Shown here: piece after piece, positions 1 through 64,000 of the stretch
Numbering within the stretch: position 1 is the stretch's first letter
How the letters are laid out: each line of letters starts with the position of its first letter
Virus record (IMG/VR): IMGVR_UViG_3300021520_000002
Coordinates: 221,573 to 285,572 of that record
Length of the DNA stretch: 64,000 nt
Strand: one strand, 5' to 3'
Position numbers and translations under genes: made by a program
The notes under the pieces: model-generated
Database searches by the model: none
Told to the model about the DNA's origin: nothing
The model's input: the letters and a program-made list of their open reading frames with translations, nothing else

Positions 1-29
1 TTTTCAGGTAATAGATTCATTTTCCTCCT

Positions 30-236
30 TTACAGATGAACTGTATAAGTTTCCATTGGAAACTCAACTTCAACTAAATATTTGTGTTTTAAACAATATA
101 TTCTAGGTCTACCTCTTCCACTCCAATACATATATACTTTATGTATAGCTCCACATGTTGGACAAATACATTCAACCAAGGGTTCATGCACTTTACAATG
201 TTTTATTACTCTTGGTGGATTATTTAAATGGCGCAT
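30..236 (-). CDS. small Cys-rich hypothetical protein
   Basis: 68-aa ORF with CxCPxC and RPRIYC motifs, overlaps upstream gene. Confidence 0.6.
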   Translation of the reverse strand: MRHLNNPPRVIKHCKVHEPLVECICPTCGAIHKVYMYWSGRGRPRIYCLKHKYLVEVEFPMETYTVHL

Positions 237-532
237 ATTCTAGTCTCATTTTTAATTTTTTCCAATATAATTAAATCACTAGGTTCAAAATTAAATTCTT
301 TTTGAATGTGTCCACCTTTAAAATGTCTTGGTTCATCAAATTTAACCATTATTCCAAGATATCTTCCAGAATTTTTAATTATAATTCCTGTTTCTGTTCC
401 ATCGAAAAAATTCATATCTTGACCTAAAGTAATTATTTGAACCTTTGTTCCAACTGGAAACATTTTAAAAGTATTATTATTTGTATTGTGTATTTCTTTC
501 TGTTTTCTTATCATGTCAGCAACACTCGGCAT
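224..532 (-). CDS. hypothetical protein
   Basis: 102-aa ORF, SD AAGGAG upstream. Confidence 0.7.
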   Translation of the reverse strand: MPSVADMIRKQKEIHNTNNNTFKMFPVGTKVQIITLGQDMNFFDGTETGIIIKNSGRYLGIMVKFDEPRHFKGGHIQKEFNFEPSDLIILEKIKNETRICAI

Positions 533-548
533 AGTTACTCCTTATGAT

Positions 549-580
549 ATCGGCAAGATCTATTGCTAAATCTTGCCGAT
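549..580. repeat. dispersed palindromic hairpin, copy 1
   Basis: ATCGGCAAGATCT-ATTGCT-AAATCTTGCCGAT just after the RNAP beta stop codon. Confidence 0.95.
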
Positions 581-584
581 ATTA

Positions 585-2555
585 TTATTCTTTCAGAAAT
601 TGTAATTGAACATCTACCACTTCTTTTGTTCTACTTTTAACGGCGCGATCTTCTGGAAGATGATATTCTCCAGATGTTATGAGTTGTTTTATCAAATCTG
701 GTTTACCTTCTTTCCAATCACTCTTAACGGATAAAAATTCTTTAATTGCCTGATCTGTGCCGTTAGTTATCATACTTTCAATTTCCATTTGACCAATTTT
801 AGAACCACCACCCTTTGATCTACCTTTTAATGGTTGTTGGGTAATAGCTTTAACAGTTCCAAGATCTCTTGCATTCATAATTTTTGAAGCTATTTTATAT
901 AATTTTTGAATATACATTGGAGCACAAAATATATTCTTTAAAGTAAAATCTTCATTTAATAATCCAATATCTAATTTAAGATTCTGTTTCATATATTTAA
1001 TAAGTTGTTTCTTTAATAAAACATTTTCTCTATAAGGTATTGATGTTTTTAATAAATCTTTTATATTTATCTCTGCAAAACATGGGGCTTCAACAAATAA
1101 ATTAGATTCAGTAACATTATTAATAAAATTATGTTTAAATATATCATCAGTTTCAAGATTCTTTATAATATCATTTTCAATTTTATTATAATAATCTTTA
1201 TCTATATGTCTAATAACTGAATCATTTAACCACTTAATTAATTCAGTTGTTTTTTCCGGAGTTTCTCTAATATGTTTATCACAATACATTACAGATTTAC
1301 CAACAATTCCTTCTAGAATTTGACCTAGATTCATTCTTGAGAAAACTGCAAAAGGATTGAAAATTAAATCCAATGGAATGTTTGAATCAACGGCAATAGG
1401 TCTTAAATCATCAGGAAGAATTAAACTAACTACACCTTTGTTTGCATATCTATTTGCTAATTTATCACCATAATAAGTTGATTCTTGTTTTGAAATTTCT
1501 ATTTCCATAATATAACAAACTTCATCTAATTTGATATTTCCTCTTGAACCTTTCTTTTGAGAAAATCTATAATACTTATCCAATATATGTGTTGCATAAT
1601 CACCTACTGTTTTTCTAGCAAGATCTTGCACAACATCTACTATGAATAAAGCATATTTTTTATAAAGACCTTTTATTATATTATGAAGATTAGTATCTAT
1701 AAGATTTATTTCTCTATCTGGTTTTAATCTATGTATTCTTATTCCAGTTACTGTACCATTTTCAACTTTAGATTTTATCTTATTGGTTGAAAATTTAGTA
1801 CCTTCAAGACTATTTAATGTTAATAAATGTGAAATAGACATCGTTTTAAGTGCTTGTTGAACTTTATTTTTGGTTGCCTGAGCATTACCAATATAACTAT
1901 CTGCTCCTTTAGGTATTAATAAACTACAAACTGCATCGTCTTTAATTTTTTGGCCGATATTTGGAAAATACGTAAAAGAATTTGGAATATGATCATACAT
2001 TGTTTTCATTAATGTATATTCATAGATTGGAATATAAATTTTATCAGTAAATACTGCTTTAGCTTTATCGGCAAAAGATTCAGAAATAACTATTGAATCT
2101 TCATGGTTAAAACCAAAAAATAACATAAATCCTGTAAATGTATTATAACCATATGAAGGTACACCATTTTTAAAACAATCATATGAAGCTATAATATCTC
2201 CTTTCTTAAATTTATCTCCTTCATCCAAACTATATCTTAATGTTGTTCCATAAATACTATACACTCTTTTAACTGCTGGAGTATGTATTTCTTCAAGTCT
2301 ATCTAAATTATCATATTTAACAATTAATAAATCATTATTATTGTTTTTATATTTTACTGAACCATCATCTTTAGCAATATTAATTCCTAAAATAGAATTA
2401 TCTCTAACATGTCTGTAATCAGAACCCACAACATATGGAATATCTGTATTAGGACTTGTTAAAGCTTGTTGTACCTGTTTAGATATCATACTTGCTCTTG
2501 TTGCGTCTGTTGAAGATAAAAATGGTATACTATTTAGATTAATACTTGTGATCAT
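585..2555 (-). CDS. phage multisubunit RNA polymerase, beta-like subunit, C-terminal part
   Basis: RpoB motifs GFNHEDSIVIS, GDKLANRYANKGVVS, NPFAVFSRMNLGQ, TQQPLKGRSKGGGSKIGQME. Confidence 0.92.
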   Translation of the reverse strand: MITSINLNSIPFLSSTDATRASMISKQVQQALTSPNTDIPYVVGSDYRHVRDNSILGINIAKDDGSVKYKNNNNDLLIVKYDNLDRLEEIHTPAVKRVYSIYGTTLRYSLDEGDKFKKGDIIASYDCFKNGVPSYGYNTFTGFMLFFGFNHEDSIVISESFADKAKAVFTDKIYIPIYEYTLMKTMYDHIPNSFTYFPNIGQKIKDDAVCSLLIPKGADSYIGNAQATKNKVQQALKTMSISHLLTLNSLEGTKFSTNKIKSKVENGTVTGIRIHRLKPDREINLIDTNLHNIIKGLYKKYALFIVDVVQDLARKTVGDYATHILDKYYRFSQKKGSRGNIKLDEVCYIMEIEISKQESTYYGDKLANRYANKGVVSLILPDDLRPIAVDSNIPLDLIFNPFAVFSRMNLGQILEGIVGKSVMYCDKHIRETPEKTTELIKWLNDSVIRHIDKDYYNKIENDIIKNLETDDIFKHNFINNVTESNLFVEAPCFAEINIKDLLKTSIPYRENVLLKKQLIKYMKQNLKLDIGLLNEDFTLKNIFCAPMYIQKLYKIASKIMNARDLGTVKAITQQPLKGRSKGGGSKIGQMEIESMITNGTDQAIKEFLSVKSDWKEGKPDLIKQLITSGEYHLPEDRAVKSRTKEVVDVQLQFLKE

Positions 2556-2599
2556 ATTTTACGCCTCCTCTTATATTTTGAATAAAAAATTTTATTACC

Positions 2600-2630
2600 A
2601 TATTATTTCTATATGAATAAGTTAAAAATT
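2600..2630 (-). promoter_or_regulatory. putative phage promoter (TTCATATAGAAATAATA on coding strand), representative copy
   Basis: same motif recurs about 22 times in intergenic DNA, oriented with the downstream gene. Confidence 0.75.
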
Positions 2631-2634
2631 CAAT

Positions 2635-3075
2635 TCAATTTATAAGAGATTTTTTAATTTCTGGAATCTGAAAAGCATCTCCTGGAATCTGAAAAACAAA
2701 TTCAGCATTTGATTTTTCTTTTGGTTGCCAAAACAATACAATCTTTTTCTCTTTTTCTTCTTCCACCCAAAATGAAAACTGATTAACATATTTAGCTGGT
2801 GACATCATAACCATCATAGGCATTACAGTATTGAATGTGTTACTTATAAATTCAAATAATTTTTCATGAATAGACATAATACATTCAGCTGAGAATGTAA
2901 TATCATCTAAATCAAGTTCATGGATTTTATCAACATCAGCATGAATAATCTTACTTAGATGATTTTTGGTTTCTTCTACCTTTTTTTCATAATCTAAATT
3001 ATAACTAAACATATTAGTTTTCCCCAATAGTTTTTTAGTTCTATTTTTTACTCGATTTTTTAAAGATTGTATCAT
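2635..3075 (-). CDS. hypothetical protein
   Basis: 146-aa ORF, ATGA overlap with upstream gene, SD GGAGGTG. Confidence 0.7.
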   Translation of the reverse strand: MIQSLKNRVKNRTKKLLGKTNMFSYNLDYEKKVEETKNHLSKIIHADVDKIHELDLDDITFSAECIMSIHEKLFEFISNTFNTVMPMMVMMSPAKYVNQFSFWVEEEKEKKIVLFWQPKEKSNAEFVFQIPGDAFQIPEIKKSLIN

Positions 3076-3506
3076 CCCACCTCCCTGTTTGGTTCTTCAT
3101 CAGGTTTTTCAAATGGATAAACAATCCATCTATCATTAGGACATTCTTCAACATAATATGTTGGTTTTACAATAGATCTTGGTTTATAATGAATTGTTGC
3201 AACATCAAATTGTTGTATAAAAGAATCAAGAGTGACACCAGTGTCCGATAAATCATCTACTATTAATATATCATTAATTATTTCTCTATCATTTGTTCTT
3301 AAATATACAGTATATCTGACTGCAAAATCATGTTTATCTAAAATTTCAAGTTCTAAATAATGACTTAAATAAACTCCAACAATTAAGCCACCTCTTGGAA
3401 TTGCATAAATATATTCATATTTACCTTTTGGAATTTTATTAGCTAATATTATAATACTATCATGAAACTCTTGTGGTGTTACAAAGTATTTGTTCCATTC
3501 ACTCAT
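3072..3506 (-). CDS. type I phosphoribosyltransferase (xanthine/guanine PRT-like)
   Basis: IPRGG loop, PRPP-binding ILIVDDLSDTGVT, C-terminal WIVYPFE. Confidence 0.88.
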   Translation of the reverse strand: MSEWNKYFVTPQEFHDSIIILANKIPKGKYEYIYAIPRGGLIVGVYLSHYLELEILDKHDFAVRYTVYLRTNDREIINDILIVDDLSDTGVTLDSFIQQFDVATIHYKPRSIVKPTYYVEECPNDRWIVYPFEKPDEEPNREVG

Positions 3507-3657
3507 TTATTTCTCCATTATTTAATTTTTTGTTCAAAAAACATTTCAAGAATAGTAAGAGTTAATACCATTAGGTCATTTTCATTAGCTATTATTGGAA
3601 ATAAAGATTCTTCCTTATAAGCTGTGATTGGTGATATTTTGAATATTTTTTGATGAA

Positions 3658-3855
3658 TCATTTAGTATCTCCTTCCCAGTTCAAAGCATCATATTTGCCG
3701 ATAAACACATTCCATGTAATTTTTAATGTTCTCCACCAATGATTTAATCCATAATATGGTAAAGGCCTTGCTGGTATCCATCTTCCATCTTTAACTTCTT
3801 GATCTGTAGACCATTGTTTTATTTCAACTGCGGAATATGTATTTGGGTGTCTCAT
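3658..3855 (-). CDS. hypothetical protein
   Basis: 65-aa ORF, SD AAGGAG, WIPARP motif. Confidence 0.65.
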   Translation of the reverse strand: MRHPNTYSAVEIKQWSTDQEVKDGRWIPARPLPYYGLNHWWRTLKITWNVFIGKYDALNWEGDTK

Positions 3856-3993
3856 TCTTGTTCTCCTTAATATTTCTCTTTATAAACTATAAACATTAAA
3901 ATATAATCTTCTTGATTTAAAAATTTAACATCTATAACATCTAATTTTTTTAACCATGGATTAATATCTAATTCTTGACCATTAATTTCAAGT

Positions 3994-4179
3994 CTAACTG
4001 TTTTTAGTTGTACTATCATTTTTTTCCCATCTTTTTAAACAGTCTATTACAGTAAGTTCTGGGACAATAACGTTTGAATATGATCCATTTGTAGCACTAA
4101 CTGCAACTCTAATTGTTGCCCATTTAGCTATTCCTTTTGGTAATTTCCAAGCAATCCATTTTTGAATTTTATCTTTCAT
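3994..4179 (-). CDS. hypothetical protein
   Basis: 61-aa ORF with SD, TAG stop. Confidence 0.6.
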   Translation of the reverse strand: MKDKIQKWIAWKLPKGIAKWATIRVAVSATNGSYSNVIVPELTVIDCLKRWEKNDSTTKNS

Positions 4180-4478
4180 ATTATTTCTCCTTTTTTAACT
4201 TCTATTGACATAAGACCAGCTTCTTGTAATATCTTTTTGCATTTTGGAATTACCATAATTTTTTGAAGAGCATTTGCAATATTTTCAAGATTTGTTTTAT
4301 TATCTAAATTAAAAGTCATTGTACTTCCATCTTTAGCATAAAAAATTATATTACGTGGAATAGCACCACCTATTCTAAGAATTTCACAGCATGATTCTTT
4401 TTTTGCTAAATCAATACCGATAGGTGTATATTTTTCAATCATTTCATCAAAGCCATCTTTTTCAGTTTCTTTTTCCAT
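4176..4478 (-). CDS. hypothetical protein
   Basis: start moved to ATG after AAGGA; longer annotated start runs into the palindrome. Confidence 0.6.
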   Translation of the reverse strand: MEKETEKDGFDEMIEKYTPIGIDLAKKESCCEILRIGGAIPRNIIFYAKDGSTMTFNLDNKTNLENIANALQKIMVIPKCKKILQEAGLMSIEVKKGEII

Positions 4479-4503
4479 ATTTTTTCCTTTAAATAAAAAT
4501 TTT

Positions 4504-4535
4504 ATCGGCAAGATCTATTTCTAGATCCTGCCGAT
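4504..4535. repeat. dispersed palindromic hairpin, copy 2
   Basis: ATCGGCAAGATCT-ATTTCT-AGATCCTGCCGAT. Confidence 0.92.
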
Positions 4536-4539
4536 TTTC

Positions 4540-5373
4540 TTAGTCCAGAAAGGCAACAGCTCTGGAAGCTTTCGCTTCCTGTTCTCTGTTCAAACGAACA
4601 GAGTACCATCCTTTCAAATTGATTGTCTTATGATCACTATGGCGAATATAGCCACGAACATAAACCTGTGCATCCCGAGTCATCTGTCTCCATCCTAGTT
4701 TATCCTTATCTGAACTATATTGATCATGAAACTCTTTCAGAGTAAGACCATTAGGAGCATAACTTCTATGAACCATCACAGTTGTTCCACCAGTGCGATA
4801 CAACTCCTCACAGATATGAGGTTTTGCACCTCTTCTTCCGTTGGTAATCGGCTCATTTTTGTGAATAAGTTTCGGATTTGGATCAATATTAGCCTTGGTG
4901 AAAAACCATTCACCCTGTCTAATATAGACCTCATTTTTGCGCCGAGTTCCAGCATGTTCCAGATGTTTTTTCTTCAGAGTTCCTTTCTGAGCATTAACTA
5001 CAGACTCAGGTTTAAGTGCTTCCATAGCATCAAGAACATTTTTCGCTCCAGCTGCTTCCGGTACAGCACAAGTAAACCACTGTCTCTCATCATGTCCGCA
5101 GAGAAATTTGGAAACGGTTTCTTTTCCAACTTTTCCTTGTTTCAGCATAAGGAGCAAATGACGTTCTGCCACTTTTGCATCGATCACAGCTACTTCGAAA
5201 GGAGTATTAGTTTGACGTTCGGAAATAGCAAAAAATTCTCCTTTTCGATCTTTTAACACATCAATACTGATTGCGAGATTTGGAGGCATTCCATCACGAA
5301 AACGTGTTGTTTCTACAAATTTAACTCTCGCGCCGATCTCTTCGAATTTTGTCTTTATTAATTCTACGTTCAT
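4540..5373 (-). CDS. hypothetical protein (RQGEWFF motif)
   Basis: SD AGGAGG then ATG 5373; own promoter motif at 5422; higher GC than flanks. Confidence 0.8.
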   Translation of the reverse strand: MNVELIKTKFEEIGARVKFVETTRFRDGMPPNLAISIDVLKDRKGEFFAISERQTNTPFEVAVIDAKVAERHLLLMLKQGKVGKETVSKFLCGHDERQWFTCAVPEAAGAKNVLDAMEALKPESVVNAQKGTLKKKHLEHAGTRRKNEVYIRQGEWFFTKANIDPNPKLIHKNEPITNGRRGAKPHICEELYRTGGTTVMVHRSYAPNGLTLKEFHDQYSSDKDKLGWRQMTRDAQVYVRGYIRHSDHKTINLKGWYSVRLNREQEAKASRAVAFLD

Positions 5374-5983
5374 TATTCCTCCTAAAAGAAATTGTAGATT
5401 TTTCATTCTACATAAGTATTATTTCTATATAAAGAGTTTGAATATGAAATTATTTTTTTGGGGTTTTTATTAATTTAGTTAAATATGTATCTTGACAGTC
5501 ATCACATCTAATATAAGGTTTTTCAATTTCTTTTCCACAACGACATTTATTAGTTTGTGATTCTTTTTGATCTCCAAAAACTGTGTCATAATTTACATTA
5601 TTATCCATTTAAATGATCTCCCTTAATGGTTGGAAAACTTTTATCAATCTATAAAAATCACTTTTTCTAATTCTTACTTTTTTACCTTCTGTAGAAAATA
5701 TTATATAATCTTCATCAAGATCTTCATAAATTTCCATCACTCCATAATCATATTCTTCAAATTGACTTTCTATTTGTTTTTCTATATCTATGGTAATTTT
5801 TATCATATTTCTCCTTTTTCTTTTTCATTATATTTACAACATGTAGAATCTTCACCTGATTGATAATGTCCATCAAATATACATTTTTCATTATCATCTA
5901 ATTTACAAAGAACTTTTCCACATTTTTCACATATCATTTTTCTCTGACAGATATTACAATCTTTATTCATGTTATTACCTTCC

Positions 5984-6310
5984 TTATTGATAGGAATGTA
6001 AACCTTTTCCAAGTTTAGAAAGTAGTCGATTTTTTGGATCGACATGTTTGTTTTGATTATTAAACATCTGTGGTTCTTTAAATATAATTGGAAAAGGTTT
6101 CAGAACTTCTTGTTTAACTAATTTTTGTTCTTCTATATATGTTTTAAAAGTCATTGGTTTAATTTTAATTGCTGGGGTAACATGGTTAGTTGACTCTTCA
6201 TAATAAAAACAATCATCAGACGGTGAATGTGCTGTTGATGTTATTGGTGTTTGATCTGCTAAAGTTGTCCAAGTACCAGTGCTATTATATCTATTATAAT
6301 AAGATACCAT
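5984..6310 (-). CDS. hypothetical protein
   Basis: 108-aa ORF, SD GAGGT. Confidence 0.6.
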   Translation of the reverse strand: MVSYYNRYNSTGTWTTLADQTPITSTAHSPSDDCFYYEESTNHVTPAIKIKPMTFKTYIEEQKLVKQEVLKPFPIIFKEPQMFNNQNKHVDPKNRLLSKLGKGLHSYQ

Positions 6311-6321
6311 ATTTAACCTCT

Positions 6322-7095
6322 TTATTTTTCATCAAAACATTCCAATCTTTTTAAAGCTGAATCACTACAAGAATTTAAAGATTTAACAATATCAAAATAT
6401 TGAGAATATATATGAAGACCATCTGAATATGCTATCATTTCTCCATCTTGTAATCTTATATCAGATCCTTCATCTTCTAATCCAGAATTGACCATTGCTA
6501 AAACATATTCTTTTACTCTTTGAAATCCCCAAAGATTCTCTGGCATACCACAAACAAGATCCCAAGAACGAAAGAAAACTGATGATCTTAATATTCCATC
6601 AACAGCTTTAAAAGACATAACTCTCAAACAAGGTGGATCACTCATTTTTGTACAAGTATTATCACCAACATTAATAGTAGCTTGATTTGTTTTTCCTTTA
6701 GAAATTATTAGATTTTGTATAATATCTTCAACTTGTGGTTTAATCCATGTTGAATATTTATAAATTTCATTTGGTTCTAATTTATCATCCATTAGATATT
6801 TTGCAAAATAAGCATCAACAGCCTCTAAATCAGTTGGTCTGAAAGGAGAAGTTTCAGATGTGAATGGTTCCCAAATTGAAGGTGTTTTAATTTTTATCAA
6901 AACATATGGTAATTGTAATCTAAATTGTCCTATATAACTCCCAAATTCATCAACTTTTGAAGCGTTTCCAACTTTATATTTTATACTGTTTTTACTTTCA
7001 AGACACAACCACATTACACTTCTCCAAGCTTGAGCAATAGTAAATTCTTCTACATAATTAGTTTCCCAATTAATCATTCTTTTCTCCATTTTCAT
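6322..7095 (-). CDS. thyA: thymidylate synthase family protein
   Basis: catalytic DPPCLR, FRSWDL, PENL (Asn, dUMP-type), LHIY. Confidence 0.8.
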   Translation of the reverse strand: MKMEKRMINWETNYVEEFTIAQAWRSVMWLCLESKNSIKYKVGNASKVDEFGSYIGQFRLQLPYVLIKIKTPSIWEPFTSETSPFRPTDLEAVDAYFAKYLMDDKLEPNEIYKYSTWIKPQVEDIIQNLIISKGKTNQATINVGDNTCTKMSDPPCLRVMSFKAVDGILRSSVFFRSWDLVCGMPENLWGFQRVKEYVLAMVNSGLEDEGSDIRLQDGEMIAYSDGLHIYSQYFDIVKSLNSCSDSALKRLECFDEK

Positions 7096-7366
7096 ATTTT
7101 TTTATAACTTCAGAAAATATAACTAATCCTTTTTGATTTCTTATTTCAACTCTTATATTTTTATCATTTATATGACATCTTGACCATCCACCATTTGGAG
7201 AAACTACTGATTTAAATAATATCCCTTCAGTTTCAATATCTATAAAATTTATTTCAAAATTTCCAGTTTTTTTCGTTGCTTTAAATCCTCGTCTAAGATT
7301 CATTTTTATAATTGGAAATTCTTCTTTTGTCAATTCAACTATAAAATTATTAACTGTTTTGCTCAT
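7070..7366 (-). CDS. hypothetical protein
   Basis: 98-aa ORF, SD AAGGAG. Confidence 0.65.
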   Translation of the reverse strand: MSKTVNNFIVELTKEEFPIIKMNLRRGFKATKKTGNFEINFIDIETEGILFKSVVSPNGGWSRCHINDKNIRVEIRNQKGLVIFSEVIKKYENGEKND

Positions 7367-7388
7367 TTCTACTCCTTTGATTAATTAA

Positions 7389-7457
7389 AGGACATAGGTA
7401 GTCCTGCCTTGGCGTCTTTACCCTACACAGAATGCACTGTGATAAGACCTATGTCCT
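7389..7457 (-). ncRNA. candidate structured intergenic RNA (three-way junction)
   Basis: perfect 11-bp closing stem AGGACATAGGT/ACCTATGTCCT enclosing CACAG/CTGTG and GCC/GGC helices; GC-rich. Confidence 0.4.
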
Positions 7458-7463
7458 GATTCA

Positions 7464-8387
7464 TTATTTTTCCTTTTTAAAAGGTATTTTAGTAGATATA
7501 AATCCAGCTGCACCAGCGTGCCCACCACCACCATACTTCTTGGCTATTTCACTTACATCAACACCATTTTGACCTGAATATAAACTCACTGACCAGTTCT
7601 TGCCGTCATATATAAATGGTAATAATATATCATATTTATCTGTTCCACCAATTGATTTAAAATAATCTGAATTGCATTTTCCTAAGTTAACAGCAAAACA
7701 TTTATAACCTTCAAATTCAACTTCAAATCCATAAGATTTAAGAAAATCTTTAGACCAACCATCTCTATAAGCAATACAAATTTTTCCTTCAACAATAATT
7801 TTATTTATTGTTGATGCTTCATTATTTACTAAATCTATCCAAAAATTAGATTCAGGATTTGTATCATAAATTTCACAACCAATTACAAAAGGTTTAGTTT
7901 GTGGTAATTTTAAAGTCCATGTATCCCAATCACTAATTAATCTAGTAAATTTTGGAACTTGTTCATACATTTTAGTATTAAAAGATTTAACTTCACCTTT
8001 ACCTTGTTTAGTCATAATATTAAGATATATATAAGTTAAAGCACATCCAGCCATATTAATATAATTTGGATCTTTTTTAATTTCATCGGCACTTTTTGTT
8101 TCATATCTAATACCAGTAATTTCATTTCTAAAATTTTTATATTTATCAATAGAACTCTTATGATGATCTATCCAAACAACATTTGGAGTTATTTCAAGAA
8201 GATCTATCATTTCTTCTGGAGAAATTGAAAAATCGACGATATATACAGTTTCATTAGGTAAGATCTTGCCGATTGGAAATGGTTTATTATAATTAATTTC
8301 AAAAAACTCTTTTTTTAGTTCTGGTATAAATGTACACCAAAAAGCGGAACAACGTCCATCTAAATCATTATGATAAAATACTTTCAT
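7464..8387 (-). CDS. DHH/DHHA1 family phosphoesterase
   Basis: HNDLDG, VDFS, WIDHH, GGGGHAGAAG. Confidence 0.92.
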   Translation of the reverse strand: MKVFYHNDLDGRCSAFWCTFIPELKKEFFEINYNKPFPIGKILPNETVYIVDFSISPEEMIDLLEITPNVVWIDHHKSSIDKYKNFRNEITGIRYETKSADEIKKDPNYINMAGCALTYIYLNIMTKQGKGEVKSFNTKMYEQVPKFTRLISDWDTWTLKLPQTKPFVIGCEIYDTNPESNFWIDLVNNEASTINKIIVEGKICIAYRDGWSKDFLKSYGFEVEFEGYKCFAVNLGKCNSDYFKSIGGTDKYDILLPFIYDGKNWSVSLYSGQNGVDVSEIAKKYGGGGHAGAAGFISTKIPFKKEK

Positions 8388-8596
8388 TTGTTCTCCTTCA
8401 CATCTGTTGTTTTTGACTGTTCTGGGACTATTTTAATTCCTAAATAATCACTCCTGCTAGCTCCATATTTATGAAAACCTGAAAATATAGCATCACAACT
8501 TTCATTTTTTCCAAATTGTTGTAACCATTGTGTTTCAAATTCTGTTTCTGGAACAATAAGTAACCCACTACCTCCATGATACATTTCAACTTTCAT
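8384..8596 (-). CDS. hypothetical protein
   Basis: 70-aa ORF with SD. Confidence 0.6.
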   Translation of the reverse strand: MKVEMYHGGSGLLIVPETEFETQWLQQFGKNESCDAIFSGFHKYGASRSDYLGIKIVPEQSKTTDVKENK

Positions 8597-8611
8597 TTTA
8601 TCTCCTTCTTA

Positions 8612-8926
8612 TTATTTATCAACAATATTATATTTTATAAACTTTCCATCTTTAAATTCAAAACATAATGTTTTACGTGGAGAATCACTTATTTCATTTA
8701 GATTGATAAAATTATAATCACTATATGGTTGATTACTATTTTCTACATATTCTATACCAATAGAGTTAAGACATTCTTTAAATTTATCAATATCTCTTAA
8801 GTTTTTTGATGCTTTTTTCTCTTTCGAATAAAACAACTTCATATGATAAAAAAACCAGAGTAAACCATAAATAATACTCGAAGCTAATGCTGCTGGTAAT
8901 AAAATATAAAATAAAAAATCTTTCAT
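8612..8926 (-). CDS. hypothetical membrane protein
   Basis: N-terminal hydrophobic helix, SD AAGGAG. Confidence 0.6.
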   Translation of the reverse strand: MKDFLFYILLPAALASSIIYGLLWFFYHMKLFYSKEKKASKNLRDIDKFKECLNSIGIEYVENSNQPYSDYNFINLNEISDSPRKTLCFEFKDGKFIKYNIVDK

Positions 8927-8954
8927 ATTCCGTCTCCTTCAATACATTTAACCC

Positions 8955-9221
8955 TTATCCCTCCGTTTCCCAATCTATTGGTTCTATATTTGCTCCTTGA
9001 CTTTGCATCCAAGGTACTAATTTTTGTTTAAAACATTTGGGGCATATGTCAATAGTATATTCTTTTTGTCTTACAGTCACTTTTATCTCTGTTTCATCTA
9101 CTTCATAAACTCCGGCATACCAACTATAGCCTTTAGATTCAAAACCACAAATATCACAACTTCTTTTATCTTCAATAACCTTTGTTTGACTTGGTACTTG
9201 AATACTTTTAAATATTTTCAT
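8955..9221 (-). CDS. hypothetical Zn-finger protein
   Basis: CDIC and DICPKC pairs. Confidence 0.65.
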   Translation of the reverse strand: MKIFKSIQVPSQTKVIEDKRSCDICGFESKGYSWYAGVYEVDETEIKVTVRQKEYTIDICPKCFKQKLVPWMQSQGANIEPIDWETEG

Positions 9222-9402
9222 TTTCCCTCCTAAGCCAATTCATGTCTTTTTGTACCTTCTTGTTTTAACTTACAATACATTTCCCATTTAGAATAATAAG
9301 ACCATCTAAATAAGTAAGTAAAGATTTTTTGAATCCAACTTAATTTTATTTTGGTATAATAGTCCCATTCTTTTTTAGTTGGTACGTAATCTCCATATAC
9401 TA

Positions 9403-9657
9403 TCATTTAGTTTCCCTCCCTACACCCAGAAAACATATTTTTAAAAATAATAACACGTTTTGTTTTAAAGTTAGTCTTGGTTCTTTCCATTCGAACCATC
9501 TACAATCATAATTTTTATTAAGTTCATGTGGTGAAAAGAAATGATGTTTAAGTTCTTTAGCATAATAAGTTCTAACTTCTTTTTTGTTATCTGGGTGACC
9601 ACACTCTATAAGACTTATACAATGTTTACAGTCACTACAATAAATTTCAGTTACCAT
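9403..9657 (-). CDS. hypothetical Cys-rich protein
   Basis: CSDCKHC and NKNYDCRWFE. Confidence 0.6.
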   Translation of the reverse strand: MVTEIYCSDCKHCISLIECGHPDNKKEVRTYYAKELKHHFFSPHELNKNYDCRWFEWKEPRLTLKQNVLLFLKICFLGVGRETK

Positions 9658-9838
9658 TTATTTTTCTCCTTATATATTAATAATTGTTCGAAAAAATATT
9701 ATTATAATTGAGATAACAAAAATTCCAAAACAACTAAGAGTTAATATTCCACCTATTATAGATTCTATTTTATATTTTTTATCATACCAATAACATAAGA
9801 AAAATAATAATCCTGATATTACTGTTACCCACTCCATT

Positions 9839-10099
9839 TTAAACTTCCCTCCATACACCATTTTCAAGATATCCATGCCAACCCACAATATCTTTATTAG
9901 AATAGCAAAGTATAGATGGGCTTGCTGTAATTGTTCCATCTTCATGTTCAGTTATGTTATGAATGGTTGTTCTTAATCTTCCCCAGGTTCCATTTGGACA
10001 ACGTAACCACCATGTCCCATCATTTGCTTTAGCATAGTCACCAGGTTCAAGATCATGTATTTTAATATTCTCATCTGGATAAACTCTTCTACCTACCAT
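9839..10099 (-). CDS. DUF6527-like hypothetical protein
   Basis: DGTITASPSIL and WHGYLENGVW pattern. Confidence 0.6.
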   Translation of the reverse strand: MVGRRVYPDENIKIHDLEPGDYAKANDGTWWLRCPNGTWGRLRTTIHNITEHEDGTITASPSILCYSNKDIVGWHGYLENGVWREV

Positions 10100-10265
10100 T
10101 TTATTTCTCCATAAACTTTCTTAAATTCTTCAACCATTACTTCTTTATCTACTGGACATGTACAATTTGTAATATGTTCGGTATAAGCTATAAGATTAAT
10201 TATAGTATCATTATACATCCATTTTGTTCCATTAGCTTGTTGTATCATATGGAATAAGAACTCTT

Positions 10266-10460
10266 TCATTTTTCTCCTTTTTTACATTCATCACATCTTA
10301 ATACACCACCATCAGATTTATCAATTTTAAGTTTTTTATTAAAATAATAACAATTTCTATATTCATCATTATATCCCGAGCAACCACTTCCGAATCCTTC
10401 ATTACCACAATATTCATCATCAACAGTTATTTCAACTTCTATTAGCTTTTTAAGTTTCAT
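10266..10460 (-). CDS. hypothetical Cys-rich protein
   Basis: 64-aa ORF with SD, immediately downstream of the tRNA. Confidence 0.6.
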   Translation of the reverse strand: MKLKKLIEVEITVDDEYCGNEGFGSGCSGYNDEYRNCYYFNKKLKIDKSDGGVLRCDECKKGEK

Positions 10461-10481
10461 ACTTATACTCCTTTTTAAAAA

Positions 10482-10556
10482 TGGTGCCCAAGGTGAGAAT
10501 TGAACTCACGACCTAGTGTTTTAGAGGCACTCGCTCTACAACTGAGCTACTTAGGC
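10482..10556 (-). tRNA. tRNA with CUA anticodon (amber suppressor type)
   Basis: GCCTAAG TA GCTC AGTTGTA GAGC G AGTGC CT-CTA-AA ACACT AGGTC GTGAG TTCAATT CTCAC CTTGGGC A CCA; encoded CCA; C31-A39 mismatch and no D-loop GG. Confidence 0.88.
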
Positions 10557-10569
10557 ACCGATTTTATTT

Positions 10570-10863
10570 TTAAAGTAACCTTAATTTAGAAAATATTTTT
10601 TCATTATCAACAGTAGTTGCTAATGATGTGATTTGATTTCCTATATCAGGTTCTTTAAATATACTATATTCAATACTTTTCATATCCAGCTTAAATATCC
10701 ATTTTTCTAATTCTTCTTCATCATTAACACCAAGATAAACTAATGTACCATTATCCCAAGATGTTTTATTATGAAGAAGATATTCAGCAACAGCATGACC
10801 AGATTGAACAGCTTGTTGGGCTATCGATAAATCACGCCGCGTTAGCACATAAAGCTTCTTCAT
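10570..10863 (-). CDS. peptidyl-tRNA hydrolase 2 (Pth2)-like protein
   Basis: KLYVLTRRDL..AVQSGHA..LVYL..FKEPDIGNQITSLA; likely start MKKLYV overlapping upstream ORF. Confidence 0.8.
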   Translation of the reverse strand: MKKLYVLTRRDLSIAQQAVQSGHAVAEYLLHNKTSWDNGTLVYLGVNDEEELEKWIFKLDMKSIEYSIFKEPDIGNQITSLATTVDNEKIFSKLRLL

Positions 10864-11140
10864 ATCTTCTGGTCCATTCTTCTTTAATTTTTGTAATGTA
10901 TTTTTCATTAGCTGGATGATTTTCAGATGGTGTTTCAATCTGTTCTCTTGTTTTTCCTCTCAGTTCACATCTTGCAATGTGCCGATGACGAAATTCGTAT
11001 TGAAGATTATTAAGTTTATATTGTACTTCCCAACCTTTATTATTTGTTCTATAAGCTTCACTTCTTTCAATTTTTACATTATGAATATCTAAAGCTTTTT
11101 GTTTCATTTCTTCTTTAATTTCTTGATATACTAGATTCAT
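10832..11140 (-). CDS. phage hypothetical protein coupled to Pth2-like gene
   Basis: 102 aa, FRHRHIARCELRGKTREQIE motif, SD AAGGAG. Confidence 0.75.
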   Translation of the reverse strand: MNLVYQEIKEEMKQKALDIHNVKIERSEAYRTNNKGWEVQYKLNNLQYEFRHRHIARCELRGKTREQIETPSENHPANEKYITKIKEEWTRRYEEALCANAA

Positions 11141-11164
11141 GATTATTCTCCTTTTGATTTTTGA

Positions 11165-11230
11165 TTAAGAGTTCTACAATTTAATCTAAATCAAGGGAGG
11201 ACTTCTATTACTATTTTTAACCTAGGTCAT
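11165..11230 (-). promoter_or_regulatory. leader ORF M-T-amber-VKNSNRSPPLI-amber-IKL-amber-NS-ochre with anti-SD hairpin
   Basis: SD AGGAGGTG, ATG overlapping upstream TGA; CTCC in the Pro-Pro codons complementary to downstream GGAG. Confidence 0.6.
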
Positions 11231-11550
11231 AATCTATCACCTCCTTTTTGCTTACTAATTATTATCGGAATTTTATATTTCATAGCTATTTCTTTTAATT
11301 GTTTATATCGTTCATGAGCTTTTTCTAAATTTTCTTTAGTAGAACTTTCAATTACTAATAAAGAATCATAATCTAAAAATTTAATATTATTTTCTTTTAA
11401 ATACATTTCTACTATTTGATCTTCTGTTATAACTCCATAACTTATCATTAAATCAACATCACATTCTCCAATATTGCTAAACCAATCTTTTGCTTTTTTA
11501 ATAAGATCATTAATACTTTCTTGAAGATCTTTAAATGATATTTCTTTCAT
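11227..11550 (-). CDS. hypothetical protein
   Basis: ORF; C-terminal LKEIAMKYKIPIIISKQ resembles a DnaB-type helicase motif fragment. Confidence 0.6.
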   Translation of the reverse strand: MKEISFKDLQESINDLIKKAKDWFSNIGECDVDLMISYGVITEDQIVEMYLKENNIKFLDYDSLLVIESSTKENLEKAHERYKQLKEIAMKYKIPIIISKQKGGDRL

Positions 11551-11846
11551 TATTCTATCCATTCTCCAATTATATCTGCCGGTTGAAGACCATAATGTGG
11601 TGGAGCATTAATAGCAAAAGATGATAATGCTATTCCAAGAGGATTATGAACTATCGGCACAGATTCTATATTTTTTTCTCCAGGTCTATGTACAAAATAA
11701 ATTGAATCCTTAAAATCATCTTGACAAATCCAAACACAAATAACTTTCCATCCACCTCTAGTTCTATAATATTTACCTATTTCAAAATTATGTTGATTAT
11801 TGGTAATATTTATATTGTCTAAATCATATCCGTCATCTGTTTTCAT
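11550..11846 (-). CDS. hypothetical protein
   Basis: GKYYRTRGG and DIIGEW pattern. Confidence 0.65.
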   Translation of the reverse strand: MKTDDGYDLDNINITNNQHNFEIGKYYRTRGGWKVICVWICQDDFKDSIYFVHRPGEKNIESVPIVHNPLGIALSSFAINAPPHYGLQPADIIGEWIE

Positions 11847-11860
11847 TTATCCACTCCTCA

Positions 11861-12652
11861 TTAATAATTAGCTATTATAGCTTTTGCTGAATGTGCATGA
11901 ATAGATTCATCATTAACAACTTCAACTTTAAACTTTAAAATATCTTTAACTTGTGATAGTTTATTATAACATTCACGAGCTATATCTTCAACAAATTTAG
12001 AATTTTCATACATCTTTTCTGTAACTTCTTTTTCATCAGGACGTTTTAATACTGAATAAATTTCACAAGATGATGATTCTTCGGCAATTTTAACTAAATC
12101 TTCAATCCAAATAAATGCATCTTCTTTAGCTTCACAAATAATTTTTATTCTACTTTTTTGATTATGTGCTGATATCTTACTAATTTCTTTACTACATGGA
12201 CAACTTGAAGTAGCAATAGTTTCAACACTTAATCTGAACATATGACCTTTTGCTGTTTTAATTATATTAAACCAAATTTCATATGGTAATATTCCAGGTT
12301 CAAAACTTATTGGTGCGTGCTTAGTTAGAAAATAAGGAAAATAATAACCAAGATCACACAAATCTGCTTCTGTGGATCTTCTTATATTTTCTGCAATTTT
12401 AATCATTAATTTACTACTTAATTGTTCTTTTGCAAATTTCATTAAACCAATAGGTATTCTACTCATAGATATACCTTTAATATCTGGTGCAAGATCAACA
12501 AAACAACTAATATTAGCTACACTATGTTGAACTCCCCCATCTTTTTGTGATATGAATATCGGCAATTTAAAATCAGTTATACCCACTCTATTAATTGAAA
12601 TTTTATGAATAGGTTCTTGTTCATTCTGAATATCTGGTAATTTTTTGTTCAC
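11861..12652 (-). CDS. folE2: GTP cyclohydrolase IB
   Basis: LPDIQ, KGISMSR, SCPCSKEIS, AHNQKS, FVEDIAR, ESIHAHSA. Confidence 0.93.
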   Translation of the reverse strand: MNKKLPDIQNEQEPIHKISINRVGITDFKLPIFISQKDGGVQHSVANISCFVDLAPDIKGISMSRIPIGLMKFAKEQLSSKLMIKIAENIRRSTEADLCDLGYYFPYFLTKHAPISFEPGILPYEIWFNIIKTAKGHMFRLSVETIATSSCPCSKEISKISAHNQKSRIKIICEAKEDAFIWIEDLVKIAEESSSCEIYSVLKRPDEKEVTEKMYENSKFVEDIARECYNKLSQVKDILKFKVEVVNDESIHAHSAKAIIANY

Positions 12653-12653
12653 T

Positions 12654-13028
12654 CTATTTCTCCTTAATATTTATATTTAAGCCAGAACTTATTAAATGAA
12701 AATTTTGAATAACATTATTTTTATCAACTCTTCCTATGCCTTTTAATGAAAGTGAAAATATATTTTCTTTAAACCCATTTTCTAATAAAGCAAAAATAGT
12801 GTTATTTATAGATTCATTAATAATTTCAACTTCTGCTGTTTCTTTATCTTGATTAATTTTTGCAATTCCAATCATATTTTTAAATTTTACTGCAAAAGGG
12901 TTTTCTTCAAAATTATTACTACTCTCTTGAGTTATAAATATTTCTTTTCCAATATATTCTTCTAAAATATCTTCTTGATATTTTCTTCCATTTGAATTAA
13001 GATTATCAAAACTAAGTTTTAATTTCAC
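12654..13028 (-). CDS. degenerate prohead-protease-like protein
   Basis: NSNGRKY and SLKGIG resemble T4 gp21-type NxNxRxY and SSRGxG, catalytic residues not evident. Confidence 0.4.
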   Translation of the reverse strand: MKLKLSFDNLNSNGRKYQEDILEEYIGKEIFITQESSNNFEENPFAVKFKNMIGIAKINQDKETAEVEIINESINNTIFALLENGFKENIFSLSLKGIGRVDKNNVIQNFHLISSGLNINIKEK

Positions 13029-13029
13029 T

Positions 13030-13542
13030 TTATTTCTCCTCTTTTAATCTAATATGTTCATCCATAATTTTTTCAGAATAAATTCTTCCATTATAACTTG
13101 TTTTCTCTCCTAAAGCTTTAACTAAAAAATCTTCTACATATTTTTGAATACCTGGTTTGCTACTTTCTCTGTTACCGGCAACATTTAACACTTCAATTTT
13201 GTTCCATTCAATCCATCTTTTAAAAGCTTCTTCTATTGGATTGATTATATATGGTTTTCCTAATTTCTTACATGTTCCTAAAGTTAATTTAGCTCCAGGA
13301 CTATTTACATCTCCAAACCAAAGAGTACCTTGAGAATTTTTTACATTTTCAATAGTTCTTGGTTTATACTGCCAATCAGAATGTTCTACTAATCCAAAAT
13401 CTTTAAGTGTTTGATTAGGTCCTATATCTGTTCTATATCCTTTTGGTGCGGTTCCCCCAGTTTCAATTCCCAGTTTTTTACCAGCAAGAAGACCTCCAAA
13501 ATCACCACCAGTTTGACCACCTGAGATTATTTTTCTAATCAT
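13030..13542 (-). CDS. SLOG-superfamily putative molybdenum carrier protein
   Basis: KIISGGQTG, RTIENVKNSQGTL, LNVAGNRES. Confidence 0.88.
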   Translation of the reverse strand: MIRKIISGGQTGGDFGGLLAGKKLGIETGGTAPKGYRTDIGPNQTLKDFGLVEHSDWQYKPRTIENVKNSQGTLWFGDVNSPGAKLTLGTCKKLGKPYIINPIEEAFKRWIEWNKIEVLNVAGNRESSKPGIQKYVEDFLVKALGEKTSYNGRIYSEKIMDEHIRLKEEK

Positions 13543-13846
13543 TTTTTCTCCATTCAAATTGTAAAATTGTTAAATGTAATAAAGTTTCTAGTTTTAATTC
13601 AGTTTTAGTATTAAATTCTTTACTCTCTTTAATTTTTCTTACTAGAGCATTATGAGCATTAATATATTCTTCAATTGGTCCAAAATTTGTAATAAAATTT
13701 AAAGTTAAAATATCATCATTTTTAAGATGTGCATCTTTATAATTTGAATTGCTTATATTTTTCATTATTAATATTTTATTTTCTTCTATTTCAATATAAT
13801 CTTCTTTTATAATTTCTTTTAAAGAATTTAACGTTTGTACTTTCAC
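13535..13846 (-). CDS. hypothetical protein
   Basis: 103-aa ORF, GTG start after AGGAG. Confidence 0.55.
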   Translation of the reverse strand: MKVQTLNSLKEIIKEDYIEIEENKILIMKNISNSNYKDAHLKNDDILTLNFITNFGPIEEYINAHNALVRKIKESKEFNTKTELKLETLLHLTILQFEWRKND

Positions 13847-13875
13847 AGTATCTTTTTCTCCTAAAAAAATATTTT

Positions 13876-13908
13876 ATCGGCAAGATTCTATTATTAGATC
13901 TTGCCGAT
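13876..13908. repeat. dispersed palindromic hairpin, copy 3
   Basis: ATCGGCAAGAT...ATCTTGCCGAT just downstream of a promoter motif (13926). Confidence 0.9.
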
Positions 13909-13947
13909 ATTTATCAAATATATAATTTCTATATATAAATTGACATT

Positions 13948-14307
13948 TTATAATTTGACTTTTTTGATTGGTTCACATGTTATAGGATCTAATCTAAAGA
14001 TAACTACATCTCCATAAATTTTTGCATATGCAACTTCCAATTCTCCAATTTTATTTTTTGTAAGATATGGTGGAGCAGAGATAAGACTACTACTTGGACT
14101 AAAATTCCAAACGATTACTTTAATCCAACCTTCTTTAGCATTAGATTCAACATCTCTATATGAATAATGTTCATTACAAATTGTTTTATAAAAACATGTT
14201 ATATCACTAGCTTGAATATTAGTATAATCTAATAACTCATATTCATCTTTATGTTCTAACATATATTTTTCTGTTTCTTTTAATATTATTTCTCCATTAA
14301 CTATCAT
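13948..14307 (-). CDS. hypothetical protein
   Basis: 119-aa ORF, SD AGGAGG. Confidence 0.7.
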   Translation of the reverse strand: MIVNGEIILKETEKYMLEHKDEYELLDYTNIQASDITCFYKTICNEHYSYRDVESNAKEGWIKVIVWNFSPSSSLISAPPYLTKNKIGELEVAYAKIYGDVVIFRLDPITCEPIKKVKL

Positions 14308-14317
14308 TAGTTTCCTC

Positions 14318-14533
14318 CTATTTATTAATTGTCCTGAATATAACAGAACTTCTATCTTGTAATTCGTTATCTTGGTTGTCTAATAAAATTTTAAAATTCC
14401 AATCTAAAACATTTTTATCTTCTTCAAGAATTTTAATTGTTTCTGTTAATTTTTTTATTAATTCTTTAGTTTCATTTAAATTATCTAATGTGATATAACA
14501 TTCTTGATATTTGGGGATAAGTTCTATTCTCAT
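14318..14533 (-). CDS. hypothetical protein
   Basis: 71-aa ORF in operon. Confidence 0.55.
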   Translation of the reverse strand: MRIELIPKYQECYITLDNLNETKELIKKLTETIKILEEDKNVLDWNFKILLDNQDNELQDRSSVIFRTINK

Positions 14534-14826
14534 TTCTTTCTTGGACCTATTGCTGAATCAAGTAATTTAATACTTGTTTTTATTGTTTTTTGAGTAAAGA
14601 ATCCTGCTGGTAAATTTACTCCAATAACTTCAATTAGACATATTGGACAAACTTCAACATTAGTTTCTTTTTTTGTTTTTTCATCAATTAATTTAATATG
14701 TAAAGCTGTATAATTTTCAACATCAGTGTATATCATTCCATCAGCAATTATTTTTTGTCTTGTTCTTTCTAATTCAAATCCACCACAGTATGAACAATTA
14801 TATTTTACTTTTTTTGTTTTTTTCAT
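14530..14826 (-). CDS. hypothetical Zn-finger protein
   Basis: CSYC and CPIC. Confidence 0.6.
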   Translation of the reverse strand: MKKTKKVKYNCSYCGGFELERTRQKIIADGMIYTDVENYTALHIKLIDEKTKKETNVEVCPICLIEVIGVNLPAGFFTQKTIKTSIKLLDSAIGPRKK

Positions 14827-15104
14827 TCTTCTTCTCCTTTCACTTCAAAAAACATATTCATTTCAAAAGGTGCTTCACAACCAAGATATAAATATTTACC
14901 AAATTCAGACATTATAGACCATAGTTGATGTTTTGAATATCCATTTTCATCTGTTTTTGGTAATTTAAATTCAAATGTAGGTTTTCCTCCAGATTGTATA
15001 ATTAATAATTGTAATTCATCATAATTTTTTTTTAGAATTTCTTTTCCACGGTCAGTTAATTTTATCAAAACATAATCATTAACATTAAAAGGTATTTTTT
15101 TCAT
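14823..15104 (-). CDS. hypothetical protein
   Basis: FNVNDYVLIKLT..DENGYSKHQLWSIMSEFG; start after AGGAG. Confidence 0.7.
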   Translation of the reverse strand: MKKIPFNVNDYVLIKLTDRGKEILKKNYDELQLLIIQSGGKPTFEFKLPKTDENGYSKHQLWSIMSEFGKYLYLGCEAPFEMNMFFEVKGEEE

Positions 15105-15123
15105 TTGATCTCCTAAAATTAAG

Positions 15124-15270
15124 TAGAGGGTGTACGATACTTTTACTGGCACCCTCTAAACCAGCTCTCAAAGGAGTCCATGATTATGTGGGAGAAAAAG
15201 CCACACCCATCACCACCCACATAATCAACCACAGTAATCGCTGATGGCATGCACCAAAAATGGTGAGGGG
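15124..15270 (-). ncRNA. candidate structured intergenic RNA
   Basis: GC-rich; 12-bp TGATTATGTGGG/CCCACATAATCA and 9-bp TAGAGGGTG/CACCCTCTA stems plus CACCA/TGGTG. Confidence 0.5.
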
Positions 15271-15448
15271 TTATATTCTATTTTTTTCCATATCTATTAT
15301 AAGAGTTGTTAATCTTATTTTTTCTTCAGTTAAAAATTTTAAATTATTAGTTAAATAATTTTTATTATGATACTCTAATAAAGCAATTGCTTTAAGTACT
15401 TCTGCAATTTCTTGTATGCTTTTATATTCCATTATTCTTCTCCTTTTT

Positions 15449-15480
15449 ATCGGCAAGATCTATTGCTAAATCTTGCCGAT
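15449..15480. repeat. dispersed palindromic hairpin, copy 4
   Basis: identical to copy 1, just after the beta-prime C-terminal gene stop. Confidence 0.95.
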
Positions 15481-15487
15481 ATTTATT

Positions 15488-17476
15488 TTACACTTGACCT
15501 AGCCAAATCTTTTCATAAATTGTTAATATTGGACTATCTATTACTTCTTCCATATCAAGTTCTATTTTCTCAACTGAATTTTTATTTGGTTGATATAAAA
15601 GACCTAATAATGGACTTATATAACTTGCTAATTGTTTATCACCAAGTTTGAATGTTGGAGTTTGACTTTGATTATATCTCCAAAATACTTTATTATCATA
15701 ATCTACTAGGAACATATTTGCAAATAACATTTCAATAAATGAACTGTAAACTGTTCCTACACTTAACATTAAAGTCATAAAATCTTGATAATATTCTTTT
15801 GGTGTTTTTGTTAATTTACTTTGTTGTTTTAACACATTTTTAACTTGATTCATAACAGATATAACATCTTCATTTTTTACTACTTTAGAATCAGCTCTGA
15901 ATGAAAGTTGATTAGTTTTATAATCAATATTCATTAATCCAGGTATATCAGATAAAATTTTATCTGTTAGAATATCTGGAAATTCATTAGTGTCAAAAGT
16001 TAGAATTGTTTGCTCATTAATTCTTTCAACATTAATCAAATGATCTCTAAAAAATTCTAAAACTTCTTTATTTTTTGGTAAATTTGCACCACCTGATACA
16101 TGAAAAGTTCGAAGGATTAATTGTGTTATCCTTTCGACCACACTTTGACCTGCAGTGATACCAACATACTTTGTTGGAAATTCTCTTGCACCAAAACATT
16201 TTCTACAAATTTTAAAATTTGGTTCTTCACAAGTTATTAAAGAACGAATATAGATTTTATTATTTATAAATTTTATAGCTTCTGAAAGAGTTAAAACTTT
16301 CCATTCAAGTTCAGTACTTTGTGGATCTCTATAATATTTTCCAACTAAAGTTTGTGCATGTTTCTGTGAAGTTACAATAATATCTAAATAATTTTCAGTT
16401 CCACAATCATCTGATTCTAGTTCCATGACCGAAAGTCCCATAACTATTGTTCTTTCAAGATACCCAGAATCTGGCGTCCATTTAGCCTTGTCCTGGATAC
16501 TTTTTCTTGTTCCTGGAGCGACTATAAAAAATTCTTCTTCTGTTAAACCTTCTAAAAGAGAGGTTTTAATTGGAATTGGAGTAATATTATTTTCCGCGTC
16601 AGCGCTATATCCGATCGAGATACAAGATCTTGCCAATTGTAATTTAGAAAATCTTGAACCTGATTTAAATAACTTATATAAATTTGATTCTTTATCAAAA
16701 TGTTTTAAACATCTTTCAACAAGAGATTCATTTATATAATAACCTAACATTATATTATCATTAGGTATTTGTTTAAGCAATCTAGTTGTTTCATCATCTT
16801 TAAGATCAACCATTTCTAAAACATCTAAACTTGGTGAATGCTTTGTAACTGATATGAAGAAGAATAGTTTCTTTTCAAGATCAGTTAATCGATCATAATA
16901 TTTTTTATTATCTTTTTCATTTTCAAGAATTAAACGACTAATCTCATTAGAATAATCTTTTTTAACACTTTTATTAATTATTATATTATTAAAACCACAC
17001 CATTTATTGAATAAACACATTCCATATGGTACTAGTTTATTTTTAAATTTAACGGCAGAATATAATTGATCATTCCATAATTCTATAGTTTCTGGAAGAT
17101 CATTAAGATCATCTATTTCTAATATAATTTTGGTTTTATCAAATTCTGTTCTTGTTAATACAAATGCAGCATACAAAGCTTCATATCTCACTGTTGATAA
17201 AAAATTGGAATTTTGATCATAATGAATTGTATTCATCCAAAATGCTTTCTGTTCCAGTTCTTTTAATGCATCAATATCATGAACAATATATATCGCACAT
17301 GTGTCTCCATCAAAATCTGCATTTAAAGCTTCAAGCATAAGCGGACTGATTTGAATTGAATCATTATCTCCATCCTCAATCGCTTCGATTAAAACTCCAA
17401 CACAACTATGACGCCATAATGAAGGTTGTCTATTAATAAATGCTATCCTTTTTAATTTATTTAAAGATTTGTTCAA
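15488..17476 (-). CDS. phage RNA polymerase beta-prime-like subunit, catalytic/C-terminal part
   Basis: NRQPSLWR, NADFDGD, SGSR, bridge helix TPDSGYLER, ICRKCFG, TQLILRTFHVSG; TTG start after AGGAGG. Confidence 0.93.
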   Translation of the reverse strand: MNKSLNKLKRIAFINRQPSLWRHSCVGVLIEAIEDGDNDSIQISPLMLEALNADFDGDTCAIYIVHDIDALKELEQKAFWMNTIHYDQNSNFLSTVRYEALYAAFVLTRTEFDKTKIILEIDDLNDLPETIELWNDQLYSAVKFKNKLVPYGMCLFNKWCGFNNIIINKSVKKDYSNEISRLILENEKDNKKYYDRLTDLEKKLFFFISVTKHSPSLDVLEMVDLKDDETTRLLKQIPNDNIMLGYYINESLVERCLKHFDKESNLYKLFKSGSRFSKLQLARSCISIGYSADAENNITPIPIKTSLLEGLTEEEFFIVAPGTRKSIQDKAKWTPDSGYLERTIVMGLSVMELESDDCGTENYLDIIVTSQKHAQTLVGKYYRDPQSTELEWKVLTLSEAIKFINNKIYIRSLITCEEPNFKICRKCFGAREFPTKYVGITAGQSVVERITQLILRTFHVSGGANLPKNKEVLEFFRDHLINVERINEQTILTFDTNEFPDILTDKILSDIPGLMNIDYKTNQLSFRADSKVVKNEDVISVMNQVKNVLKQQSKLTKTPKEYYQDFMTLMLSVGTVYSSFIEMLFANMFLVDYDNKVFWRYNQSQTPTFKLGDKQLASYISPLLGLLYQPNKNSVEKIELDMEEVIDSPILTIYEKIWLGQV

Positions 17477-17499
17477 GCGGCCTCCTTGATTTTCTCCTT

Positions 17500-18631
17500 C
17501 TAAAATTCAATTGTGACTTTGATGTTTTTTGGAAATGGTTTTGGAAGTTTATCTTTTAATAAATAAACTGTTCCTATCCAAGGTCTTTCTCCATCATCCT
17601 CTTCCTTATATCTGACTGTACCTTTTGTTTCTTTTTCTATTTCAAAATCTAACTCTATTTTTTTATCATCAAAAGATTTACTCATTTTCCTTTTTCTCCT
17701 TCTTTGTTATTTTCCTAAGAATTTTTACAACTTCATCAATTATCTTACTCCATATTATTTGTATTAAAAGAAATAAGAGTAGAGCTTGTAAAAATCCCCC
17801 ATACCATATAATACTAAAATTTGATGGAAAATATAATTCACAAAAGATTCTCATAATTGATAATAATGATATTGATATTAAAAATATTAGTATATATCTC
17901 ATCTTTATCCCTTCTTTGTTAAAGTTATTTCAACATTACAACTATATTCCATATCATAATCATCAAAATTAATATTTAATGTTTCTGCTAATTTTTTACC
18001 TTTTTCAAGAATTGCTTCTTCTAAAGGTTCAACATCAAAAAATTCAACATCTACAACATCTTCAATAGCATAAGTTTCAATTATTATTTTATCCATTTCT
18101 TATTTCAGCTATCATTTCATTAAATTTAATTCTTGCCGATTTATATTCATTTACAATTTCATCATAATTTATATCATCAAAATTTCCGAAAGTTCTGTTT
18201 AATATACTTCTATATTCATTAATTACATTTGACATTTTATCAATATCATAATTAAGAGGAATTTCTTTTTCTACTTCTTCCATTCTTTTTTCAAATTCTT
18301 CATGTGATTTCATTTCTTACTCCTTAACAACTAACTCTATAATTGTGATTTCTACTTCATAATCTTTTCCATCAATATATGTTAAATCGTGATCATCTTT
18401 TGGAGTTGTACATATTTTTAGAAACTCTTCCATATATTCTTTAGCTTTATCTTCAGATGTGAATATGAATTTACTTTTAATAACTGTCTTCTGTTCAAAA
18501 CAAGCTAATTGTCCACGAATACTGAGTTGATATAATTTAAGATCTTTAATATTATAAGTTGTTGTTTCAGAATATTTAAATAAACTATCAGGTTTTATAT
18601 TTGTTTTCTTCTTACTCATCTTCTTCCTCAA
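17500..18631 (-). CDS. five small hypothetical ORFs (17500-17685, 17678-17902, 17905-18096, 18089-18313, 18317-18631) between the beta-prime halves
   Basis: tightly packed, overlapping, co-oriented ORFs. Confidence 0.6.
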
Positions 18632-19802
18632 TATTAATTTTTTTCATTCTAACTATTGTTGTTGCTAACAATTTTTCTTGTGGAACATCTTCAGCTGTGA
18701 AGTATTCAACAAATTCATCAAATAATTGTTTATTATCTTTATATTCTTGAGTAACAACAGTATGATATATTTGAAGATAAGTATATTCTGGATGTTTTTC
18801 TTGAATATAATTAGCAAAATAAGGTAACCACAATTTATATAAAATTTCTTTACTTACTTTAATTTTATATGGTGGTAAGCTTGGATTGATTGTAATTACA
18901 GATCTTGCCGAAAACTCAATAGTTTTACCAAGAACAGATGATCTTATAAGACCCCATTTTCCAGATATATTTTCAAATACTTTTTCATATACCTTATCAA
19001 CATAATATTGATATTTAGCGGTCATTCTATCATATTCCTGAATCATTTGTTCTACAATTTCATCATCTAATTGTTCTTTCATACTTTTGTTAATTCTTAA
19101 TAACCAATCTTCTTCTTTATCATCTTTAACACTTCTTGTTGAAGCATTAGATTTATTTAATTGAACTAAACTAATATAAGGTTTATTCACTTCTGTATAT
19201 CTAAAACTTTCAGGTTTATTTGGATCTCTTATTACCGGCCGAACTTCAGGAGGTAATACTTTTATTGTATCCATTATATAACCTTTATCAAATAATTCTT
19301 GAGCTACAGCAATATGCATATAGTCCGCTAAATATTTTAAACAAAGAATAAAACTATATATTCCTGTTATTCTTAATGGTATAATATACCATCCATTTAT
19401 TTTATTAATTGAATCAACAATTTTTAATTTAGTTGTGTCACCAGATAATGCAAGAAATCTTGATGTTGCAGCTGTTGCATCTGCTCTTCTTGGATTTAAT
19501 AAATGTTTATGTGTTCCAACTATTTTCTTAAAATACTTTGTTCTTTTTGTTGGTTTAATAACCGGAAAAATTAAATTTATTTTACCGAAAGTTGATAATC
19601 TTGATTCATTACTAATACACATTACTCCACATTTATCACAAATATTTCCTTGATCAAGAACTTTTACTGATAATTTACCACATTTACATGTAAAATCTTT
19701 TATTGGTCCAAATATACTTTCACTAAAAAGTCCATCTTCATCAAACTTATTCTGTTTGTTAAAGATCTTGGGACTTGTTACTTCGCCTCGGTACTGTCCC
19801 AA
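18612..19802 (-). CDS. phage RNA polymerase beta-prime-like subunit, N-terminal part
   Basis: DGLFSESIFGP, Zn-finger CKCG..CDKCGV, VLPPEVRP, GKWGLIRSSVLGKTIEFSARSVI. Confidence 0.92.
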   Translation of the reverse strand: MGQYRGEVTSPKIFNKQNKFDEDGLFSESIFGPIKDFTCKCGKLSVKVLDQGNICDKCGVMCISNESRLSTFGKINLIFPVIKPTKRTKYFKKIVGTHKHLLNPRRADATAATSRFLALSGDTTKLKIVDSINKINGWYIIPLRITGIYSFILCLKYLADYMHIAVAQELFDKGYIMDTIKVLPPEVRPVIRDPNKPESFRYTEVNKPYISLVQLNKSNASTRSVKDDKEEDWLLRINKSMKEQLDDEIVEQMIQEYDRMTAKYQYYVDKVYEKVFENISGKWGLIRSSVLGKTIEFSARSVITINPSLPPYKIKVSKEILYKLWLPYFANYIQEKHPEYTYLQIYHTVVTQEYKDNKQLFDEFVEYFTAEDVPQEKLLATTIVRMKKINIEEEDE

Positions 19803-19817
19803 TATACGCCTCCTTTT

Positions 19818-20276
19818 TTATTTTTTTCTGGCATCGTCGAGGATACGTTCAACTTCATCTGTTACTAGATTTTTCTTTGTATTTATTTTTCCCAATTTTT
19901 CAGCTTCTCTTTGAGCTTCTATATTTGCATCTCTCAAATCTCTTTTATTTTTACAAACTTCTTCATGTTGTTCACTAAATGGAACTTTTGCTCTAATTGG
20001 CATATTTAATAAATGATAATCATCAGTTTTTAAACTTTTATCAAATGTTGGAGATATTCTAAATTTAAATCTGATAACATCTTGACTTGTTTTACTTGAT
20101 TTTGTTTTATAACAAACAAATTTACCAAGTTGTCTTATAGCACAAGCTCCATCGGTTATAGTTTTATTAACAACTTCATCAAAAATTTCATCTGCTATTT
20201 GTTTTATAGGAGCATTTGGAAATCTTCTTTTCAGTTTATTTTCAATATCATCTGGAAGACTATATTTCGACATCAA
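19818..20276 (-). CDS. HU/IHF-like DNA-binding protein
   Basis: IFDEV..CAIRQLGKF..IRFKFRISPTF pattern. Confidence 0.55.
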   Translation of the reverse strand: MMSKYSLPDDIENKLKRRFPNAPIKQIADEIFDEVVNKTITDGACAIRQLGKFVCYKTKSSKTSQDVIRFKFRISPTFDKSLKTDDYHLLNMPIRAKVPFSEQHEEVCKNKRDLRDANIEAQREAEKLGKINTKKNLVTDEVERILDDARKK

Positions 20277-20295
20277 TTCCCTCCCAAGTTTTGTT

Positions 20296-20679
20296 TTATA
20301 AAGTCATTATACAAAGACGTTGATCATTTTTAATAATTGTATTATGTTGTAAAGGTACAACACAAGCATATTTTTCTTTAATAAATCTTACATCAATTTT
20401 ATCTGCCATATCACTAGGAATTTTAATACTTTTATAATCATCAGAATTAACTTCTGTTCCAACTGGAACATAATAAGTTCTACCCTGCATCATTTGAAGT
20501 TTACCATTGATAATAGAAACTTTATTTACTTCTCCTGTTGAATTATGAGTATATGCAACTACTGGAACATTTTCAATTTCTGTTTTTACAACAATTATTT
20601 TAGGTAAATTTTTTCTTTCTTCTTCTTTAAGTAATTCTTGTATTGATTCGTCCTGATCAAATTCTGTTGCTAAATTCAT
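20296..20679 (-). CDS. hypothetical protein
   Basis: ATG after GGAGG. Confidence 0.65.
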   Translation of the reverse strand: MNLATEFDQDESIQELLKEEERKNLPKIIVVKTEIENVPVVAYTHNSTGEVNKVSIINGKLQMMQGRTYYVPVGTEVNSDDYKSIKIPSDMADKIDVRFIKEKYACVVPLQHNTIIKNDQRLCIMTL

Positions 20680-20691
20680 TACATCCTCCAA

Positions 20692-21078
20692 TTATATTTT
20701 AATTTTCAAACATGCCCTAGCTAGAGCTATAATATGTTTACAACCTGATGGTATATTAAATTCGTTTTTTTCTTTTGGTCTCTTGATAATTGATCTTAAG
20801 AAAGCTATAGCATTTATTAAACTACCAGCTTTAAATACAGCATTAGCAAATTCAAATTTAAAGCTTTCACAATTACATGTAACTTTTACAGAAGATTTAA
20901 GATTTATTTTATTATCATAAATTTCTATAATTTGTTCATATTTATCAGTTCTACTTTTTACTTCAATACCATATTCTGTTTTCTTCGGAATAATAGATAA
21001 TAATCTTATTTTATCAACAAGTTTTTCTCTATCTTTAAAGGCTGTTGGAAATCTAATAAAATCATTAAGTGTAAGCAA
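20692..21078 (-). CDS. SWIM Zn-finger protein
   Basis: CNCESF...CKHIIA. Confidence 0.75.
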   Translation of the reverse strand: MLTLNDFIRFPTAFKDREKLVDKIRLLSIIPKKTEYGIEVKSRTDKYEQIIEIYDNKINLKSSVKVTCNCESFKFEFANAVFKAGSLINAIAFLRSIIKRPKEKNEFNIPSGCKHIIALARACLKIKI

Positions 21079-21087
21079 TATAACCTC

Positions 21088-21393
21088 CTATCCATTCGAC
21101 ATTACTGATCCTGCTGCTGTTATAATACTACCATTTATACATCCAGCAACAGTATCACCAAGTCGAGCTACACCAAGATTATTTGCCATTACAGTTGGAC
21201 TTGCAGATACTATAGTAGTAGAATGTCCACAGAAACCTATACCAATATCACCCATTCTAGCTTGTCCCATATTTTCAGTCATTACATTTGGACTTGCTGT
21301 AATTATTATTCCAGATGAACTTATACATGGTGGTTTAGCATGACAACAACAAACACCTATAAACATATCATTCATTCTTGCATTTCCTGGCAT
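21088..21393 (-). CDS. PAAR-like baseplate spike tip protein
   Basis: three ARxxD repeats (NARMND, QARMGD, VARLGD), I(I/V)xASPxV, Cys/His ligands. Confidence 0.88.
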   Translation of the reverse strand: MPGNARMNDMFIGVCCCHAKPPCISSSGIIITASPNVMTENMGQARMGDIGIGFCGHSTTIVSASPTVMANNLGVARLGDTVAGCINGSIITAAGSVMSNG

Positions 21394-21402
21394 AATTTCC
21401 TC

Positions 21403-22548
21403 CTAACCAATTAAGTACCAATATATTTTCCAACCATTTTCAACGAAAATCCAATCATAGGTCCATTTATCTCCAGTTTGTGTCCAATATCTTGTCCAAT
21501 CGGCACCAACTCCTGGCTCTGTTGCTGATGAAGATCTATGTTTAAGAATACAAGTATAAATATGATCACCATTGTAAAGAACTCTATCAATTTTATAAGA
21601 TTTATTAGTAATCCAATTATCATATAAAGTTACACCTGGTTCTGTTTGAGATGATGCTGTATGATTTCTTAAACATCTATAAACTAAATTATTACTTGCA
21701 TAAATTATATTATCAGTAATGTAAGCTGTTCCAGAAGTCCAATTACCATATAAATCAACACCTGGTTCATTTCTATTTGATGATGTATGATCTAATAAAC
21801 ACCCATAAACATGAGTAGACAAATATAATGCTTGTCCTTGACCATAAGCTGTAGCTAATATCCAATCACCATCATATAAACCAACATAAGTCCAACCAAA
21901 TTCTCTTAATATTTCTAATAAATACATAACAAATAATTGTTGATTTCTAGCATCAAATCCTGGAACTGGAGTTACTCTTGGGTGTGCGTTTGTCATATAA
22001 ATTGATCTAAGACCAAGACCAGAACCAAGACTATATCTAAATTCTTCCAAATTTGCCGTATCAGATGCATCTCCACCATCTATAAGAGCTTTTAAATCTA
22101 TATATCCATCTGCTATTTCTATTTCACCAGTTGTTGGATCTGGTGGAGGATCTGGATCTGGTGGTATTGTAGGTTCTGGTGGTGGAGTTGCCGATAAATC
22201 AAATAAAGATTCATAAAATGGAACACCAACAGTTAATATATCAGACCAATTTTCATATAAGCTTCTTATATCTTCACCAGCAATAAGTTCTGGAATTGGT
22301 GGAGCTTGAACTGGTAAATTCATACTGAATTTAATAGCTATATACCCATATAAAGGTAATAGAAAATCAGTCATTGAAGCTTTAACAGCACCAATCTTAT
22401 AACTATCATAAGAAGTTTGTAAATCTGTTAAAAATCCATTCATAATAGATAATAATTCTGGTTTATTTGTATAACTAGTTTCATTTATTCTTGTTGTCCA
22501 ATGACTTTGAGCTAAAGGTATCCATGTTGCGATCTGACGTAATAACAT
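21403..22548 (-). CDS. virion protein with C-terminal CBM5/12-like repeats
   Basis: three YxCxxxHxS...EPGV...W modules; Pro-rich linker. Confidence 0.7.
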   Translation of the reverse strand: MLLRQIATWIPLAQSHWTTRINETSYTNKPELLSIMNGFLTDLQTSYDSYKIGAVKASMTDFLLPLYGYIAIKFSMNLPVQAPPIPELIAGEDIRSLYENWSDILTVGVPFYESLFDLSATPPPEPTIPPDPDPPPDPTTGEIEIADGYIDLKALIDGGDASDTANLEEFRYSLGSGLGLRSIYMTNAHPRVTPVPGFDARNQQLFVMYLLEILREFGWTYVGLYDGDWILATAYGQGQALYLSTHVYGCLLDHTSSNRNEPGVDLYGNWTSGTAYITDNIIYASNNLVYRCLRNHTASSQTEPGVTLYDNWITNKSYKIDRVLYNGDHIYTCILKHRSSSATEPGVGADWTRYWTQTGDKWTYDWIFVENGWKIYWYLIG

Positions 22549-22636
22549 TTTTCCTCCGAAAAATATTTGATATTAAATTTATTATTTCTATAAATAAATA
22601 GAAATTTTATTTTAAAAAGAAAAGATCAAGAAAAGT

Positions 22637-22668
22637 TCAGGAGTCTACCATTTAAGATAGACTCCTGA
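22637..22668 (-). terminator. intrinsic terminator
   Basis: TCAGGAGTCTA/TAGACTCCTGA stem with U-tract on - strand. Confidence 0.75.
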
Positions 22669-22749
22669 TTTGTACATCAACCATTTTCCATTTTTTGTAT
22701 AAAATTTTATTTTTAAATAATATTTCAAATTAAAATCTTTTTAATTAGT

Positions 22750-22791
22750 TCAATGAACTGGGTACCATGTTACAGAATAACTACTTTCCAT
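22750..22791 (-). CDS. putative 13-aa peptide MESSYSVTWYPVH
   Basis: SD AAGGAGG, two tandem promoter motifs (22833, 22866), terminator at 22637. Confidence 0.45.
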   Translation of the reverse strand: MESSYSVTWYPVH

Positions 22792-23463
22792 TTAGCCCTT
22801 CCTCCTTTTTTGAGTTTTGCTACATTCAATTATTTCTATATTAAATAACTGAATATACAAATTAATTTCTATATGAAATGATTAAATATTAACTTTATTT
22901 GAACTGAATAATTTCAACTTTTTAAATATAAAGTTTAAATTAATCTGAACAATATGTATATAGAATTGAATAAGAAAAAATAATGTTCATCTTTAATATA
23001 GAAATAATACTCAAAAAGAAAAAGTGGGAAGGGATAAAAAAAGTAATGGTTATAAAGAGTAAGTCAATAATGTTGTTCATGTCTATCAACATTAACTATA
23101 CTCTTCCATATAAAACTTCGATTGTTATTATCTGTAGATTCGACTGCCATGCTATCCTTTCTTTAAGAAACAGATTCAGAAAAGAACCAAAGAATTTCAG
23201 TAATTTCTATTTGAAGATACAGATAAAAGATTCAACTTCAAAATCATTTGGTTAGGAATTTCAAAAACTATTCCTTAATTTATTTACGGCCGGCGCGCGA
23301 GCTAAAAATAGTAAAAATAATTTTTCTATTTTCCTATAGAAATAATAATTTTGTAAAAAGTGAAATGTTGACATCGATGTGCCTATCAATGTCAGCGGCT
23401 AACTCTTATCGTCTTTAAATAAAAAAGATCATTAGACGATTGATCTAAAAAACAGGAGGTAGT

Positions 23464-24309
23464 ATGGTGTATAAAGAACGCTTTATAGCTGTTGTTAAGG
23501 TTAATGGTTCTATCTTACGGGAAAGAGGAGAATCAAGAGATGAAGTTTATATCCCATTTGGTAGTGAATATTCTCTACTTCTTAAAAATAAGGAAAGTAG
23601 AAAAGCACAAGTTCAAGTTCAGATTGATGGGGTGGATGTTCTTGGTGGAAATTCATTAGTTTTAGAACCATTCCAAGAAATGGAACTTGAAAGATTTCTT
23701 GATAGTTGTAATATGAGTCAAGGAAATAAATTCAAATTTATTCAGAAGACTCAACAAATAGTTGAACATCGTGGAGATAAAATTGATGATGGATTCATAA
23801 CAGTTATATTTCAGTTTGAAGCTGAAAAACCTGAAAAGAAAATTGTTGAAGAACATCATCATCATACTTATCATGATCATTATCCGTGGAGAGTATATCC
23901 AACATATTATAGTAGTAATCCAGTTTTCACATCTGGATTAACTAGAGGCAGTTGTACTGGTGAAAATCTTGGTGGAGTTTTTTCTTCCAATATTTCATCT
24001 AATATTTCTGATTCAATACAAGTTAATTCTTGTAATTTTGCCGATATTAAACAAGCACCAATAATTGATCAAGATGAAGGAATAACTGTTAAAGGGAGTA
24101 TTTCTAATCAACAATTTAGATATGCTTATATCGGCAGATTGGAAGAAAATTCTCATACAATTAACATTAGATTGAAAGGAACAAAATCTAATGGTGTTGT
24201 TGTTGATCAACCAATAACAGTTAAAACTAAGTTAGAATGTAAAACTTGCGGAAAGAAGTCTAATTCTAATGAAAAGTTTTGTTCCAATTGTGGAACATTT
24301 TTAAATTAA
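23464..24309 (+). CDS. phage protein with C-terminal Zn ribbon
   Basis: YIPFGSEYSLLLKN..IDG; CKTCG...FCSNCG; SD AGGAGGT. Confidence 0.8.
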   Translation: MVYKERFIAVVKVNGSILRERGESRDEVYIPFGSEYSLLLKNKESRKAQVQVQIDGVDVLGGNSLVLEPFQEMELERFLDSCNMSQGNKFKFIQKTQQIVEHRGDKIDDGFITVIFQFEAEKPEKKIVEEHHHHTYHDHYPWRVYPTYYSSNPVFTSGLTRGSCTGENLGGVFSSNISSNISDSIQVNSCNFADIKQAPIIDQDEGITVKGSISNQQFRYAYIGRLEENSHTINIRLKGTKSNGVVVDQPITVKTKLECKTCGKKSNSNEKFCSNCGTFLN

Positions 24310-24384
24310 AATAGAGTAAGCTGATAATTGATGGGCACATTTTTCTAATTGTATATAGAAATGGTAGTTTTGGAGGCGGAAAAA

Positions 24385-26079
24385 ATGGATATAGAAATAA
24401 ATAATATGCATGTTTTTGTTAGTAACTATTCTTTTACCGGAGTAGTTAAAACATCACTTGTAAAGGATTTTCATTTATTAAAACTTAAAATTGAATTTTT
24501 TAAAATTTTAAGTAATGATAGTAAAATAATTTCAATGATATCAAAGACTTGTCAAGAAGATCCAAGAAACGGTAACTCTTTAGGACTTGTAAGTACAAAA
24601 GTTGATTATGAAAAAGTTTTGAATTTTTATGATGCGGAAGAATTTAGAAATTATTTGCATTTTATAACGGCAAGACCATTCTTAGATGATAAAGTTAATG
24701 GTCAGTTATGGACAATTGAATTTAAATTTCAGAATGATGTACATTATTATAAGGTGTTATTAAGTACAAATGAAGTGTTAAGATTATATAATGTTGTTAA
24801 TTCTTATTATTCTCTTTATTTTGCTTTAGATTTTATTGTAAAAGAACATTCAAATCTAGCTCCAGTAGAAAAAGTTGAAGAGAAAAAAATAACAGAATAT
24901 ATTCCAAGCAGAAAAGAAGTTGTTGAAGAAAAATTTGAAGTTAAGGAGAGAAATGGAACAGATGATATTTTTGAATTATGTTTAACAAATTCAATTAAGT
25001 CAAGCTTGATTCATTATACAACCAATTATTTTAAATTCTTTTCATCAGAACATTGTAAGATTGTTACTAATGATCAGAAGACACAAATTAAAGTAGTTTG
25101 TCCGATATTAATTCCTGGAAAGTTTAATATTGATGAGAACTATTTTAAATCTTTAATTGTGACATCATCATTACATTTGGATAGTATAACTTTTACAATT
25201 AAGAAGATTTTATCTTTGCTATTACAGAGTTATGATAAATATAATAATCCTCTACATTTAATGATGATTAGTTATTTATTATTTGTATATATGTTAAGAT
25301 ATATTTATGATGTGAACAGAGATATATTTAGAGATTATTTTACTAAATTTATTTGTGTTCCAGAGATGCAGAGACATTTAATTATGAATTTAATTCGTAA
25401 TAATTTTTCGGATTATCACAATAAAATCTTCTTTGATTTTATAGCTGTTAATCCTCAGGATATTATGAATGAACAGACAAATAAAGAAATAAACACATTT
25501 TCTGAAACTTATAAACATCTTCTTCCGATTTCACAAGAAGAATTTGCCGATAAAGTATTCAATAGTCTTAATGGTCAAAATAAAAAATTTCCTGTTGACT
25601 TTAAAATAGCCAACAAGAAAATGATAGACATTAAAAATCTATTTGAAGAGAAACCAAAACAAACATTACAATCAAAATTGTTTGATTATGAAGGAACATT
25701 AGATACAACAGCTGGAATATTTAATGAATATACTTTTTTAAATTATACAAAGAATAATGGAAGTAAAATTATAAGTAAAACATATAAACATCTTTTAGAT
25801 TATATTCAGAATCCATCTTCTCTTCTATTAATGAATGAAAAAGATGTGCCAAAAGATGTTCTTAATTTATTTGATTTACTTTCAAAATCAGTTCTAAATA
25901 CAGAGAAATTAGCTAAGGATAATATATCAACATTAAATTATTATAATATATTAGTTGAATCTTTGCCGAATGCAAATTTATTTAAACATACAACTTTATT
26001 ATATGTTGTATATCAAATCATGGTACCTTATTATTATGATGTCTATGGTACAACACAATTTTATGATAATTTTTTATAG
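24385..26079 (+). CDS. hypothetical protein
   Basis: long ORF, SD GGAGG, promoter motif at 24353. Confidence 0.75.
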   Translation: MDIEINNMHVFVSNYSFTGVVKTSLVKDFHLLKLKIEFFKILSNDSKIISMISKTCQEDPRNGNSLGLVSTKVDYEKVLNFYDAEEFRNYLHFITARPFLDDKVNGQLWTIEFKFQNDVHYYKVLLSTNEVLRLYNVVNSYYSLYFALDFIVKEHSNLAPVEKVEEKKITEYIPSRKEVVEEKFEVKERNGTDDIFELCLTNSIKSSLIHYTTNYFKFFSSEHCKIVTNDQKTQIKVVCPILIPGKFNIDENYFKSLIVTSSLHLDSITFTIKKILSLLLQSYDKYNNPLHLMMISYLLFVYMLRYIYDVNRDIFRDYFTKFICVPEMQRHLIMNLIRNNFSDYHNKIFFDFIAVNPQDIMNEQTNKEINTFSETYKHLLPISQEEFADKVFNSLNGQNKKFPVDFKIANKKMIDIKNLFEEKPKQTLQSKLFDYEGTLDTTAGIFNEYTFLNYTKNNGSKIISKTYKHLLDYIQNPSSLLLMNEKDVPKDVLNLFDLLSKSVLNTEKLAKDNISTLNYYNILVESLPNANLFKHTTLLYVVYQIMVPYYYDVYGTTQFYDNFL

Positions 26080-26090
26080 GAGATGTAATT

Positions 26091-26675
26091 ATGATTATAG
26101 ATGATATGACTATTTATAATAGTGTAGTAGATAGAGATAGAATGAGATCTTTAGCTGAAAAATTAGAAAAAGTTAAAGATCTTGCCGGTGGAGTATGTGA
26201 AGTTGGAGTGTATAGAGGTGGAACGGCAAGATTATTATGTTTAAACACTAATGAAAAAGTATTTCTTATAGATACTTTTGAGGGATTACCACAGGAATGT
26301 GAATTTGATAATCATCACAGAAAAGGTGAATTTAATAACACATCGATTGAACATATTAAAAATATTTTATCTGATTTATCTAATTATGAAATAATTAAAC
26401 AAGAATTTCCTAAAGGTGACACATCTAAACTTGATAATTTAAAATTTAAATTTGTTCATCTCGATGTTGATTTATATGAATCTGTAAAAAATTGTTTAGA
26501 ATATTTTTATCCTAAAATGGTTGATGGTGGATATATAATTTTTGATGATTATGGTTGGTTTCTTTGTCTTGGAGCAAAGAAGGCTGTTGATGAATTTTTT
26601 GTTGAATTAAAAGAAAAACCAGTTCAAGGAGCTAATTGTCAATACTATATTATAAAAGAAGGTGAAAAATGTTAA
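26091..26675 (+). CDS. TylF/MycF/NovP-family O-methyltransferase
   Basis: EVGVYRGG, DTFEGLP, FVHLDVDLYES, IIFDDYG. Confidence 0.9.
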   Translation: MIIDDMTIYNSVVDRDRMRSLAEKLEKVKDLAGGVCEVGVYRGGTARLLCLNTNEKVFLIDTFEGLPQECEFDNHHRKGEFNNTSIEHIKNILSDLSNYEIIKQEFPKGDTSKLDNLKFKFVHLDVDLYESVKNCLEYFYPKMVDGGYIIFDDYGWFLCLGAKKAVDEFFVELKEKPVQGANCQYYIIKEGEKC

Positions 26676-26869
26676 AAGAGATAAAAGAAAATCGAAAATA
26701 TTTTATTATAAATTTAGATGAAAGTTATGCGCCAAAAATATTTCAAGTTTTGAAAGAAGAAGAAATGAAAGCTGGTAGATGGCCAGAAGGTGATATTACA
26801 TTTGAACAATGGATTTTTGATACTTATGGTCAAGAAGGACTAGATTATTTAAAGTTTAATAAAGTTTGA
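26669..26869 (+). CDS. hypothetical protein
   Basis: 66-aa ORF overlapping the methyltransferase gene. Confidence 0.6.
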   Translation: MLKEIKENRKYFIINLDESYAPKIFQVLKEEEMKAGRWPEGDITFEQWIFDTYGQEGLDYLKFNKV

Positions 26870-26967
26870 TATTCAATGAATTTATATAGAAATTAAATGG
26901 TATAGAAAGATAAAAAATATAAAGGATTTTTCGTGACGTATTTTTTGGTCATGTTTTTTCTTTCTGG

Positions 26968-27015
26968 ACAAAAGATTTTGTGAAGTGTTGTAAGATATTT
27001 TACAAAGTCTTTTGT
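26968..27015 (+). terminator. long hairpin with GTAA loop and U-tract upstream of thioredoxin
   Basis: ACAAAAGATTTTGTGAAGTGTT-GTAA-GATATTTTACAAAGTCTTTTGT. Confidence 0.6.
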
Positions 27016-27038
27016 TTGTATTCTTTTTTGGGGGTTTT

Positions 27039-27356
27039 ATGAAAGAATTAAATGATGATAATTTTGCTGAAGAAGTATATACAACTAAAAAACCAATATT
27101 AATTGAGTTTATGGCTCAATGGTGTGTAGTATGTAGAGAATTTGATAAGAAATTGGAACAACTAAAAAAAATTTATGGTGATAAAGTTGTGTTTGCAAAA
27201 GTTGATATAGATGAGAGTTTTAGATTATCATCTGGATTTAATATTGATAAATTACCAACATTTATTTTATACTATAAAAGAGAACCTATGAACTTTATTA
27301 TTGGAGCGGCAAATTTGTCAGAATTTAAAACTGCTATTGATGAAGTTATAAACTAG
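27039..27356 (+). CDS. thioredoxin family protein
   Basis: FMAQWCVVC, KVDID, LPTF. Confidence 0.88.
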   Translation: MKELNDDNFAEEVYTTKKPILIEFMAQWCVVCREFDKKLEQLKKIYGDKVVFAKVDIDESFRLSSGFNIDKLPTFILYYKREPMNFIIGAANLSEFKTAIDEVIN

Positions 27357-27387
27357 CTAATACCTCTTTCCATTTTTTCTCCTTCCT

Positions 27388-27473
27388 TAGGGGTGATAGC
27401 TTTTCCACTATCACCCTACTTTAAACAAATAAAAAACTGGCATTACGTTCTCGATATGAGTCGCGTAATGCCA
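27388..27473. terminator. pair of terminators at a convergent junction
   Basis: GGGTGATAG/CTATCACCC (+) and TGGCATTACG/CGTAATGCCA (-). Confidence 0.7.
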
Positions 27474-27556
27474 ATTTGTTTTGTTTTCTGTTGTAGCCCT
27501 TCTTCCCCTTTTTAGAGGTTTGAGGTCCACCATGTGAAGAGATATAAAGGACTTCC

Positions 27557-27772
27557 TCAACAATTCGCCGATGTTTCAGTTTCTTTTCTTTTTTCATAAT
27601 TATCCTCCATTATCATTTTACTTACAATTGCACATTTATGTTTTTGAACTAAACGAAATTCTTTATGAACTTCTTTGTGTATTTTAGTAGTTTTCTTTTT
27701 TTGAGAAAAACTAACATAAATAACTTTTGGTTTAGGAGTCCAATCTATTATTTCTTCCTCTTCTTCAATCAT
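27557..27772 (-). CDS. hypothetical protein
   Basis: own promoter motif (27808) and SD AGGGGG. Confidence 0.6.
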   Translation of the reverse strand: MIEEEEEIIDWTPKPKVIYVSFSQKKKTTKIHKEVHKEFRLVQKHKCAIVSKMIMEDNYEKRKETETSANC

Positions 27773-27909
27773 GTATCCCCCTTTTTTATAGTTTTATAAA
27801 TATATTATTTCTATATTAAAATGAAGAAAAAACAAAAGGGTCAAGATTTCATGAGCGCGCCCCTTTGCGATACTTCAATCCATATAACCTCCTTGGCCAC
27901 TAGGCCATT

Positions 27910-28122
27910 TTACATAGCTCTTACACAGGTTCCAGCCATTCCACAAACGGAACAGCTTATACCAAGTGAACATCTCGTTTTCTTTTTCGGACGAGTCTTG
28001 TGCAGAACGTCGTTGAAATATTTTCGAGATTTATGTTCAGTTTCAGCCGCTTTGTGTATTTCTACACTTAAAAAAGCGTTCTGAAGCTTACGAGCCAAAG
28101 TTGAATCTTGTAAAATTTGCAT
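27910..28122 (-). CDS. hypothetical basic protein with C-terminal Cys cluster
   Basis: promoter 28156, SD AGGAGGAG, CSLGISCSVCGMAGTC. Confidence 0.65.
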   Translation of the reverse strand: MQILQDSTLARKLQNAFLSVEIHKAAETEHKSRKYFNDVLHKTRPKKKTRCSLGISCSVCGMAGTCVRAM

Positions 28123-28184
28123 GTTCTCCTCCTAGAGTTTTTTGTTACTTTATTATTTCTATATGAAATCTTTAAAAATAAAAA

Positions 28185-28328
28185 CAAACAAAATTTTCAT
28201 ATGATACGAATATCACATGAAAATCTTGCCGGTAGAACAATTTCTTAAACCAGCAAGTGGTTCAGAACAGGAACATCTACAGCCTACTGTAGCGTCCTTC
28301 AACTAAAGGTTACCCTTTAATCTATACT
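28185..28328 (-). ncRNA. structured small RNA, paralog A
   Basis: promoter 28335, five hairpins, terminator; covaries with paralog B. Confidence 0.7.
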
Positions 28329-28369
28329 TATTAATTTCTATATGAAAAGCTTGAATATCAAAAAAAGAA

Positions 28370-28516
28370 AATAAACAAAGAACTTATGTGATATAAATAT
28401 CACATAAATCCTTCGCCAGTCGGAGCAAAACTTTTTTCCCGTGAGGGAATTAGTTAGGAGCATCCAAAGCTTTCTTTGGCGTCCCTTAGATATACATTAC
28501 TGTATATCTTACATTA
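28370..28516 (-). ncRNA. structured small RNA, paralog B
   Basis: promoter 28523, five hairpins, terminator; covaries with paralog A. Confidence 0.7.
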
Positions 28517-28569
28517 ATATAATTTCTATATTAAAATCGCAAATATCAAAAAAAGAAAAAAGGAGAAAA

Positions 28570-29073
28570 ATGAACGAGTTTGTACACAACAGTGTTAGAG
28601 ATTTATTTGTCAACAAATATTTAGTATCAAAAAAAGAAGAGAAGTTATTAATTATTGATATTGGAAGTTATGATGTAAATGGTAACATAAGAGATTTATT
28701 TGATGTAAGTAAGAAATGGGGTTATTTTGGAGTAGATATTGAAGCAGGTCCAAATGTTGATATTATTTTAAGAAATCAATATATATTTTATGAATTTGGA
28801 GATTATCAAGTAGATGTAGTTGTATCTTGTTGTACATTTGAACATATTGGTTTGTTTTGGTTAACTATGAAAGAAATAAGTAGAATTTTAAAAGTAGGTG
28901 GATATTGTTGTATTGTAGCTCCATTTGATTGGGAAGAACACAAACATCCAATTGATTGTTATAGATTTTATCCAGATGGATTTAAAGCTTTAGCTGAATG
29001 GTCTGGATTAAAAACTATTGAAACATCTACTATGGCTGATAAACATCATACAATTTTTATCGGCCAAAAATAG
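28570..29073 (+). CDS. class I SAM-dependent methyltransferase
   Basis: IIDIGSYDVNG, GVDIEAGPNVD, CTFEH, HPIDCYRF; start after AAGGAG. Confidence 0.88.
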   Translation: MNEFVHNSVRDLFVNKYLVSKKEEKLLIIDIGSYDVNGNIRDLFDVSKKWGYFGVDIEAGPNVDIILRNQYIFYEFGDYQVDVVVSCCTFEHIGLFWLTMKEISRILKVGGYCCIVAPFDWEEHKHPIDCYRFYPDGFKALAEWSGLKTIETSTMADKHHTIFIGQK

Positions 29074-29259
29074 AATTTTTTAGGAGATTAATTATGGAAG
29101 AAAAAGAAAAATTTTCAGGTTCTAGATTTTTAAGAGAAGGAAAACCATATTTAGAAGAATGTATTAAAGAGTTTGAAGAAAAAGTTAAAGATGGAACAAT
29201 TACTAACGAAGAAATTATATGTTTAACTTGGTGTAGAATAGAACTTATAAAATAAAAAG

Positions 29260-29292
29260 AATTAGGGACAGACTTATCATCTGTCCCTAATT
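29260..29292. terminator. bidirectional terminator
   Basis: AATTAGGGACAGA/TCTGTCCCTAATT flanked by A and T tracts between convergent genes. Confidence 0.8.
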
Positions 29293-29293
29293 T

Positions 29294-29827
29294 TTATTTT
29301 TTCTTTCTTGATTTTTGTGATATGTAATCACCACCAACTAATTGTTCTATTTTTATATTTTTATTAGCTGTATATTGAATTAATTCTTTAAAGACTGAAC
29401 ATCTATCTTTTTTAGTATATATAATAGGATTATTTCTCATAAATTTAATAATTTCTTTTGATGGAATATTTATTCTAAATACATCTATTTCTTCTTCTTT
29501 TTCAATTTGAATACCTTCATCCCAAATAACGGTTTTAAATCCAATCCAACCATTTTTGATTCCTTCAAGAACATGTTCAGCTGTGATTGGAGTAGTTAAT
29601 CCTTCTTCATCAACTAATTCTTTATTAATTTTTTCAACCCAATTATCAATAGTACTTTCATTATCAACAATTATATACTCTTCTTCAAGAGCTAATAATA
29701 ATTCTTCTAGAACTGTTGCTTTATCAAAATTTTCATCAGTTAATTTACTTAGTCTAATTGCACCTCTTTGAGTTGTACACATAACTAGATCTGTTGCTTT
29801 CAAAATATACTTAAAATCTTTTCTCAA
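29294..29827 (-). CDS. hypothetical protein
   Basis: 177-aa ORF, SD AGGAGG. Confidence 0.7.
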   Translation of the reverse strand: MRKDFKYILKATDLVMCTTQRGAIRLSKLTDENFDKATVLEELLLALEEEYIIVDNESTIDNWVEKINKELVDEEGLTTPITAEHVLEGIKNGWIGFKTVIWDEGIQIEKEEEIDVFRINIPSKEIIKFMRNNPIIYTKKDRCSVFKELIQYTANKNIKIEQLVGGDYISQKSRKKK

Positions 29828-30081
29828 AGTATTCCTCCTTTTCTATCTTTTATTACTTGCTTAATTGATTCATAAGCATAAATACTATTTTTTCGATATA
29901 TAAATTTATGAAATCTATCATGAATTCGATATATCATTTCCAATATATCTGCTGGAGTTAAATTTTCAATTGTTAATAATAATTCACTATATTCTCGATA
30001 TGAACTACGTTGTCTTATTAAATTGATTTTTTGCCGTTCTTTATAGAATTTCTTCTCTTCTTCAGTCATTCTCTTTTTCAT
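29824..30081 (-). CDS. hypothetical protein
   Basis: basic ORF in operon; exact start uncertain. Confidence 0.55.
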   Translation of the reverse strand: MKKRMTEEEKKFYKERQKINLIRQRSSYREYSELLLTIENLTPADILEMIYRIHDRFHKFIYRKNSIYAYESIKQVIKDRKGGIL

Positions 30082-30550
30082 AATGACTTTTCCAATCCTC
30101 ATATTTTGCTAGATTTTTATTATAATACATTGGATTTCCTGTTACTTCATGAATAATTATCGGCAAAAGATCTGGTGGAATATAATCTGTATCTATAGTT
30201 TGATATTCAATTTCCATCATATTAAATCTAGCAAATTCATCAATACTAATTTTTAAAGGTTTATATTGATCATATATGTATCTTATTTTAGAAATTTTAT
30301 TTTTATATTTATCATCTAATTTAATAGTATTATACACAACTTCAAAAATTTCAGAATTTATTTCTTCTCTAATTTTATCAGTTCTAGATTTAATTGTCAT
30401 TTCATATTTTTTTTTATTATATTCTTCAGTACATCTAACTCTAATTTCTGAATTTCGAAGATCGGCAATATAAATCTGTTCAATATCTTGTTTTCTAGTA
30501 AAACTTTCTGGTATATTTGAAACTAAAAACTTTCTTTCTATTTCTTTCAT
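30062..30550 (-). CDS. CYTH-domain triphosphatase/adenylate cyclase-like protein
   Basis: EIERKFLV, IEQIY, IRVR, KIRY, EIEY, EVTG. Confidence 0.88.
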   Translation of the reverse strand: MKEIERKFLVSNIPESFTRKQDIEQIYIADLRNSEIRVRCTEEYNKKKYEMTIKSRTDKIREEINSEIFEVVYNTIKLDDKYKNKISKIRYIYDQYKPLKISIDEFARFNMMEIEYQTIDTDYIPPDLLPIIIHEVTGNPMYYNKNLAKYEDWKSHYEKEND

Positions 30551-30559
30551 ATATTCTCC

Positions 30560-31168
30560 TCATCGGACAAAATCTCTATATGGATTATTTTCTAAATCTT
30601 TTACCTTTTCAACTCTCTTAGCTTCGATTTGAAAAATATTATGAATTATATCTTTAGGATATAATTGTAATTTACAACTATCTTTATTCCAAACAGTTAA
30701 TATTTTATGATATTGTGGTTCAATAAGACAGGCTGGTTCATAATCATATTCTCCATCTTGACTTGGACCACTAGAACAATCTGGTCGATATTGACCAGTT
30801 CGAATCATTCTAATTTTTTCAACCATACAAAAACAATCTTCTAATTCTGGAACATAAAGTGTATAAATTTCTTTTTTATTACCGCCAAAATTATGCCTTC
30901 TTATATATCTGTAAGCCAAACATCTTGATATATCTTCAAATTCTTTTTCTGGATTAGTAAATTTTATTTTTAAAATTGGTTTATCATATTTAACTACTTC
31001 TTGTACAAATTTTTTTATTGTATCATAAAATTCAATACCAATCATCTCAGTAACTTTTTTAAGTTCTAATGGATAACCACATCGAATAAAAATAGTTGGA
31101 TTGATTATTTTGATAATATCATTAACTCTTATTATATTATCTTTTAGTTGTTTTTCTTTTTTTGTCAT
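30560..31168 (-). CDS. hypothetical protein
   Basis: 202-aa ORF. Confidence 0.7.
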   Translation of the reverse strand: MTKKEKQLKDNIIRVNDIIKIINPTIFIRCGYPLELKKVTEMIGIEFYDTIKKFVQEVVKYDKPILKIKFTNPEKEFEDISRCLAYRYIRRHNFGGNKKEIYTLYVPELEDCFCMVEKIRMIRTGQYRPDCSSGPSQDGEYDYEPACLIEPQYHKILTVWNKDSCKLQLYPKDIIHNIFQIEAKRVEKVKDLENNPYRDFVR

Positions 31169-31422
31169 CGATGTCTAGGGATCAATAGTGAACCGAAATG
31201 AAGATTATCCGTTTTTGTAATCGCATGTATTTTACAAGCTAATTTATGTACTTTGTCATAACATTTTGAACAAAGCCAAAAAGTTCCAGTGCCATCATTT
31301 GTTATCGGCATGAAACCAATCATTTCTGACATAGTTTGAATACTTAAATTTTGATTTTCAATTGTAATACTTTTACCACAACCTTCACATTGAAAATTTA
31401 TTATAGTTAGGCTATCTCTCAT
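31165..31422 (-). CDS. hypothetical Zn-finger protein
   Basis: CEGCG and CSKC. Confidence 0.65.
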   Translation of the reverse strand: MRDSLTIINFQCEGCGKSITIENQNLSIQTMSEMIGFMPITNDGTGTFWLCSKCYDKVHKLACKIHAITKTDNLHFGSLLIPRHR

Positions 31423-31444
31423 CCTCTTTTTCCTCCCATAGATA

Positions 31445-31474
31445 GAGGGAGCAGTTTTGAGATTCTGCTCCCTC
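31445..31474 (-). terminator. GC-rich hairpin
   Basis: GAGGGAGCAG/CTGCTCCCTC stem after gene end; weak U-tract. Confidence 0.55.
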
Positions 31475-31485
31475 GCCTTTTTAAC

Positions 31486-32601
31486 TTACTTCTTTTTTAT
31501 GATTATTAAAGGTTCATCATTTAAATTTTGTACATCAAGAGATACTCTTTTGATAAAATATTTTTCATGAATTTTACTACTTCCAATAAGTTCATTAAGA
31601 AGTGTTTCACATTCTTTTGAAGTTAATGAACGAAATATCGTTTTCAGACGACAGTCATTTGTGAGCATATTTTTAAAAATATCATCACACATTTCTGGAG
31701 TCAATTTGATTTCTTGCCGATGACCACATTTATCTTCATAAATATGTTCACACATAGGAGCAAATATCTTCTTGAAATCTTCTTCATTAATATTACTCAT
31801 ACGAGTTCCATCAATAGATATTCTACTCGCATATTTTTCTTTTGTTCTGGATGGTTTGTTTGTTATAATTCCACCCCAGTACTTTTTATACTTCAAATAT
31901 TTACCAGTACCATCTTTAGACCAGAAAAATCGATCATCTTTATTGGTATGAAAACATTTCATTCTTACAGTTTCACATTCTGACATTTCTTTCTCCTTTC
32001 TTATAGTACATGTTTCACAAGCTGTTTTACCATTATAACAAACAGTATTACGTGTAAATGGACAAACTCTCCCAGGATTAATTTCTGACATTTCTTTCTC
32101 CCTTGTTTTTCTTATACAATCTACACAATAATGTGTATTTATATATTTACATTTGATATTTTTATTTTTAGGACAATAATCTCTAATACAACTTTTATCT
32201 TTTTGAATTTCTTCACGAATTTCTTTTATAATCTCATCAAGTTCTGAATCTCTGAAACTATTCGGAAGTTTACATTGATGACAAGCGAATTTACTTACAC
32301 GCTCATATGGACAAATGTTTGTTTTTGTTCGGAAACAATATGTTTTAATTGTCCTTTCAGGAATTTTGCAACACCAACAATCAGTTGGTGATATTTCAAC
32401 AAATGGACACATAAAATCTTCTTTTCTTGGTCTTATACAATTTCTTATTTCTTTTTCATCTGAAAATTGTTTTTCATATTCTTCAGTAACTTTTTCAAAA
32501 TATTCTTTAACTTCAGCATGCCATCTTCTTGACAATGGAAGTGGATCATGTAATAATGAATTTAAACTCCTTATTAATGTTCTTAGATAACTTAGTTCCA
32601 T
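31486..32601 (-). CDS. Cys-rich repeat protein
   Basis: repeated CP..C..CxxC modules; duplicated EKEMSE. Confidence 0.7.
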   Translation of the reverse strand: MELSYLRTLIRSLNSLLHDPLPLSRRWHAEVKEYFEKVTEEYEKQFSDEKEIRNCIRPRKEDFMCPFVEISPTDCWCCKIPERTIKTYCFRTKTNICPYERVSKFACHQCKLPNSFRDSELDEIIKEIREEIQKDKSCIRDYCPKNKNIKCKYINTHYCVDCIRKTREKEMSEINPGRVCPFTRNTVCYNGKTACETCTIRKEKEMSECETVRMKCFHTNKDDRFFWSKDGTGKYLKYKKYWGGIITNKPSRTKEKYASRISIDGTRMSNINEEDFKKIFAPMCEHIYEDKCGHRQEIKLTPEMCDDIFKNMLTNDCRLKTIFRSLTSKECETLLNELIGSSKIHEKYFIKRVSLDVQNLNDEPLIIIKKK

Positions 32602-32752
32602 ATTCTAACTCCTCAATTCTGAAATGATAAATCCAAAAGTAGCACCATATAGTGTCCAATATCCTGGATGAGTTATAATTTCATATTTTTGTAATTGAAT
32701 TCCAACTCCAACATATACTATACATATTATGATTGTCATTAAGATTTTCATA

Positions 32753-33190
32753 TTAATTCTCTATTGTTTTTAAAAAATTTTTCGATAATTTATCAACATT
32801 CATATTAATTTGTCTCATTAGTTTATTTTCAGCTTTTTCTTGATCTCTTTCAAATTTACTTTGAGCTAATTTCATAAGAGTCATCTCATAAAATTCTCTC
32901 ATTGTCATATCTAACATATCATTAATTTCTTTCTTTGTTATTTCGGTATCTCTACCTACAGAAATTGATCTTTTAATCAAATTATCTAAACTGAAATTCA
33001 TCTTTTTAGAATATGTCATTTTACCCATTAATTCTAAAAGAACTTGTCCTGATATTGCTTGAGCTAAAAGCAGTCTTTCTGTTTCTGTTTTTTCTACTTT
33101 CTTTTTATCTTTAAGAATTTGACAGTTGTTACATGTTTCACTGTTATTATTAATCATCGGACAATTGTTTTTAGTAAAAACACATTTCAT
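32753..33190 (-). CDS. hypothetical protein with N-terminal Cys module
   Basis: SD AAGGAG, CxxxxxxCP...CxxC. Confidence 0.7.
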   Translation of the reverse strand: MKCVFTKNNCPMINNNSETCNNCQILKDKKKVEKTETERLLLAQAISGQVLLELMGKMTYSKKMNFSLDNLIKRSISVGRDTEITKKEINDMLDMTMREFYEMTLMKLAQSKFERDQEKAENKLMRQINMNVDKLSKNFLKTIEN

Positions 33191-33191
33191 T

Positions 33192-33635
33192 TTATTCTCC
33201 TTGTAAGTATTTCAAAGATTTTTCGTATCTTGTTTTTAACGAATTTAACTCTTTTCTTGTTTCTTCAGGAATTGAATCAGGAAGATTAATTGATCTTGAA
33301 TAGTTATGTTCTACATCTGCCTTCTTTACCTTTTTTGCAATTGGATTTTTACAACAACGTTCAAGATATTCCATATATGTTTCATCTTTTTTTCTTGTTA
33401 TTGCATCAACAGCTTCAACAATATTTTCTGGAAATTCATAAGATCTTAACACATCCAATGTACAATCTGTATCTTCAACAACATCATGTAAAATTGCTGT
33501 TACTGCTTCTTCTTGTGTACAAGGTTTAGGTAGAAGACAATATACATGAATTGGATGAAGAATATATGACATACCAATTTTATCAACTTGGAATTTGTGA
33601 TACATGTTGGCCAGTTTTATTGCTTTCATTATCAT
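33192..33635 (-). CDS. HD-domain (p)ppGpp-hydrolase-like protein (small SpoT/Mesh1 type)
   Basis: HKFQVDK, YILHP, AILHDVVEDT, VKKADVEHN. Confidence 0.85.
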   Translation of the reverse strand: MIMKAIKLANMYHKFQVDKIGMSYILHPIHVYCLLPKPCTQEEAVTAILHDVVEDTDCTLDVLRSYEFPENIVEAVDAITRKKDETYMEYLERCCKNPIAKKVKKADVEHNYSRSINLPDSIPEETRKELNSLKTRYEKSLKYLQGE

Positions 33636-33647
33636 AGTTATTCTCCT

Positions 33648-33872
33648 TTACCAGTCAAAGTCATATCGTTTTGCAAATGTATCAACATCCAATCGAACAT
33701 GATCAGGACATGAGTACTTTCCTTTTCGTCCTATATTTTCACATTTTCTGTTATCACATATCGAACATGAATACCATGGATTCATCTCACAAATATCTTC
33801 TTTTTTGATACCAGGATATTTTTCTGAAATTTCTTTAAACTGCTTTTCAAACTTTTGATCAAGTGTTTCCAT
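33648..33872 (-). CDS. hypothetical Cys-rich protein
   Basis: 74-aa ORF with SD. Confidence 0.6.
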   Translation of the reverse strand: METLDQKFEKQFKEISEKYPGIKKEDICEMNPWYSCSICDNRKCENIGRKGKYSCPDHVRLDVDTFAKRYDFDW

Positions 33873-33923
33873 ATTTTCTCCTTTTTTATAAAATGAAAAA
33901 GGGCGCTATTAACGCCCTTTTAT

Positions 33924-34310
33924 TTACGACCAGGTTCCTCGGTAGAATGTGTTGTATTCGGATGATAATTTTTCAATCATATCCGAATACCCTTCAAAAC
34001 CACCATATTGCCATTTGACTTTTCCATCAACATCGAGATTTAAAATTATCTCTTTCAGTTGCTTCCATTTCTTGAGAACTTTCATATCAATTTTATTATT
34101 TGGTGTTTGTTCTGTATACGAAGAATCTCTTTTTTCGTTACACCATGAAACTTCCATGGGAACTGCATTATCATCATTGTTATTAAAGAGATGTTGTCTT
34201 GCACATCCGAAGATGATGAGATCAGCATTTTTAACTTCTTCTGCTGATATTTCATCTTTAACAAATGAAATTACCAAAGCTGTGAAACTAACTATTAATT
34301 TCTTTTTCAT
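33924..34310 (-). CDS. hypothetical protein
   Basis: promoter 34342, SD AGGAGG, terminator at 33897-33921. Confidence 0.7.
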   Translation of the reverse strand: MKKKLIVSFTALVISFVKDEISAEEVKNADLIIFGCARQHLFNNNDDNAVPMEVSWCNEKRDSSYTEQTPNNKIDMKVLKKWKQLKEIILNLDVDGKVKWQYGGFEGYSDMIEKLSSEYNTFYRGTWS

Positions 34311-34359
34311 AACATCCTCCTTTGATTTGATATCTATATTATTTCTATATGAAATCATA

Positions 34360-34428
34360 AAAAACAAAAAGTGGGATCGCTCCAACTTTTTGCTAGATAG
34401 GGCTGTTATAGCTCAACTATCTACCTAT
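34360..34428 (-). ncRNA. candidate ~65-nt small RNA
   Basis: promoter 34433, hairpin TAGATAG/CTATCTA, terminator CAAAAAGT/ACTTTTTG plus U-tract, no ORF. Confidence 0.55.
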
Positions 34429-34462
34429 ATTATTTCTATATGAAATCTTTAAAAATAAAAAT

Positions 34463-34491
34463 TAGCGGCAGGTTTGACTAACCCGCCGCTA
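34463..34491 (-). terminator. intrinsic terminator
   Basis: TAGCGGCGGG/CCTGCCGCTA followed by T-rich tract. Confidence 0.75.
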
Positions 34492-34495
34492 TCTA

Positions 34496-37374
34496 TTAAT
34501 CTAACGGTTTACCACAATTATTACATTTTGGACCTTCATATTTAATACTGTTATATACATTACAATTTGGACAAAGATCTATGTATAATTGATCAAGTGG
34601 TACAAATAGTGGATGTGCTGTTACCACTTCTTTGGCTCTTGCTAATGAACAATTATATCTATCTTTAATTATTTTTATTAACACGATTGGAGTGAGTGGT
34701 AAAAATGTTAAATCTTCTTCAGTGAAAATAATTTCTTTTTTATCATTTTCTTCCATATCTTTATAATATTTTTGTCTTTCTTCTTCTCGAATAATAGATG
34801 CACATTCTCTATCGGCAAGAATTATAACTCGACCTTTTTTTGTTGTTGTGTCTGATAGTTTCACAAGATCACGATGAGAATCGATAATAACTGCAATTCT
34901 ACTATACATCAGAAAATTTGGATCTTTAACATCATAGACAATTTTTCCTTTATCTGGTTCATCTTCAGGAAACACTCTATTTTCCCATTCGATAGATGAA
35001 CCTTCTAATGAGTTAGTTATTGTCCATTTTTCCATTAATCATCATCTCCTACTATTTCATTAATCATTGTTTTAATATGATCTTGCCAACTGGAAGGCAA
35101 AGAATTTCTATCTATTTCATTAGTACTATCACATGCTTCACAATTATAATACAGATAACTATTATGACCAAAATGATAATGATATTCTAAATCATTTTTT
35201 TCAAGTTCTAGAGTACTCTGACAATTTTTACATGTGACCACAACTGTATTTTTGTTATCGATTATCCTCACATGAACTCCCCAAACTCTTTTTCTGTGAA
35301 TTTGATACCGGCAGCTTCTGCCATGGTTTTCAGTAGAAAAGTTGAAATATCACAATCTTTTCCAGGACAATTCTTTTTGTGATCTTTAACTACTTTTAAT
35401 ATATTCTTTTTCCAGAGAACAACATTTTCTCTATTTGGATCTGTTCCATCGATTTCATCGAATATTTTTTTTGCTTCTTCAGTTAATTTTCCATCCATTT
35501 TTGCCATAATTAATCTTTCTTCAAATGTTGAATTTAATTTACTAATCACATCCATATCAATTTGATATGGATGATTTTCTAATTCTCTATTAACTTCTAA
35601 TCTTCTCCCATCAATATGAACTTGTCTTTCATTTTCAAGAATAGTTCTTTCATCTCTTAATTTATTGATTTCAACTTCAATAGCTTTTATTTTATTATTA
35701 AATTTTATAATTTCTATTTCTTTGTAAACTTTTTGTGTAGTATCAGTTTTTACATTTTGAAATTCACGTGATAATGAATCATATCTCAATCTTAATTTCT
35801 GTCTGATTAATTGTATCAGATCAGATAGTTCACTTTTCAGATACTTTTTTGTCATTTTATTCTCCTATCTCATTATATTTTTCGATGGCAGCATCGAGAT
35901 TTTCATTATTGAACAAATATGTTTTTTGTTTAATTAGATCTTGAACTGTATAATATACACGATGATTAATATCAAGTACAAGATTTAATTTTTTGTGAAC
36001 CATATATAGATCAATTTCTGTTGCTATATTAATAACAATAGGGTCTTTTAATATTTTATTTACATCTTCTTTTGTGATTTTCATGTTTGTTCCATAAGAG
36101 TTTTCGCAATATCAAAATGTCCCATTAATAATTCTTCAGCAATAAATTTTGCTTGTTCAATTTCTGCTAAAGATTCATCATCATCTTTTTCTATGAAGAT
36201 GCGTGCAGCTGTAGTTAATCTTCTTAAAACATCTTTAAATAATTTTTCTTTTTCAGTCATTGTCTTTCTCCTTTTATGCTGTTGTTATATAATAGATTTC
36301 TATCATAGAATACTTACATGTTTCACATCTATCACAAAATAAGTCCTCTATCGGTTCTGTTCCATAGTAACATTCAAGATCTATCCAATACATAGTTTCT
36401 CCTCTTCTGTATTTTTATAAAATTCTTCCCATTTCTTACTTTCACCAGGTTGACAATTTTTGAAATGTTGAATTGATTTTTCTTTATCGGCAAAAGCTCC
36501 ACAATTATCACATACGAACATTTCTGATTCAGTAATATATGTAATTCCTATTAACATACTATAAGAAAGTGAAGTCGATCTGGATTATCATCACATGGTA
36601 CCGGCAAATGATTTTTAAAGATCATTCTCTTTTCGTCTACTTCACGAGCTACAAAAGTCCATCCAGCTTCAGTTCCAGATGGATTTAATCTATTACAGAC
36701 TTCAAGAATTTCCTCATCAGTTACATCTTTAACAGCACACACTTGCATCATTGTTAATCCATAAACGTATTTAGTAATTTCAACTCTACCCATCTGTCTT
36801 CTCCTCTTTTTTTCTAATTTTTGTAACTAAATCTTTTTGACAATCTTCCCAAAGTCCTTTAGCTCTAAGCCAAACAATTATCTGATCGAGAAGTCGTTCT
36901 TTCAGATCCATTTCAAGGATTATGTCCATTTCTTCTTTATTTGGCATCTTTCTTCTCCTTTTTATTTCTGGATTTTTTAATAACTTTATCAATAATTTCT
37001 ATAACTTCTGGATCTTTTTTAATAACTTCATCATCTGAAACATTTGCTCTATTTAAAACTGAATCTGGTGGTTTATTAAACATTATATTAGATTGGGCTT
37101 GTTGATATGGATCTTTTGGTAGATTTTTAAAACCATTCATTTTCATTTCTGATTTTTCTTTTTGATTACCAATAATAGCTTCACACCTACTTTCTAAAAT
37201 TTCTCTTAGTTCTTGAAAAGATTTTGCCGATAAACTATTACCAGTATTTACACCACCCAAACCATATACCATTCTGCTTACTGCTTTTTCAATAGTAATA
37301 ACTTTATCTGTGAAATGAATTTCTACAACATGATCTAAATTCAATATTTTGTCATTAATCATTATTAAGTTCAT
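34496..37374 (-). CDS. operon of small hypothetical ORFs (34496-35035, 35035-35271, 35268-35855, 35857-36084, 36551-36793, 36786-36947, 36937-37374 and smaller ones)
   Basis: co-oriented overlapping ORFs with AGGAG SDs; several CxxC pairs. Confidence 0.65.
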
Positions 37375-37406
37375 ATCTTCTCCTTTTATTTTTATTTATA
37401 TTTAAA

Positions 37407-37526
37407 GATAGAAATGAAGAAGCGCTTTACGCGCTCTTCCCAAATTGGTATTCAACAAATACCAGTTTGTCTACTACCATGTCAATCCCATATTTTGGGA
37501 TCAACAACCCGATTTCATTTTCTATC
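37407..37526 (-). ncRNA. candidate multibranched structured RNA
   Basis: closing stem GATAGAAA(A)TGAA/TTCATTTCTATC enclosing three hairpins. Confidence 0.4.
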
Positions 37527-37672
37527 ATTTTCTTCGGTACTTTGCTTTTGAACAAATTTTTGATTCTTTCAATTTCCTGTTCCATAATTAACTTCCTCCT
37601 TTGAATTTAATAGATACTATATCTATTTCTATATGAAGAAGTTGAATATACAAAAAAAGAAAAAAGGGGTTG

Positions 37673-38065
37673 TTACACCCCTTGTGCTCCAAAATTTGGA
37701 AGCTCTTTCTGGACTTGAGCAAGAATCTGTTCAACATCCACTCCTCTTCCATAGTTATTGATTGCAGAGAGAAGATCTTCTTCTTCAAGAAAACCTAGTT
37801 GAACACCTCTTAACATTGCAACCATTTTTGTTAGATCCTCTCTACAAACATCCTTATACAACATCCAGATTTTACTACCATAGATGTTCAGAGTATCAAG
37901 CATCATTAAAGACCCGAGTCCGCCGAAAAAATCATCCGGATCGATTTTTCCAGCCCTTGTGAGTAAATCTAGAGTGACTCTAAAAGCACCTGGATTTCCT
38001 TCTGCTACTTTTATAACAGCATCTTGAAATGAATCTGTTCCTACAATTCTTGTATTTTTGTTCAT
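37673..38065 (-). CDS. hypothetical protein
   Basis: EGNPGA..LDTLNIYGSKIWMLYKDVC; promoter 38097; SD AGGAGGAG. Confidence 0.8.
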   Translation of the reverse strand: MNKNTRIVGTDSFQDAVIKVAEGNPGAFRVTLDLLTRAGKIDPDDFFGGLGSLMMLDTLNIYGSKIWMLYKDVCREDLTKMVAMLRGVQLGFLEEEDLLSAINNYGRGVDVEQILAQVQKELPNFGAQGV

Positions 38066-38132
38066 AACTCCTCCTTTTATTTTTGATATTATATTATTTC
38101 TATATAAGATTGAAGAATAATAAAAAATAAAG

Positions 38133-38164
38133 ATCGGCAAGATCTATTGCTAAATCTTGCCGAT
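38133..38164. repeat. dispersed palindromic hairpin, copy 5
   Basis: identical to copy 1. Confidence 0.95.
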
Positions 38165-38373
38165 ATTTTTAATAGTCTATATACTCTTTTAACTGTCTAT
38201 TTCTATTAAAGGAACTTTCATCTGTATCTCTTACAAAAACATCATCATTTAAACGATTTAACGCGGCTTCACTAATACAATCATCAAATCTTGTTTTCAA
38301 CATTAAATCAACAACATCTTTGTACCCTTTTTTAGATTTCATTTAGTTCTCCTTTATTAGTTTTTTGCTGATA

Positions 38374-41300
38374 TCAAACTTTAGTATTAACTTTAAAACC
38401 TTTGATTTTCATCTTTCTACATTTTTCAAATACACCATTTAAATTATTATTTTTATTTTCTCTAATAATTTCAATAACATCACTATCAGGTAATAAATAT
38501 TGTAATGCTTCAATTGAAGCTACAACTAAATCTTTATCAGTTTCTTCAATTAATATTTCTTTCCAGAATTGAACAGCTCTTTCAATTCTATGATCAATAG
38601 GTTTAAATTTTCTACCTTTTAGCGGCATATGATTTGGATTTTCTTCTAATGAAAGCATAGGTAAATCATGAACATTTATTTTACCAGATGGACTTTTTTC
38701 AAACAATGAATGTACAAAATCACCAAAAGCATCTATAGGACTATATTCTTTTGATCTACTATCTCCTGGTGAAGGAATTATAACTGGTTCTATTTCATAA
38801 TCACTGATGCTATTTATAAAACTTCTTAACTTATATGTATCACATTCATCTTTCTTTGGACATATTTCACATTTTTCTATATCCATTTTATCCCTCCGTT
38901 AATTCATAAAATATTGAATGACAATTTGGACAACTGAATAGTTGTTTATTATCATATACTACATTCATACTTCTATAATCTAATTTACCGTGAGAGTATT
39001 GACCTCTACTTACTAATTCTATTAGTGGTTCTCCTTTCTCTTTACATACTGGACACTGAAATTTTTCTCTGTCCATTATTCCTCCTCTAATTCATCATGT
39101 GACGACTAAATAACATATCGTCAATTTTAATATTTTTAATTTTTCCATCTGACTTAAAAGTATAGTGTCTCTGATACTTTAACAGATCATTTTGAATGTA
39201 TTTTCCTTGTTCAGAAAGTGACATATTTTCAAATTTTCTTCTTTCCAGATCCATTCCTGTTTTGATTAAATCTTTAAAGTCCTCTTTTATAGGATTATAA
39301 CCAATTACAGTAACATATCTTTTGAATATTTTTTCAAGTTCTTCATCAGATTTTGCCGAATCAAATTGTCCAAGAATAATATAGAAGAAACTATTTAAAA
39401 AATTAAGATGGGATTTTCTCATTTTACTACAATCCAATCCACCTTCTTCTTCTAGTTTTATAAGTTGTTTAAGTCTTTTTTGATTCATTTTTTCTCCATT
39501 AATTTAAAAGCAACATAAACCCAACCAATAATGAAAACAATTATTCCAACAGGTATTAAAATATCATAAATTAATATTTTAGATGTTATAGCTACTATCT
39601 GTGTAATTATAATGATCGTTGTTATTATTGGAAGTATAAGCATTATTCTTCCTATCCATCTTTTCATTTTTTCTCCTTTAAGAAGCATATGCTAAATGTA
39701 ACCATGAATCTGATAAATATGGATTTGAAGTTCCTGATGTTCTTATAGCACTATATTTAGATGTATTTGCAACAGCAGCTGTATATACAACTGTATATGT
39801 ATATGAATAATATGTTTGCATTGAAGATCTATATCGATCTCCAGTGACTTCTCCATTTTCAATCACTCTATAATGAATATGACTACAATGAGGACATTTA
39901 ATTTCATGATTTCCATTTAATCCAAAATCAAGCTTAGCTATAAAATCTTTACCACAACCATGACAATATAGATCAGTTGGAACTATCATTATTTCTCCTT
40001 TTTATCGGCAAGATCTTTAAATTAGATCTTGCCGATATTGATTTATTCTCCTTGAACCATTACTACTTTAAGTAATCTTTCTAAAATCATACTTATATGT
40101 GAACCAATCGATAAATCATCTTCTGCTATTTCTTCAACTCGTAAACCATCACAATATACTACAAATTTTAGCTTTCTCCATTCAAATATAACTGATTCTT
40201 TATTAATAGCTATTATTGTTACAGATTCTGGATATGGTATACTTTTAATAACTAAAGTAATAATTTTTTCTGGTGTTCTGATCATTTATTTTTCTCCTTA
40301 CTGATGATTTTCCATAAATTCATGAATTGTATCTCTTGCTAAACTTAAAGCATCTGGATGTGCATCTCCAGAACTAATAACTAAATTTAATAAATCATAA
40401 ATTGGTTCTAATAATCCATTAATATCATTTAACAAATCAATTTTTTCCTCTGAACATTTTCCTTTTTGTTTTACTGGTACTACACCATCTGGTTTCATAT
40501 TATTTCTCCTTTTTACATTCTGTTATTATTGATAATTCTAAATTAAGTAGATCAATTTCAGTTCTAAGAGCGTATACTCTTATATCTGTTGATAATAAAT
40601 CATTATTTTTAATTGTTGTGATAAATTTTGACATTTTTTCTAATTCTGCTAATGTTTTCTCCATATGTTCCAGTGTCATTCTTCTTTCTCCTGTGGAATA
40701 TTTGGAAGTCTAAACCACTCTTTTCTTTCATCATTAGCAGACCACATTGTTCCGTCATCACATAACGCATAAACAATAATTCCTGGATAACGTTCTTTTG
40801 AATTTGGTATATGTACACAAAACATTTGTATTGGCTTTCTCATATTTTCTCCTTTTTATTAGTAAGATCTATTGCTAAATCTTGCCGATATTATTAATAA
40901 GTTCTAATAAACTCTAACATCTTATTTCCTGATTTAAAGCAAATACATGTTTTACTACCCATTGGTATTCTTCTATTAATTAAATACACAGGACATTTAT
41001 TATTACATGAACCATGTTCACTACAACAAATTTCAAACAATTCTTCAGCTAATTCATCATCTGTTATTTCTTCTTTCTTTATTACTTTCATTAAAAGATG
41101 TACCATTTTATTTCTCCTTATTCATAGAATTTTATTTTCTTCCAGTTCTTTTTTCTTTTTCCTATAAATGGTGGATCATATTGTTTTACAGCTTTATATT
41201 CAATTTCAATAACTTCTTGTTTAAGTTTAGTAGTATCTCCATCATGTTCAATATCTTTCTCCCTAATTCTTCTAACTATAACTTCTGGAGAAATTTCTAA

Positions 41301-41438
41301 TACTATATATTCATTTTTACTTACAATGAGATCCTTTTTTATTGATTCTTGAATACATTTTACAAGAGGTCCCATATTTGATTCTAATTTTTTAACATCT
41401 ATTTCTTCACCATTGTCATCTACGATAAGAGTTTTCAT
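38374..41438 (-). CDS. cluster of small hypothetical ORFs (38374-38886, 38888-39076, 39087-39488, 39485-39667, 39678-39989, 40043-40285, 40298-40498, 40894-41106, 41118-41438)
   Basis: co-oriented ORFs mostly with AAGGAG SD; Zn-ribbon and TM types. Confidence 0.65.
40004..40036. repeat. dispersed palindromic hairpin, copy 6
   Basis: ATCGGCAAGATCT-TTAAATT-AGATCTTGCCGAT. Confidence 0.95.
40858..40889. repeat. degenerate palindrome, copy 7
   Basis: ATTAGTAAGATCT-ATTGCT-AAATCTTGCCGAT (left arm mutated). Confidence 0.8.
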
Positions 41439-41847
41439 TTGAACCTTCTTTTTATTTTTATATTATAGTAAATTAAATATATTGCAGAACAAACCATTGC
41501 ACCTACATAAATATACCAATATTCTTTAAGAAATTCAATTCTCCAGATAGTGTATTCTATTAACCAGTCTATCATATGTTTCTCCTTTTTAAAATAGTTT
41601 TTCTAAGTTGAGTAATTTTATTATTATCATACTATATATTGCTCCTATAATAAATGCTAAAAAACCTATCCAAAAACCATATTCAAAACAATTAGTACTT
41701 AATATTGAAATTGGAAATAATATCATTATAAGTCCTATGTGATTTCTCATTTGTTTCTCCTTTTGTTTTTAAAATTAAAATAAAGCTGGAAAATTCCAAC
41801 TTTATTATTCTATATTATTTCTATATGAAATCAAGAAAAAATAAAAA

Positions 41848-41955
41848 CAAAAAGAGTCTGGATATGTTAACGCTCATATCCAGATTTCGTTAGTAAGTGT
41901 AATTGATTGTGCCTGATTCAATCAATTACAGTCGCTTAACGCTTCTTTCTATTAT
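41848..41955 (-). ncRNA. candidate ~105-nt small RNA
   Basis: promoter 41961, 12-bp TGTAATTGATTG/CAATCAATTACA stem, terminator TCTGGATATG/CATATCCAGA. Confidence 0.6.
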
Positions 41956-41984
41956 TATAATTTCTATATGAAATGTTTAAAAAC

Positions 41985-42050
41985 AAAAACAGAAATCCGG
42001 GTTGCCCCGAATTCCTGTTTCCATCAAATCAAATCACTGTTCTATATATT
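41985..42050 (-). ncRNA. candidate ~65-nt small RNA
   Basis: promoter 42058, terminator AAACAGGAATTCGGG-GCAA-CCCGGATTTCTGTTT. Confidence 0.55.
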
Positions 42051-42093
42051 ATTATAATTTCTATATGAAAAGCTTGAAAACAAAAAAAAGTTG

Positions 42094-42125
42094 ATCGGCA
42101 AGATCTATTGCTAAATCTTGCCGAT
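42094..42125. repeat. dispersed palindromic hairpin, copy 8
   Basis: identical to copy 1. Confidence 0.95.
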
Positions 42126-42131
42126 AATTAT

Positions 42132-42614
42132 TTATTTATTAAATGTGGTTGGGAGTTCATTAATTTTATCGCTAATAAATGCTCCATCTTTAAAAAACCA
42201 TAATATTAATGTTGTTCTATGAATTTTAGAATTTTCTAAATCATACAAATATTTTGCTTCTTTTTTAGACAGATCAGATAGATAATTAGATAAGTTTGTT
42301 GATTGTTTCATATTATCTAAACTACCAGCAATTGTCACCTCAGATGATTTTGATAATTTATATCGAGCATTTTTAATTATACTAATATTCTCTTTTAAAC
42401 TTACAATTTCAATATGTGTTGATCTCAACTTTGGATAATCATTAATTCCTGAAATTATACATATTGTAAAAATTGCTAATGAAATAATTAATACAAAACT
42501 TGATACCATATACCAAGCAGTATCATCATGATAATTTTTCTTGTTTATTTTTCTATAAACAGATATACTAACCATTACTATAATTGCTAAAATACTTAAA
42601 TAAAGATAGAACAT
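42132..42614 (-). CDS. hypothetical membrane protein
   Basis: two N-terminal TM helices; promoter 42658; SD AGGAGGT. Confidence 0.7.
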   Translation of the reverse strand: MFYLYLSILAIIVMVSISVYRKINKKNYHDDTAWYMVSSFVLIISLAIFTICIISGINDYPKLRSTHIEIVSLKENISIIKNARYKLSKSSEVTIAGSLDNMKQSTNLSNYLSDLSKKEAKYLYDLENSKIHRTTLILWFFKDGAFISDKINELPTTFNK

Positions 42615-42975
42615 ATTTTTTAACTACCTCCTTTTGAATTTTTTATTACCTATATAATTTCTATATATAATCTTTGAAAAAATAAATTTATAATACTATA
42701 TAACTCTACAACTACTCACATATGATCACGGTTTCCCTATGGGGTATTTTGGAAAACCCTTTATATTTTTTCAAGGATAGAAAATACAGAACTATAATCT
42801 TAGATAGTATGATATTAAATTTTTTAATGATTCTATTGTAGCTTCTCTTTTAGAAGCATAGGCTTAATTTTCTGGTTGATTTTCCAGGAATAGTTTTAGT
42901 AGTAGTTTCTGGAGTTCAATTTCCAGAGAATGTTTGTTTGGAATAATATAATAAATATATAGGAGGAAAATTTTT

Positions 42976-45900
42976 ATGGCTGATCAAGTAACTCCGACTC
43001 AAGAACGTTATATTGATCCATATATGCAACGGATTTTCGATTTCGATACCGTTGATGCTAAAGTGTATTTATCTCGTGCAACAAACATGTTGCTTAAGTC
43101 CATTGGTAACAATCTAGTTCTCGATGGATTCGATATAGAAAATCCAACGATTACCTCAAACACAATCATATCAGTTGATGTTAATCCTGGACTAGCTATA
43201 CAAGATTATGTACTTTGTGAAAATTTAGCAGGAACTGGTGTTATACCAAAAGTAACATTGAGTATGGATGTTGCTGGTTTAACTGATACAACTGTTGGAT
43301 TAGCTCATATAGGGGTTTTTCTTGATTATCAATTTTTACATACTGTGAACAGGAATGATTTTGTATTAAGAATGTATCATGTACCAGCATCTGGATTTGG
43401 ATTAACTCCAGCTGGTTTCAGTGCACCAAGAAGTGCTACACTTATTGGTATTATATGTTATACAAAAGATCCTGTAACAGGATATGTAACATATGCATGG
43501 GTTCTTCCAGAATTAGTTGGTGGAGTACCTGATTATGAAAACTGGCCATCTCTATTAGCTGAGACTGTAACTTTTTATCTGAAAGGATGGAAAGAACATT
43601 ATCCTCATATCAATTTTCATGATCTGGTTAAATTTATAGGTGGATATGAAGGTTGGGTAAGTGGTCCAGATTCAGCAATTGATGAAAGTATTGCTGTTTT
43701 TGATGGTACAAGTGGTAAACTAATTAAGATGATTGAACGTAATGTAAGAGTTATTCCAGATTGTTCACTTGGAATCAATGTAGAAGTTCCTTGTGATAAT
43801 GTTCTTGGAACTGATGGTAATATATATCGGTGTAGAGTTTCACACACATCTGTCGATGAAGTTTTACCAACTAGTGAAGTTACAAATCTTGGTCAAGGGT
43901 ATCGTTGTAAATTAGCTCATACTGCAGCAGCTATTAATGAGCCAGGTGTTGGTGCTAATTGGGCAACTTATTGGACAGTAAAAATAAGTGTTGCTGGTCC
44001 AGCTTGGGTTTCTGGAACAGATTATATAATTACTGGAAATCGGCCGATAACTGGAAATTTTATTGATCCTGAAACATTACATGAAGAGTGGACAAAATAC
44101 TGGGATAGAAACTATGATAAATTAACAGCTGATGTTTGGACCGCTGGAAGACCTTATATAACAAATATGGATTCTATTATGGAGATGACTATCGGCAACT
44201 CAGAAGTTCATCTTAAAAAATATTGTGCAAATATAGAACCATATAGTGGTTTCGATACAAATTTTTGGAATGCAGAACGTCAATATCGTCCAGCTATGAT
44301 AACTGGTGATTTAGTAACTATGGGTTTTGATTATTCTTATGGTTATAATTGGATACATTGTGGACCTCCAAATACTATTATTGATAATATCATGGGGTGG
44401 GAACCATATAATGCTCTTATGATTTGGAATCATAAAACACAAGAGGCTTGGGATACATTTCCTGTTCAATATGGTATTGTATGTGAAAATCAAAATTATG
44501 CTACAAATTCATGGGTATTTCCAATAGCAATATCTGGTTGGCAAACTGAAGCTGGTCAGTCTGAAATTGAAGGACAAGATGGAGTTTGTTATCGTTGTAT
44601 TAAAGATCATACTTCAGATCCAACAAATAGGCCATTTAGTGGTGCTACACATAATGGGCCTGGTACAGTTTCAAATTTAGCTAATAGTCCTAATGTTGTT
44701 GGAGTTGGTACTCAATTTCTTTCAGATTTTTATATGAATCATACTATAGTAATTGACGGTGAATATCATTTTATTGCACATGTAACTGATGATACAAATC
44801 TTATCACAGGCATTCCATCTGAACTTGGTGATACATGGTCGACAACACCAATATCATTAGCCCACACCAATGTAGCATATGAAGTGTGTGATTGGAATGA
44901 ATTTTGGGCAAAAGGTGGTGGAGCTGGAATGAATCCTTGGGCTAATGGTAGATTTTATCAGTCCAGAGGAACTTCTAATAGTTTTATAAATATTGCTTTT
45001 CATGGTATATCCATGAGTTATGGTCAATTTGGTATGGGTCAGTTAAGACCCTTTTATGGTGAATGTAGATATATGGGTGGTTCTTATGCAAACACTCATT
45101 ATGGAGATGATACAGGCAACAAACCTCTTGGTTGGGGTTCTATGAGAGTTGCTATGTGTTTTATGGCTGAAAGTAATTTATATGAAGATGGTTGGGAAGG
45201 CAAACCAGGAACTATTCCTGTAACTGAAGGGACAGTTTATGGATTTTATGCTAAAGCATTTGATGGTGGAGCATTTAAATATTCTTTCTGGGGACAAAAT
45301 CAACTTTATATTGGTAAGACTGATACTTCTTATACTGGTCAACTAGCAGCAATATATGCAAAATATGAAAAATCTTGTCGATTAAATGAAACAATAATAG
45401 GTGTTTTTGCAGTAGCAGGAGATATTCCACAAGAGTTAGTAACACCAGCTAATGATTCAAATTTTTCTTGGAATCCAACAGATTGGGTAAATGATACTCT
45501 TGTAGAATGTGTATGTCATCCTGGTACTGAAGAAGTTCCACCACTTCCATGGCAACAAAGTTATCTTCGCTGTGTATCTTCTGCAGCTGGACAATATGGT
45601 CATTTACCAGCGGCAAATTTTCCAGTAGAAGGAATAACATTAGTTACTAATGGTGGATTAACATATAGATGTATAAGACCTTACACATCTACTTTAGATA
45701 CTGAACCTGGAGTTGGAGCAAGTTGGGCATCATATTGGGAGTTATTTCCTGATTGGGATATTGGTATAGATTATGTTTTTGGAGATTTTATAGTTAAAGG
45801 TTCTGTTAATGTATATAAATGTATATTAGCTCACACTTCAGCCGCTATTACGGAACCTGGAGTTGGTGCAAGTTGGTCTGTGTGTTGGAAATATGCTGGA

Positions 45901-48900
45901 GTTACAACAGTATCACCTTGGGTTGAATGGATAAGATATAATACAGGTGGATTTACATATATAACAACATTTTATGTTCAAGCATTAACACTAGGAACAA
46001 GTTGGCAGTTAAGATGTGGTACACAAATAATAGGAATAATAAATTCTACAGGAAGTTATGAAATTACTTGGGATGCAATATCTACAGGTGATTTTTCAAT
46101 TATTTCAAATAACGTTTCAACATTAGATATTTTACAACCATTATCATTAAAAGAAATTAATGAAGTTCCTGGTGCTAGTAGTGCTATAGCATTACAAGCT
46201 GTTGCTACTGATACAATAAATAGTTCACAAACTATATTTGGAGCAGTTTGCATAACAAACTCACATACTGAAAGAGGTATGAGATCAGCTGCTGTGCTTG
46301 GAATGACTACATGGTATGGAAGTAGATATGTTTTAGGAACAGATTCATCCACAGTTTTAGGAACAGATGGGGCAATATATGTATGTAAAATAACTCATAG
46401 ATCAAATGTGGGATATTTGTATGGTGGTTATAGTCACAATCAACCTTCTGCTGGTTTTTGGTGGGAAGATTTTTGGAGAGTTTTTATTAATATTTGGAAT
46501 ACTGGTTGGCATTATACTGTTGATACTTCTGTTATCGAATCTGGTGAAATTTATACATGTATATTAGAACATACTGCAGATTCAACTAGTGAACCAGGTG
46601 TTGGTCTTGATTGGGCATTATATTGGAGTGATGAAGGACCAGTTACCACATTACCGTGGGCAGCAAATACAGATTATGTTGCTAAATCTTATGAATGTAC
46701 AACAAAACACACTTCAACAGATGATGATAGACCAATAACTGGTATAAATTGGGCAACGTATTGGACATTAGATACTAGTGCATTTGCTACTGGTAACGTT
46801 TGGGTTAAAAATAGAAGATATGTAGATATAGGTCCAACAGTAATAACTGGACAACAAAGTATAGTTGACGTTCAACAAGAAGATGCATCACCAAGTGCTA
46901 ATACTGGGGATGATTGTACTGTAACTAGTTATTATGCAAATGCTATACCTGGTGGAAGAAGAGTATTTTCTTATTATGGTGGTGATCCCATATATATAGA
47001 TAGAGAAACAGCAGCTAACAGAGAAATTGATGCTGCGATTTTTGCCGATTATACATATCCAACAAGAGAAGCAATAGTTCAGTGTGGTGCTGTAACACAA
47101 TCCATAGATATTGGTGGTTCTCCGAATTATAATTCATATGGACATATTATTGGTACACTTGGATTAGTAACAAATACGTTTAACGGCAAATTATCTTTAT
47201 ATGGTCTTGAAGGAAGATGTGATGGTAAAGGATTAAATGTTAGCGCTTGGAATATTGGTGTATTTGGTATGGCTAATTGGACTAATCCAATTTATGATGA
47301 TAGTTTTGATGAAAATTATTATAAAGTTTTTACAACAGCTGATGTAGATGTAGTAGCTGATACAATAACTTTTATAGATGGACATGGGAAAGTAGATGGT
47401 GATATTGTTGAATTTACTGTTGAAGCTGGAACTTTACCTTTAGGTTTATCAATAGATTCAATTTATACAGTTTTAAATAGTACACCAACAACATTACAAG
47501 TTGGTTATGGTTCAACAGTTCTTCCACTTGTAAGTGTTGGTACAACTGGTCCTTTTAGAATGTATCTGGGAAGATCTGCACCAATGTTAACATATGGAGT
47601 TCAAAGTAGAACATATATGATTAATGATGATGGATCAGAATATTCAACTAACTTTAATAATAATTTTGCGATAAATACATGTTTTGCAGCTATGAAAGCT
47701 GTAGGTGGTTGGATGCAATATACTTTATCCGGTTATGATCCAATTATGTTAACATCTGGAGATTATGTTATAGGTACAGATTCAGATTATGTTTTAACTG
47801 GTGGTACTATTTATAGATGTAAGATAAATCATAAAGCTGGAGGAATGTTTGGTGATCAGGAAGCTCCTGGTCAAATGTTTGGATTTTTATATTGGAGTCC
47901 AGTGACAGATGCTTCTGGTCCAGTGACTGCTCCTGCTTGGTTAAAAGGTAAAGATTATAAAGCAAATTATTATAAATGTACAACAACACATACTTCATCA
48001 TATGATGATCGACCAGTAAATGGTGTAGATTGGGCAGGATATTGGACGAAAGAATATATTTATACACCCATGGGTGAAGATCATATTTGGTATGAAGGAA
48101 AAAGTTATAGAGGACAAGTAACAATGGCATATACTGGATTCCATGTGGATCAAGTTGGTGGTGGTGCCTTAGTTGTTAATGGAGTAACACCCGGTTCAGT
48201 AAATACTGGATGGGTGGAAGTTCGAGTTGATAGTGGTATCGGTTGGATACCTTATTGGTCAACAGGAGCTGTAGCAACAAGTGGAACTTCTGGAACAGGT
48301 GGAACATCAGGTACAAGTACAAGTGGTACTTCAGGTACAAGTACAAGTGGAAGTTCTGGAACAAGTACATCTGGTTCATCTGGAACAAGTACAAGTGGTA
48401 CTTCTGGAAGTAGTAGTGATATAGATTTAACTGAAGGTAATTGGTATCTTGGAACTGGTTGGAGTATAGGTAGTTTAATAAAAGTTTCAGCAACAAGTTC
48501 TGGAATGGCTTGGTCTAATGATCATGTTCCGACTATTGGAGAAACTTATACAGCCACAGTAGTGTGTGATTCATATGATGCTGGAGGTGGTCTTGGAATT
48601 TATTGGAACTATGGTGGGATATGTGGATCAAATGGTATAGCACTTCATGCTGGAACAAATACACGTACTGGAGTGGCAACATCAGGAAACACAGCTTTCT
48701 TCTTCCCACTTAATGATGCGTGTACAGCTACAATTTCACGTATTAATATAACAACAGGAACGAGTGGAAGTAGTGGAACATCTGGAACAAGTACATCTGG
48801 TTCATCTGGAACAAGTACAAGTGGAACATCTGGAACAAGTACAAGTGGAACTTCTGGAAGTAGTAGTAATGTATCTTTAGATGTAAGTAATTGGTTAACT

Positions 48901-49677
48901 GCTATTGGTTGGACTGCAGATGGTACTTATTTAACAAAAGCATCAGCAACTGGGTCTGAAATGACTTGGGCTAATGATCATATTGCAACTCCTGGACAAA
49001 CTTATACAGTAGAGGTTGTATGTGATTCATATAGTGCTGGAGGTGGTCTTGGAATTTATTGGAACTATGCAGGATTATGTGGTTCAAATGGTACACCACT
49101 TCATACTGGAACAAATACAGTTACTGGAGTGGCAACAGGAACAGTGTCACCACTTTTCTTCCCACTTAATGATGCGTGTACAGCTGTAATTTCACGTATC
49201 ACTATAACAGTTGGAACATCAGGCACAAGTGGAAGTAGTGGAACATCTGGAACAAGTACGAGTGGAACATCTGGAACAAGTACAAGTGGAACATCTGGAA
49301 CAAGTACAAGTGGAACTTCTGGTGCAGATTCAGTATCACTTGAAGCATCAAATTGGTTAGCTGGTGTTGGATGGACATATGGTACTACATTATCAAAAAC
49401 TGCAGGTGTTGAAGGTGATTTAATTTATGCTAATGATCATATAGCAAGTGCAGGATCTTCATATACAGTTACAGTTATTGCTGATTCATACACTACTGGT
49501 GAAAGTTTAGGTATTTATTGGAATCTTGGTGGATTATGTGGTGTGAATGGTAAACCACTTGTTGCTGGAACAAATTCAGCAACTGGAACAGCATCAACAA
49601 ATGGATCAGTATTATTTTTTCCATTCGGTACAGGATGCGCATGTGTAATTAGTTCAATTACAGTACATCAAAATTAA
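42976..49677 (+). CDS. giant tail-fibre/virion appendage protein (2233 aa)
   Basis: N-terminus paralogous to 50569 gene; multiple CBM5/12-like modules; three C-terminal beta modules joined by GTS linkers. Confidence 0.75.
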   Translation: MADQVTPTQERYIDPYMQRIFDFDTVDAKVYLSRATNMLLKSIGNNLVLDGFDIENPTITSNTIISVDVNPGLAIQDYVLCENLAGTGVIPKVTLSMDVAGLTDTTVGLAHIGVFLDYQFLHTVNRNDFVLRMYHVPASGFGLTPAGFSAPRSATLIGIICYTKDPVTGYVTYAWVLPELVGGVPDYENWPSLLAETVTFYLKGWKEHYPHINFHDLVKFIGGYEGWVSGPDSAIDESIAVFDGTSGKLIKMIERNVRVIPDCSLGINVEVPCDNVLGTDGNIYRCRVSHTSVDEVLPTSEVTNLGQGYRCKLAHTAAAINEPGVGANWATYWTVKISVAGPAWVSGTDYIITGNRPITGNFIDPETLHEEWTKYWDRNYDKLTADVWTAGRPYITNMDSIMEMTIGNSEVHLKKYCANIEPYSGFDTNFWNAERQYRPAMITGDLVTMGFDYSYGYNWIHCGPPNTIIDNIMGWEPYNALMIWNHKTQEAWDTFPVQYGIVCENQNYATNSWVFPIAISGWQTEAGQSEIEGQDGVCYRCIKDHTSDPTNRPFSGATHNGPGTVSNLANSPNVVGVGTQFLSDFYMNHTIVIDGEYHFIAHVTDDTNLITGIPSELGDTWSTTPISLAHTNVAYEVCDWNEFWAKGGGAGMNPWANGRFYQSRGTSNSFINIAFHGISMSYGQFGMGQLRPFYGECRYMGGSYANTHYGDDTGNKPLGWGSMRVAMCFMAESNLYEDGWEGKPGTIPVTEGTVYGFYAKAFDGGAFKYSFWGQNQLYIGKTDTSYTGQLAAIYAKYEKSCRLNETIIGVFAVAGDIPQELVTPANDSNFSWNPTDWVNDTLVECVCHPGTEEVPPLPWQQSYLRCVSSAAGQYGHLPAANFPVEGITLVTNGGLTYRCIRPYTSTLDTEPGVGASWASYWELFPDWDIGIDYVFGDFIVKGSVNVYKCILAHTSAAITEPGVGASWSVCWKYAGVTTVSPWVEWIRYNTGGFTYITTFYVQALTLGTSWQLRCGTQIIGIINSTGSYEITWDAISTGDFSIISNNVSTLDILQPLSLKEINEVPGASSAIALQAVATDTINSSQTIFGAVCITNSHTERGMRSAAVLGMTTWYGSRYVLGTDSSTVLGTDGAIYVCKITHRSNVGYLYGGYSHNQPSAGFWWEDFWRVFINIWNTGWHYTVDTSVIESGEIYTCILEHTADSTSEPGVGLDWALYWSDEGPVTTLPWAANTDYVAKSYECTTKHTSTDDDRPITGINWATYWTLDTSAFATGNVWVKNRRYVDIGPTVITGQQSIVDVQQEDASPSANTGDDCTVTSYYANAIPGGRRVFSYYGGDPIYIDRETAANREIDAAIFADYTYPTREAIVQCGAVTQSIDIGGSPNYNSYGHIIGTLGLVTNTFNGKLSLYGLEGRCDGKGLNVSAWNIGVFGMANWTNPIYDDSFDENYYKVFTTADVDVVADTITFIDGHGKVDGDIVEFTVEAGTLPLGLSIDSIYTVLNSTPTTLQVGYGSTVLPLVSVGTTGPFRMYLGRSAPMLTYGVQSRTYMINDDGSEYSTNFNNNFAINTCFAAMKAVGGWMQYTLSGYDPIMLTSGDYVIGTDSDYVLTGGTIYRCKINHKAGGMFGDQEAPGQMFGFLYWSPVTDASGPVTAPAWLKGKDYKANYYKCTTTHTSSYDDRPVNGVDWAGYWTKEYIYTPMGEDHIWYEGKSYRGQVTMAYTGFHVDQVGGGALVVNGVTPGSVNTGWVEVRVDSGIGWIPYWSTGAVATSGTSGTGGTSGTSTSGTSGTSTSGSSGTSTSGSSGTSTSGTSGSSSDIDLTEGNWYLGTGWSIGSLIKVSATSSGMAWSNDHVPTIGETYTATVVCDSYDAGGGLGIYWNYGGICGSNGIALHAGTNTRTGVATSGNTAFFFPLNDACTATISRINITTGTSGSSGTSGTSTSGSSGTSTSGTSGTSTSGTSGSSSNVSLDVSNWLTAIGWTADGTYLTKASATGSEMTWANDHIATPGQTYTVEVVCDSYSAGGGLGIYWNYAGLCGSNGTPLHTGTNTVTGVATGTVSPLFFPLNDACTAVISRITITVGTSGTSGSSGTSGTSTSGTSGTSTSGTSGTSTSGTSGADSVSLEASNWLAGVGWTYGTTLSKTAGVEGDLIYANDHIASAGSSYTVTVIADSYTTGESLGIYWNLGGLCGVNGKPLVAGTNSATGTASTNGSVLFFPFGTGCACVISSITVHQN

Positions 49678-49687
49678 AAAATAGAAT

Positions 49688-49719
49688 ATCGGCAAGATCT
49701 ATTTCTAGATCTTGCCGAT
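49688..49719. repeat. dispersed palindromic hairpin, copy 9
   Basis: ATCGGCAAGATCT-ATTTCT-AGATCTTGCCGAT after fibre stop. Confidence 0.95.
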
Positions 49720-49754
49720 TATTTTAAAAGAAAATGAAAAGAGAGGAAATATAA

Positions 49755-50540
49755 ATGAATGTAACAATAGAAAATATTTACTTAATCAAAACAACATTAT
49801 CAAGAATTATAACTATGTTAGAAAATGAAAGAAATTTATCTATTAGAGATTCACACGCATTAGTTAGAGATCTTAAAATTATTGAATCAGAATTTGGAAT
49901 GATTGAAGAGACTAAAAACAAGATAATCAACAAATATTCAATTTCACAAGGTAGTACTGAACCTAATATACCTCTAGAAAATATGAGAGAATATCAAAGA
50001 GAATTCAAAGAGTTATTAAGTACTGTTATGGATCTTAATTTAATGACTTTTGATATTGCTGTTTTTAAATATGCTAAATTTTTATCACCATTAGATATAA
50101 AAAGTCTAAGTCCTTTAATTAATAATTTTAAAAATAGTCTAGTCCCATCTAAACCCATAAAGGTTGTGTTTGGACAGATAAGAGAATCAAAAGTATTCTT
50201 TGAAAAAATTGTTTTTGGAAATTTTGATTTCATATCTTCTATGAAGTTTTTTCAGATAATAGAAGAAACAGATAGATATCAAAACTCAATTGAACAACAT
50301 AGATTAAATTTAATTGATTCAATTTTAAGAGGACTTCCAGAATTAACTGAAGAAACTCCTAAAGATGTTAAAGATAAAATTTTAGAAAAGAGAAATGAAT
50401 TTAATATGAAATTTACAGACTATTTATTACAAGAAATTGAAATTAATATTCCATCATTTTCTCTTGAAGAGTTTGAAAGATTAAATATAAAAGTTTCACC
50501 ATTAGAATATTATAATCTGGATTATATGATGGAGAATTAA
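49755..50540 (+). CDS. DUF1617-like protein, tandem duplicated domain (possible fibre chaperone)
   Basis: two copies of the E..(K/R)..(I/L)I..EF..(L/Y)L..EIE helical pattern; paralog of 58178 and 55061. Confidence 0.55.
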   Translation: MNVTIENIYLIKTTLSRIITMLENERNLSIRDSHALVRDLKIIESEFGMIEETKNKIINKYSISQGSTEPNIPLENMREYQREFKELLSTVMDLNLMTFDIAVFKYAKFLSPLDIKSLSPLINNFKNSLVPSKPIKVVFGQIRESKVFFEKIVFGNFDFISSMKFFQIIEETDRYQNSIEQHRLNLIDSILRGLPELTEETPKDVKDKILEKRNEFNMKFTDYLLQEIEINIPSFSLEEFERLNIKVSPLEYYNLDYMMEN

Positions 50541-50568
50541 ATATTTAAAGAATTAAATGGAGGAAGGT

Positions 50569-53500
50569 ATGGCAGATCAAGCAACTCCAATTCAAGAACG
50601 ATATATTGATCCTTATATGCAAAGAATTTTTGATTATGACACTACAGATTCGAGAGTATTTATATCACGGGTAACAAATCTATTACTTAAATCTGTTGGG
50701 AATAATATTGTTTTATTCGGACTCGAGCCAATAAATTTAAGACCCACTATTTCAGATCCACCATCATCAATCATATCTGTAGATATCACTTCAGGATTAG
50801 CTATACAAGATTATGTACTTTGTGATAATTTATCTGGAGTTGGGATTGAACCTAATATAACTTTAACTATGGATGTTGCAGGATTAGATGATACAACTGT
50901 TGGTGGTGCATATCTTGGAATTTGGATAAATTATCAATTTTTAGAATCAATGGAATCTAATCCTTTTATTTTAAAAATGTATCATGTAAATTCTGATGGT
51001 TCTGGGGTGAATCCAGCTGGATTTGATCCATTAAAAAATTGTACATTAGTTGCAATTTTAGGTTTTACAAAAATAGGTGGTGTTGTTACTGACGTGTGGA
51101 GTTTACCAGCAGTAGTTGATTATCAACATTGGCCTACTTTATTAGTTGGTTCAACAACTTATTATTTAAGAGGTTGGGAAAATTCAAATCTTAATACTAA
51201 TGAAATTATAAGATATGTATGTGGTGAAGAAGGATATGTTAAAGGTCCAGATATAGTAGTTGATGGAAGTATAGCTTTATTCGATGGAACAACAGGTCAA
51301 ATTATTAAAGACAGTGGGTTAACTCCAGTTTTTGGAGATGTATATGGACCAACAGGTTCTACAACAGGACATATTGCTATATTTGATGATAACACTGGTA
51401 AATTATTAGCTGATGGTGGATTAGTACCAGATGGAGATGTGATCGGTCCTAGTTCATCTGTTACTGGAAATTTAGCTATTTTTGGAGATACATCAGGAAA
51501 GTTAATTTCAGATGGTGGTTCAATACCAACTGGAGATGTAGTTGGTCCAATGGGATCAGTTGCAGGACACTTGGCAGTATTTGATGATGTAACAGGTAAA
51601 GTAATTTCAGATGGTGGACCAGTTCCAGTTAGTGTTGGAGATGTGGTTGGACCAGTAGGTGGAGCAGATGATAGTCATTTAGTTTTATTTGATGGATTAA
51701 CTGGAAAATTGATTAAAGATGGTGGTCCAGTTCCATCTGGTTTAGGAGATGTTATTGGTCCTACAGGTTGTACTCCAGGAAATTTAGCTGTATTTAATGA
51801 TGCGACTGGTAAGATATTAGCTGATGGTGGATCATTACCTATTTTTGGTGATGTTGTTGGTCCTGCATCATCTAGTGATGGTAATTTAGTTTTATTTGAT
51901 GGAATATCTGGTAAATTAGTTAAAGATGGTGGTGCAATGCCAATTGGAGATGTAGTTGGACCAGCGGCAGCAACCCCAGGAAATTTAGCTGTATTTAGTG
52001 ATATAACTGGTAAAGTATTAGTTGATGGTGGAGCATTACCAGTTAGTCTTGGAGATGTGGTTGGACCTGGTGTGGCTATTAGTGATCATATTGTTTTATT
52101 TAGTGGAACAACTGGTAAACTAATAAAAGATGGTGGAGCACTACCAGCTGGTTTAGGAGATGTAGTTGGACCAGCAACTGCTATATCAGGACATTTAGCT
52201 GTATTTAGTGGAACAACTGGTAAATTAATAGTTGATGGTGGGGCTGTACCATCTGGTTTAACTAGACTTATACCAGATCAATCTGCTGGTGTTCTTCCTG
52301 CAAGTACTGTTCGAGGAACTGATGGACTTTATTATCGTTGTAGGGTCGCACATTCAGCTCTTGCCGCTAATCGGCCGATAACTGGTGCTGCATTAGATAC
52401 AATAACTCTTAAACCTGAATGGAAAAAGTATTGGGATGTTGATTCATCTCTTACAACAGCTCCAACTTGGGTTTCTGGAACATATTATGTAACAAATATG
52501 GATTCAATTTTTGATTTAACTACTGGAAATACTTTTATTCATTTAAAGAAATATGGTGCAACTATTGATCCATATAATACTTTCTGTTCAACATTTTATG
52601 ATGGTTCAGATGATATACATACTAAGTTAGTTGTTGGTGATATAAATATTCTGGGAACTAATAGAAGTTATAATTATACATTTATTCATCTTGGTCCACA
52701 TTCAAATAAAGATAATGTTGAAGATGTTTATAAAGGTGACACAGGATTAATGGTTTGGAATCATCCTGATCCAACAAAATTAGAAGATTGGTTTCGTTGG
52801 TATCAGAGTGGTATAATAGTTGAAAATCAAAATTATACAACAGTACAATATCACCAAAATTTTGGTTTACAAGCTTGGTCTACAGAAGCTGGTCAGTCTG
52901 AAGTTAAAGGAACTGATAATAATGAAACTGGTTATAGATGTATTTTAACACATGTTGCTGCAACAAATAATAGACCAACTACTGGTACATATTGGGCAAC
53001 ATATTGGGAAGTTGGTGGTGGGTGTGGTCAAAATCAGTGGGTTTCAGGAACAACATATCAAGCTAAAGGAACTGCTCGTGGAGATTCTTATGGTGTTTAT
53101 GGTATGGCCGCTGGTTATGGTACAGAAGGAAATTATACAGGTGTATTAGGTGATTCTTGGTATCTTGGTGGTTCATATGCATATCCAAAAGGTGTATATA
53201 CTGCTCCTGAAGTAAATGGTTGGAATGCTAATAGAATGGCCATAGGTGTTGCTGGTAGAACTAGAATTTATCAAGATGGTTGGGAAGCTCATGATGGAAC
53301 AGTTCCAGTAACTACAGGTTCTATGTATGCATTTTACGCTCACGCCGCTATTGGTGGACAATATAAATATTCTTTTTATGGTAAAGATCAACTTTATATA
53401 GAAAAAACTTATGAAGCGGTTTATCCACAGAATTCAGCAATATATAGTGTTTATCAATCAAACTTTTCAGCTTCATCAGAAAATTCAAGTATATCAGGAT

Positions 53501-54879
53501 TTATATCAAATAATCCTTCTGAAGTGTTTGTTAATGATGGTGATAGGTATGGTAATGTTGGTGGAACTTTTACATGGATAAGACGTACATTATCTGTTTT
53601 TGCACAGACAGGTTCATATCCAACTAGTTATATTAATGCAGCGGCAAGCGCGTCTAATCAATATGCTGAACTTCCAGTATTAAGCGCTCCAATGCAAACT
53701 GGACATACTTATAAAATATTAGTTGATGTTGCTAGTATAGTATCAACATGGACTATAAGATCTTTTGATGGTACACAAACTATTGGAACAATATCAGCAA
53801 ATGGAAGTTTTCGATTTGATTGGACATGTTTAAGTACAAATTCAGTTATTGGTTTAGATATAATGAGAGAAGGAAAAGGAGAATATGGGGCTGGAGGTAC
53901 ATTATCTGCTAGTGGAGGTGGAGGTTCTGGTTTTACTGGAACTTATACTGTGTCTGGTGGTAATATTTCATCTGTCACAATAACAAATTCTGGATCTGGT
54001 TATACTTCTATACCAACTATTGTATTATCTGGTGGTGGTAGTGCAGTAATAACTGCTAGAGTTTCACCAGGTGGATTTCGTATAGTATCTGGTTCAAGTT
54101 CATCTCGAGCTCAATTTTCTAATTTTTCTAGTAAAGAAGTTGTTACAGCAGTATCAACATCAGTAATGTCTGGTGTTAAAGGTTCTGTTACAGATGGTGT
54201 TGATAATTCACATCATATGGTTGGAGTAAAAGGTAGTTGTATTTCTATAGCTGAAAATTATCCATCTTTACAATTACAAGGTGTTTATGGTAATACTCAG
54301 TGGAGTGGATCAACAACAGTTTTAGGAAGTGATGGTATTACTGTTTATAGATGTAAATTATCTCATGTATCAGCAACAATTAATAGACCATATTCTGGAG
54401 CAAATTGGGCAACATATTGGGAAACAGAAACTACTCCAGGAACAGGTGCTGTTGCATGGGTATTAGGTAGAAGATATGTTGTTTATGGTCCTGCTTTAGT
54501 TACAGGTATTCAAGCATCTACAAAAGTTTATCAAGTTGATGGAGCAACAGCTAATAGTTCTTATCGTAGCTGTAATATTGCAGCTGCATTTTATGCTGAA
54601 CCATGTATTGGTGGATCGGCAAAATATTCACTTGTTGGTTATGATCCTATAAAAATATATGATTATGAAGGTTATCCAGCTGGAACACAATCGGTATCAA
54701 TAACTGGTAAACGTGTAGCTCCTGCAGCAGCTGTGGTAGGGAGTGTAGTAGGTACTGGACCTGGTCAAAATGCTGGATGGATTAAAGCTGTTATTACACC
54801 AGGAGATGGACCAGCACCAGGTGTTGCCGTTAATGGGTGGATACCATATTGGACAACTGTTTCTCCCACTGGACCTTAA
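50569..54879 (+). CDS. tail-fibre protein, paralog of 42976 gene
   Basis: MADQxTPxQERYIDPYMQRIFD N-terminus; ten GDVxGP...FDGxTGKLIxDGG repeats; CBM-like modules; GWIPYW end. Confidence 0.75.
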   Translation: MADQATPIQERYIDPYMQRIFDYDTTDSRVFISRVTNLLLKSVGNNIVLFGLEPINLRPTISDPPSSIISVDITSGLAIQDYVLCDNLSGVGIEPNITLTMDVAGLDDTTVGGAYLGIWINYQFLESMESNPFILKMYHVNSDGSGVNPAGFDPLKNCTLVAILGFTKIGGVVTDVWSLPAVVDYQHWPTLLVGSTTYYLRGWENSNLNTNEIIRYVCGEEGYVKGPDIVVDGSIALFDGTTGQIIKDSGLTPVFGDVYGPTGSTTGHIAIFDDNTGKLLADGGLVPDGDVIGPSSSVTGNLAIFGDTSGKLISDGGSIPTGDVVGPMGSVAGHLAVFDDVTGKVISDGGPVPVSVGDVVGPVGGADDSHLVLFDGLTGKLIKDGGPVPSGLGDVIGPTGCTPGNLAVFNDATGKILADGGSLPIFGDVVGPASSSDGNLVLFDGISGKLVKDGGAMPIGDVVGPAAATPGNLAVFSDITGKVLVDGGALPVSLGDVVGPGVAISDHIVLFSGTTGKLIKDGGALPAGLGDVVGPATAISGHLAVFSGTTGKLIVDGGAVPSGLTRLIPDQSAGVLPASTVRGTDGLYYRCRVAHSALAANRPITGAALDTITLKPEWKKYWDVDSSLTTAPTWVSGTYYVTNMDSIFDLTTGNTFIHLKKYGATIDPYNTFCSTFYDGSDDIHTKLVVGDINILGTNRSYNYTFIHLGPHSNKDNVEDVYKGDTGLMVWNHPDPTKLEDWFRWYQSGIIVENQNYTTVQYHQNFGLQAWSTEAGQSEVKGTDNNETGYRCILTHVAATNNRPTTGTYWATYWEVGGGCGQNQWVSGTTYQAKGTARGDSYGVYGMAAGYGTEGNYTGVLGDSWYLGGSYAYPKGVYTAPEVNGWNANRMAIGVAGRTRIYQDGWEAHDGTVPVTTGSMYAFYAHAAIGGQYKYSFYGKDQLYIEKTYEAVYPQNSAIYSVYQSNFSASSENSSISGFISNNPSEVFVNDGDRYGNVGGTFTWIRRTLSVFAQTGSYPTSYINAAASASNQYAELPVLSAPMQTGHTYKILVDVASIVSTWTIRSFDGTQTIGTISANGSFRFDWTCLSTNSVIGLDIMREGKGEYGAGGTLSASGGGGSGFTGTYTVSGGNISSVTITNSGSGYTSIPTIVLSGGGSAVITARVSPGGFRIVSGSSSSRAQFSNFSSKEVVTAVSTSVMSGVKGSVTDGVDNSHHMVGVKGSCISIAENYPSLQLQGVYGNTQWSGSTTVLGSDGITVYRCKLSHVSATINRPYSGANWATYWETETTPGTGAVAWVLGRRYVVYGPALVTGIQASTKVYQVDGATANSSYRSCNIAAAFYAEPCIGGSAKYSLVGYDPIKIYDYEGYPAGTQSVSITGKRVAPAAAVVGSVVGTGPGQNAGWIKAVITPGDGPAPGVAVNGWIPYWTTVSPTGP
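51235..52245 (+). repeat. ten tandem ~33-35-aa GDVVGP fibre repeats
   Basis: visible in translation. Confidence 0.85.
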
Positions 54880-54897
54880 TTGAAAGGAGAAAGTATT

Positions 54898-55038
54898 ATG
54901 GCCGATGAAAAAATTAAACAAGAAAATCCTTCTGATTTAATAAAAAAACATAAAGAATTAGAAGATAGATTAAAAGCTGGATTAAAGAAAAATGATCAAT
55001 TTATTGTTGATTATAAAAAACAAGTAAAAAAGTTGTAA
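54898..55038 (+). CDS. 46-aa hypothetical protein (not in ORF track)
   Basis: SD AAGGAG; MADEKIKQENPSDLIKKHKELEDRLKAGLKKNDQFIVDYKKQVKKL. Confidence 0.6.
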   Translation: MADEKIKQENPSDLIKKHKELEDRLKAGLKKNDQFIVDYKKQVKKL

Positions 55039-55060
55039 ATAGAAAAGGAGAAACAGACAA

Positions 55061-55537
55061 ATGGCTACAATTAAAATCTTTGAATTAGAACAAGCAAAAA
55101 ATAGTGTAGAGACTCTTAAGACTTATAAATTAAATACAACACAATGGTATTGGTTGGGTAGAATTTCTCAATTTCTCAACAATGAAATCACCGCTTTTGA
55201 CGAAGCAAATATGGAATTATATAAAAAATATGGACAATATATTGAAGTTGAATCTTATTTATTTACTACACAAAATCTTAATATATTTATTGATCATATT
55301 AGGAGTGATGTGAACAAGATAAATGAGTTAGAAAAGTATGCAAAGAAACATATTGGAAATAATATTTATATAACTCCAGAGAATATGAAAGATTTTAATA
55401 AAGAACAGAAACAATTATTTGAACAAGACATTCAAATACCAATTAAACCTTTAAAAATATCTATTCTTGAAGGAATAGAGGGTCTTACAGGTGTCTCAAG
55501 TTCACTGATGGTGTTTTTTGAAGAGCCATCCGATTAA
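55061..55537 (+). CDS. DUF1617-like protein, single domain
   Basis: YWLGRI..ELYKKYG..ENMKDFNKE..LFEQDIQI. Confidence 0.55.
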   Translation: MATIKIFELEQAKNSVETLKTYKLNTTQWYWLGRISQFLNNEITAFDEANMELYKKYGQYIEVESYLFTTQNLNIFIDHIRSDVNKINELEKYAKKHIGNNIYITPENMKDFNKEQKQLFEQDIQIPIKPLKISILEGIEGLTGVSSSLMVFFEEPSD

Positions 55538-55551
55538 TTAAATATATTTTA

Positions 55552-55579
55552 TTGGAGGAGAATTAAACCTCTCCTCCAA
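55552..55579 (+). terminator. hairpin/terminator
   Basis: TTGGAGGAG/CTCCTCCAA followed by T-rich tract. Confidence 0.55.
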
Positions 55580-55602
55580 CTATTTTTAAATGGAGGAAAT
55601 TT

Positions 55603-58107
55603 ATGAACACTCCACCTGCTGGTGATGATTATAAAAAATTATTACAATATTTTAGTTCTTTAAAAGTATCAGCTCAAGATCAACCAGATTTAACAGTTAA
55701 AGTTTCTGGTGGTATATTTACTAAACAAACATCTAATGGTCTTGAATATATTAATTGTGTTGGTGGAATTTCCCCATCAGTGTCAACACCTGGGCATGGT
55801 AAATCACAAGTTGTTGTTATTACATTAGATGAATCTGGGAATATTGCATTAGTATATGGAATTGAAGAAGTTAGTGATAATCCATCTTTTCCAAACATTT
55901 CAGTACTAAGACTTCCTTTAGCATTTGTGGTTATAAAATCTAGTACTATAAGAATAACTGATGAAATGATTTATGATGTAAGATCTATTTTTAATTCAAG
56001 TCATATTCATAAAAGTTTAACAGATACTAGTGATTTTAATTGTCATCCTATTGATGCAATTACAGGTTTAACTCAAGCACTTATAGACATTCATGGCACA
56101 AGTGGAACTTCAGGTTCATCTGGAAGATCAGGTTCTTCTGGAACAAGTGGAAGATCTGGTTCTTCAGGCACATCTGGAAGTTCTGGTACAAGTGGTTCTT
56201 CAGGTACTTCAGCTTCAAGTGGAACATCAGGTCGTTCTGGTAGTAGTGGAACAAGTGGTTCAAGTGGGACAACAGGTTCTTCTGGAAGTTCTGGAACATC
56301 AGGTTCTTCAGGAAGATCTGGTTCTTCGGGTTCATCTGGTCTTTCTGGAACATCAGGTAGTTCTGGAACAAGTGGAAGATCTGGTTCTTCAGGTACATCT
56401 GGTAGTTCAGGATCGTCAGGAAGTGCAGGAACATCAGGTTCATCTTCTACATCTGGTACATCTGGTAGTTCAGGTTCATCTGGGTCAAGTGGTTCATCAG
56501 GAACAAGTGCTTCATCTGGAACATCAGGTTCTTCTGGAAGTTCAGGTACATCTGGGTCAAGTGGTACAAGTGGTTCATCAGGAAGTTCTGGTTCATCAGG
56601 TTCTTCTGGTAGTTCTGGTACTTCAGGATCATCAGGTACTTCAGGTTCTTCAGGTAGTTCAGGTTCAAGTGGAACATCACCTCCTGGATTCACATCTGGA
56701 ACAGATGGAACAAGTGGTTCAGATGGTACTTCAGGTAGTTCTGGAACAAGTGGGTCTTCAGGATCATCAGGTAGTTCAGGTTCAAGTGGTACATCACCTC
56801 CTGGATTTACATCTGGAACAGATGGAACTTCTGGAACATCTGGAAGTTCTGGTACAAGTGGTTCTTCAGGTCCTCCTGGAACATCAGGTTCTCCTGGAAC
56901 ATCAGGTAGTTCTGGTCCTGCTGGAACATCAGGTAGTTCTGGAACATCTGGTGCTGGTGGTGGTCTTTCAACAATTTGGATTGGTCAAGGAACTGGAACA
57001 TCAGGTGTTAAAATTTCAACAGCGGGAACACTTGGAACAGATGCAGATTCATATTTACATGTTTATAGAACAACTGCTCATCCAGCATATTCAGGAGTTT
57101 CTCGTGGTTGTATTCATGGTGAGTGGACAGCTAATCTTATTGCAGATTCAATTCCATCAGCTGTTAGAGGTTATATTAAAAACAATTCTAATAATACTGG
57201 TAATACAACATATGGACATATGATAGGTTCTTTTGGTTGGGTTGAAGATACTGCAAATGGTGATATTTACGGTCTTGGTGTTGAAGGAAGAGTTGATGCT
57301 GCTGGAAAAGCAATGATGTATAATGGTTTTGAAAGTCAGGTTACTTGGACTGGGGCATCTGGATCATTTGGTAATAATGGAGTTATTGGAGCACAAGGTG
57401 CTTATGGATTTCATGGTATAGTAGCAATACATAATAGTGGTGGAAATGCTATTGCTCCTGGTGGAAATGGTTTAGTATCATTAATTAGACTTGAAAAAGC
57501 AGATTGTTTAGCTAATCCATATGGAGTAGGTCCATATAGTTTTTGGGCAGTTAGTGGTACACCTGCTGGTGCTGCAGCCGCAGCCGCAGATCCAATGAGA
57601 TTAGATTGTAGTAATGGAACTATGGGAATTTTAATTGGCGCTGAATCAACAACACCATATATAAATCTTAGTAATGGAAGTAGTAATGCTTTAGGTGCAA
57701 GTGGATATGGTATAAGATATAGTGCTGGTGTAGTACAACTTAGAAATAGTGGTGGTTCTTGGGCAAATATAACATCAAGTTCTGATATTAATCTTAAAGA
57801 AAATATCACACCAATATCTAGTCAAATAGATGTTTTTGAAGCAGCAAAATCTATCAATGGTGTCTATTTTGATTGGAGAAAAGATATTGAATTTGCACAA
57901 GGTTATGGTGATAAAAGAACGATGGGTGTTTTAGCTCAAGAAGTTGAAAAAGTTTTGCCAGAACTTGTTAGTGAAATAGGTAATGGATATAAGTCTTTTA
58001 ATTATGATGGTTTAACAGCCTTTTTGTTAGAAGTTAATAAGAGACTTATTGATGAGTTAGAAGATTTAAGAACAGAAGTGAATTTGTTAAAGGACAAAAT
58101 AAAATAA
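55603..58107 (+). CDS. tail fibre with Gly-Ser/Thr triplet shaft and C-terminal peptidase S74 intramolecular chaperone
   Basis: Gly every third residue 56095-56964; SSDINLKENI..GVYFDW..GVLAQEVEKVLPELV..coiled coil. Confidence 0.85.
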   Translation: MNTPPAGDDYKKLLQYFSSLKVSAQDQPDLTVKVSGGIFTKQTSNGLEYINCVGGISPSVSTPGHGKSQVVVITLDESGNIALVYGIEEVSDNPSFPNISVLRLPLAFVVIKSSTIRITDEMIYDVRSIFNSSHIHKSLTDTSDFNCHPIDAITGLTQALIDIHGTSGTSGSSGRSGSSGTSGRSGSSGTSGSSGTSGSSGTSASSGTSGRSGSSGTSGSSGTTGSSGSSGTSGSSGRSGSSGSSGLSGTSGSSGTSGRSGSSGTSGSSGSSGSAGTSGSSSTSGTSGSSGSSGSSGSSGTSASSGTSGSSGSSGTSGSSGTSGSSGSSGSSGSSGSSGTSGSSGTSGSSGSSGSSGTSPPGFTSGTDGTSGSDGTSGSSGTSGSSGSSGSSGSSGTSPPGFTSGTDGTSGTSGSSGTSGSSGPPGTSGSPGTSGSSGPAGTSGSSGTSGAGGGLSTIWIGQGTGTSGVKISTAGTLGTDADSYLHVYRTTAHPAYSGVSRGCIHGEWTANLIADSIPSAVRGYIKNNSNNTGNTTYGHMIGSFGWVEDTANGDIYGLGVEGRVDAAGKAMMYNGFESQVTWTGASGSFGNNGVIGAQGAYGFHGIVAIHNSGGNAIAPGGNGLVSLIRLEKADCLANPYGVGPYSFWAVSGTPAGAAAAAADPMRLDCSNGTMGILIGAESTTPYINLSNGSSNALGASGYGIRYSAGVVQLRNSGGSWANITSSSDINLKENITPISSQIDVFEAAKSINGVYFDWRKDIEFAQGYGDKRTMGVLAQEVEKVLPELVSEIGNGYKSFNYDGLTAFLLEVNKRLIDELEDLRTEVNLLKDKIK

Positions 58108-58116
58108 AAACATTTT

Positions 58117-58150
58117 ATCGGCAAGATCTTGTAATATAGATCTTGCCGAT
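58117..58150. repeat. dispersed palindromic hairpin, copy 10
   Basis: ATCGGCAAGATCT-TGTAATAT-AGATCTTGCCGAT after fibre stop. Confidence 0.95.
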
Positions 58151-58177
58151 AATTTTAAAAGAAGAGAGGAAATATAA

Positions 58178-58942
58178 ATGAACATAAGTTTAGGACAAGT
58201 TTGGATGATCAATCCAATATTGATGAAATTATATCAATTTAAAGATGAATTTGATGTGAAGACAAATTTTAAACTAGGTAGGAATATTAATGTAATTAAT
58301 CCTGAATATAATTTAATTGAACAGACAAGAATATCTCTTATTAAAAAATTAGGTATAATAAATACTAATGAAGCTGGTGAACAGAGTATTGAAGTTCCAG
58401 CAGAGAAGAATCAACAATTTAAAGATGAATTTAATGAATTTCTAAAACAGGAAATAGAACTTAATTTATTACCTTTAGAAATATCTATTTTAAAAAATAT
58501 TAAAGATTTAACATTAACACTTATTGAAGTATTTAATTTTAGACTTTTATTATCTGATTATGATTTAATTCAATTAGTATCAACATCAACAACTTATGGT
58601 CAATTAATTGAAAGTCGACCAGTTATAAATAAATTATTAAATGTTAATATTGAAATTGATACATCATCAAAACTATCTAAAACATTAATAATTTTAAACA
58701 AAATTTTTGATGAAATTGAAGAACATAGAAGACAATTAGCTCAAAATTATAATGTTGTTAATTGGCAACAAGATAATGCGCCGGAAAGAATTATGAATTT
58801 TAATAAAGATTTAAATTTTTATATGACTGAACAAAGAACTATTGAAATTCCAATTATTGATATTGAAAAATTAGCTTTCTTAAAACTTGATCCAATTGAG
58901 TTAGATAGTTTAAGTTACATGTTTGATATATCAACAATTTAA
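58178..58942 (+). CDS. DUF1617-like protein, tandem duplicated domain
   Basis: FKLGRNI..IEQTRISLIKK..FKDEFNEFLKQEIEL, repeated in C-terminal half. Confidence 0.6.
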   Translation: MNISLGQVWMINPILMKLYQFKDEFDVKTNFKLGRNINVINPEYNLIEQTRISLIKKLGIINTNEAGEQSIEVPAEKNQQFKDEFNEFLKQEIELNLLPLEISILKNIKDLTLTLIEVFNFRLLLSDYDLIQLVSTSTTYGQLIESRPVINKLLNVNIEIDTSSKLSKTLIILNKIFDEIEEHRRQLAQNYNVVNWQQDNAPERIMNFNKDLNFYMTEQRTIEIPIIDIEKLAFLKLDPIELDSLSYMFDISTI

Positions 58943-58986
58943 AAAGAAGTTTGTTTTAAATTTAATTAGAGGGAGGTCCTTCAACT

Positions 58987-61900
58987 ATGAATGTGCCACC
59001 TTATGGTGATGATAATAGACGAAAAAATAGCCATTTTAGTACCCTTAAAGTGTCGGCACAACAACAGCCAAACTTATCAGTAAGGGTTTCCCCAGGTGGA
59101 TTTTGGCACAATAGTGAATATGGCTTCACTTATTATGATTTTATTGGTGGTAGTACACCTGGTATTACACCACCAATTTCAGATGCTTATTGGGTAATTG
59201 TAGCTCTTAATGTTGTTAATGATCTCGTTGAAATTGAAACTATATATGGTCCAATTGCCCACCATTCACCACCTTTACCTCAAATTCCGATTGGAAGAAT
59301 ATCTCTTGCCGCTATCTATTTAGAGAGTACAGATCTCAAAATAACTGATGAAATGATTTATGATGTAAGAGCACTTTATCATACATTAGATGAATTAAAT
59401 GGTGAGGATGGAACATCGGGGAGTTCAGGTAGTAGTGGAAGATCAGGAACAAGTGGTTCTTCAGGTACAAGTGGAAGACAAGGTACTTCTGGTACTTCAT
59501 CAACATCTGTAACTTCGGGAACATCAGGAATAGGAACCTCTGGTACTTCTGGATCATCAGGAATTTCTGGAACATCAGGTCGTTCTGGTACTAGTGGAAC
59601 CTCGGCAACATCAGTAACTTCTGGAACATCAGGTAGAACAGGTTCTTCAGGTACATCCGGTTCTTCTGGTCGTTCTGGTACTTCAGGTCGTTCTGGAACA
59701 AGTGGAACATCTGGAAGTAGTGGTTCATCTGGAACTTCAGGAAAAAAAGGTGATGTAGGAACTTCTGGAACAGGTGGAACTTCAGGATCATCAGGTAGTT
59801 CAGGTAGTAGCGGTTCAAGTGGTAGTAGTGGTACTTCTGCAACATCAGTAACATCTGGAACTTCAGGTTCTAATGGTACTTCAGGGTCTTCTGGAACAAG
59901 TGGAAGCTCTGGAACAAGTGGTTCATCTGGTACAAGTGGAACTTCAGGTACATCTGGTTCTGATGGTTCTTCTGGTACATCTGGTAGTAGTGGAACAAGT
60001 GGAAGCTCTGGAACATCAGGAAGTTCAGGTACAAGTGGTTCTGATGGAACGTCTGGAACTTCAGGTTCTGATGGCACATCAGGTAGTTCTGGTACAAGCG
60101 GTATAGATGGATCATCTGGAACAAGTGGTATAGATGGCACATCAGGTACGTCAGGTTCTGATGGAACTTCAGGTAGCTCTGGATTATCAGGAAGTTCTGG
60201 TACATCTGGTTCTGATGGAACTTCTGGAAGTTCAGGTTCATCGGGTTCTGATGGTACATCTGGATCTTCAGGTAGTAGTGGAACTAGTGGAATAGATGGA
60301 ACATCTGGAACATCGGGTTCTGATGGAACTAGTGGTTCTTCAGGCACATCAGGATTTGGAACTTCAGGTAGTTCTGGAACAAGTGGTTCTGGAACATCAG
60401 GAAGTTCAGGCACAAGTGGTATAGATGGAACGTCTGGAACTTCAGGTTCTGATGGAACTTCAGGTAGCTCTGGATTATCAGGAAGTTCTGGAACATCAGG
60501 AAGTTCAGGTACAAGTGGAACTTCAGGTTCTGATGGTACTTCTGGGTCTTCTGGAACAAGTGGAAACTCTGGAACCTCAGGAAGTTCTGGTACAAGTGGT
60601 ATAGATGGAACGTCTGGAACTTCAGGTTCTGATGGTACTTCTGGGTCTTCTGGAACAAGTGGAAGCTCTGGAACTTCAGGTTCTGATGGTACTTCCGGGT
60701 CTTCTGGAACAAGTGGAAGTTCTGGTACATCAGGTAGTTCTGGTACAAGTGGTATAGATGGAACGTCTGGAACTTCAGGGTTTTCTGGAACAAGTGGAAG
60801 CTCTGGAACTAGTGGAATAGATGGTACATCAGGTTCATCTGGGACAAGCGGTTCAAGTGGAACATCAGGTAGTTCTGGAACAAGTGGAACTTCAGGTTCT
60901 GATGGTACTTCTGGATCTTCAGGAACTTCAGGTTCTGATGGTACAAGTGGAAGTTCTGGCACATCAGGTAGTTCAGGTACAAGTGGTACTTCTGGAACAT
61001 CTGGAAGTTCTGGTACAAGTGGTATAGATGGAACGTCTGGAACTTCAGGTTCTGATGGAACTTCTGGGTCTTCTGGAACAAGTGGGTCGAGTGGAACATC
61101 TGGTAGTTCTGGTTCATCTGGAAGTTCTGGTACAAGTGGTATAGATGGTACGTCTGGAACTTCAGGTTCTAATGGTACTTCAGGGTCTTCTGGAACAAGT
61201 GGAAGTTCTGGCACCAGTGGTACATCTGGATCTGATGGTACATCTGGATCTTCAGGTAGTTCTGGAACAAGTGGTAGTAGTGGAACGTCTGGAAGTTCTG
61301 GTACAAGTGGAACTTCAGGTTCTGATGGTACTTCCGGGTCTTCTGGAACGTCTGGAAGTTCTGGTACAAGTGGAACTTCAGGTTCTGATGGTATATCAGG
61401 GTCTTCTGGCACAAGTGGAAGTTCTGGAACATCAGGTAGTTCAGGTACAAGTGGTAGTAGTGGATCATCTGGTTCTGACGGTACAAGTGGGTCAAGTGGC
61501 ACATCAGGAAGTTCAGGTACGAGTGGACATAGTGGAACATCAGGATCTTCTGGAACAAGTGGAGAAGGTTTTGAATGGGTTGGAGCTTGGACACTTTCTG
61601 ATTCTTATGATTTAAATCAAATAGTTGAAGATGGTGGTAATTCATACATCTGTAAATTAGCAAATATAGCAACAGCAAATACTGAACCTGGTATTGGTGA
61701 TGATTGGGAAACATATTGGGATTTATTTGCTCATGGTGGTACAGGAACATCTGGTACATCAGGAAGTTCAGGTTCTGATGGAACTTCTGGGTCGAGTGGA
61801 ACATCTGGAAGTTCAGGTACTAGTGGTATAGATGGAACATCAGGTTCTAGTGGAACATCTGGTAGTTCAGGTACAAGTGGAAGTAGTGGAACATCTGGAA

Positions 61901-64000
61901 CATCAGGTTCTGATGGAACATCTGGTAGTTCTGGAACTTCAGGTTCTGATGGTACTTCAGGTTCTAGCGGTAGTAGTGGAACAAGTGGTAGTAGTGGAAC
62001 AAGTGGTAGTAGTGGAACAAGTGGTATAGATGGAACATCAGGGTCTAGTGGAACTTCAGGAAGTTCTGGAACTAGTGGAACTTCAGGTTCTGATGGAACA
62101 AGTGGCACGTCTGGTACAAGTGGTATAGATGGTACGTCTGGAACTTCAGGTTCTAATGGTACTTCAGGGTCTTCTGGAACAAGTGGAAGTTCTGGAACAA
62201 GTGGTTCATCTGGTACAAGTGGTTCATCTGGTACAAGTGGAACTTCAGGTACATCTGGTTCTGATGGTTCTTCTGGTACATCTGGTACATCTGGTAGTAG
62301 TGGAACAAGTGGGTCGAGTGGAACATCAGGAAGTTCAGGTACAAGTGGTTCTGATGGAACGTCTGGAACTTCAGGTTCTGATGGCACATCAGGTAGTTCT
62401 GGTACAAGCGGTATAGATGGATCATCTGGAACTTCAGGTTCTGATGGAACTTCTGGGTCTTCTGGAACAAGTGGGTCGAGTGGAACATCTGGTAGTTCTG
62501 GTACATCTGGAAGTTCTGGTACAAGTGGTATAGATGGAACGTCTGGTACTTCAGGGTCTTCTGGAACAAGTGGAAGCTCTGGAACATCTGGAAGTTCTGG
62601 TACAAGTGGTATAGATGGAACGTCTGGAACTTCAGGTTCTAATGGTACTTCAGGGTCTTCTGGAACAAGTGGAAGCTCTGGAACATCTGGAAGTTCTGGT
62701 ACAAGTGGTATAGATGGAACGTCTGGAACTTCAGGTTCTGATGGAACTTCTGGGTCTTCTGGAACAAGTGGGTCGAGTGGAACATCTGGTAGTTCTGGTT
62801 CATCTGGAAGTTCTGGTACAAGTGGTATAGATGGTACGTCTGGAACTTCAGGTTCTAATGGTACTTCAGGGTCTTCTGGAACAAGTGGAAGCTCTGGAAC
62901 ATCTGGAAGTTCTGGTACATCTGGAACTTCAGGTTCTGATGGAACCTCTGGGTCTTCTGGAACAAGTGGTGAAGGGACAGCTGGAACCTCTGGAAGTTCT
63001 GGAACATCTGGAGTAAGTGGAAGTTCTGGAAGTGATTATTTTTATCAATCTGGTAATGGTGATGATGGATATAGATATTCAAATAGTTTTGATAATACAT
63101 CATTATATGTTCAATTAGGAAAAGGCACTTCTAATGGTACCAGTGCATTTTTTAGATTTGTAAATGTGACAATTCCAAAAGGAGCAATAATATTATCTGC
63201 AATTTTAACTCTCACATCAACAACTGATGATTCATCTGACTTTATGCATTTAGATTATTTTTTTAATGATGCTGATGATGCAATTGCTCCTACGAATATT
63301 ACAGAACTTGATAATTTAGCTAAAACAACGAATATTCGTCAATGGGATTTTGATCATTTTGTAACAGATCAATCTTATGATTCTCCAGAACTTAAGACTA
63401 TTCTTCAAACAGTTATTAATAGAAATGGTTGGGAATCTGGTAATGCAGTAATAATAATGATGAATGATATTTCAAGTTCAGCAAATGCTGGAAGAAAAGT
63501 TTATTCGATTAGAGATGAAGAAGGTTATCAACCTGAATTATATGTATATTGGTATATGCCTTCTACAAGTGGAACCTCTGGAAGTTCAGGTACAAGTGGT
63601 ATTGGAACATCAGGTTCTGATGGAACCTCTGGAAGTTCTGGAACAAGTGGTAGTAGTGGAACGTCAGGAGCAGCTGGAGCGCCAGGTACATCTGGAACTT
63701 CAGGTTCTGATGGAACCTCTGGAAGTTCTGGAACAAGTGGTAGTAGTGGAACGTCAGGAGCAGCTGGAGCGCCAGGTACATCTGGAACTTCAGGTTCTGA
63801 TGGAACAAGTGGAACTTCAGGATCTGATGGAACTTCAGGATCTTCAGGAACATCTGGAGGGACTGGAACATCAGGAAGTTCTGGAACAAGTGGTAGTAGT
63901 GGAACGTCAGGAGCAGCTGGAGCGCCAGGTACATCTGGAACTTCAGGTTCTGATGGAACCTCTGGAAGTTCTGGAACAAGTGGTAGTAGTGGAACGTCAG
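58987..64000 (+). CDS. giant Gly-Ser/Thr triplet fibre protein, 3-prime truncated by window (at least 1671 codons; absent from ORF track)
   Basis: SD GGGAGG then [30 protein letters not shown], paralogous to 55603; CBM5/12-like module near 61564-61735; DNRLRE/CBM96-like domain near 63035-63560. Confidence 0.85.
59401..64000 (+). repeat. 9-bp-periodic low-complexity repeat encoding [12 protein letters not shown] triplets, with near-exact 90-bp duplications after 63619
   Basis: directly visible. Confidence 0.9.

What the first reader, a model, noticed from the sequence alone, without database searches (positions are those of the whole stretch)
549..58150. Dispersed REP-like palindrome family ATCGGCAAGATCT-N6/8-AGATCTTGCCGAT
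Seen: ten intergenic copies (549, 4504, 13876, 15449, 38133, 40004, 40858 degenerate, 42094, 49688, 58117), arms conserved and loops variable, mostly within about 12 nt of a stop codon, including after two of the three RNAP genes and two fibre genes. Unlike the ordinary terminators here they share primary sequence and lack consistent U-tracts. Inference: sites for a sequence-specific protein (genome organisation, processing, packaging or recombination) or a phage-RNAP-specific terminator.
Basis: partly seen in the sequence, partly recalled or inferred. Interest (0 to 1): 0.72.

Follow-up and report, generated by a model that had tools for sequence, protein, structure and literature searches.

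The report
Phage terminator hairpins built from a genome-wide word
An uncultivated freshwater jumbo phage ends many of its genes with one shared RNA hairpin, and each hairpin arm is a copy of a short DNA word that also occurs about 260 more times inside its genes, much like the uptake-sequence pairs that serve as terminators in Neisseria and Haemophilus.

Summary
All ten palindromes are at the stated coordinates, and none is expected by chance. The 285.6-kb phage genome holds about 30 copies.

Each copy lies 4-39 nt after a stop codon, and about half of the phage's strong gene-end hairpins belong to this family.

Evidence that they act as RNA:
- Flanking stem pairs covary.
- G-U wobbles and GNRA tetraloops lie on the transcribed strand.
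- One copy sits between convergent genes.
- An unrelated hairpin replaces one orthologue in a relative.
- In four lake metatranscriptomes, coverage falls two- to four-fold at the copy after the major head gene.

I read them as terminator/attenuator and 3'-end hairpins. This resembles the conserved terminators of phiKZ. They are not REP elements: there is no RAYT gene and no GTAG-type flank.

A new result explains the shared sequence. The base of each arm is an instance of the word A-N-CGGCA(A). This word occurs 262 further times singly, 95% of them inside genes, in all six frames and on both strands. Synonymous-codon shuffles yield 5-10 times fewer copies.

Relatives that carry the hairpin keep the word's density but not its positions. 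One more distant relative lacks both word and hairpin. What reads the word is unknown.

The parts
549..580 (-). Family hairpin, 4 nt after the stop of the RNAP beta piece (585-2555). GCAA tetraloop and a U-G wobble on the transcribed strand. Followed by the ribosome-binding site of the next gene.
   Evidence: dG -22.6, z -7.6
4504..4535 (-). Family hairpin, 4 nt after the stop of ORF 4540-5406. GAAA tetraloop. G-U on the transcribed strand, which would be an A-C mismatch on the other strand.
13876..13908 (-). Family hairpin with a bulged A in the 3' arm, 39 nt after the stop of ORF 13948-14307. A promoter-like motif (13925-13933) lies between the stop and the hairpin.
15449..15480 (-). Family hairpin, 7 nt after the stop of the RNAP beta' piece (15488-17476). 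GCAA tetraloop, no U-tract, directly followed by AAAAAGGAG and a start codon.
   Evidence: dG -21.6, z -8.1
38133..38164 (-). Family hairpin, 4 nt after the stop of the 57-aa ORF 38169-38342. Followed by a T-tract and the promoter-like motif at 38096-38104.
40004..40036 (-). Family hairpin with perfect arms, 6 nt after the stop of ORF 40043-40285. Followed by AAAAAGGAG and a start codon.
40858..40889 (-). Degenerate family copy with 4 arm mismatches, 4 nt after the stop of ORF 40894-41106. Folds weakly.
   Evidence: dG -7, z -2.2
42094..42125 (-). Family hairpin, 6 nt after the stop of ORF 42132-42614. Followed by a T-tract and the promoter-like motif at 42057-42065.
49688..49719 (+). Family hairpin with perfect arms, 10 nt after the stop of the 2233-aa CBM5/12 protein. 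Its loop is in the minority orientation (UUUC on the sense strand). Followed by UAUUUUAAAAG.
58117..58150 (+). Family hairpin with perfect arms, 9 nt after the stop of the collagen/S74-chaperone tail fibre gene (55603-58107).
38096..38104 (-). Core TATAGAAAT of the promoter-like motif TTTCATATAGAAATAATATA. About 60 copies genome-wide, mostly before genes of the minus-strand block. Together with the upstream hairpin and T-tract it forms a terminator-promoter cassette.
42057..42065 (-). Same promoter-like motif, downstream of hairpin 42094 and its T-tract.
758..59313 (.). 46 single (unpaired) copies of the word A-N-CGGCA in the window, almost all inside genes. Start positions with strand: 758-, 1389+, 2067+, 3696-, 8085+, 8267-, 10980-, 11577-, 11653+, 12558+, 13174+, 17051+, 18134-, 21499+, 22189-, 24039-, 24130+, 24666+, 25545-, 26183-, 26222+, 27305+, 28227-, 30032-, 30159+, 30461+, 31304+, 31715-, 34464+, 34811+, 35307+, 36486+, 36600+, 37225-, 38621+, 40883-, 44191+, 45609+, 47043-, 47182+, 51963+, 52362-, 53640+, 54615+, 54825-, 59307-.
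   Evidence: Enrichment statistics.

Best explanation
The palindromes are RNA hairpins at the 3' ends of genes of a jumbo phage that carries its own split multisubunit RNA polymerases.

Each is a 13-16-bp stem, often capped by a GNRA tetraloop on the sense strand, starting a few nucleotides after a stop codon. I infer that the hairpin ends or attenuates transcription and leaves a stable 3' end. Where a T-tract and the phage promoter motif follow, it closes an operon. Where a ribosome-binding site follows directly, it lowers expression of the next gene and protects the upstream message.

The shared primary sequence is not needed for that job. It exists because each arm carries the clade's over-represented DNA word (T)A-N-CGGCA(A). 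The hairpins are inverted pairs of a word that some other sequence-specific, DNA-level process keeps at about one copy per kilobase on both strands. This is the way DUS/USS pairs double as terminators in Neisseria and Haemophilus.

Shown: the anatomy, position, covariation, strand asymmetries, one coverage drop in RNA, and the word statistics. Inferred: termination versus processing, and whatever reads the word.
For: Position:
- 30 copies, all intergenic, with a median of 6 nt between stop codon and stem. This is the same context as the 30 unrelated strong gene-end hairpins, judged by T content, promoter downstream in 5/25 versus 9/30, and a ribosome-binding site within 60 nt in 14/25 versus 13/30.
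- One copy lies between convergent genes.
- The preceding genes include the major head, tail sheath, fibre and RNAP genes.

Structure:
- z-scores of -7 to -9.
- Across 59 distinct clade copies, the pairs flanking the core covary. Eleven pairs show double changes, and the covariation score is 0.216 against 0.124 in shuffles (0/500 as high) and at most 0.087 for slid registers.
- Compensated core variants exist: CGGCGAG/CTCGCCG, CGGTAAG/CTTACCG and CAACAAG/CTTGTTG.

RNA strand:
- 23 G-U pairs on the sense strand against 13 on the antisense.
- GNRA loops on the sense strand in 13 copies against 3 on the antisense in this genome, and the sense fold is the more stable in 92 of 142 clade copies.

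Function:
- In four metatranscriptomes, contigs covering the major head gene stop within or 15 nt before the hairpin. Depth falls from 12 to 3-7, from 9.9 to 0-4, and from 7.9 to 0-3, and a neighbouring opposite-strand gene is silent.
- DNA-run contigs cross the same site.
- The orthologous site in relative G004 holds an unrelated 14-bp hairpin.
- Five of the top terminator-like sites in a 16-kb scan are family copies.

Word:
- With hairpins masked, ATCGGCAA occurs 100 times (1.8 expected), TATCGGCAA 70 times (0.56) and ANCGGCA 262 times.
- 72% of all CGGC/GCCG tetramers lie in the word.
- 95% of single copies are in coding sequence. Sense to antisense is 122:128, and all six frames are used.
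- Codon shuffles give 12 sense and 26 antisense copies against 125 and 136 observed.
- The same enrichment is seen in hairpin-bearing relatives, and neither word nor hairpin in a 46%-identity relative.

Precedents: conserved terminators in phiKZ and 201phi2-1 (PMC10914365, PMC11512511) and DUS pairs acting as terminators (PMC2397512).
Against: - RNA evidence exists for one site only. It comes from assembled contigs of small libraries, not raw 3' ends, and it cannot separate termination from processing or differential decay.
- Only about a third of copies carry a canonical U-tract.
- Outside this genome the loops occur in both orientations about equally, so the loop argument is lineage-specific.
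- Many copies share descent or gene conversion, so the counts of G-U pairs and loops are not independent.
- A conserved mid-stem with a variable loop is more typical of recognition as duplex or hairpin DNA than as RNA.
- No reader of the word was found.
Confidence: 0.6

Rival explanations
1. The element works as DNA. A sequence-specific protein binds or cuts the word A-N-CGGCA(A) for genome organisation, self-recognition, packaging, modification, nicking or recombination. Inverted pairs gather at gene ends only because two copies are tolerated there, and any effect on RNA is secondary. This rival overlaps the best explanation for the word and differs only on what the pairs are for.
For: - 262 single copies lie inside genes on both strands, 5-10 times over codon-shuffled expectation.
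- Density is kept while positions turn over.
- The conservation pattern is a fixed duplex core with covarying flanks and a free loop.
- The arm sequence persists in a relative whose RNAP beta is only 59% identical, chosen without reference to the hairpin.
Against: - Sense-strand GNRA loops, the G-U excess, and greater sense-strand stability.
- Loop length and arm spacing vary, which a rigid dimer on duplex DNA would not tolerate.
- RNA coverage drops at the hairpin.
- An unrelated hairpin replaces one orthologue.
- No candidate protein was found. The HU-like ORF is unresolved.
Confidence: 0.2
2. The word mimics a host recognition motif, either a Chi-like signal for RecBCD/AddAB or another polar host motif. 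The phage loads it on both strands to escape degradation of its DNA ends, and the hairpins are by-products, pairs co-opted as terminators.
For: - Lambdoid phages that lack recombinases strongly over-represent host Chi (PMC3784561).
- Bacterial contigs of the MAG bin that also holds a related 256-kb phage contig carry the complement of the word in excess on the sense strand only. CGGCA antisense is 126 against 47.6 +/- 6.4 shuffled, while sense is 40 against 36.9.
- That MAG holds ATCGGCAA 444 times against 38 for the reversed word.
Against: - The host link rests on metagenomic binning alone.
- Relatives of that MAG show a milder 2-5-fold excess that codon or codon-pair usage could explain.
- The top over-represented words of the bacterial contigs are different ones.
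- The phage uses strong Shine-Dalgarno sites, which is odd for a Bacteroidota host (own knowledge).
- The word shows little polarity in the phage, 116:146.
Confidence: 0.15
3. PeSL-like mobile regulatory cassettes. The shared hairpin, with its T-tract and promoter in some copies, is kept alike because it serves as a homology patch for recombination that shuffles gene modules such as tail fibres.
For: - Hairpin plus T-tract plus promoter-motif cassettes recur in this genome and across the clade.
- Tandem fibre paralogues are each preceded by a hairpin plus a conserved ribosome-binding site and N-terminus.
- Loops are alike within a genome but differ between genomes at orthologous sites, which suggests gene conversion.
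- PeSLs are documented in T4-type phages (PMC2839356, PMC4122927).
Against: - Most copies sit at orthologous, stable positions after core structural genes.
- Only 5 of 25 copies are followed by the promoter motif.
- It does not explain the 262 single words inside genes.
- No indel bounded by two copies was demonstrated.
Confidence: 0.1
4. RNA processing sites. A host or phage endoribonuclease, RNase III-like or Cas6-like, cuts polycistronic transcripts at the shared hairpin, as at the T7 RNase III sites.
For: - Intergenic placement between co-transcribed genes without a U-tract.
- A coverage step at one site.
- The shared sequence would suit a specific nuclease.
Against: - No RNase III, dsRBD or Cas6 family is detected in the phage genome.
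- A perfect stem of 13-16 bp is shorter than typical RNase III substrates and lacks their internal loop (own knowledge).
- Unrelated hairpins occupy equivalent sites.
Confidence: 0.07
5. REP/RAYT-type or other transposase-driven miniature mobile element.
For: A dispersed, intergenic, palindromic family of about 30 copies.
Against: - No Y1/HUH transposase in a genome estimated 95% complete.
- No conserved GTAG-like flank; flanks are A/T-rich and covary as part of the stem.
- Copies are conserved at orthologous sites.
- No target-site duplications were seen in the flanks.
Confidence: 0.02

Closest known systems
DNA uptake sequences (DUS of Neisseria, USS of Pasteurellaceae) occurring as inverted pairs that act as Rho-independent terminators (PMC2397512)
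   Same: A short non-palindromic word at about one copy per kb. It lies mostly inside genes, in several frames and on both strands. A minority of copies (here 18%) form close inverted pairs just after genes and make terminator-like hairpins. Word density is conserved more than word positions.
   Different: This is a virus, not a competent bacterium, and no uptake machinery or receptor is implied. The word differs and has one free position (A-N-CGGCA). Its function is unknown. In the pairs the arm extends beyond the word by a conserved AGATCT.
Conserved terminator motif of the giant phages phiKZ (61 mapped terminators) and 201phi2-1 (motif A, n=59) (PMC10914365, PMC11512511)
   Same: A jumbo phage with its own multisubunit RNA polymerases, in which a large share of gene-end hairpins have one stem sequence. 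[quoted passage not shown]
   Different: The sequence differs: phiKZ has a C/G-run stem followed by TTAT. Here U-tracts are inconsistent. The 3' ends are not mapped here, apart from one coverage step. No genome-wide single-copy word has been reported for phiKZ in those papers.
PeSL promoter-early/stem-loop cassettes of T4-type phages (PMC2839356, PMC4122927)
   Same: Repeated intergenic stem-loops with terminator activity, combined with a repeated promoter. Such cassettes are possible substrates for recombination between gene modules.
   Different: Only a minority of the copies here carry the promoter motif, and that motif is not sigma-70-like. The copies sit after conserved core genes as well as variable ones. 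Shuffling was not demonstrated.
Chi over-representation in lambdoid phages that lack their own recombinases (PMC3784561)
   Same: A phage genome strongly enriched in a short word that a DNA-processing enzyme may read. The enrichment goes beyond what coding requires.
   Different: In lambdoids Chi is polar and concentrated between the origin and the packaging site. Here the word is nearly symmetric and evenly spread, and neither the host nor its Chi is known.
REP elements and their RAYT transposases
   Same: A dispersed extragenic palindrome family, positioned to stabilise upstream mRNA.
   Different: No RAYT gene, no GTAG-type flank, no doublets or BIME arrangement, and the copies are phage-borne.
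Stoperators of mycobacteriophage L5 (own knowledge; Brown et al. 1997)
   Same: About 30 copies of one 13-bp sequence in short intergenic gaps of a phage genome, where they affect transcript elongation.
   Different: Stoperators are asymmetric duplex sites bound by the repressor and are oriented with transcription. They are not hairpins and are not part of a coding-region word.

Membership tests
Intrinsic (Rho-independent) terminator | Stable G+C-containing stem-loop shortly after a stop codon | tested here: met
   dG of -18 to -25 kcal/mol, z of -7 to -9. Median of 6 nt from stop codon to stem.
Intrinsic (Rho-independent) terminator | U-tract directly after the stem | tested here: inconclusive
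   At least 5 T in the first 8 nt in about a third of copies. Others are followed by an A-rich spacer and a ribosome-binding site. The unrelated hairpins of this phage behave the same way.
Intrinsic (Rho-independent) terminator | Transcripts end at the site | tested here: inconclusive
   One site only. Four metatranscriptomes show contig ends and a 2-4-fold depth drop at the hairpin after the major head gene, while DNA contigs cross it. RNA contigs were not available for other genes.
phiKZ-type conserved phage terminator | Phage encodes its own multisubunit RNA polymerase | tested here: met
   Split beta and beta' pieces, with AR9/PBS1/phiKZ-type PHROG families.
phiKZ-type conserved phage terminator | Many gene-end hairpins share one stem sequence | tested here: met
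   25-29 of about 55-60 strong gene-end hairpins in G000, and 30-50% in relatives.
phiKZ-type conserved phage terminator | Motif BCCYCCCC-loop-GGGRRGG followed by TTAT | tested here: not met
   The stem here is TATCGGCAAGATCT/AGATCTTGCCGATA, with no conserved TTAT. The phiKZ motif is as printed in PMC10914365.
DUS/USS-type word with terminator pairs | Word far over-represented genome-wide, in genes, on both strands and in several frames | tested here: met
   ANCGGCA occurs 262 times singly. Codon shuffles give 12 sense and 26 antisense against 125 and 136 observed. All six frames are used.
DUS/USS-type word with terminator pairs | A fraction of copies form close inverted pairs after genes | tested here: met
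   29 pairs, which is 18% of 319 copies.
DUS/USS-type word with terminator pairs | Word is the signal for DNA uptake by a competent cell | not testable with these tools
   Nothing suggests uptake. The resemblance is architectural only.
REP/RAYT (REPtron) | Cognate Y1 HUH transposase (RAYT) in the genome | tested here: not met
   PF01797 gave no match at E <= 1 in a record estimated 95% complete, while control genomes did match.
REP/RAYT (REPtron) | Conserved GT[AG]G-type tetranucleotide beside the palindrome | tested here: not met
   Flanks are A/T-rich and covary as extra stem pairs.
PeSL cassette (T4-type phages) | Stem-loop physically combined with a repeated early promoter | tested here: inconclusive
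   5 of 25 family copies and 9 of 30 unrelated hairpins are followed within 90 nt by the TATAGAAAT motif. Promoter activity was not tested.
PeSL cassette (T4-type phages) | Copies bound indels or replacements between close relatives | tested here: inconclusive
   Several copies have orthology on one side only in G002, but those flanks are fast-evolving fibre genes. Six copies are stably orthologous.
T7-type RNase III processing site | Long irregular hairpin with an internal loop, cleaved by RNase III | tested here: not met
   Perfect stems of 13-16 bp. No phage RNase III or dsRBD. Cleavage itself is not testable here.
Rfam RNA families | Match to a curated covariance model | tested here: not met
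   Only a tRNA (10485-10556) reaches a gathering score in the window.

The most novel reading that the evidence does not exclude
A clade of uncultivated jumbo phages maintains its own 'signature word', A-N-CGGCA(A), at more than one copy per kb on both strands. It does so through selection on density or a molecular drive, because a phage or host DNA-processing machine reads the word. Candidates are self/non-self discrimination, protection of DNA ends, priming, modification or packaging. The phage's dominant terminator family arose by pairing that word. This would be the first uptake-sequence-like or Chi-like architecture that belongs to a virus lineage rather than a cell.
Probability: 0.35. 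Interest if true: 0.8.

Novelty: new variant of a known kind. Interest (0 to 1): 0.6.

Why it matters
If the hairpins are terminators, they provide a ready map of transcription-unit ends for a clade of jumbo phages that nobody has cultured. They would also be a second, independent case, after the phiKZ-like phages, of giant phages with private RNA polymerases using one stereotyped terminator.

The larger point is the word. A 7-8-mer kept at about one copy per kb inside genes, on both strands, with positions turning over while density is held, means that something reads phage DNA sequence-specifically on a genome-wide scale. The candidates are an end-protection signal, a priming or modification site, or a self-recognition tag.

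Because it is clade-specific, the word could also be tried as a signature for recognising these phages in metagenomes. Whether it can link them to hosts depends on the untested host-motif idea.

Tried and rejected
- Contig ends as evidence for RNA 3' ends. Four Logan contigs all stop 38 nt after the tail-sheath stop, inside the hairpin. That copy shares exact 31-mers with two other copies, and at least two of the runs are apparently DNA, since they cross the head-gene hairpin. I treat it as a de Bruijn-graph artefact. Only the head-gene copy, whose 31-mers are unique, was used.
- RNA contigs for other hairpin-preceding genes: none were long enough to be indexed.
- Candidate reader or nuclease families in the phage genome. 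Y1/RAYT, RNase III, dsRBD, Cas6, ProQ/FinO, cold-shock domain and NusG gave no match.
- HU-like ORF 19818-20276. No Pfam, PHROG or PDB-sequence hit at the usual thresholds, and a sub-threshold Bac_DNA_binding match at E = 0.012. Only 3 homologues were found, and the AF2 model has pLDDT 44. It was therefore not taken to fold search or complex prediction.
- Hairpin-promoter reading (N4-like). Rejected because the distance to the upstream stop is tight while the distance to the next start varies, one copy lies between convergent genes, and RNA depth falls rather than rises downstream.
- Restriction- or Dam-site reading of AGATCT/GATC. AGATCT is neither enriched nor avoided outside the hairpins (138 observed, 137 expected), and covarying variants destroy the site.
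- Single words as hidden half-hairpins: only 3 further close inverted pairs exist.
- Single words as conserved functional sites: they are not positionally conserved.
- Regular, Okazaki-like spacing of the word: the CV is 0.96, indistinguishable from random placement.
- Strong polarity of the word: 116 on the plus strand against 146 on the minus strand, and sense to antisense 122:128.
- The search for related loci with a single RNAP beta protein found nothing. Relatives were reached through pattern scans and exact-protein look-ups instead.
- megablast of the window against deposited phage genomes: no match.

Full report
CONTEXT. The window is the last 64 kb of a single-contig virus record of 285,572 bp with 29% G+C. 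CheckV estimates the record to be 95% complete. It was assembled from lake and freshwater metagenomes. It encodes split beta and beta' RNA polymerase pieces of the AR9/PBS1/phiKZ type, a major head protein, a tail sheath and collagen-like fibres. It has no close relative among deposited phage genomes. It is therefore an uncultivated jumbo phage with its own transcription machinery.

The full pattern matches three times exactly, against zero in 100 shuffles. Seven more copies with 1-4 arm mismatches sit at the other stated coordinates. Genome-wide there are 30 copies, all intergenic. Read in the direction of transcription, every window copy starts 4-10 nt after a stop codon, except 13876 at 39 nt. 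Copy 38133 follows a 57-aa ORF that my first gene call had missed. Copies fold at -18 to -25 kcal/mol with z-scores of -7 to -9, while the degenerate copy at 40858 folds at only -7.

THEY BEHAVE LIKE THE PHAGE'S OTHER GENE-END HAIRPINS. A scan of the 75 nt after every called gene found 55 single strong hairpins (dG <= -14). Of these, 25 belong to the family and 30 have unrelated stems. The two classes are alike in several respects:
- Distance from the stop codon: median 6 nt for the family, 10 nt for the others.
- T content downstream: 5.5 versus 6.3 T in 12 nt.
- Promoter-like motif TATAGAAAT within 90 nt: 5/25 versus 9/30.
- Ribosome-binding site and start codon within 60 nt: 14/25 versus 13/30.

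One family copy lies between convergent genes (genome coordinate 45508). Family copies follow the major head, tail sheath, tape-measure-like, fibre, helicase, QueD, QueE and two RNAP genes. In a 16-kb scan, terminator-like sites are three-fold over expectation, and the five best are family copies.

EVIDENCE FOR ACTION AS RNA. I aligned 59 distinct copies from this genome and its relatives, each oriented by the gene it follows. The stem pairs outside the searched core covary. Eleven pairs show double changes, the covariation score is 0.216 against 0.124 in shuffles (0/500 as high), and slid registers reach at most 0.087. Rare core variants are compensated: CGGCGAG/CTCGCCG, CGGTAAG/CTTACCG and CAACAAG/CTTGTTG. 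One-sided changes give G-U on the sense strand more often than on the antisense strand, 23 against 13, and 8 against 1 within the core positions. In this genome the hairpins close as 14-bp stems with GAAA or GCAA tetraloops on the sense strand in 13 copies, against 3 on the antisense. Across 142 clade copies the sense fold is the more stable in 92. These counts are not independent events, and in other lineages the 6-nt loops occur in both orientations.

DIRECT RNA EVIDENCE, ONE SITE. Four metatranscriptome runs from two samples of one study hold the major head gene. Laid on 5.9 kb around it, their contigs end 15 nt before the hairpin or inside it (L157 3043, 3043, 3075 and 3098; the hairpin is 3074-3107). 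Depth falls from 12 to 3-7, from 12.4 to 3-6, from 9.9 to 0-4, and from 7.9 to 0-3. The opposite-strand gene beyond position 5320 is not covered at all, which argues against DNA carry-over. DNA-run contigs cross this hairpin, and its 31-mers are unique in the genome. This fits termination, attenuation or a protected 3' end, with read-through. It does not tell them apart.

COMPARATIVE DATA.
- Pattern scans found the same hairpin in four IMG/VR contigs at 68-77% nucleotide identity. They also found it in low-G+C contigs of several MAG bins, including a 256-kb contig, and in many metagenome contigs from lakes, digesters and activated sludge.
- At six orthologous sites the arms persist where the flanks are 12-32% diverged. 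There is one compensated ATC/GAT to ACC/GGT change between orthologues. At one site relative G004 carries an unrelated 14-bp hairpin instead.
- Unrelated hairpins keep their sequence only in the closest relative and are replaced at about 70% identity.
- A relative chosen by protein alone (RNAP beta 59% identical) has two family copies in 18.7 kb. One at 46% identity has none in 22 kb and uses ordinary G+C-rich, U-tailed terminators.
- Loops are alike within a genome and differ between genomes at orthologous sites, which points to gene conversion or duplication. Tandem fibre paralogues have clearly carried their hairpins with them.

WHY THE SEQUENCE IS SHARED: THE WORD. Half-sites outside the hairpins turned out to be far too common. 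With the 30 hairpins masked, the counts are as follows:

| Word | Observed | Expected (order-2 Markov) |
|---|---|---|
| GGCAAGATCT | 13 | 0.6 (order-3 simulation) |
| CGGCAAGAT | 28 | 0.3 |
| ATCGGCAA | 100 | 1.8 |
| TATCGGCAA | 70 | 0.56 |
| AGCGGCA | 68 | 2.2 |

TATCGGCAA, CGGCAAGAT and ATCGGCAAG are the top-ranked 9-mers of the masked genome. The general form is A-N-CGGCA(A), with N = T 129, G 68, C 36 and A 29. There are 262 single copies, and 72% of all CGGC/GCCG tetramers in the genome lie inside the word.

The single copies have these properties:
- 95% are in coding sequence, in all six frames.
- Sense to antisense is 122:128, and plus strand to minus strand is 116:146.
- They are evenly spread, with random-like spacing (CV 0.96).
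- Only three further close inverted pairs exist.
- Shuffling synonymous codons within genes gives 11.9 +/- 3.3 sense and 26.1 +/- 4.3 antisense copies, against 125 and 136 observed.

Counting arms, there are 319 copies (1.12 per kb), of which 18% lie in 29 inverted pairs. The enrichment recurs in every hairpin-bearing relative and is absent from the 46%-identity relative. Positions are not conserved: 31% are kept in the closest relative against 27% for any 7-mer, and 0-4% against 10% in the others. So density is maintained while individual sites turn over. [quoted passage not shown] Here it is found in a virus.

WHAT READS THE WORD IS UNKNOWN. No RAYT, RNase III, dsRBD, Cas6, ProQ, cold-shock or NusG family is detectable.

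One lead is worth noting. The bacterial contigs of the MAG bin that holds the related 256-kb phage contig carry the complement of the word in excess over codon shuffles, on the sense strand only. This recalls host Chi enrichment in phages (PMC3784561). The lead is weak for three reasons:
- The host link rests on binning alone.
- Relatives of that MAG show a milder excess.
- Codon-pair effects were not excluded.

COMPARISON WITH KNOWN SYSTEMS. As gene-end hairpins sharing one stem in a giant phage with private polymerases, these resemble the conserved terminators mapped in phiKZ and 201phi2-1 (PMC10914365, PMC11512511), but with a different sequence and no constant tail. The hairpin/T-tract/promoter arrangement of some copies resembles PeSLs (PMC2839356). 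REP/RAYT membership fails on two defining features. No Rfam family matches.

VERDICT. My best reading, at confidence 0.6, is terminator/attenuator and 3'-end hairpins assembled from inverted pairs of a clade-specific over-represented DNA word. I class it as a new variant of known kinds and score its interest at 0.6, chiefly because of the word.

Noticed in passing
window 38096-38104, 42057-42065, 13925-13933 (minus strand); about 60 copies between genome coordinates 108,000 and 264,000: A strongly conserved promoter-like motif, T-rich tract then TTTCATATAGAAATAATATA. It lies upstream of genes of the minus-strand block, often right after a terminator hairpin, and also occurs in related contigs. 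It is probably the promoter class of one of the phage RNA polymerases.
   Followed up: partly
window 11861-12652 (FolE2). Outside the window: G000 170928-171356 (QueD) and 201476-202324 (QueE).: Genes for 7-deazaguanine (preQ0-type) synthesis, so the phage DNA is probably base-modified. I did not look for a DpdA-type transglycosylase.
   Followed up: no
window 7464-8387 (minus strand): A DHH/DHHA1 phosphoesterase (RecJ/NrnA-like; its Pfam scores fall just below the curated cut-offs). It is a possible nano-RNase or exonuclease encoded by the phage.
   Followed up: no
window 10485-10556 (minus strand): One tRNA gene, the only Rfam match in the window.
   Followed up: no
relative G002 69450-70778 versus G000 96708-96718: The major head gene of the close relative carries about 1.3 kb that G000 lacks. 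It may be an intron, intein or homing-endonuclease insertion.
   Followed up: no
G000 30,000-39,600 and window 55,600-64,000: Collagen-like repeat DNA in tandem tail-fibre paralogues. It cross-hybridises between the two ends of the record and accounts for the high G+C of the window's last 8 kb. Strains differ in one fibre gene's length (532 versus 550 aa).
   Followed up: partly
G000 106262-106295 and other copies that share 31-mers: Public de Bruijn-graph contigs break exactly at hairpin copies that share 31-mers with other copies. This mimics transcript ends and is a trap for anyone reading contig ends as biology.
   Followed up: yes
L318 8153-9343 (relative whose RNAP beta is 59% identical): An IS605-type OrfB/TnpB (Cas12f-like) gene inside a related jumbo-phage contig. 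No Y1 TnpA gene lies beside it.
   Followed up: no
G000 45545-46885 (minus strand): An HNH endonuclease gene converges on a small plus-strand gene, with a family hairpin as the shared, apparently bidirectional terminator. The arrangement is conserved in G002.
   Followed up: partly
window 19818-20276 (minus strand) and G000 200503-200616: Two ORFs with sub-threshold matches (E about 0.01) to the HU/IHF family profile. Only three homologues exist in the 5.8-billion-protein collection.
   Followed up: partly

Follow-up and report, generated by a model that had tools for sequence, protein, structure and literature searches.

An eight-letter DNA word shared with gene-end hairpin arms is over-represented inside the genes of a freshwater jumbo phage

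The genome of an uncultivated 286-kb freshwater jumbo phage carries far more copies of the 8-mer ATCGGCAA inside its genes than expected by chance. The same word forms the outer half of the arm of a sequence-conserved hairpin that follows stop codons, and it behaves like a selected genome tag, as uptake sequences and Chi do in bacteria. No molecule that reads the word has been identified.

Occurrence of the word
The region analysed (the window) is a 64,000-nucleotide stretch of the 285,572-bp virus record IMGVR_UViG_3300021520_000002. An earlier note listed 17 copies of the word outside hairpins, and all 17 coordinates hold an exact ATCGGCAA or its reverse complement TTGCCGAT. The note's observation is confirmed and robust. 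The window contains 35 exact copies, of which 16 form eight perfect hairpins, two (4504 and 40882) belong to hairpins with a decayed partner arm and 17 are solitary. All 17 solitary copies lie inside ORFs, eight in sense and nine in antisense orientation. As the note stated, one of them carries the full 13-nt arm ATCGGCAAGATCT. The window also holds 15 solitary variant copies. The features are as follows.

549..580 (-): gene-end hairpin with perfect 8-mer arms; the sense strand is -, it lies 4 nt after the upstream stop codon and it is more stable on the - strand (-19.5 vs -14.8 kcal/mol)
4504..4535 (-): gene-end hairpin with one arm mismatch; the only hairpin in 1-20000 also flagged by an intrinsic-terminator scan
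13876..13908 (-): gene-end hairpin
15449..15480 (-): gene-end hairpin
38133..38164 (-): gene-end hairpin, directly followed by an early-type promoter
40004..40036 (-): gene-end hairpin
40858..40889 (-): decayed hairpin; only the arm at 40882-40889 is intact and the partner arm has 3 mismatches
42094..42125 (-): gene-end hairpin, followed by an early-type promoter
49688..49719 (+): gene-end hairpin after the 2233-aa ORF
58117..58150 (+): gene-end hairpin after the collagen-like tail-fibre ORF
2067..2074 (+): solitary ATCGGCAA, antisense in the RNA polymerase beta-like ORF 585-2555
3695..3702 (-): solitary copy, sense
8261..8273 (-): solitary copy with the full 13-nt arm, sense in the DHH-family ORF
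12558..12565 (+): solitary copy, antisense
18133..18140 (-): solitary copy, sense
22188..22195 (-): solitary copy, sense
24038..24045 (-): solitary copy, antisense
25544..25551 (-): solitary copy, antisense
30159..30166 (+): solitary copy, antisense
30461..30468 (+): solitary copy, antisense
31714..31721 (-): solitary copy, sense
34811..34818 (+): solitary copy, antisense
36486..36493 (+): solitary copy, antisense
37224..37231 (-): solitary copy, sense
44191..44198 (+): solitary copy, sense in the 2233-aa ORF
47042..47049 (-): solitary copy, antisense in the 2233-aa ORF
54615..54622 (+): solitary copy, sense in the 1440-aa ORF
1389..59313 (no strand assigned): 15 solitary variant copies A-[A/C/G]-CGGCAA, starting at 1389, 13174, 24666, 26182, 26222, 27305, 28226, 30031, 36600, 45609, 47182, 52361, 53640, 54824 and 59306

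Dinucleotide shuffles of the window give a mean of 0.43 copies (maximum 4). The whole record contains 156 copies, and the word is the most over-represented 8-mer under an order-2 Markov model (2.0 expected). The note had named in advance a lack of enrichment over codon-preserving shuffles as the result that would overturn its claim. This did not occur: coding sequence holds 103 copies, whereas synonymous-codon shuffles within genes give 8.7±2.7 (maximum 19) and codon-order shuffles give 2.7±1.7. Two small corrections to the note are required. The GC content of the genome is 29.4% rather than the assumed 26%, and position 2 of the word is degenerate. The form A-N-CGGCAA occurs 240 times and accounts for most of the 262 CGGCAA in the genome, with a degeneracy that resembles a position weight matrix (T 156, G 39, C 25 and A 20 at position 2).

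Independence from coding
A stricter test considered the places where the protein sequence would allow the word. Of 323 such sites, 101 (about 31%) carry it, against 3.6 expected. Occupancy is 21-45% in each of the six frame and orientation classes. The compatible peptides are themselves slightly enriched (323 against 269). As the note claimed, the copies rely on rare codons: GGC is 3.2% of Gly codons, GCC 5.4% of Ala, CCG 5.5% of Pro, TCG 2.8% of Ser and CGG 1.6% of Arg, and between 12% and 32% of all such codons in the genome sit inside the word.

Across the genome, 97 of 100 solitary copies lie in ORFs, and sense and antisense are equal (49:48). Spacing is Poisson-like (CV 0.93, KS p 0.85), and copies are distributed uniformly along genes, with no placement relative to gene ends. 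The bias towards one strand of the genome is modest (64:36 for exact copies and 107:75 for the degenerate form) and does not flip where gene orientation flips.

Gene-end hairpins
The hairpin consists of T-ATCGGCAAGATCT, a loop of about 6 nt and then AGATCTTGCCGAT-A, with the word at the base of the stem. Twenty-eight hairpins lie 4-15 nt after stop codons. They are oriented, as a U·G wobble falls on the sense strand only (12 cases to 1). They are positionally conserved across about 30% flank divergence, with compensated core variants. The stems are strong (-15 to -22 kcal/mol), but most hairpins lack a U-tract and only 1 of the 4 in 1-20000 passes the T-tract rule for intrinsic terminators; several are followed by the T-rich upstream part of an early promoter. 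These observations leave undecided whether the hairpins are rho-independent terminators. In a comparison with Rfam, only tRNAs reached gathering score, so the hairpin matches no curated covariance model.

Only hairpin sub-words that contain CGGCA are enriched outside hairpins, while inner-stem and loop words are at expectation.

Distribution in related phages
The relatives G001, G002, G003 and G005 are also enriched in the word, and a reversed-word control gives 0. The complete relatives G006 and G007 have ordinary terminators and no comparable word. Across 46 metagenome loci, hairpins and solitary CGGCAA(G) co-occur; they are found together in one clade of metagenomic jumbo phages and are absent from its sister lineages.

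The solitary copies are tightly coupled to the hairpins, a link that the note underrated, and their profile changes together with the arm profile from lineage to lineage. Where the arms keep A at position -2 (100%), solitary copies do too (89-94%). Where the arms vary at this position (about 50%), so do the solitary copies (42-51%), and in that group the loop-side positions are more arm-like.

Individual sites are only partly conserved. Twelve of 37 solitary sites are shared between this phage (G000) and G001. Equally rare codons outside the word are retained only 13-27% each, which implies 0.04-0.11 per word (binomial p 4e-4 to 5e-6). Retention is not, however, significantly above that of an average 8-mer (0.32 against 0.19-0.245, p 0.17), and evidence for site-level constraint therefore depends on the rare-codon baseline. 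Hairpin copies look homogenised within lineages in their loops and outer stem, with lineage-specific sequences at orthologous positions. Some copying process among repeats therefore exists, and it could contribute to the spread of the word.

Proposed model
The note's core inference of a selected, genome-wide, DNA-level signal comparable to uptake sequences or Chi is supported, although whether the force is selection or drive was not shown. The proposed model, held as somewhat more likely than not, is as follows. ATCGGCAA is a short DNA recognition word, with the profile T-A-N-CGGCAA-R-A in this genome and the core CGGCAA(G) across the clade. A force at the level of the DNA, and not of protein or mRNA, keeps adding solitary copies wherever the proteins tolerate them. 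As a result, about one third of all synonymously possible sites are occupied, on either strand and in any frame, and individual sites turn over on the scale of genus-level divergence. One sequence-specific reader of duplex DNA most likely recognises both the solitary copies and each hairpin arm. The benefit, or the transmission bias, would grow with copy number, as for uptake sequences or Chi, and inverted pairs of the word would double as the RNA hairpins that close genes.

The analysis itself demonstrates the enrichment, its independence from coding, its restriction to one clade, its co-variation with the arms and the oriented, stop-codon-adjacent placement of the hairpins. That a protein reads the word, and what the benefit is, are inferences. 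Candidates include attenuation of a host helicase-nuclease, self-recognition for packaging or replication, or a site for one of the four HNH-AP2 endonucleases of the phage. No UvrD-family helicase or PD-(D/E)xK nuclease (the AddAB/RecB type), no common DNA methyltransferase and no RAYT transposase was detected in the phage. The host is unknown, and a host-borne origin of the word was not properly tested.

A bolder version of this model is possible but less likely than not. A clade of jumbo phages would mark its own DNA with a dedicated 8-11-bp word read by a phage-encoded protein, for selective packaging, for priming of replication or recombination, or for telling phage DNA from host DNA. This virus-borne self-tag would spread by a DUS-like molecular drive during co-infection, and the same word would have been recruited to build the gene-end hairpins of the clade. 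That would be the first uptake-sequence-like drive system described in a virus.

Alternative explanations
The word may instead be a Chi-like site for the RecBCD or AddAB of the host, switching the enzyme from degradation of the injected linear phage DNA to recombination; more copies in both orientations would give better protection, and the inverted pairs in hairpins would serve both directions. This reading is tentative, although it is the strongest of the alternatives. The core is an asymmetric 8-mer at a density of one per 1.8 kb, more copies appear to be better, sites turn over and one strand is modestly preferred. The variant AGCGGCAA (39 copies) contains AGCGG, the Bacillus subtilis Chi, and the Chi-rich genome of phage P1 is a precedent. 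As the phage has no AddAB/RecB-like gene, any such enzyme would belong to the host. However, the strand bias (59-64%) is weak for Chi, G006 and G007 show no comparable word, and Chi does not explain why 13-nt arms and their loops are conserved. In addition, none of 401 sampled genomes of one Clostridia-type class reaches a comparable density (maximum about 1 per 14 kb, against 1 per 2.6 kb for TATCGGCAA in the phage). This sample includes the unpublished genomes G107 and G193, which were unremarkable and on which the claim does not depend. Somewhat less likely still is that the solitary copies are a by-product of the hairpin repeat family without separate function, seeded into coding sequence by short-patch gene conversion or template switching among the roughly 60 arm copies and persisting when harmless. 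The homogenised hairpins and the tracking of arm sequence by solitary copies would fit, as would the clustered substitutions involved in many gains and the five full 13-nt arm matches (about 1 expected from independent positions). Against this, only sub-words containing CGGCA are enriched, and 84 solitary copies differ from the arm at position 2 while matching on both sides of it, most having A rather than the arm's G at position 9. This pattern suits a recognition matrix and not copied tracts, and copying of 8-nt patches has no known mechanism.

It is doubtful that the word is bound or nicked by the HNH_3+AP2 proteins, for example to start recombination-dependent replication. G000 has four paralogues (59-66% identical), both complete genomes lacking the word (G006 and G007) lack them, and the word contains GCCG, which resembles the GCC and DRE boxes read by plant AP2 domains (a lead only); AP2 domains read short GCC-type boxes as monomers. 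Such genes are nevertheless common mobile homing endonucleases, none sits next to a hairpin, there is no binding evidence either way, and one copy also lies in L224, a 4.5-kb contig of a lineage with no CGGCAA. A role in transcripts is improbable, whether by pairing with one arm of the terminator-like hairpins or as sites for an RNA-binding protein or an RNase. The hairpins are oriented with transcription and a solitary copy in either orientation is complementary to one arm, but sense and antisense copies are equally frequent and equally occupied, there is no placement relative to gene ends, and an 8-11-nt duplex cannot compete with a 13-14-bp intramolecular stem of about -20 kcal/mol. Least likely is the modification site suggested in the note, with the word as the target of a methyltransferase or a base-hypermodifying enzyme. 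The phage does carry unusual nucleotide and sugar metabolism genes (PvlArgDC, an Asn-synthase-like protein, ADP-heptose-type enzymes and dUTPase_2). However, a search for C5, N4/N6 and Dam-type methyltransferase genes found none, and being a modification target gives no reason for a 65-fold over-representation.

Comparison with known systems
In anatomy the word is closest to the DNA uptake sequences of Neisseria (DUS) and the Pasteurellaceae (USS). These are also short asymmetric words that are hugely over-represented genome-wide, mostly inside genes, in all frames and both orientations, with inverted pairs forming hairpins at gene ends, lineage-specific dialects and copy number maintained by a weak force at each site. 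Here, the carrier is a virus rather than a competent bacterium, no uptake machinery or pilin reader applies and the process that rewards the word is unknown; reading by the uptake machinery of a naturally competent cell was not examined. Chi sites are likewise asymmetric over-represented words of 5-8 nt, of similar density (about one per 2 kb), found in coding sequence irrespective of frame and plausibly useful to linear phage DNA. The present word is coupled to conserved hairpins and matches no published Chi that could be named. Classical Chi and KOPS are much more skewed in orientation, but as the ends of this genome are unknown, the observed counts do not settle whether polarity relative to replication or DNA entry exists. 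Neither the absence of a phage-encoded enzyme nor the Clostridia-type sample decides, without an identified host, whether RecBCD/AddAB recognises the word.

REP/BIME elements are also repeated, sequence-conserved palindromic hairpins just after stop codons, possibly stabilising mRNA 3' ends. REP half-sites are not enriched inside genes, however, and in this phage no RAYT (Y1_Tnp) was found, the word is not confined to intergenic DNA and the elements are positionally conserved rather than visibly mobile. Cluster A mycobacteriophage stoperators are dozens of copies of one asymmetric 13-14-bp protein-binding site spread along a phage genome, but they lie mostly between genes and are oriented with transcription, whereas the sites described here are inside genes, orientation-neutral and far more numerous. 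HIP1 of cyanobacteria, an analogue proposed in the note, is an 8-mer of unknown function that also saturates a genome, coding sequence included. It is a poor analogue, because HIP1 is a palindrome linked to methyltransferases and ATCGGCAA is not its own reverse complement.

Significance
Genome-saturating recognition words such as DUS, USS, Chi, KOPS and HIP1 are known from cells, and each one has led to a DNA-handling machine. Here, the same statistical anatomy appears in an uncultivated jumbo phage with its own multisubunit RNA polymerases, and the pressure is extreme, as about one third of all sites that could encode the word do so despite codons used 2-7% of the time. The word and its hairpin are a cheap marker for this phage clade in metagenomes, and the word is a handle for fishing out an unknown sequence-specific DNA reader. 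The system is also a natural test of whether a DUS-like drive can act in viruses. Finally, codon usage in such genomes is locally overridden by a non-coding signal, which matters for gene prediction and for models of selection.

Genome context

The 285,572-bp IMG/VR virus record (G000), of which the window is the last 64 kb, has a GC content of 29.4% and comes from lake and freshwater metagenomes. The window encodes split beta and beta-prime-like RNA polymerase subunits, whose nearest deposited relatives (about 23% identity) are the AR9/PBS1 group of jumbo phages. Megablast against deposited phages found nothing. Other genes identified encode a family-B DNA polymerase, a type II topoisomerase, a clamp loader, a ribonucleotide reductase, a RecQ-like helicase, an NAD-dependent ligase and a tail sheath. 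Additional features of the genome are as follows (coordinates on the stretches L073 and L068 are in parentheses).

G000 196391-196658, - strand (L073:16391-16658), and 89097-89270 (L068:9097-9270): multi-copy structured RNA, with further copies in the related fragments G001 (3), G002, G003 and G005
G000 136207-137745, - strand: 512-aa protein with a uracil-DNA glycosylase superfamily domain
G000 111877-115569, - strand, 18700-19170, + strand, and 51678-52385, + strand, and window 13030-13542, - strand, and 26091-26675, + strand: unusual metabolic genes, comprising a set of ADP-heptose-type domains (HAD phosphatase, PfkB kinase, cytidylyltransferase plus SIS isomerase), a pyruvoyl arginine decarboxylase, an asparagine-synthase-like protein, a cpYpsA SLOG protein and a TylF-type methyltransferase
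Window 10482-10556, - strand: tRNA with anticodon CUA (amber suppressor, called tRNA-Pyl by ARAGORN), among nine phage tRNAs
Window 55603-58107 and 59300-64000, and G000 1-1000 and 29-38 kb: long collagen-like Gly-Thr-Ser repeat genes at 44% GC

The structured RNA matches the Rfam group I intron model (57 bits, gathering score 50) when the sensitive filter is used, and an alignment of nine copies shows 24 of 37 predicted pairs with compensatory changes. An early-type promoter lies inside or next to the 196-kb copy, as described for an AR9 intron. The uracil-DNA glycosylase superfamily protein is encoded 12 kb away from the family-B DNA polymerase gene (149974-152079) and is relevant to whether this AR9-like phage uses uracil DNA. 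The unusual metabolic genes may serve DNA or virion modification. Although the suppressor tRNA suggested TAG recoding, ORF statistics gave no support for it. The record both starts and ends inside collagen-like repeats, so its ends are probably assembly breaks, and a simple ORF caller picks shadow ORFs on the opposite strand in these regions.

About 60 copies of an extended AT-rich motif, TTTTnATTTTCAA-N6-TTTCATATAGAAATAATA, lie 20-60 nt upstream of gene starts, mostly in the minus-strand block from 108 to 264 kb (examples in the window are at 2605, 5421, 13925, 22584 and 42657). The motif is shared with G006, a complete and more distant relative (74 copies). By analogy with the AT-rich early promoters of the virion RNA polymerase of AR9 (PMC5312081), these are probably early promoters, although this is an inference. 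It was also considered whether the loop of the gene-end hairpin (TAGAAATA) could be an early promoter, but this was rejected because the early-type promoter is a separate, longer motif that often follows the hairpin.

Enrichment of the word

The observation made in the earlier note holds. The window contains 35 exact copies of ATCGGCAA/TTGCCGAT, compared to 0.43 expected from dinucleotide shuffles. Sixteen of these form eight perfect hairpins, two are the intact arms of decayed hairpins and 17 are solitary, the last group being exactly those listed in the note. All 17 solitary copies lie in ORFs (8 sense and 9 antisense). Genome-wide there are 156 copies, making this the most over-represented 8-mer; 100 copies are solitary, and 97 of those lie in ORFs. 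Position 2 of the word is degenerate (T 156, G 39, C 25 and A 20), such that A-N-CGGCAA covers 240 of the 262 CGGCAA in the genome. The flanks add T at position -1, and R and A after the word. Full-text literature searching for the 8-mer returned only primer sequences.

The word is a DNA-level signal and not a coding artefact; chance, composition, codon usage and peptide repeats were each rejected as explanations. Shuffling synonymous codons within each gene, the comparison that the earlier note had specified as capable of overturning the enrichment, gave 8.7±2.7 copies even though this shuffle keeps the very codons that the word contributes. Shuffling codon order gave 2.7±1.7, whereas coding sequence holds 103. 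In a stricter test, the peptide positions at which the word could be encoded without changing the protein were counted. Of 323 such positions, 101 carry the word, compared to 3.6 expected from codon usage, with an occupancy of 21-45% in each of the three sense and three antisense frames. The codons used are among the rarest in the genome, and between 12% and 32% of all GGC, GCC, CCG, TCG and CGG codons lie inside the word. Compatible peptides are slightly more frequent than in shuffled proteins (323 versus 269), and the pressure therefore also nudges protein sequence. The other strongly enriched words (GGAACAAGTG and similar) are unrelated to this word, as they are explained by the collagen-like Gly-Thr-Ser repeats in structural genes.

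Placement of the copies looks random. Sense and antisense copies are equal (49:48), spacing is indistinguishable from Poisson and copies are uniform along genes. One genome strand is modestly preferred (64:36 for exact copies and 107:75 for the degenerate form), and this preference does not flip where gene orientation flips. The GC-richer right end (34-44% GC) holds fewer copies per kb than the rest, although its composition should favour the word. This fits a region that has been exposed to the pressure for less time, although this is again an inference.

Gene-end hairpins

Twenty-eight good hairpins have the form T-ATCGGCAAGATCT, a loop of about 6 nt, then AGATCTTGCCGAT-A. They lie 4-15 nt after the stop codon of the upstream gene and 14-35 nt before the next start. 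The hairpins are oriented, with the loop reading AGAAAU on the transcript. Where one pair is imperfect, it is a U·G wobble on the sense strand and a C·A mismatch on the other, in 12 cases to 1 (p 0.003), although the copies may not all be independent. Several hairpins are followed directly by an early-type promoter, the classic terminator-then-promoter layout. Most lack a U-tract, and only one of the four hairpins in the first 20 kb passes a simple intrinsic-terminator rule. The hairpins match no Rfam family. They are interpreted as RNA hairpins that close genes, acting as terminators or 3'-end stabilisers, in which the stem sequence is constrained as well as the pairing.

Distribution in related phages

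A scan of viral contigs for the hairpin found four related fragments. G001 is about 80% identical to G000 in nucleotides and collinear with it, while G003, G002 and G005 are about 70% identical. All four are enriched for the word, and the reversed-word control gives zero. Two complete, more distant relatives, G006 (315 kb; 48% identity in the RNA polymerase subunit and 57% in the sheath) and G007 (268 kb), have ordinary, individually different GC-rich terminators and no comparable word. A metagenome scan with the sheath protein gave 46 loci. The CGGCAAGATCT hairpin is present in nearly every locus with 54-100% sheath identity (the exceptions being the G006-like locus L213 and a few short contigs) and is absent at 52% identity or below. 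Solitary CGGCAA(G) copies appear and disappear with it. Hairpins are positionally orthologous across about 30% flank divergence and their arms are almost invariant. Rare core changes are compensated on the other arm, for example CGGCGAG paired with CTCGCCG.

The solitary copies follow the hairpin arms. In G000 and G001, every arm starts A-T-CGGCAA, and solitary copies keep A at position -2 in 89-94% of cases. In the other two groups, the outer two arm positions vary with compensation (A in about 50%), and solitary copies have A in 42-51%. In the more distant of those two groups (61-67% sheath identity), solitary copies resemble the arm more on the loop side, as CGGCAAGA(TCT). Outside hairpins, only arm sub-words that include CGGCA are enriched, while inner-stem and loop words are at expectation. 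Together with the internal degeneracy at position 2, this looks like a recognition matrix with a defined core and does not look like tracts copied from hairpins.

Turnover of solitary copies

Between G000 and G001, 12 of 37 aligned solitary sites are intact in both, and none of about 20 sites is shared with the 70%-identity relatives. This low positional conservation was first read as an argument against selection. Retention is not significant compared to an average 8-mer (0.19-0.245). However, because synonymous sites between G000 and G001 are close to saturation, the reading against selection was abandoned after rare-codon retention was used as the baseline. Rare codons of the kind that the word needs are retained only 13-27% of the time outside the word, which implies 0.04-0.11 per word, and against this baseline the retention is significant. 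The shared fraction (0.32) equals the stationary occupancy (0.31), which is what a continuing force on a limited set of permissible sites would give. An odds ratio of about 40 corresponds to a scaled advantage per site of about 3.7, as inferred from a simple mutation-selection balance.

Candidate readers and interpretation

No reader of the word was identified. Searches of the phage's gene content found no UvrD-family helicase or PD-(D/E)xK nuclease of the AddAB/RecB type, no common DNA methyltransferase and no RAYT. Nicks, DNA ends and base modification at the word were not examined, as only Logan contigs exist for the source lakes and four runs compared with 5.9 kb of sequence gave fragmentary mixed-strain pieces with no read ends and no usable calls at the four word sites. 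The genome does encode four paralogous HNH_3+AP2 endonucleases, 59-66% identical to each other, at the following positions.

G000 19188-19745, + strand: HNH_3+AP2 endonuclease gene
G000 108866-109498, - strand: HNH_3+AP2 endonuclease gene
G000 133874-134434, - strand: HNH_3+AP2 endonuclease gene
G000 135528-136190, - strand: HNH_3+AP2 endonuclease gene

These genes are absent from the complete relatives G006 and G007. As AP2 domains read short GCC-type boxes, the encoded proteins are a lead and a possible reader of the word; a complex of an HNH-AP2 protein with a word-bearing duplex was not modelled. However, such genes are common mobile elements, these are probably homing endonucleases, and one occurs in a lineage without the word.

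The searches for a host likewise gave no candidate. A scan of bacterial genome contigs with a loose hairpin pattern gave only single chance hits in high-GC genomes, and a screen of 401 genomes of one class for TATCGGCAA found no phage-like density. The latter sample includes two unpublished genomes, G107 and G193, on which nothing depends. The reversed-word control proved imperfect in this screen because cellular codon bias alone gives ratios up to 8-fold. The host of the phage is unidentified.

The interpretation offered in the earlier note, a selected genome-wide signal analogous to DNA uptake sequences or Chi, was supported in its general form. The enrichment and its DNA-level character are shown by the analysis, while the early promoter assignment, the shorter exposure of the right end and the advantage per site are inferred. 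The closest analogue in anatomy is DUS/USS, with inverted pairs as gene-end hairpins, solitary copies in genes and lineage dialects, whereas Chi is the most concrete mechanistic candidate. Membership in either family cannot be claimed because the defining readers are untested and, for Chi, the orientation polarity is also weak. The general model, in which the phage carries a selected or driven duplex-DNA recognition word that is shared with the hairpin arms, is considered somewhat more likely than not.

Follow-up and report, generated by a model that had tools for sequence, protein, structure and literature searches.

Does a short open reading frame (ORF) interrupted by in-frame amber codons, located just upstream of an operon that includes an amber-suppressor tRNA, function as a sensor of stop-codon readthrough, or is it a chance product of the sequence? 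The locus lies on the minus strand of a 64,000-nucleotide stretch of a 285-kb jumbo phage (IMG/VR record IMGVR_UViG_3300021520_000002, positions 221,573 to 285,572; hereafter, the window). A preliminary description proposed that only ribosomes reading through the amber codon reach an Arg-Ser-Pro-Pro motif, stall, and free the Shine-Dalgarno sequence (SD) of the next gene, so that the module would sense amber readthrough and switch on peptidyl-tRNA recycling. All the sequence elements of this description lie at the stated positions (Table 1), and comparison with relatives indicates that the arrangement is not due to chance. The reading that best accounts for the data, held with reasonable confidence but supported by comparative sequence evidence only, is a readthrough-dependent arrest attenuator, of which no description was found in the literature.

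Table 1. Elements of the leader region and of the downstream operon; all are on the minus strand, and positions refer to the window.
Position	Element	Details
11238-11245	SD of the leader ORF	AGGAGGTG; inside the last codons of the upstream ORF
11165-11230	Leader ORF	M-T-amber-VKNSNRSPPLI-amber-IKL-amber-NS-ochre; ATG 11230-11228, TAGs 11224-11222, 11188-11186 and 11176-11174, TAA 11167-11165; three in-frame TAGs in 21 sense positions
11195-11206	Arg-Ser-Pro-Pro codons	AGA AGT CCT CCC; presumed ribosome-arrest site; CUCC (11199-11196) of the Pro codons is also the anti-SD
11148-11199	Imperfect hairpin	5' arm 11199-11181, 3' arm 11168-11148; CUCC pairs with GGAG (11151-11148) of the gene 1 SD
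11147-11153	SD of gene 1	AAGGAGA; sequestered in the hairpin
10832-11140	Gene 1	102 aa; predicted all-helical protein of unknown function; motif E-F-R-H-x-H-I-A-x-C-x-L-R-G (here, RHxHIA)
10570-10863	Gene 2	97 aa; predicted Pth2 fold, putative peptidyl-tRNA hydrolase 2-like; start overlaps the end of gene 1 by 32 nt
10482-10556	tRNA(CUA)	amber suppressor; CCA encoded; 13 nt after the gene 2 stop
11227-11562	Upstream ORF	111 aa; unknown function; TGA stop overlaps the leader ATG as ATGA

The window sequence taken alone does not prove the model. The hairpin is the centroid structure of the region, but it is modest (-12 kcal/mol), and the 121-nt stretch that contains it does not fold better than shuffled sequences (z = -0.34). 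The leader is the only SD and ATG-NNN-TAG-purine start in the window that makes sense as a gated ORF, whereas other SD and ATG-NNN-TAG sites look like chance. The upstream ORF, from which the leader may also be entered by coupled ribosomes, is not conserved upstream of the leader in other loci. A blastn search of the 2.9-kb region against GenBank phages returned only one irrelevant 69-nt hit, and thus there are no cultured relatives; a search of Rfam matched only the tRNA; and a promoter and terminator scan of positions 10200-12800 gave nothing above shuffles and no terminator, so that the transcription unit could not be delimited.

The proof that the pattern is more than chance is comparative. 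Among 91 distinct loci, with gene 1 proteins 27-64% identical, 74 carry a strict core composed of TAG, up to 12 codons, Pro-Pro, and a stop within 2 codons, against 0.64 +/- 0.83 (maximum 4) in 200 dinucleotide shuffles and 2 of 348 upstream regions of other genes in the same loci; variants recognized by eye bring the count to about 87. The leader is present in 58 of 73 clusters at 70% protein identity and in 13 of 14 at 50%, although the loci are not phylogenetically independent. It is also present in all 3 MAG contigs found in a separate scan, which are probably mis-binned phage DNA, so that no host was inferred. In the reverse direction, a DNA pattern of the leader alone found 32 IMG/VR sites, at least 17 of which are followed by gene 1 or Pth2-like relatives, while most of the rest lie beside a tRNA(CUA).

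The features conserved within the leader point to selection as a translated ORF. An SD-like motif precedes the start in at least 74 of the 91 loci, and the frame is kept. In-frame TAGs are the most conserved feature: all 73 parsed leaders carry 1-2 of them before the last Pro-Pro, TAG is codon 3 in 45, and the following base is a purine in 115 of 116 cases, mostly in ATT, GTT, ATA, or GTA. Moreover, the last UAG is 3 or more codons before Pro-Pro in 72 of 73 leaders, and none of the 82 gene 1 ORFs is interrupted. Pro-Pro is conserved at the amino-acid level, with 12 different codon pairs, including in loci where the anti-SD lies elsewhere. The preceding residues give RGPP (23), RSPP (8), RAPP (2), and RDPP (1), which belong to the RAPP-like arrest motifs that resist EF-P, lie near the C-terminus of small uORFs, and work with short N-terminal context (PMC12992588). 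However, the Arg is not universal, as a second class, [Y/F/L]-K-P-P, makes up 27 of 73 leaders; RSPP, the motif of the window, is reported only as a partially permissive variant, and arrest on peptides of 7-15 residues, or on xKPP at all, is conjectural. A stop directly after Pro-Pro is the rule (51/73), and both poly-Pro C-termini and the base after UAG modulate termination (PMC6412442). In this respect the window is atypical, since its leader continues past Pro-Pro through two more UAGs.

The masking of the gene 1 SD is likewise supported across the family. The minimum-free-energy partner of the SD lies 0 to +25 nt from the first Pro nucleotide in 66 of 66 loci, in the Pro codons in 28 and just after them in 38, a placement within the reach of a ribosome sitting on Pro-Pro if this extends about 11-15 nt 3' of the P site. 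The duplex energy is -11.5 kcal/mol against -3.9 kcal/mol for random windows of the same locus. The anti-SD also co-varies with the SD flank: the native anti-SD:SD duplex is -13.5 kcal/mol against -8.2 kcal/mol for cross-locus pairs, with 0 of 2000 permutations reaching the native mean. These per-locus folding and cross-locus duplex tests were preferred because RNAalifold on a MAFFT alignment of 50 leader-to-start segments returned no consensus structure, as loop lengths and anti-SD positions differ. The SD pairing probability is only moderately above shuffles that keep composition (0.90 vs 0.71), a weak control because such shuffles keep pyrimidine-rich words.

The operon content agrees with the preliminary description, which listed a hypothetical gene, a Pth2-like hydrolase, and a tRNA with a CUA anticodon: a Pth2-like gene is next after gene 1 in 70 of 81 loci, and a tRNA(CUA) lies within 1.5 kb downstream in 51 of 70. 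The primary regulated gene is nevertheless gene 1, and as the Pth2-like gene is not always present, the switching on of peptidyl-tRNA recycling remains a guess. No relative of gene 1 was recognized in Pfam, in PHROGs, in the PDB by sequence, or in the PDB and BFVD by fold; its AlphaFold model (pLDDT 94.5) shows three long helices, with weak, non-significant look-alikes of the seryl-tRNA synthetase coiled-coil arm, and a profile search found 794 homologues, all unnamed. The gene 2 product scores below the Pfam cut-off for PTH2 (PF01981; E 1.6e-3, 19.1 bits against 23), although 23 of 39 relatives match at E<0.01 (best 1.8e-7), and the family profile matches the PDB Pth2 entry 2zv3 at E 2.3e-4 over the N-terminal 70 residues only. 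The predicted structure (pLDDT 96.6) has the Pth2 alpha/beta fold, and the top 14 Foldseek hits are all Pth2 (2zv3, 3erj, 1q7s, 1wn2, 1xty), with E down to 2e-6 and TM 0.72-0.81. The tRNA is a canonical cloverleaf according to ARAGORN and Rfam (RF00005, 66.3 bits), while the 71 distinct tRNAs of the family are too diverse for a simple call of the amino acid carried. Interestingly, decoding of UAG in these phages receives indirect support from 16 related Pth2-like genes that carry exactly one in-frame TAG, 13 of them at the same aligned site, and from loci without gene 1, in which the Pth2-like ORF itself starts ATG-X-TAG. No such gene is found in the window, where UAG behaves as an ordinary stop: it ends 8 of 82 ORFs, and the three same-frame ORFs separated by TAG belong to different PHROG families, so that general TAG recoding of this phage is not supported within the 64 kb analysed.

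Taken together, these data suggest a translational attenuator whose input is amber-codon readthrough. A ribosome would start at the leader and meet UAG at codon 3; if RF1 wins, it leaves after two codons, more than 20 nt upstream of the anti-SD, and the hairpin stays closed with the SD of gene 1 hidden. If the phage tRNA(CUA) decodes the UAG, the ribosome would run on to Arg-Ser-Pro-Pro, in most relatives after reading a second UAG, which would sharpen the response. There, it would be held by a RAPP-like block of peptide-bond formation and, in most relatives, by slow termination at the stop directly after Pro-Pro. The held ribosome would sit on the anti-SD, which in relatives lies either in the Pro codons themselves or 10-18 nt further on, and would therefore free the SD for a second ribosome to translate gene 1, with the overlapping Pth2-like gene translated by coupling. 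Stalling and its activating effect are inferred. The logic can only be guessed: the phage may make the two proteins only once amber suppression is actually working, either to deal with its consequences (peptidyl-tRNA from drop-off or non-stop ribosomes) or to reinforce or tune suppression.

Among the alternatives, the one that survives best, although unlikely, is readthrough-dependent coupling without arrest, in which any ribosome that translates through or terminates near the 5' arm briefly melts the hairpin, and Pro-Pro is incidental or serves another purpose. In agreement with this, the window ORF continues through the hairpin to a TAA inside its 3' arm, and some relatives have long tails after Pro-Pro that run to within 13-28 nt of the gene start. 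However, the retention of Pro-Pro in about 87 of 91 leaders with synonymous codon changes, usually with a basic residue before it and a stop directly after, is hard to explain without a pause, and RGPP, the strongest known arrest motif (PMC12992588), is the commonest form. Somewhat less likely still, the leader may act mainly on transcription or RNA stability, with translation beyond the UAG preventing Rho loading or nuclease attack and thus controlling the whole transcript, including the co-transcribed tRNA(CUA), in a positive feedback loop. The tRNA indeed lies on the same strand 13 nt after gene 2, with no terminator-like site between, and synthetic switches with UAG in the tna leader work in this way (PMC6412442). 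Yet the co-varying anti-SD:SD pairing points to control of initiation, no rut-like or terminator feature was identified, and in several loci the tRNA lies upstream of the leader.

Two further readings are remote. In an RNA-only operator, the hairpin would be a binding site, for example for the gene 1 protein in autoregulation, or a simple SD mask, and the small ORF a by-product of AT-rich sequence; CCUCC is needed for anti-SD pairing in class-1 loci such as the window, and gene 1 codes for a basic helical protein that could bind RNA. Against this, in 38 of 66 loci the anti-SD is separate from the Pro-Pro codons, yet Pro-Pro, the frame, the start, the SD, and the UAG context are all kept, and the core pattern is about 100-fold enriched over shuffles. 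In the inverse logic, the held ribosome would repress the operon, a homeostat for suppression strength that would be useful to a phage still using UAG as a stop; however, this ribosome is 42-77 nt from the gene start, too far to occlude it, while it covers the anti-SD, which predicts activation, and the direct in-ORF UAG gating of Pth2-like genes has the same positive sign. Lastly, the reading of TGA as sense (code 4 or 25), which would extend the upstream ORF across the spacer to TAA 11145-11143 in a frame open from 11607 to 11143 with TGAs at 11229 and 11193, is contradicted by TGA ending 26 of 82 confident ORFs in the window and by the lack of conservation of that ORF and frame in relatives, in contrast to the amber leader.

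A more speculative and doubtful possibility is that the module is a checkpoint for the state of the genetic code, in which the leader measures the ratio of suppressor-tRNA decoding to RF1 termination and, only above a threshold, releases the RHxHIA proteins together with the Pth2-fold enzyme. These could then act on UAG decoding itself by antagonising RF1, assisting or deacylating the suppressor tRNA, or clearing peptidyl-tRNA(CUA) and non-stop ribosomes, thereby locking in, or setting the level of, stop-codon reassignment during infection. [quoted passage not shown] On the main reading, the leader would be a natural cis-acting device reading out suppression efficiency, built from parts of understood biochemistry, and a compact, evolved biosensor for genetic-code-expansion work. 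Moreover, it singles out two protein families, tied to suppression by leader gating, an internal UAG, and UAG at codon 3, as candidates for new factors acting on UAG decoding.

The closest known systems are the RAPP-like arrest peptides (ApdA, ApdP, ApcA, and the RAPP/RGPP uORFs of Streptomyces), which share the R-[A/G/S/D]-P-P motif close to the C-terminus of a small upstream ORF and, as inferred for the phage leaders, EF-P-resistant arrest and control of the downstream gene by unmasking its ribosome-binding site (PMC12992588, PMC10951233, PMC7897499). Those peptides are mostly secreted or membrane monitoring substrates of tens to hundreds of residues, released by a pulling force and encoded by bacteria upstream of Sec/YidC or other genes, whereas the phage leaders described here are in most loci 7-25 residues long, shorter than the exit tunnel, with no hydrophobic segment or targeting signal; access to their motif appears to be gated by one to three in-frame UAGs, and nearly 40% use xKPP instead of RxPP. 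If confirmed, the leader would extend RAPP-type arrest to phages, to very short peptides, and to a new kind of input. The ermC, ermB, and cat-type attenuators also combine a short leader ORF that has its own SD with a hairpin that sequesters the SD of the resistance gene and is opened by a stalled ribosome, but there the stall is induced by an antibiotic bound in the exit tunnel, while here it is presumed to be intrinsic and the variable input is passage beyond UAG. In PepNL of E. coli, competition between a release factor and a tRNA at a stop codon decides the outcome (PMC11890864), as is inferred here; however, the arrest is at the UGA codon and readthrough by Trp-tRNA abolishes it, whereas here readthrough would be the precondition for reaching the presumed arrest site and the tRNA is a dedicated phage suppressor encoded in the same operon. 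Synthetic switches with UAG in the tna or trp leader make downstream expression depend on a suppressor tRNA, as proposed here, and several UAGs in series raise their ON/OFF ratio, although they are engineered, act through Rho-dependent termination, and respond to an unnatural amino acid (PMC6412442). The code-change modules of stop-codon-recoded phages cluster suppressor tRNAs with translation-related genes and use in-frame stops to time expression (Borges et al. preprint), but no Pth2-like gene, gene 1 family, or gated leader is described in that work. Lastly, the analogy with the lambda bar minigenes, drawn in the preliminary description, is only formal: both are two-codon ORFs (ATG-NNN-stop) behind a strong SD and linked in some way to peptidyl-tRNA hydrolase, but bar toxicity arises from peptidyl-tRNA drop-off in Pth-deficient hosts, while the conserved continuation to Pro-Pro-stop indicates that the leader ORF is meant to be read through.

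The window is part of the IMG/VR contig IMGVR_UViG_3300021520_000002 (285,572 bp, 30.5% G+C), and each element of the preliminary description, namely a leader ORF interrupted by amber codons, a hairpin that pairs with the SD of the next gene, and an operon of a hypothetical gene, a Pth2-like gene and a tRNA with anticodon CUA, is found on the minus strand where it had been placed. The leader frame opens with ATG ACC TAG, continues with GTT AAA AAT AGT AAT up to AGA AGT CCT CCC, and then runs through TTG ATT TAG and ATT AAA TTG TAG to AAC TCT TAA, while its ATG overlaps the TGA stop of an upstream 111-aa ORF (ATGA). In the centroid fold (-12 kcal/mol), the CUCC of the Pro codons, followed by UUGAUUU and GAUUAA, pairs with UUAAUC, AAAUCAA, and the GGAG of the SD of the next gene. 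By itself, this arrangement could be due to chance in AT-rich DNA, because the 121-nt stretch folds no better than shuffles.

Features of the window and of related loci for which positions were assigned (L numbers denote individual loci recovered in the scans for relatives)
Source	Coordinates	Strand	Feature	Remarks
Window	11245-11238	-	SD of the leader ORF, AGGAGGTG	precedes the leader ATG
Window	11230	-	ATG of the leader ORF
Window	11140-10832	-	102-aa ORF (gene 1)
Window	10863-10570	-	97-aa ORF (gene 2, Pth2-like)	overlaps gene 1
Window	10556-10482	-	tRNA with anticodon CUA
Window	11143-11607	-	frame that would stay open if TGA were read as sense	ends at a TAA 3 nt before the gene-1 ATG
Window	11861-12652, 13030-13557, 12654-13028	-	FolE2-type GTP cyclohydrolase I (E 5e-73), circularly permuted YpsA/SLOG protein (E 3.5e-28), DUF7320-like protein	just upstream of the module; may be a nucleotide or 7-deazaguanine-type modification cluster
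Window	20692-22572	-	three ORFs in one frame (381 aa, a 101-aa PAAR-like protein, 128 aa)	separated only by TAG plus 9 nt; amber suppression would fuse them
Window	18612-19802 and other ORFs	- (18612-19802)	fragments of a multisubunit RNA polymerase (Rpb2 domain 6; Rpb1 domains 1, 2, 5)	as in phiKZ-like jumbo phages
Window	7464-8387		DHH phosphoesterase
Window	~59300-63150	both	highly repetitive region with long open frames on several frames and strands	one scanned ORF matches collagen triple-helix repeats (E 6e-34), probably a collagen-like fibre protein
L012	~2983		Pth2-like ORF starting ATG-X-TAG	gene 1 absent; tRNA(CUA) immediately upstream
L014	~2974		Pth2-like ORF starting ATG-X-TAG	gene 1 absent
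L016	~2986		Pth2-like ORF starting ATG-X-TAG	gene 1 absent
L018	~2980		Pth2-like ORF starting ATG-X-TAG	gene 1 absent; tRNA(CUA) immediately upstream
L019	~2953		Pth2-like ORF starting M-G-F-T-TAG	gene 1 absent
L066	~55-85		leader M-R-TAA-IYKPP-TAG	TAA instead of TAG at codon 3; contig too short to see its tRNA
L123	~1880		leader M-TAG-VFKPP-TAA	ATG directly followed by TAG
L096	330-402		tRNA with anticodon UCA (opal suppressor type)	about 250 nt upstream of an amber-gated leader

Protein-guided scans of IMG/VR and JGI metagenomes, performed with the product of gene 1 (motif E-F-R-H-x-H-I-A-x-C-x-L-R-G) and with that of gene 2, gave about 140 loci, and after the removal of duplicates 91 distinct upstream regions remained, with gene-1 proteins 27-64% identical to that of the window. 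The first seven regions examined already showed the same design, consisting of an SD, ATG-X-TAG, a few codons, Pro-Pro and a stop, with an anti-SD either in the Pro codons or just after the stop. The strict core of this pattern (TAG, at most 12 codons, CCN CCN, at most 2 codons and a stop, with no TAA or TGA between) occurs in 74/91 regions, against 0.64 +/- 0.83 (maximum 4) in 200 dinucleotide shuffles, 2/348 upstream regions of other ORFs in the same loci, and 2/91 reverse complements. Most of the other 17 regions are variants with a longer tail after Pro-Pro, while loci missed by a parser that requires an SD, because of a weak SD or a later first TAG, do carry the strict core. Real exceptions are L039 (His-Pro-Thr), L126 (Arg-Ser-Pro), L066, and L102 (inverted gene order, no leader). 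The core is present in 58 of 73 clusters at 70% protein identity and in 13 of 14 at 50%, and the three MAG contigs found in the genome collection also carry leader variants.

Among 73 distinct parsed leaders, the first TAG is codon 3 in 45, and one TAG precedes the last Pro-Pro in 30 leaders and two in 43. Some leaders are tandem modules such as TAG-IKIPP-TAG-VRGPP-TAG (more generally, TAG-IK(I/V)PP-TAG-VRGPP-TAG), sometimes behind a 12-35-residue Gly/Arg/Trp-rich N-terminal part, in which the frame runs after the last TAG into the anti-SD (ILL-stop). The base after TAG is a purine in 115/116 cases, the next codon is ATT, GTT, ATA or GTA in 87, and the preceding codon is often the Thr codon ACR; together with a recurrent 5' context before the second TAG, (G)-F-T-TAG-(I/V), this preference may tune termination against suppression. 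Pro-Pro is written with 12 different codon pairs, and the two residues that precede it give RGPP in 23 leaders, RSPP in 8, RAPP in 2 and RDPP in 1 (34 in all), in addition to xKPP in 27, RPPP in 3 and a few others. A stop follows Pro-Pro directly in 51 leaders (all 73 leaders by next stop: TAA 45, TAG 14, TGA 11; 3 tails reach no stop before the gene start); the tail of the leader in the window is unusual, and 72 of 73 leaders have at least three codons between the last TAG and Pro-Pro. The synonymous variation, the kept frame, and the loci in which the anti-SD is separate from the Pro codons show selection on a translated peptide, not only on an RNA word.

In all 66 loci with enough spacer, the MFE partner of the SD core lies 0 to +25 nt from the first Pro nucleotide, in the Pro codons in 28 loci and after them in 38. 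Specifically, the 25-nt window starting at Pro-Pro pairs with the SD region at -11.5 kcal/mol, against -3.9 for random windows of the same locus, and is in the best 5% in 86% of loci. Notably, the pairing co-varies: the anti-SD of each locus binds its own SD flank at -13.5 kcal/mol, against -8.2 for the SD flanks of other loci, 0 of 2000 permutations reach the native mean, and the own SD is the best of 66 partners in 20 loci and in the top three in 37. A global RNAalifold consensus, in contrast, failed because lengths differ. If a ribosome unwinds about 11 nt and protects about 15 nt on the 3' side of its P-site codon, a ribosome on Pro-Pro would cover the anti-SD, while a ribosome waiting at the last TAG would not.

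Indirect support for the decoding of UAG in these phages comes from sixteen related Pth2-like genes that contain exactly one in-frame stop, always TAG, followed by a purine in every gene whose +4 base was read. In thirteen of them the TAG sits at the same aligned site, just after the first helix (..AEWLLxHx-TAG-Gxx(E)W.N..). Interestingly, in the five loci lacking gene 1 that are listed in the table, the Pth2-like ORF itself is interrupted by an early TAG, which would be a direct amber gating in place of a leader, whereas none of the 82 gene-1 ORFs is interrupted. Synthesis of the Pth2-like protein would therefore be tied to amber suppression in three ways, which argues that gating is the selected property. 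The window itself shows no TAG-recoded genes: TAG ends 8/82 ORFs and the same-frame neighbours are distinct families; the three ORFs separated only by TAG belong to different PHROG families and are separate genes. TylF-type and other methyltransferases and CYTH and HD domains are present in the window, while no release factor or aminoacyl-tRNA synthetase was found in it.

Conversely, IMG/VR was scanned with a DNA pattern for one leader subtype only (GGAG, 5-9 nt, ATG NNN TAG RT, 7 nt, CCN CCN TRR), which found 32 sites. Seventeen of these are followed by gene-1 and/or Pth2-like relatives, and most of the others lie next to a tRNA(CUA) and precede other small, unannotated helical proteins, including a family starting MSIELKIK.. 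and a family with ..LNLYHELRGS.YRH. Some of these proteins look like distant relatives of gene 1 (hhalign probability 82%, E 1e-5, and 40%, E 2.9e-4), two loci carry two adjacent tRNA(CUA) genes, and only two sites look random.

The predicted structure of the gene 2 product (pLDDT 96.6) has the Pth2 fold, and its 14 best PDB matches are all Pth2, with E down to 2e-6 and TM 0.72-0.81. At the sequence level it is a distant member, with 19.1 bits against the Pfam cut-off of 23 and a profile match to 2zv3 at E 2.3e-4. Pth2 in jumbo phages has been noted before as a possible ribosome-rescue factor, without any link to suppressor tRNAs (PMC7824862). The gene 1 product is confidently modelled (pLDDT 94.5) as three long helices, with no significant match in PDB or BFVD and no Pfam, PHROG-function or PDB sequence relative, although a profile search found 794 unnamed homologues. 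Pth2-like is the next gene in 70/81 loci, and tRNA(CUA) lies within 1.5 kb downstream in 51/70.

The best-supported model, which rests on sequence comparison without experimental evidence, is a translational attenuator whose input is amber readthrough. If RF1 terminates at the early UAG, the hairpin stays closed, while if tRNA(CUA) decodes the UAG or UAGs, the ribosome reaches R[G/S/A/D]PP or xKPP, usually followed by a stop, where it is held on the anti-SD, and the freed SD lets gene 1 be translated; the overlapping gene 2 would follow by coupling. Stalling, the sign of regulation, and coupling are inferences; the parts of the model are supported by the literature. RAPP, RGPP, RSPP and RDPP are arrest motifs that resist EF-P, tolerate short N-terminal context, and sit near the C-terminus of regulatory uORFs (PMC12992588), although RSPP is only a partially permissive variant, and arrest by peptides this short and by xKPP is unproven. 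Poly-Pro C-termini slow termination, the base after UAG affects RF1, and several UAGs in series raise the ON/OFF ratio of synthetic switches (PMC6412442). Alternatively, readthrough may act by coupling without arrest, which appears unlikely, or, with still less support, the leader may control transcription or RNA stability; an RNA-only operator and an inverse logic are more doubtful still. A recoding of TGA, under which the upstream 111-aa ORF would extend almost to gene 1, is rejected, and the open frame is judged a coincidence.

Full-text searches found no natural amber-gated leader and no link between Pth2 and suppressor tRNAs in phages, and the main survey of recoded phages mentions neither. 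The nearest known systems are RAPP-type arrest peptides, erm-type attenuators, PepNL, in which readthrough cancels the arrest, prfB autoregulation, and synthetic amber-in-leader switches. The module is therefore regarded as a form of leader-peptide arrest attenuation that differs from those already known in its input.

What the first reader, a model, noticed from the sequence alone, without database searches (positions are those of the whole stretch)
28185..28530. Two tandem paralogous ~145-nt structured RNAs with covariation
Seen (- strand): each unit has its own promoter motif and the same five-hairpin order. H1 with GTAA loop (TAAAGG/CCTTTA vs AGATATACA/TGTATATCT). H2 AAGGACG-CTACAG-TAGG-CTGTAG-ATGTTCCT vs AAGGGACG-CCAAAG-AAAG-CTTTGG-ATGCTCCT, with conserved bulged base and compensatory stem changes. 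H3 TTC..GAA. H4 TTGYT..GGCRA. Then a terminator ATGTGATA/TATCAYAT with U-tract. No SD or ORF inside. Inference: a phage ncRNA family under selection for structure, possibly a protein decoy or antitoxin mimic. I do not recognise it as a known family.
Basis: partly seen in the sequence, partly recalled or inferred. Interest (0 to 1): 0.85.

Follow-up and report, generated by a model that had tools for sequence, protein, structure and literature searches.

The report
New jumbo-phage small structured RNA family
Two neighbouring ~150-base genes in an uncultivated giant phage encode a previously undescribed, strongly folded small RNA that related phages also carry, and what it does is still unknown.

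Summary
On the minus strand of a 450-nt divergent intergenic region lie two ~150-nt units, A (about 28518-28367) and B (about 28330-28180). Each has the phage's own promoter motif (ATATAGAAAT), hairpins H1-H3, a conserved 13-16-nt segment and an intrinsic terminator. Fold z-scores are -7.3 and -6.2.

The window is the last 64 kb of a 285-kb uncultivated jumbo phage with split multisubunit RNA polymerase genes. A covariance model built from the two units finds single-copy homologues at syntenic sites in related metagenomic phages: L015 (E 4e-24), L014 (E 5e-9) and four weaker ones.

In 4-7 sequences, 95% of pair cells are standard, against about 45% in slid controls. Between 32 and 44 of 50 pairs change on both sides. 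H4 is better read as a sequence-conserved, probably unpaired segment (UGCUCC(G)ACYGGC).

No Rfam family matches, and GenBank phages hold no close relative. This is a real, new structured small-RNA family, probably an early transcript. My best guess is a trans-acting RNA that works through the conserved segment. The decoy or antitoxin-mimic idea has no direct support.

The parts
28522..28548 (-). Promoter of unit A: phage-wide motif (TTTTAATATAGAAAT) with upstream TGATATT
   Evidence: The same motif precedes many genes of the window and every homologue of the RNA.
28367..28518 (-). Unit A RNA, about 150 nt. Both ends are inferred from the promoter and the U-tract, not mapped.
   Evidence: CM score 151 bits (the model was built from this sequence).
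28488..28509 (-). A-H1: 9-bp hairpin with a GUAA (GNRA) loop
   Evidence: Seven of 9 pairs (4 sequences) and 8 of 9 pairs (7 sequences) change on both sides.
28456..28485 (-). A-H2: 12-bp hairpin with two bulges and an AAAG loop. The GG:CC pairs at its base are invariant.
   Evidence: Pairs 33-81 and 34-80 are G-C in all 7 sequences.
28429..28455 (-). A-H3: nested hairpin, 4 bp outer and 5 bp inner
   Evidence: Almost every pair differs between homologues.
28413..28428 (-). It is the most sequence-conserved part and is probably unpaired.
   Evidence: 73-93% identity between homologues; no compensatory change; left unpaired in most folds.
28364..28412 (-). A intrinsic terminator: 15-20-bp stem, UUUA loop and U-rich tail
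   Evidence: The lower stem covaries.
28334..28360 (-). Promoter of unit B (TGATATTCAAGCTTTTCATATAGAAAT)
28180..28330 (-). Unit B RNA, about 150 nt, ends inferred. H1 28301-28322, H2 28269-28298, H3 28242-28267, conserved segment 28226-28240, terminator 28192-28225.
   Evidence: blastn against the L015 homologue gives 71% over 187 nt.
28155..28181 (-). Third copy of the promoter, driving the downstream 70-aa gene. This shows that the RNA units are not that gene's only leader.
27910..28122 (-). Downstream gene: a 70-aa protein with a Cys-rich C-terminus, an SD and its own promoter. No family match.
28570..29073 (+). Divergent neighbour: a 167-aa SAM-dependent methyltransferase. It bounds the intergenic region.

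Best explanation
Units A and B are two anciently duplicated genes for one family of about 150-nt, non-coding, highly structured small RNAs. The family belongs to an uncultivated clade of jumbo phages that carry their own multisubunit RNA polymerase.

Each gene is a complete transcription unit. It has the phage's nearly invariant AT-rich promoter motif (inferred to be the early promoter read by a phage RNA polymerase), about 150 nt of RNA, and a strong intrinsic terminator. A fresh promoter for the next gene follows immediately.

The RNA consists of:
- a 5' hairpin capped by a GNRA loop (H1)
- a second hairpin with an invariant GG:CC base (H2)
- a third nested hairpin (H3)
- a sequence-conserved, probably single-stranded C-rich segment (UGYUC...CC..G)
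- the terminator hairpin

Inferred mechanism: the RNA accumulates early in infection and acts in trans. H1-H3 give stability and shape. The conserved unpaired segment just before the terminator is the working site, which either pairs with purine-rich target RNA or is held by a protein.

What is shown: the anatomy, strand, conservation, covariation and absence of coding potential. What is inferred: early timing, action in trans and the role of the conserved segment.
For: Anatomy and fold significance:
-.

Nature of the phage:
- It has split beta and beta' genes on a 285,572-bp contig.

Promoter:
- The motif occurs 22 times exactly, all before non-structural genes or small RNA units. One copy lies directly before an RNAP beta gene, and none lies in the structural block 42976-64000.
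- This fits the published rule that jumbo-phage early promoters are about 10-nt AT-rich motifs centred near -10 and read by the virion RNAP (PMC7598289).

Homologues, all with the same promoter and a terminator:
- L015 E 4e-24; blastn 71% over 187 nt.
- L014 E 5e-9.
- L023, L026, L024 and L025 at E 7e-7 to 8e-6 with model R2.
- Five of the six lie next to the same thioredoxin and 57x-aa genes.

Covariation:
- Four sequences: 95.4% of cells paired against 37-46% in slid controls, and 32/50 pairs changed on both sides.
- Seven sequences: 95.7% against 41-46%, and 44/50 pairs.
- An alignment made without the structure gives 26/44 compensatory pairs.

Strand:
- 21 of 196 pair cells are G.U. 187 cells are canonical on the minus strand against 168 on the other strand.

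The conserved segment:
- It is the most conserved region and is unpaired in most MFE and consensus folds.

Independence from the downstream gene:
- A full promoter follows the terminator in every phage, and the downstream gene differs between phages.

Specificity of the model:
- 97 kb of unrelated bacterial DNA gave no hit at E<=0.01.
Against: - There is no expression data. The transcript ends, the timing and the promoter class are inferred by analogy with phiKZ and AR9-type phages. Those phages are only about 25% identical in RNAP.
- Only four sequences are secure homologues. The four remote ones score about the same as one clear false positive, L025:14789-14905. The alignments used for counting were fitted to the model.
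- A duplex-energy search against translation-initiation regions gave no target shared between phages.
- Five conserved helices are more than a simple base-pairing sRNA needs, which leans towards a protein-bound or architectural RNA.
- Unit B has an alternative H3/H4 fold that is 6.4 kcal/mol better than the family fold.
Confidence: 0.55

Rival explanations
1. A protein-bound or self-associating architectural RNA, such as a decoy for a host RNA-binding or defence protein, or an oligomeric RNP. In this reading the helices are the functional part. The GNRA loop of H1 would dock on the invariant GG:CC pairs of H2 in another copy, including A-B heteromers.
For: - All helices are kept by covariation over deep divergence.
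- Spacings are identical in A and B: 12, 15 and 38 nt between landmarks.
- The H1 loop is GNRA in 6 of the 7 sequences of alignment A5, and by eye also in L025 and in the candidate L022.
- The H2 base is invariantly GG:CC. GNRA loops are known to dock on tandem C:G pairs; this rests on established knowledge and was not tested here.
- Two long-maintained paralogues are as far from each other as from the L015 copy.
Against: - No partner protein is consistently encoded next to the RNA.
- There are no complementary loop pairs of the pRNA type (by inspection).
- Tertiary or intermolecular contacts cannot be tested with these tools.
- L026 lacks the GNRA loop.
Confidence: 0.25
2. A cis-acting leader or attenuator. 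The units would be 5'-UTR elements whose terminators tune read-through into the downstream gene, like the 5'-UTR-derived sRNAs of phage 201phi2-1.
For: - The units have the same orientation as the downstream small genes and lie directly upstream of them.
- Eight of the 11 sRNAs in 201phi2-1 arise by premature termination in 5' UTRs (PMC11512511).
Against: - In every phage, a complete promoter sits between the terminator and the next gene.
- The downstream gene is not conserved. It is a 70-aa Cys-rich protein, or a 92-, 73-, 134-, 132- or 121-aa protein, or an RNAP beta' piece.
- No conserved alternative (antiterminator) pairing with the terminator arm was seen.
Confidence: 0.1
3. A DNA-level element, such as an origin, protein-binding palindromes or promoter/terminator cassettes. 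The RNA folds would then be incidental.
For: - The region is a divergent intergenic region with repeated AT-rich motifs and inverted repeats.
Against: - 11% of pair cells are G.U, which would be A.C mismatches in DNA or on the other strand.
- The fold is clearly better on the minus strand.
- Compensatory changes keep RNA pairs while the sequences diverge to 45-60% identity.
Confidence: 0.04
4. A diverged member of an already described RNA class, such as a type III antitoxin, pRNA, Y RNA, a riboswitch or a ribozyme.
For: - The tandem repetition, the phage origin and the strong structure recall ToxI-like antitoxins and phi29 pRNA.
Against: - There is no Rfam hit at gathering thresholds. Below them only noise appears, namely miRNA or snoRNA models at E 0.2-7 on the terminator hairpins. 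This holds for the window and for two homologues.
- Each unit is 188 nt with its own promoter and terminator, not 34-36-nt repeats under one promoter.
- There is no ToxN-like or defence gene nearby.
Confidence: 0.04

Closest known systems
Small RNAs of chimalliviruses (201phi2-1 sRNA005, phiKZ sRNA upstream of gp182) found by ONT-cappable-seq (PMC11512511)
   Same: They are short transcription units in jumbo phages that have their own multisubunit RNAPs, defined by a promoter followed closely by a terminator. Position and 2D structure are conserved between related phages. Function is unknown.
   Different: The phage lineage is unrelated (best RNAP identity to cultured jumbo phages is about 25%). 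These are stand-alone intergenic genes followed by a new promoter, not 5'-UTR-derived. There are two paralogues.
Base-pairing sRNAs with C-rich unpaired motifs (RsaE / RNAIII type) and Hfq-type sRNAs (own knowledge)
   Same: There is an independent promoter, a Rho-independent terminator with a U tail, and a conserved unpaired C-rich stretch (CUCC / CCCC) next to the terminator that could pair with GGAG-type ribosome-binding sites.
   Different: Three further helices are conserved by covariation, which is unusual for such sRNAs. No conserved target was found, and the host and its chaperones are unknown.
phi29 pRNA (Rfam RF00044)
   Same: It is a phage-encoded, early-transcribed, highly structured RNA of about 120-170 nt.
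   Different: There is no Rfam match, no three-way junction and no complementary inter-molecular loops. The phage type is different.
Type III antitoxin RNAs (ToxI) and phage pseudo-ToxI
   Same: They are tandemly repeated structured RNA in a phage.
   Different: The repeat unit is 188 nt rather than about 36 nt. Each copy has its own promoter and terminator. No endoribonuclease toxin gene is adjacent. The stems covary freely, so no fixed sequence is being mimicked.
T4 small stable RNAs C and D (own knowledge)
   Same: They are small stable phage RNAs of unknown function encoded among early or middle genes.
   Different: The T4 RNAs lie in the tRNA cluster and are processed from a precursor. 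The RNAs here have their own promoter and terminator. No similarity was tested.

Membership tests
Any Rfam 15 family | Covariance-model score at or above the family's gathering threshold | tested here: not met
   (whole window: only one tRNA elsewhere). (E up to 10: only miRNA, snoRNA or sRNA noise of 14-22 bits against thresholds of 43-117). (homologues in L015 and L023: nothing).
Jumbo-phage early transcription unit | About 10-nt highly conserved AT-rich motif centred near -10, repeated before early operons (PMC7598289) | tested here: met
   ATATAGAAAT occurs 22 times exactly, and 70 times with up to 1 mismatch against 28.6 expected. It precedes non-structural genes including RNAP beta and is absent from the structural block. 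It is conserved in related phages. The timing and the polymerase that reads it are not testable here.
Independent small-RNA gene | Own promoter, own intrinsic terminator, no conserved ORF or SD | tested here: met
   The only internal ATG ORF (41 codons, unit A) lacks an SD and is absent from unit B and L015.
Structured RNA under selection | Helices kept by compensatory changes in homologues | tested here: met
   for H1, H2, H3 and the terminator. Not met for H4: 0 of 5 pairs compensatory in the four secure sequences.
Base-pairing (seed-type) sRNA | Conserved unpaired seed with conserved complementary target sites | tested here: inconclusive
   A seed-like conserved unpaired segment is present. 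No target is shared between phages in the DNA held. Host genomes are unknown.
Type III toxin-antitoxin antitoxin (ToxI-like) | Short (~36 nt) tandem repeats under one promoter, directly followed by a ToxN/AbiQ-type endoribonuclease gene | tested here: not met
   The units are 188 nt, each with a promoter and a terminator. The neighbours have no toxin or defence family hit.
Riboswitch / transcription attenuator | Aptamer plus expression platform controlling the next ORF with no promoter in between, and mutually exclusive terminator/antiterminator pairings | tested here: not met
   A complete promoter follows each terminator in all phages. No conserved antiterminator was seen. Ligand binding is not testable.
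phi29-type pRNA | Three-way junction and complementary loops for ring formation, in a phi29-like podovirus | tested here: not met
   There is no RF00044 hit. The RNA is a linear series of hairpins in a jumbo phage.
RNA anti-CRISPR (repeat mimic) | Sequence and structure mimicry of the host's CRISPR repeat | not testable with these tools
   The host is unknown. Freely covarying stems argue against mimicry of a fixed repeat sequence. The resemblance of unit B H2 to a Cas12a handle (CUAC...GUAGAU) is not shared by unit A or the homologues (sequence reading).

The most novel reading that the evidence does not exclude
The family is not a simple riboregulator. It would be the RNA core of a new phage RNP or a self-assembling RNA. 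The GNRA loop of H1 would dock on the invariant GG:CC receptor of H2 in another copy, including A-B heteromers. The phage would make it in the first minutes of infection to capture a host factor, such as a defence nuclease, a ribosome-associated protein or an RNA chaperone. The evidence here does not exclude this. It would explain why five structural modules, exact spacings and two old paralogues are all maintained.
Probability: 0.2. Interest if true: 0.8.

Novelty: new member of a known kind. Interest (0 to 1): 0.55.

Why it matters
Small RNAs of jumbo phages have been seen in transcriptomes, but almost none has comparative support or a known role. This family has clear boundaries and a phage-specific promoter. 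It has strong covariation, a sharply conserved candidate working site, and two long-maintained paralogues in a clade known only from metagenomes.

It gives a concrete, testable handle on RNA-based functions in early infection by giant phages. It is also a ready candidate for Rfam. The same genomes carry several other promoter-plus-terminator mini-genes, so the clade may run a sizeable small-RNA programme.

Tried and rejected
1. Known RNA family: Rfam at gathering and permissive thresholds, on the window and on two homologues. Nothing found.
2. Close relatives by DNA or protein in GenBank phages: none. The best RNAP hits are about 25% identical.
3. IMG/VR scans with RNA patterns (H2 core, promoter plus conserved segment, promoter variant, remote motif): only the source contig and chance hits, which the model rejected.
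4. GTDB genomes, by protein and by DNA pattern: no relative.
5. Strain variation: seven further assemblies of the same phage are 100% identical across the RNA region, so they carry no information.
6. Closest relative phage (76-80% protein identity, same 482-nt gap): its DNA is not on file.
7. Target search by duplex energy against translation-initiation regions: no target shared across phages.
8. Partner protein: the neighbouring small proteins differ between phages.
9. TAG recoding suggested by a run of TAG-only stops at 59852-63014: rejected. Another frame is open for more than 5 kb there, so the pattern is an off-frame by-product.
10. The R2 hit at L025:14789-14905 is a false positive. It has no promoter and is a gene end plus terminator.
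11. The Cas12a-handle resemblance of unit B H2 is not conserved in the family.

Full report
WHAT IS THERE

The finding lies in a 450-nt region between two divergent genes. One is a 70-aa gene on the minus strand (ATG at 28122). The other is a 167-aa SAM-methyltransferase gene on the plus strand (ATG at 28570).

Read on the minus strand, the region holds two consecutive units of the same design:
- a 14-15-nt AT-rich motif ending in ATATAGAAAT (28531-28522 and 28343-28334)
- an 11-12-nt leader ending in GUA
- hairpin H1 (9 bp, GUAA loop)
- hairpin H2 (12 bp with two bulged bases; loops AAAG and UAGG)
- a nested hairpin H3
- a 15-16-nt segment, UUGCUCCGACUGGCGA in A and UUGUUCUACCGGCAA in B
- a long AU-rich hairpin followed by a U-rich tail

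A third copy of the motif (28164-28155) then drives the 70-aa gene.

IS IT MORE THAN CHANCE

- Each unit folds far better than shuffled controls on the minus strand: -47.8 and -48.8 kcal/mol, z -7.3 and -6.2, with 0 of 200 shuffles as good. The plus strand folds worse.
- A consensus scan calls both terminators, 3 sites in 900 nt against 0.5 expected.
- The decamer ATATAGAAAT occurs 22 times exactly in the window, and 70 times with one mismatch allowed against 28.6 expected. Repeat families D6 and D12 show that it is the core of a longer conserved promoter-like block.

WHAT GENOME THIS IS

- The window is the last 64 kb of IMG/VR contig UViG_3300021520_000002, which is 285,572 bp.
- It has 27% G+C and encodes split beta and beta' subunits of a multisubunit RNA polymerase.
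- It also encodes repeat-rich giant proteins, a collagen-like fibre protein and many small ORFs. It is therefore an uncultivated jumbo phage.
- GenBank phages hold no close relative. The best RNAP matches are about 25% identical, to phiR1-37 and YerA41.
- Exact promoter motifs lie before non-structural genes, including the RNAP beta gene at 2555. None lies in the structural block from 42976 onwards.
- A review of jumbo-phage RNAPs states that each such phage has an AT-rich, highly conserved motif of about 10 nt centred near -10 of its early genes, read by the virion RNAP (PMC7598289).
- By that analogy the two RNAs are early transcripts. This is an inference, not a measurement.

HOMOLOGUES

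Searches by DNA and by the two flanking proteins found only the same phage. Seven other assemblies of it are 100% identical over the region.

I therefore went through the RNAP beta' N-terminal piece, which has 134 relatives in the protein collection, and fetched contigs with conserved gene order.

A covariance model built from units A and B (R1) found these:
- L015:2912-3050, E 4e-24. blastn independently gives 71% identity over 187 nt to unit B.
- L014:588-721, E 5e-9 with filters off.

A second model built from these four (R2) gave four more hits:
- L023:2401-2555, E 7e-7
- L026:10249-10394, E 1.6e-6
- L024:3763-3910, E 5e-6
- L025:1744-1882, E 8e-6

Every one of these is preceded by the same promoter, often two in tandem with an ATTCAA box. 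Each ends in a strong terminator and is followed by another promoter. Five of the six sit in the same neighbourhood as in the window, upstream of a convergent thioredoxin gene and a conserved 57x-aa protein. L026 carries its copy between the two beta' genes.

Two caveats apply. R2 also gave one hit of similar score that is clearly false (L025:14789-14905, no promoter). The four remote members therefore rest on score plus promoter, synteny and shared motifs. On the other side, 97 kb of unrelated bacterial DNA gave no hit at E<=0.01.

The closest relative phage (76-80% protein identity) has the same gene order and a 482-nt gap, but its DNA is not on file.

STRUCTURE AND COVARIATION

- On the four secure sequences, 95.4% of pair cells are standard pairs, against 37-46% when the 3' partners are slid by 1-3 columns. 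32 of 50 pairs change on both sides, and 0 of 500 shuffles reach any measure.
- With seven sequences the figures are 95.7% against 41-46%, and 44 of 50 pairs.
- These alignments were fitted to the model, so I also ran MAFFT plus RNAalifold with no structural input. It recovers H1, H2, H3 and the terminator, with 26 of 44 predicted pairs compensatory.
- It does not predict H4. In the four secure sequences H4 shows no compensatory change, yet it is the most sequence-conserved region, at 73-93% identity.
- In most single-sequence folds the segment is unpaired between H3 and the terminator.
- The remote members carry a related C-rich motif (GYUCG.CCCCG). In three of the four it sits in the same place, between H3 and the terminator; in L025 it lies in the apical loop of a long hairpin.
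- Other invariants are the GNRA loop of H1 (6 of the 7 sequences in alignment A5, and by eye also in L025 and the candidate L022) and two G-C pairs at the base of H2 (7 of 7).
- 21 of 196 pair cells are G.U. 187 cells are canonical on the minus strand against 168 on the other, which fixes the strand and rules out a DNA cruciform.
- No ORF is conserved. The 41-codon ORF of unit A has no SD and has 4 codons in unit B.

THE TWO COPIES

A and B are 60% identical. That is no closer than either is to the L015 copy, at 56% and 60%. The duplication is therefore old and both copies have been kept. All other phages examined have one copy. Unit B can also form an alternative 9-bp helix between the H3 loop and the conserved segment. 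That fold is 6.4 kcal/mol better than the family fold, and unit A cannot form it.

HOW IT MOST LIKELY WORKS

Shown:
- These are stand-alone small-RNA genes, not leaders. A full promoter always follows the terminator, and the downstream gene differs between phages.

Inferred:
- They are transcribed early by a phage polymerase and accumulate because of the 5' hairpin and the strong terminator.
- They act in trans through the conserved unpaired C-rich segment next to the terminator, either by pairing with purine-rich RNA or by binding a protein.

A duplex-energy scan found no target shared across phages. No partner protein is consistently adjacent. No toxin or defence gene is near. The depth of helix conservation, the exact spacings and the GNRA plus GG:CC invariants keep a protein-bound or self-associating RNA as a serious rival.

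COMPARISON WITH WHAT IS KNOWN

- No Rfam family matches the window or the homologues.
- The nearest described things are the sRNAs of 201phi2-1 and phiKZ, defined by a promoter followed closely by a terminator. Their function is also unknown (PMC11512511; PMC13282480).
- The family works like an independent sRNA gene. It fails the defining features of type III antitoxins, pRNA and riboswitch leaders.
- A text search for the promoter and motif strings found nothing relevant.

VERDICT

This is a real and well-supported new family of structured small RNAs in an uncultivated jumbo-phage clade: a new member of a known kind, with its function open. The decoy or antitoxin idea has no direct support.

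Noticed in passing
window 41850-42066 (-), 34365-34441 (-); L039 (another part of the same genome); L015:2385-2520; L024:2860-2975; L025:720-840: There are further mini-genes of the same design: phage promoter, 60-135 nt with hairpins, no SD or ORF, then a terminator and another promoter. They are unrelated in sequence to the A/B family. The clade seems to encode a whole set of small RNAs.
   Followed up: partly
window 538-583, 4493-4538, 13872-13914, 15438-15483, 38122-38167, 39993-40038, 40847-40892, 42083-42128, 49677-49722: A nearly identical 32-nt palindromic hairpin (ATCGGCAAGAT...ATCTTGCCGAT) is repeated 9 times between genes, often between a stop codon and the next SD and without a U-tract on the sense strand. 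Similar ATCGGCAAGA/ATCGGCGAGA hairpins occur in L024 and L025. Unit B shares 11 nt (CGGCAAGATTT) with its arm. It could be a conserved termination or processing signal.
   Followed up: partly
window 10482-10556 (-): A tRNA with a CUA (amber-reading) anticodon, 66 bits in Rfam, which ARAGORN labels tRNA-Pyl. I found no evidence of TAG recoding in the window: TAG ends 15 of 87 long ORFs.
   Followed up: partly
window 58966-64000 (+): One reading frame stays open for more than 5 kb to the end of the contig, in a stretch of 43-45% G+C against 27% elsewhere. A neighbouring frame has only TAG stops for 3 kb, which looks like recoding but is an off-frame by-product.
   Followed up: partly
window 27910-28122 (-); L015:2597-2782 (+): Small proteins next to the RNA share a Cys motif (C-x3-5-C-x2-C-x2-A-G-x-C). 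It sits at the C-terminus in the window and at the N-terminus in L015. There is no family match.
   Followed up: no
window 27421-27597 (-); L014:337-549 (+): A very basic 58-70-aa protein (HGGPQTSKKGKKGY...) is conserved near the RNA locus in two phages. It could bind nucleic acid.
   Followed up: no
window 28226-28260 (-): Unit B alone can pair its H3 loop and 3' arm with the conserved segment (CUUGCUGGU/ACCGGCAAG, 9 bp). This hides the segment, so the two paralogues may differ in activity.
   Followed up: partly
L014:7534-8889, L024:13056-13742, L027:14891-15709, L027:5120-5773: HNH or LAGLIDADG homing-endonuclease genes sit beside or between the RNA polymerase subunit genes in relatives, and the split points of beta' differ between phages.
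   Followed up: no
window 42976-49677, 50557-54879, 55603-58107 (+): Giant repeat-rich proteins of 2233 and 1440 aa carry CBM_5_12 modules. An 834-aa collagen-repeat protein ends in an endosialidase-chaperone (Peptidase_S74) domain. These are probably host-recognition fibres.
   Followed up: no
promoters of the RNA genes in all phages (e.g. window 28345-28360; L023:2370-2385; L026:10215-10230): The promoters of this RNA family often carry an extra ATATTCAA box about 9 nt upstream of the core motif. A second complete promoter often lies about 40 nt upstream, which may mean especially strong or differently timed expression.
   Followed up: no
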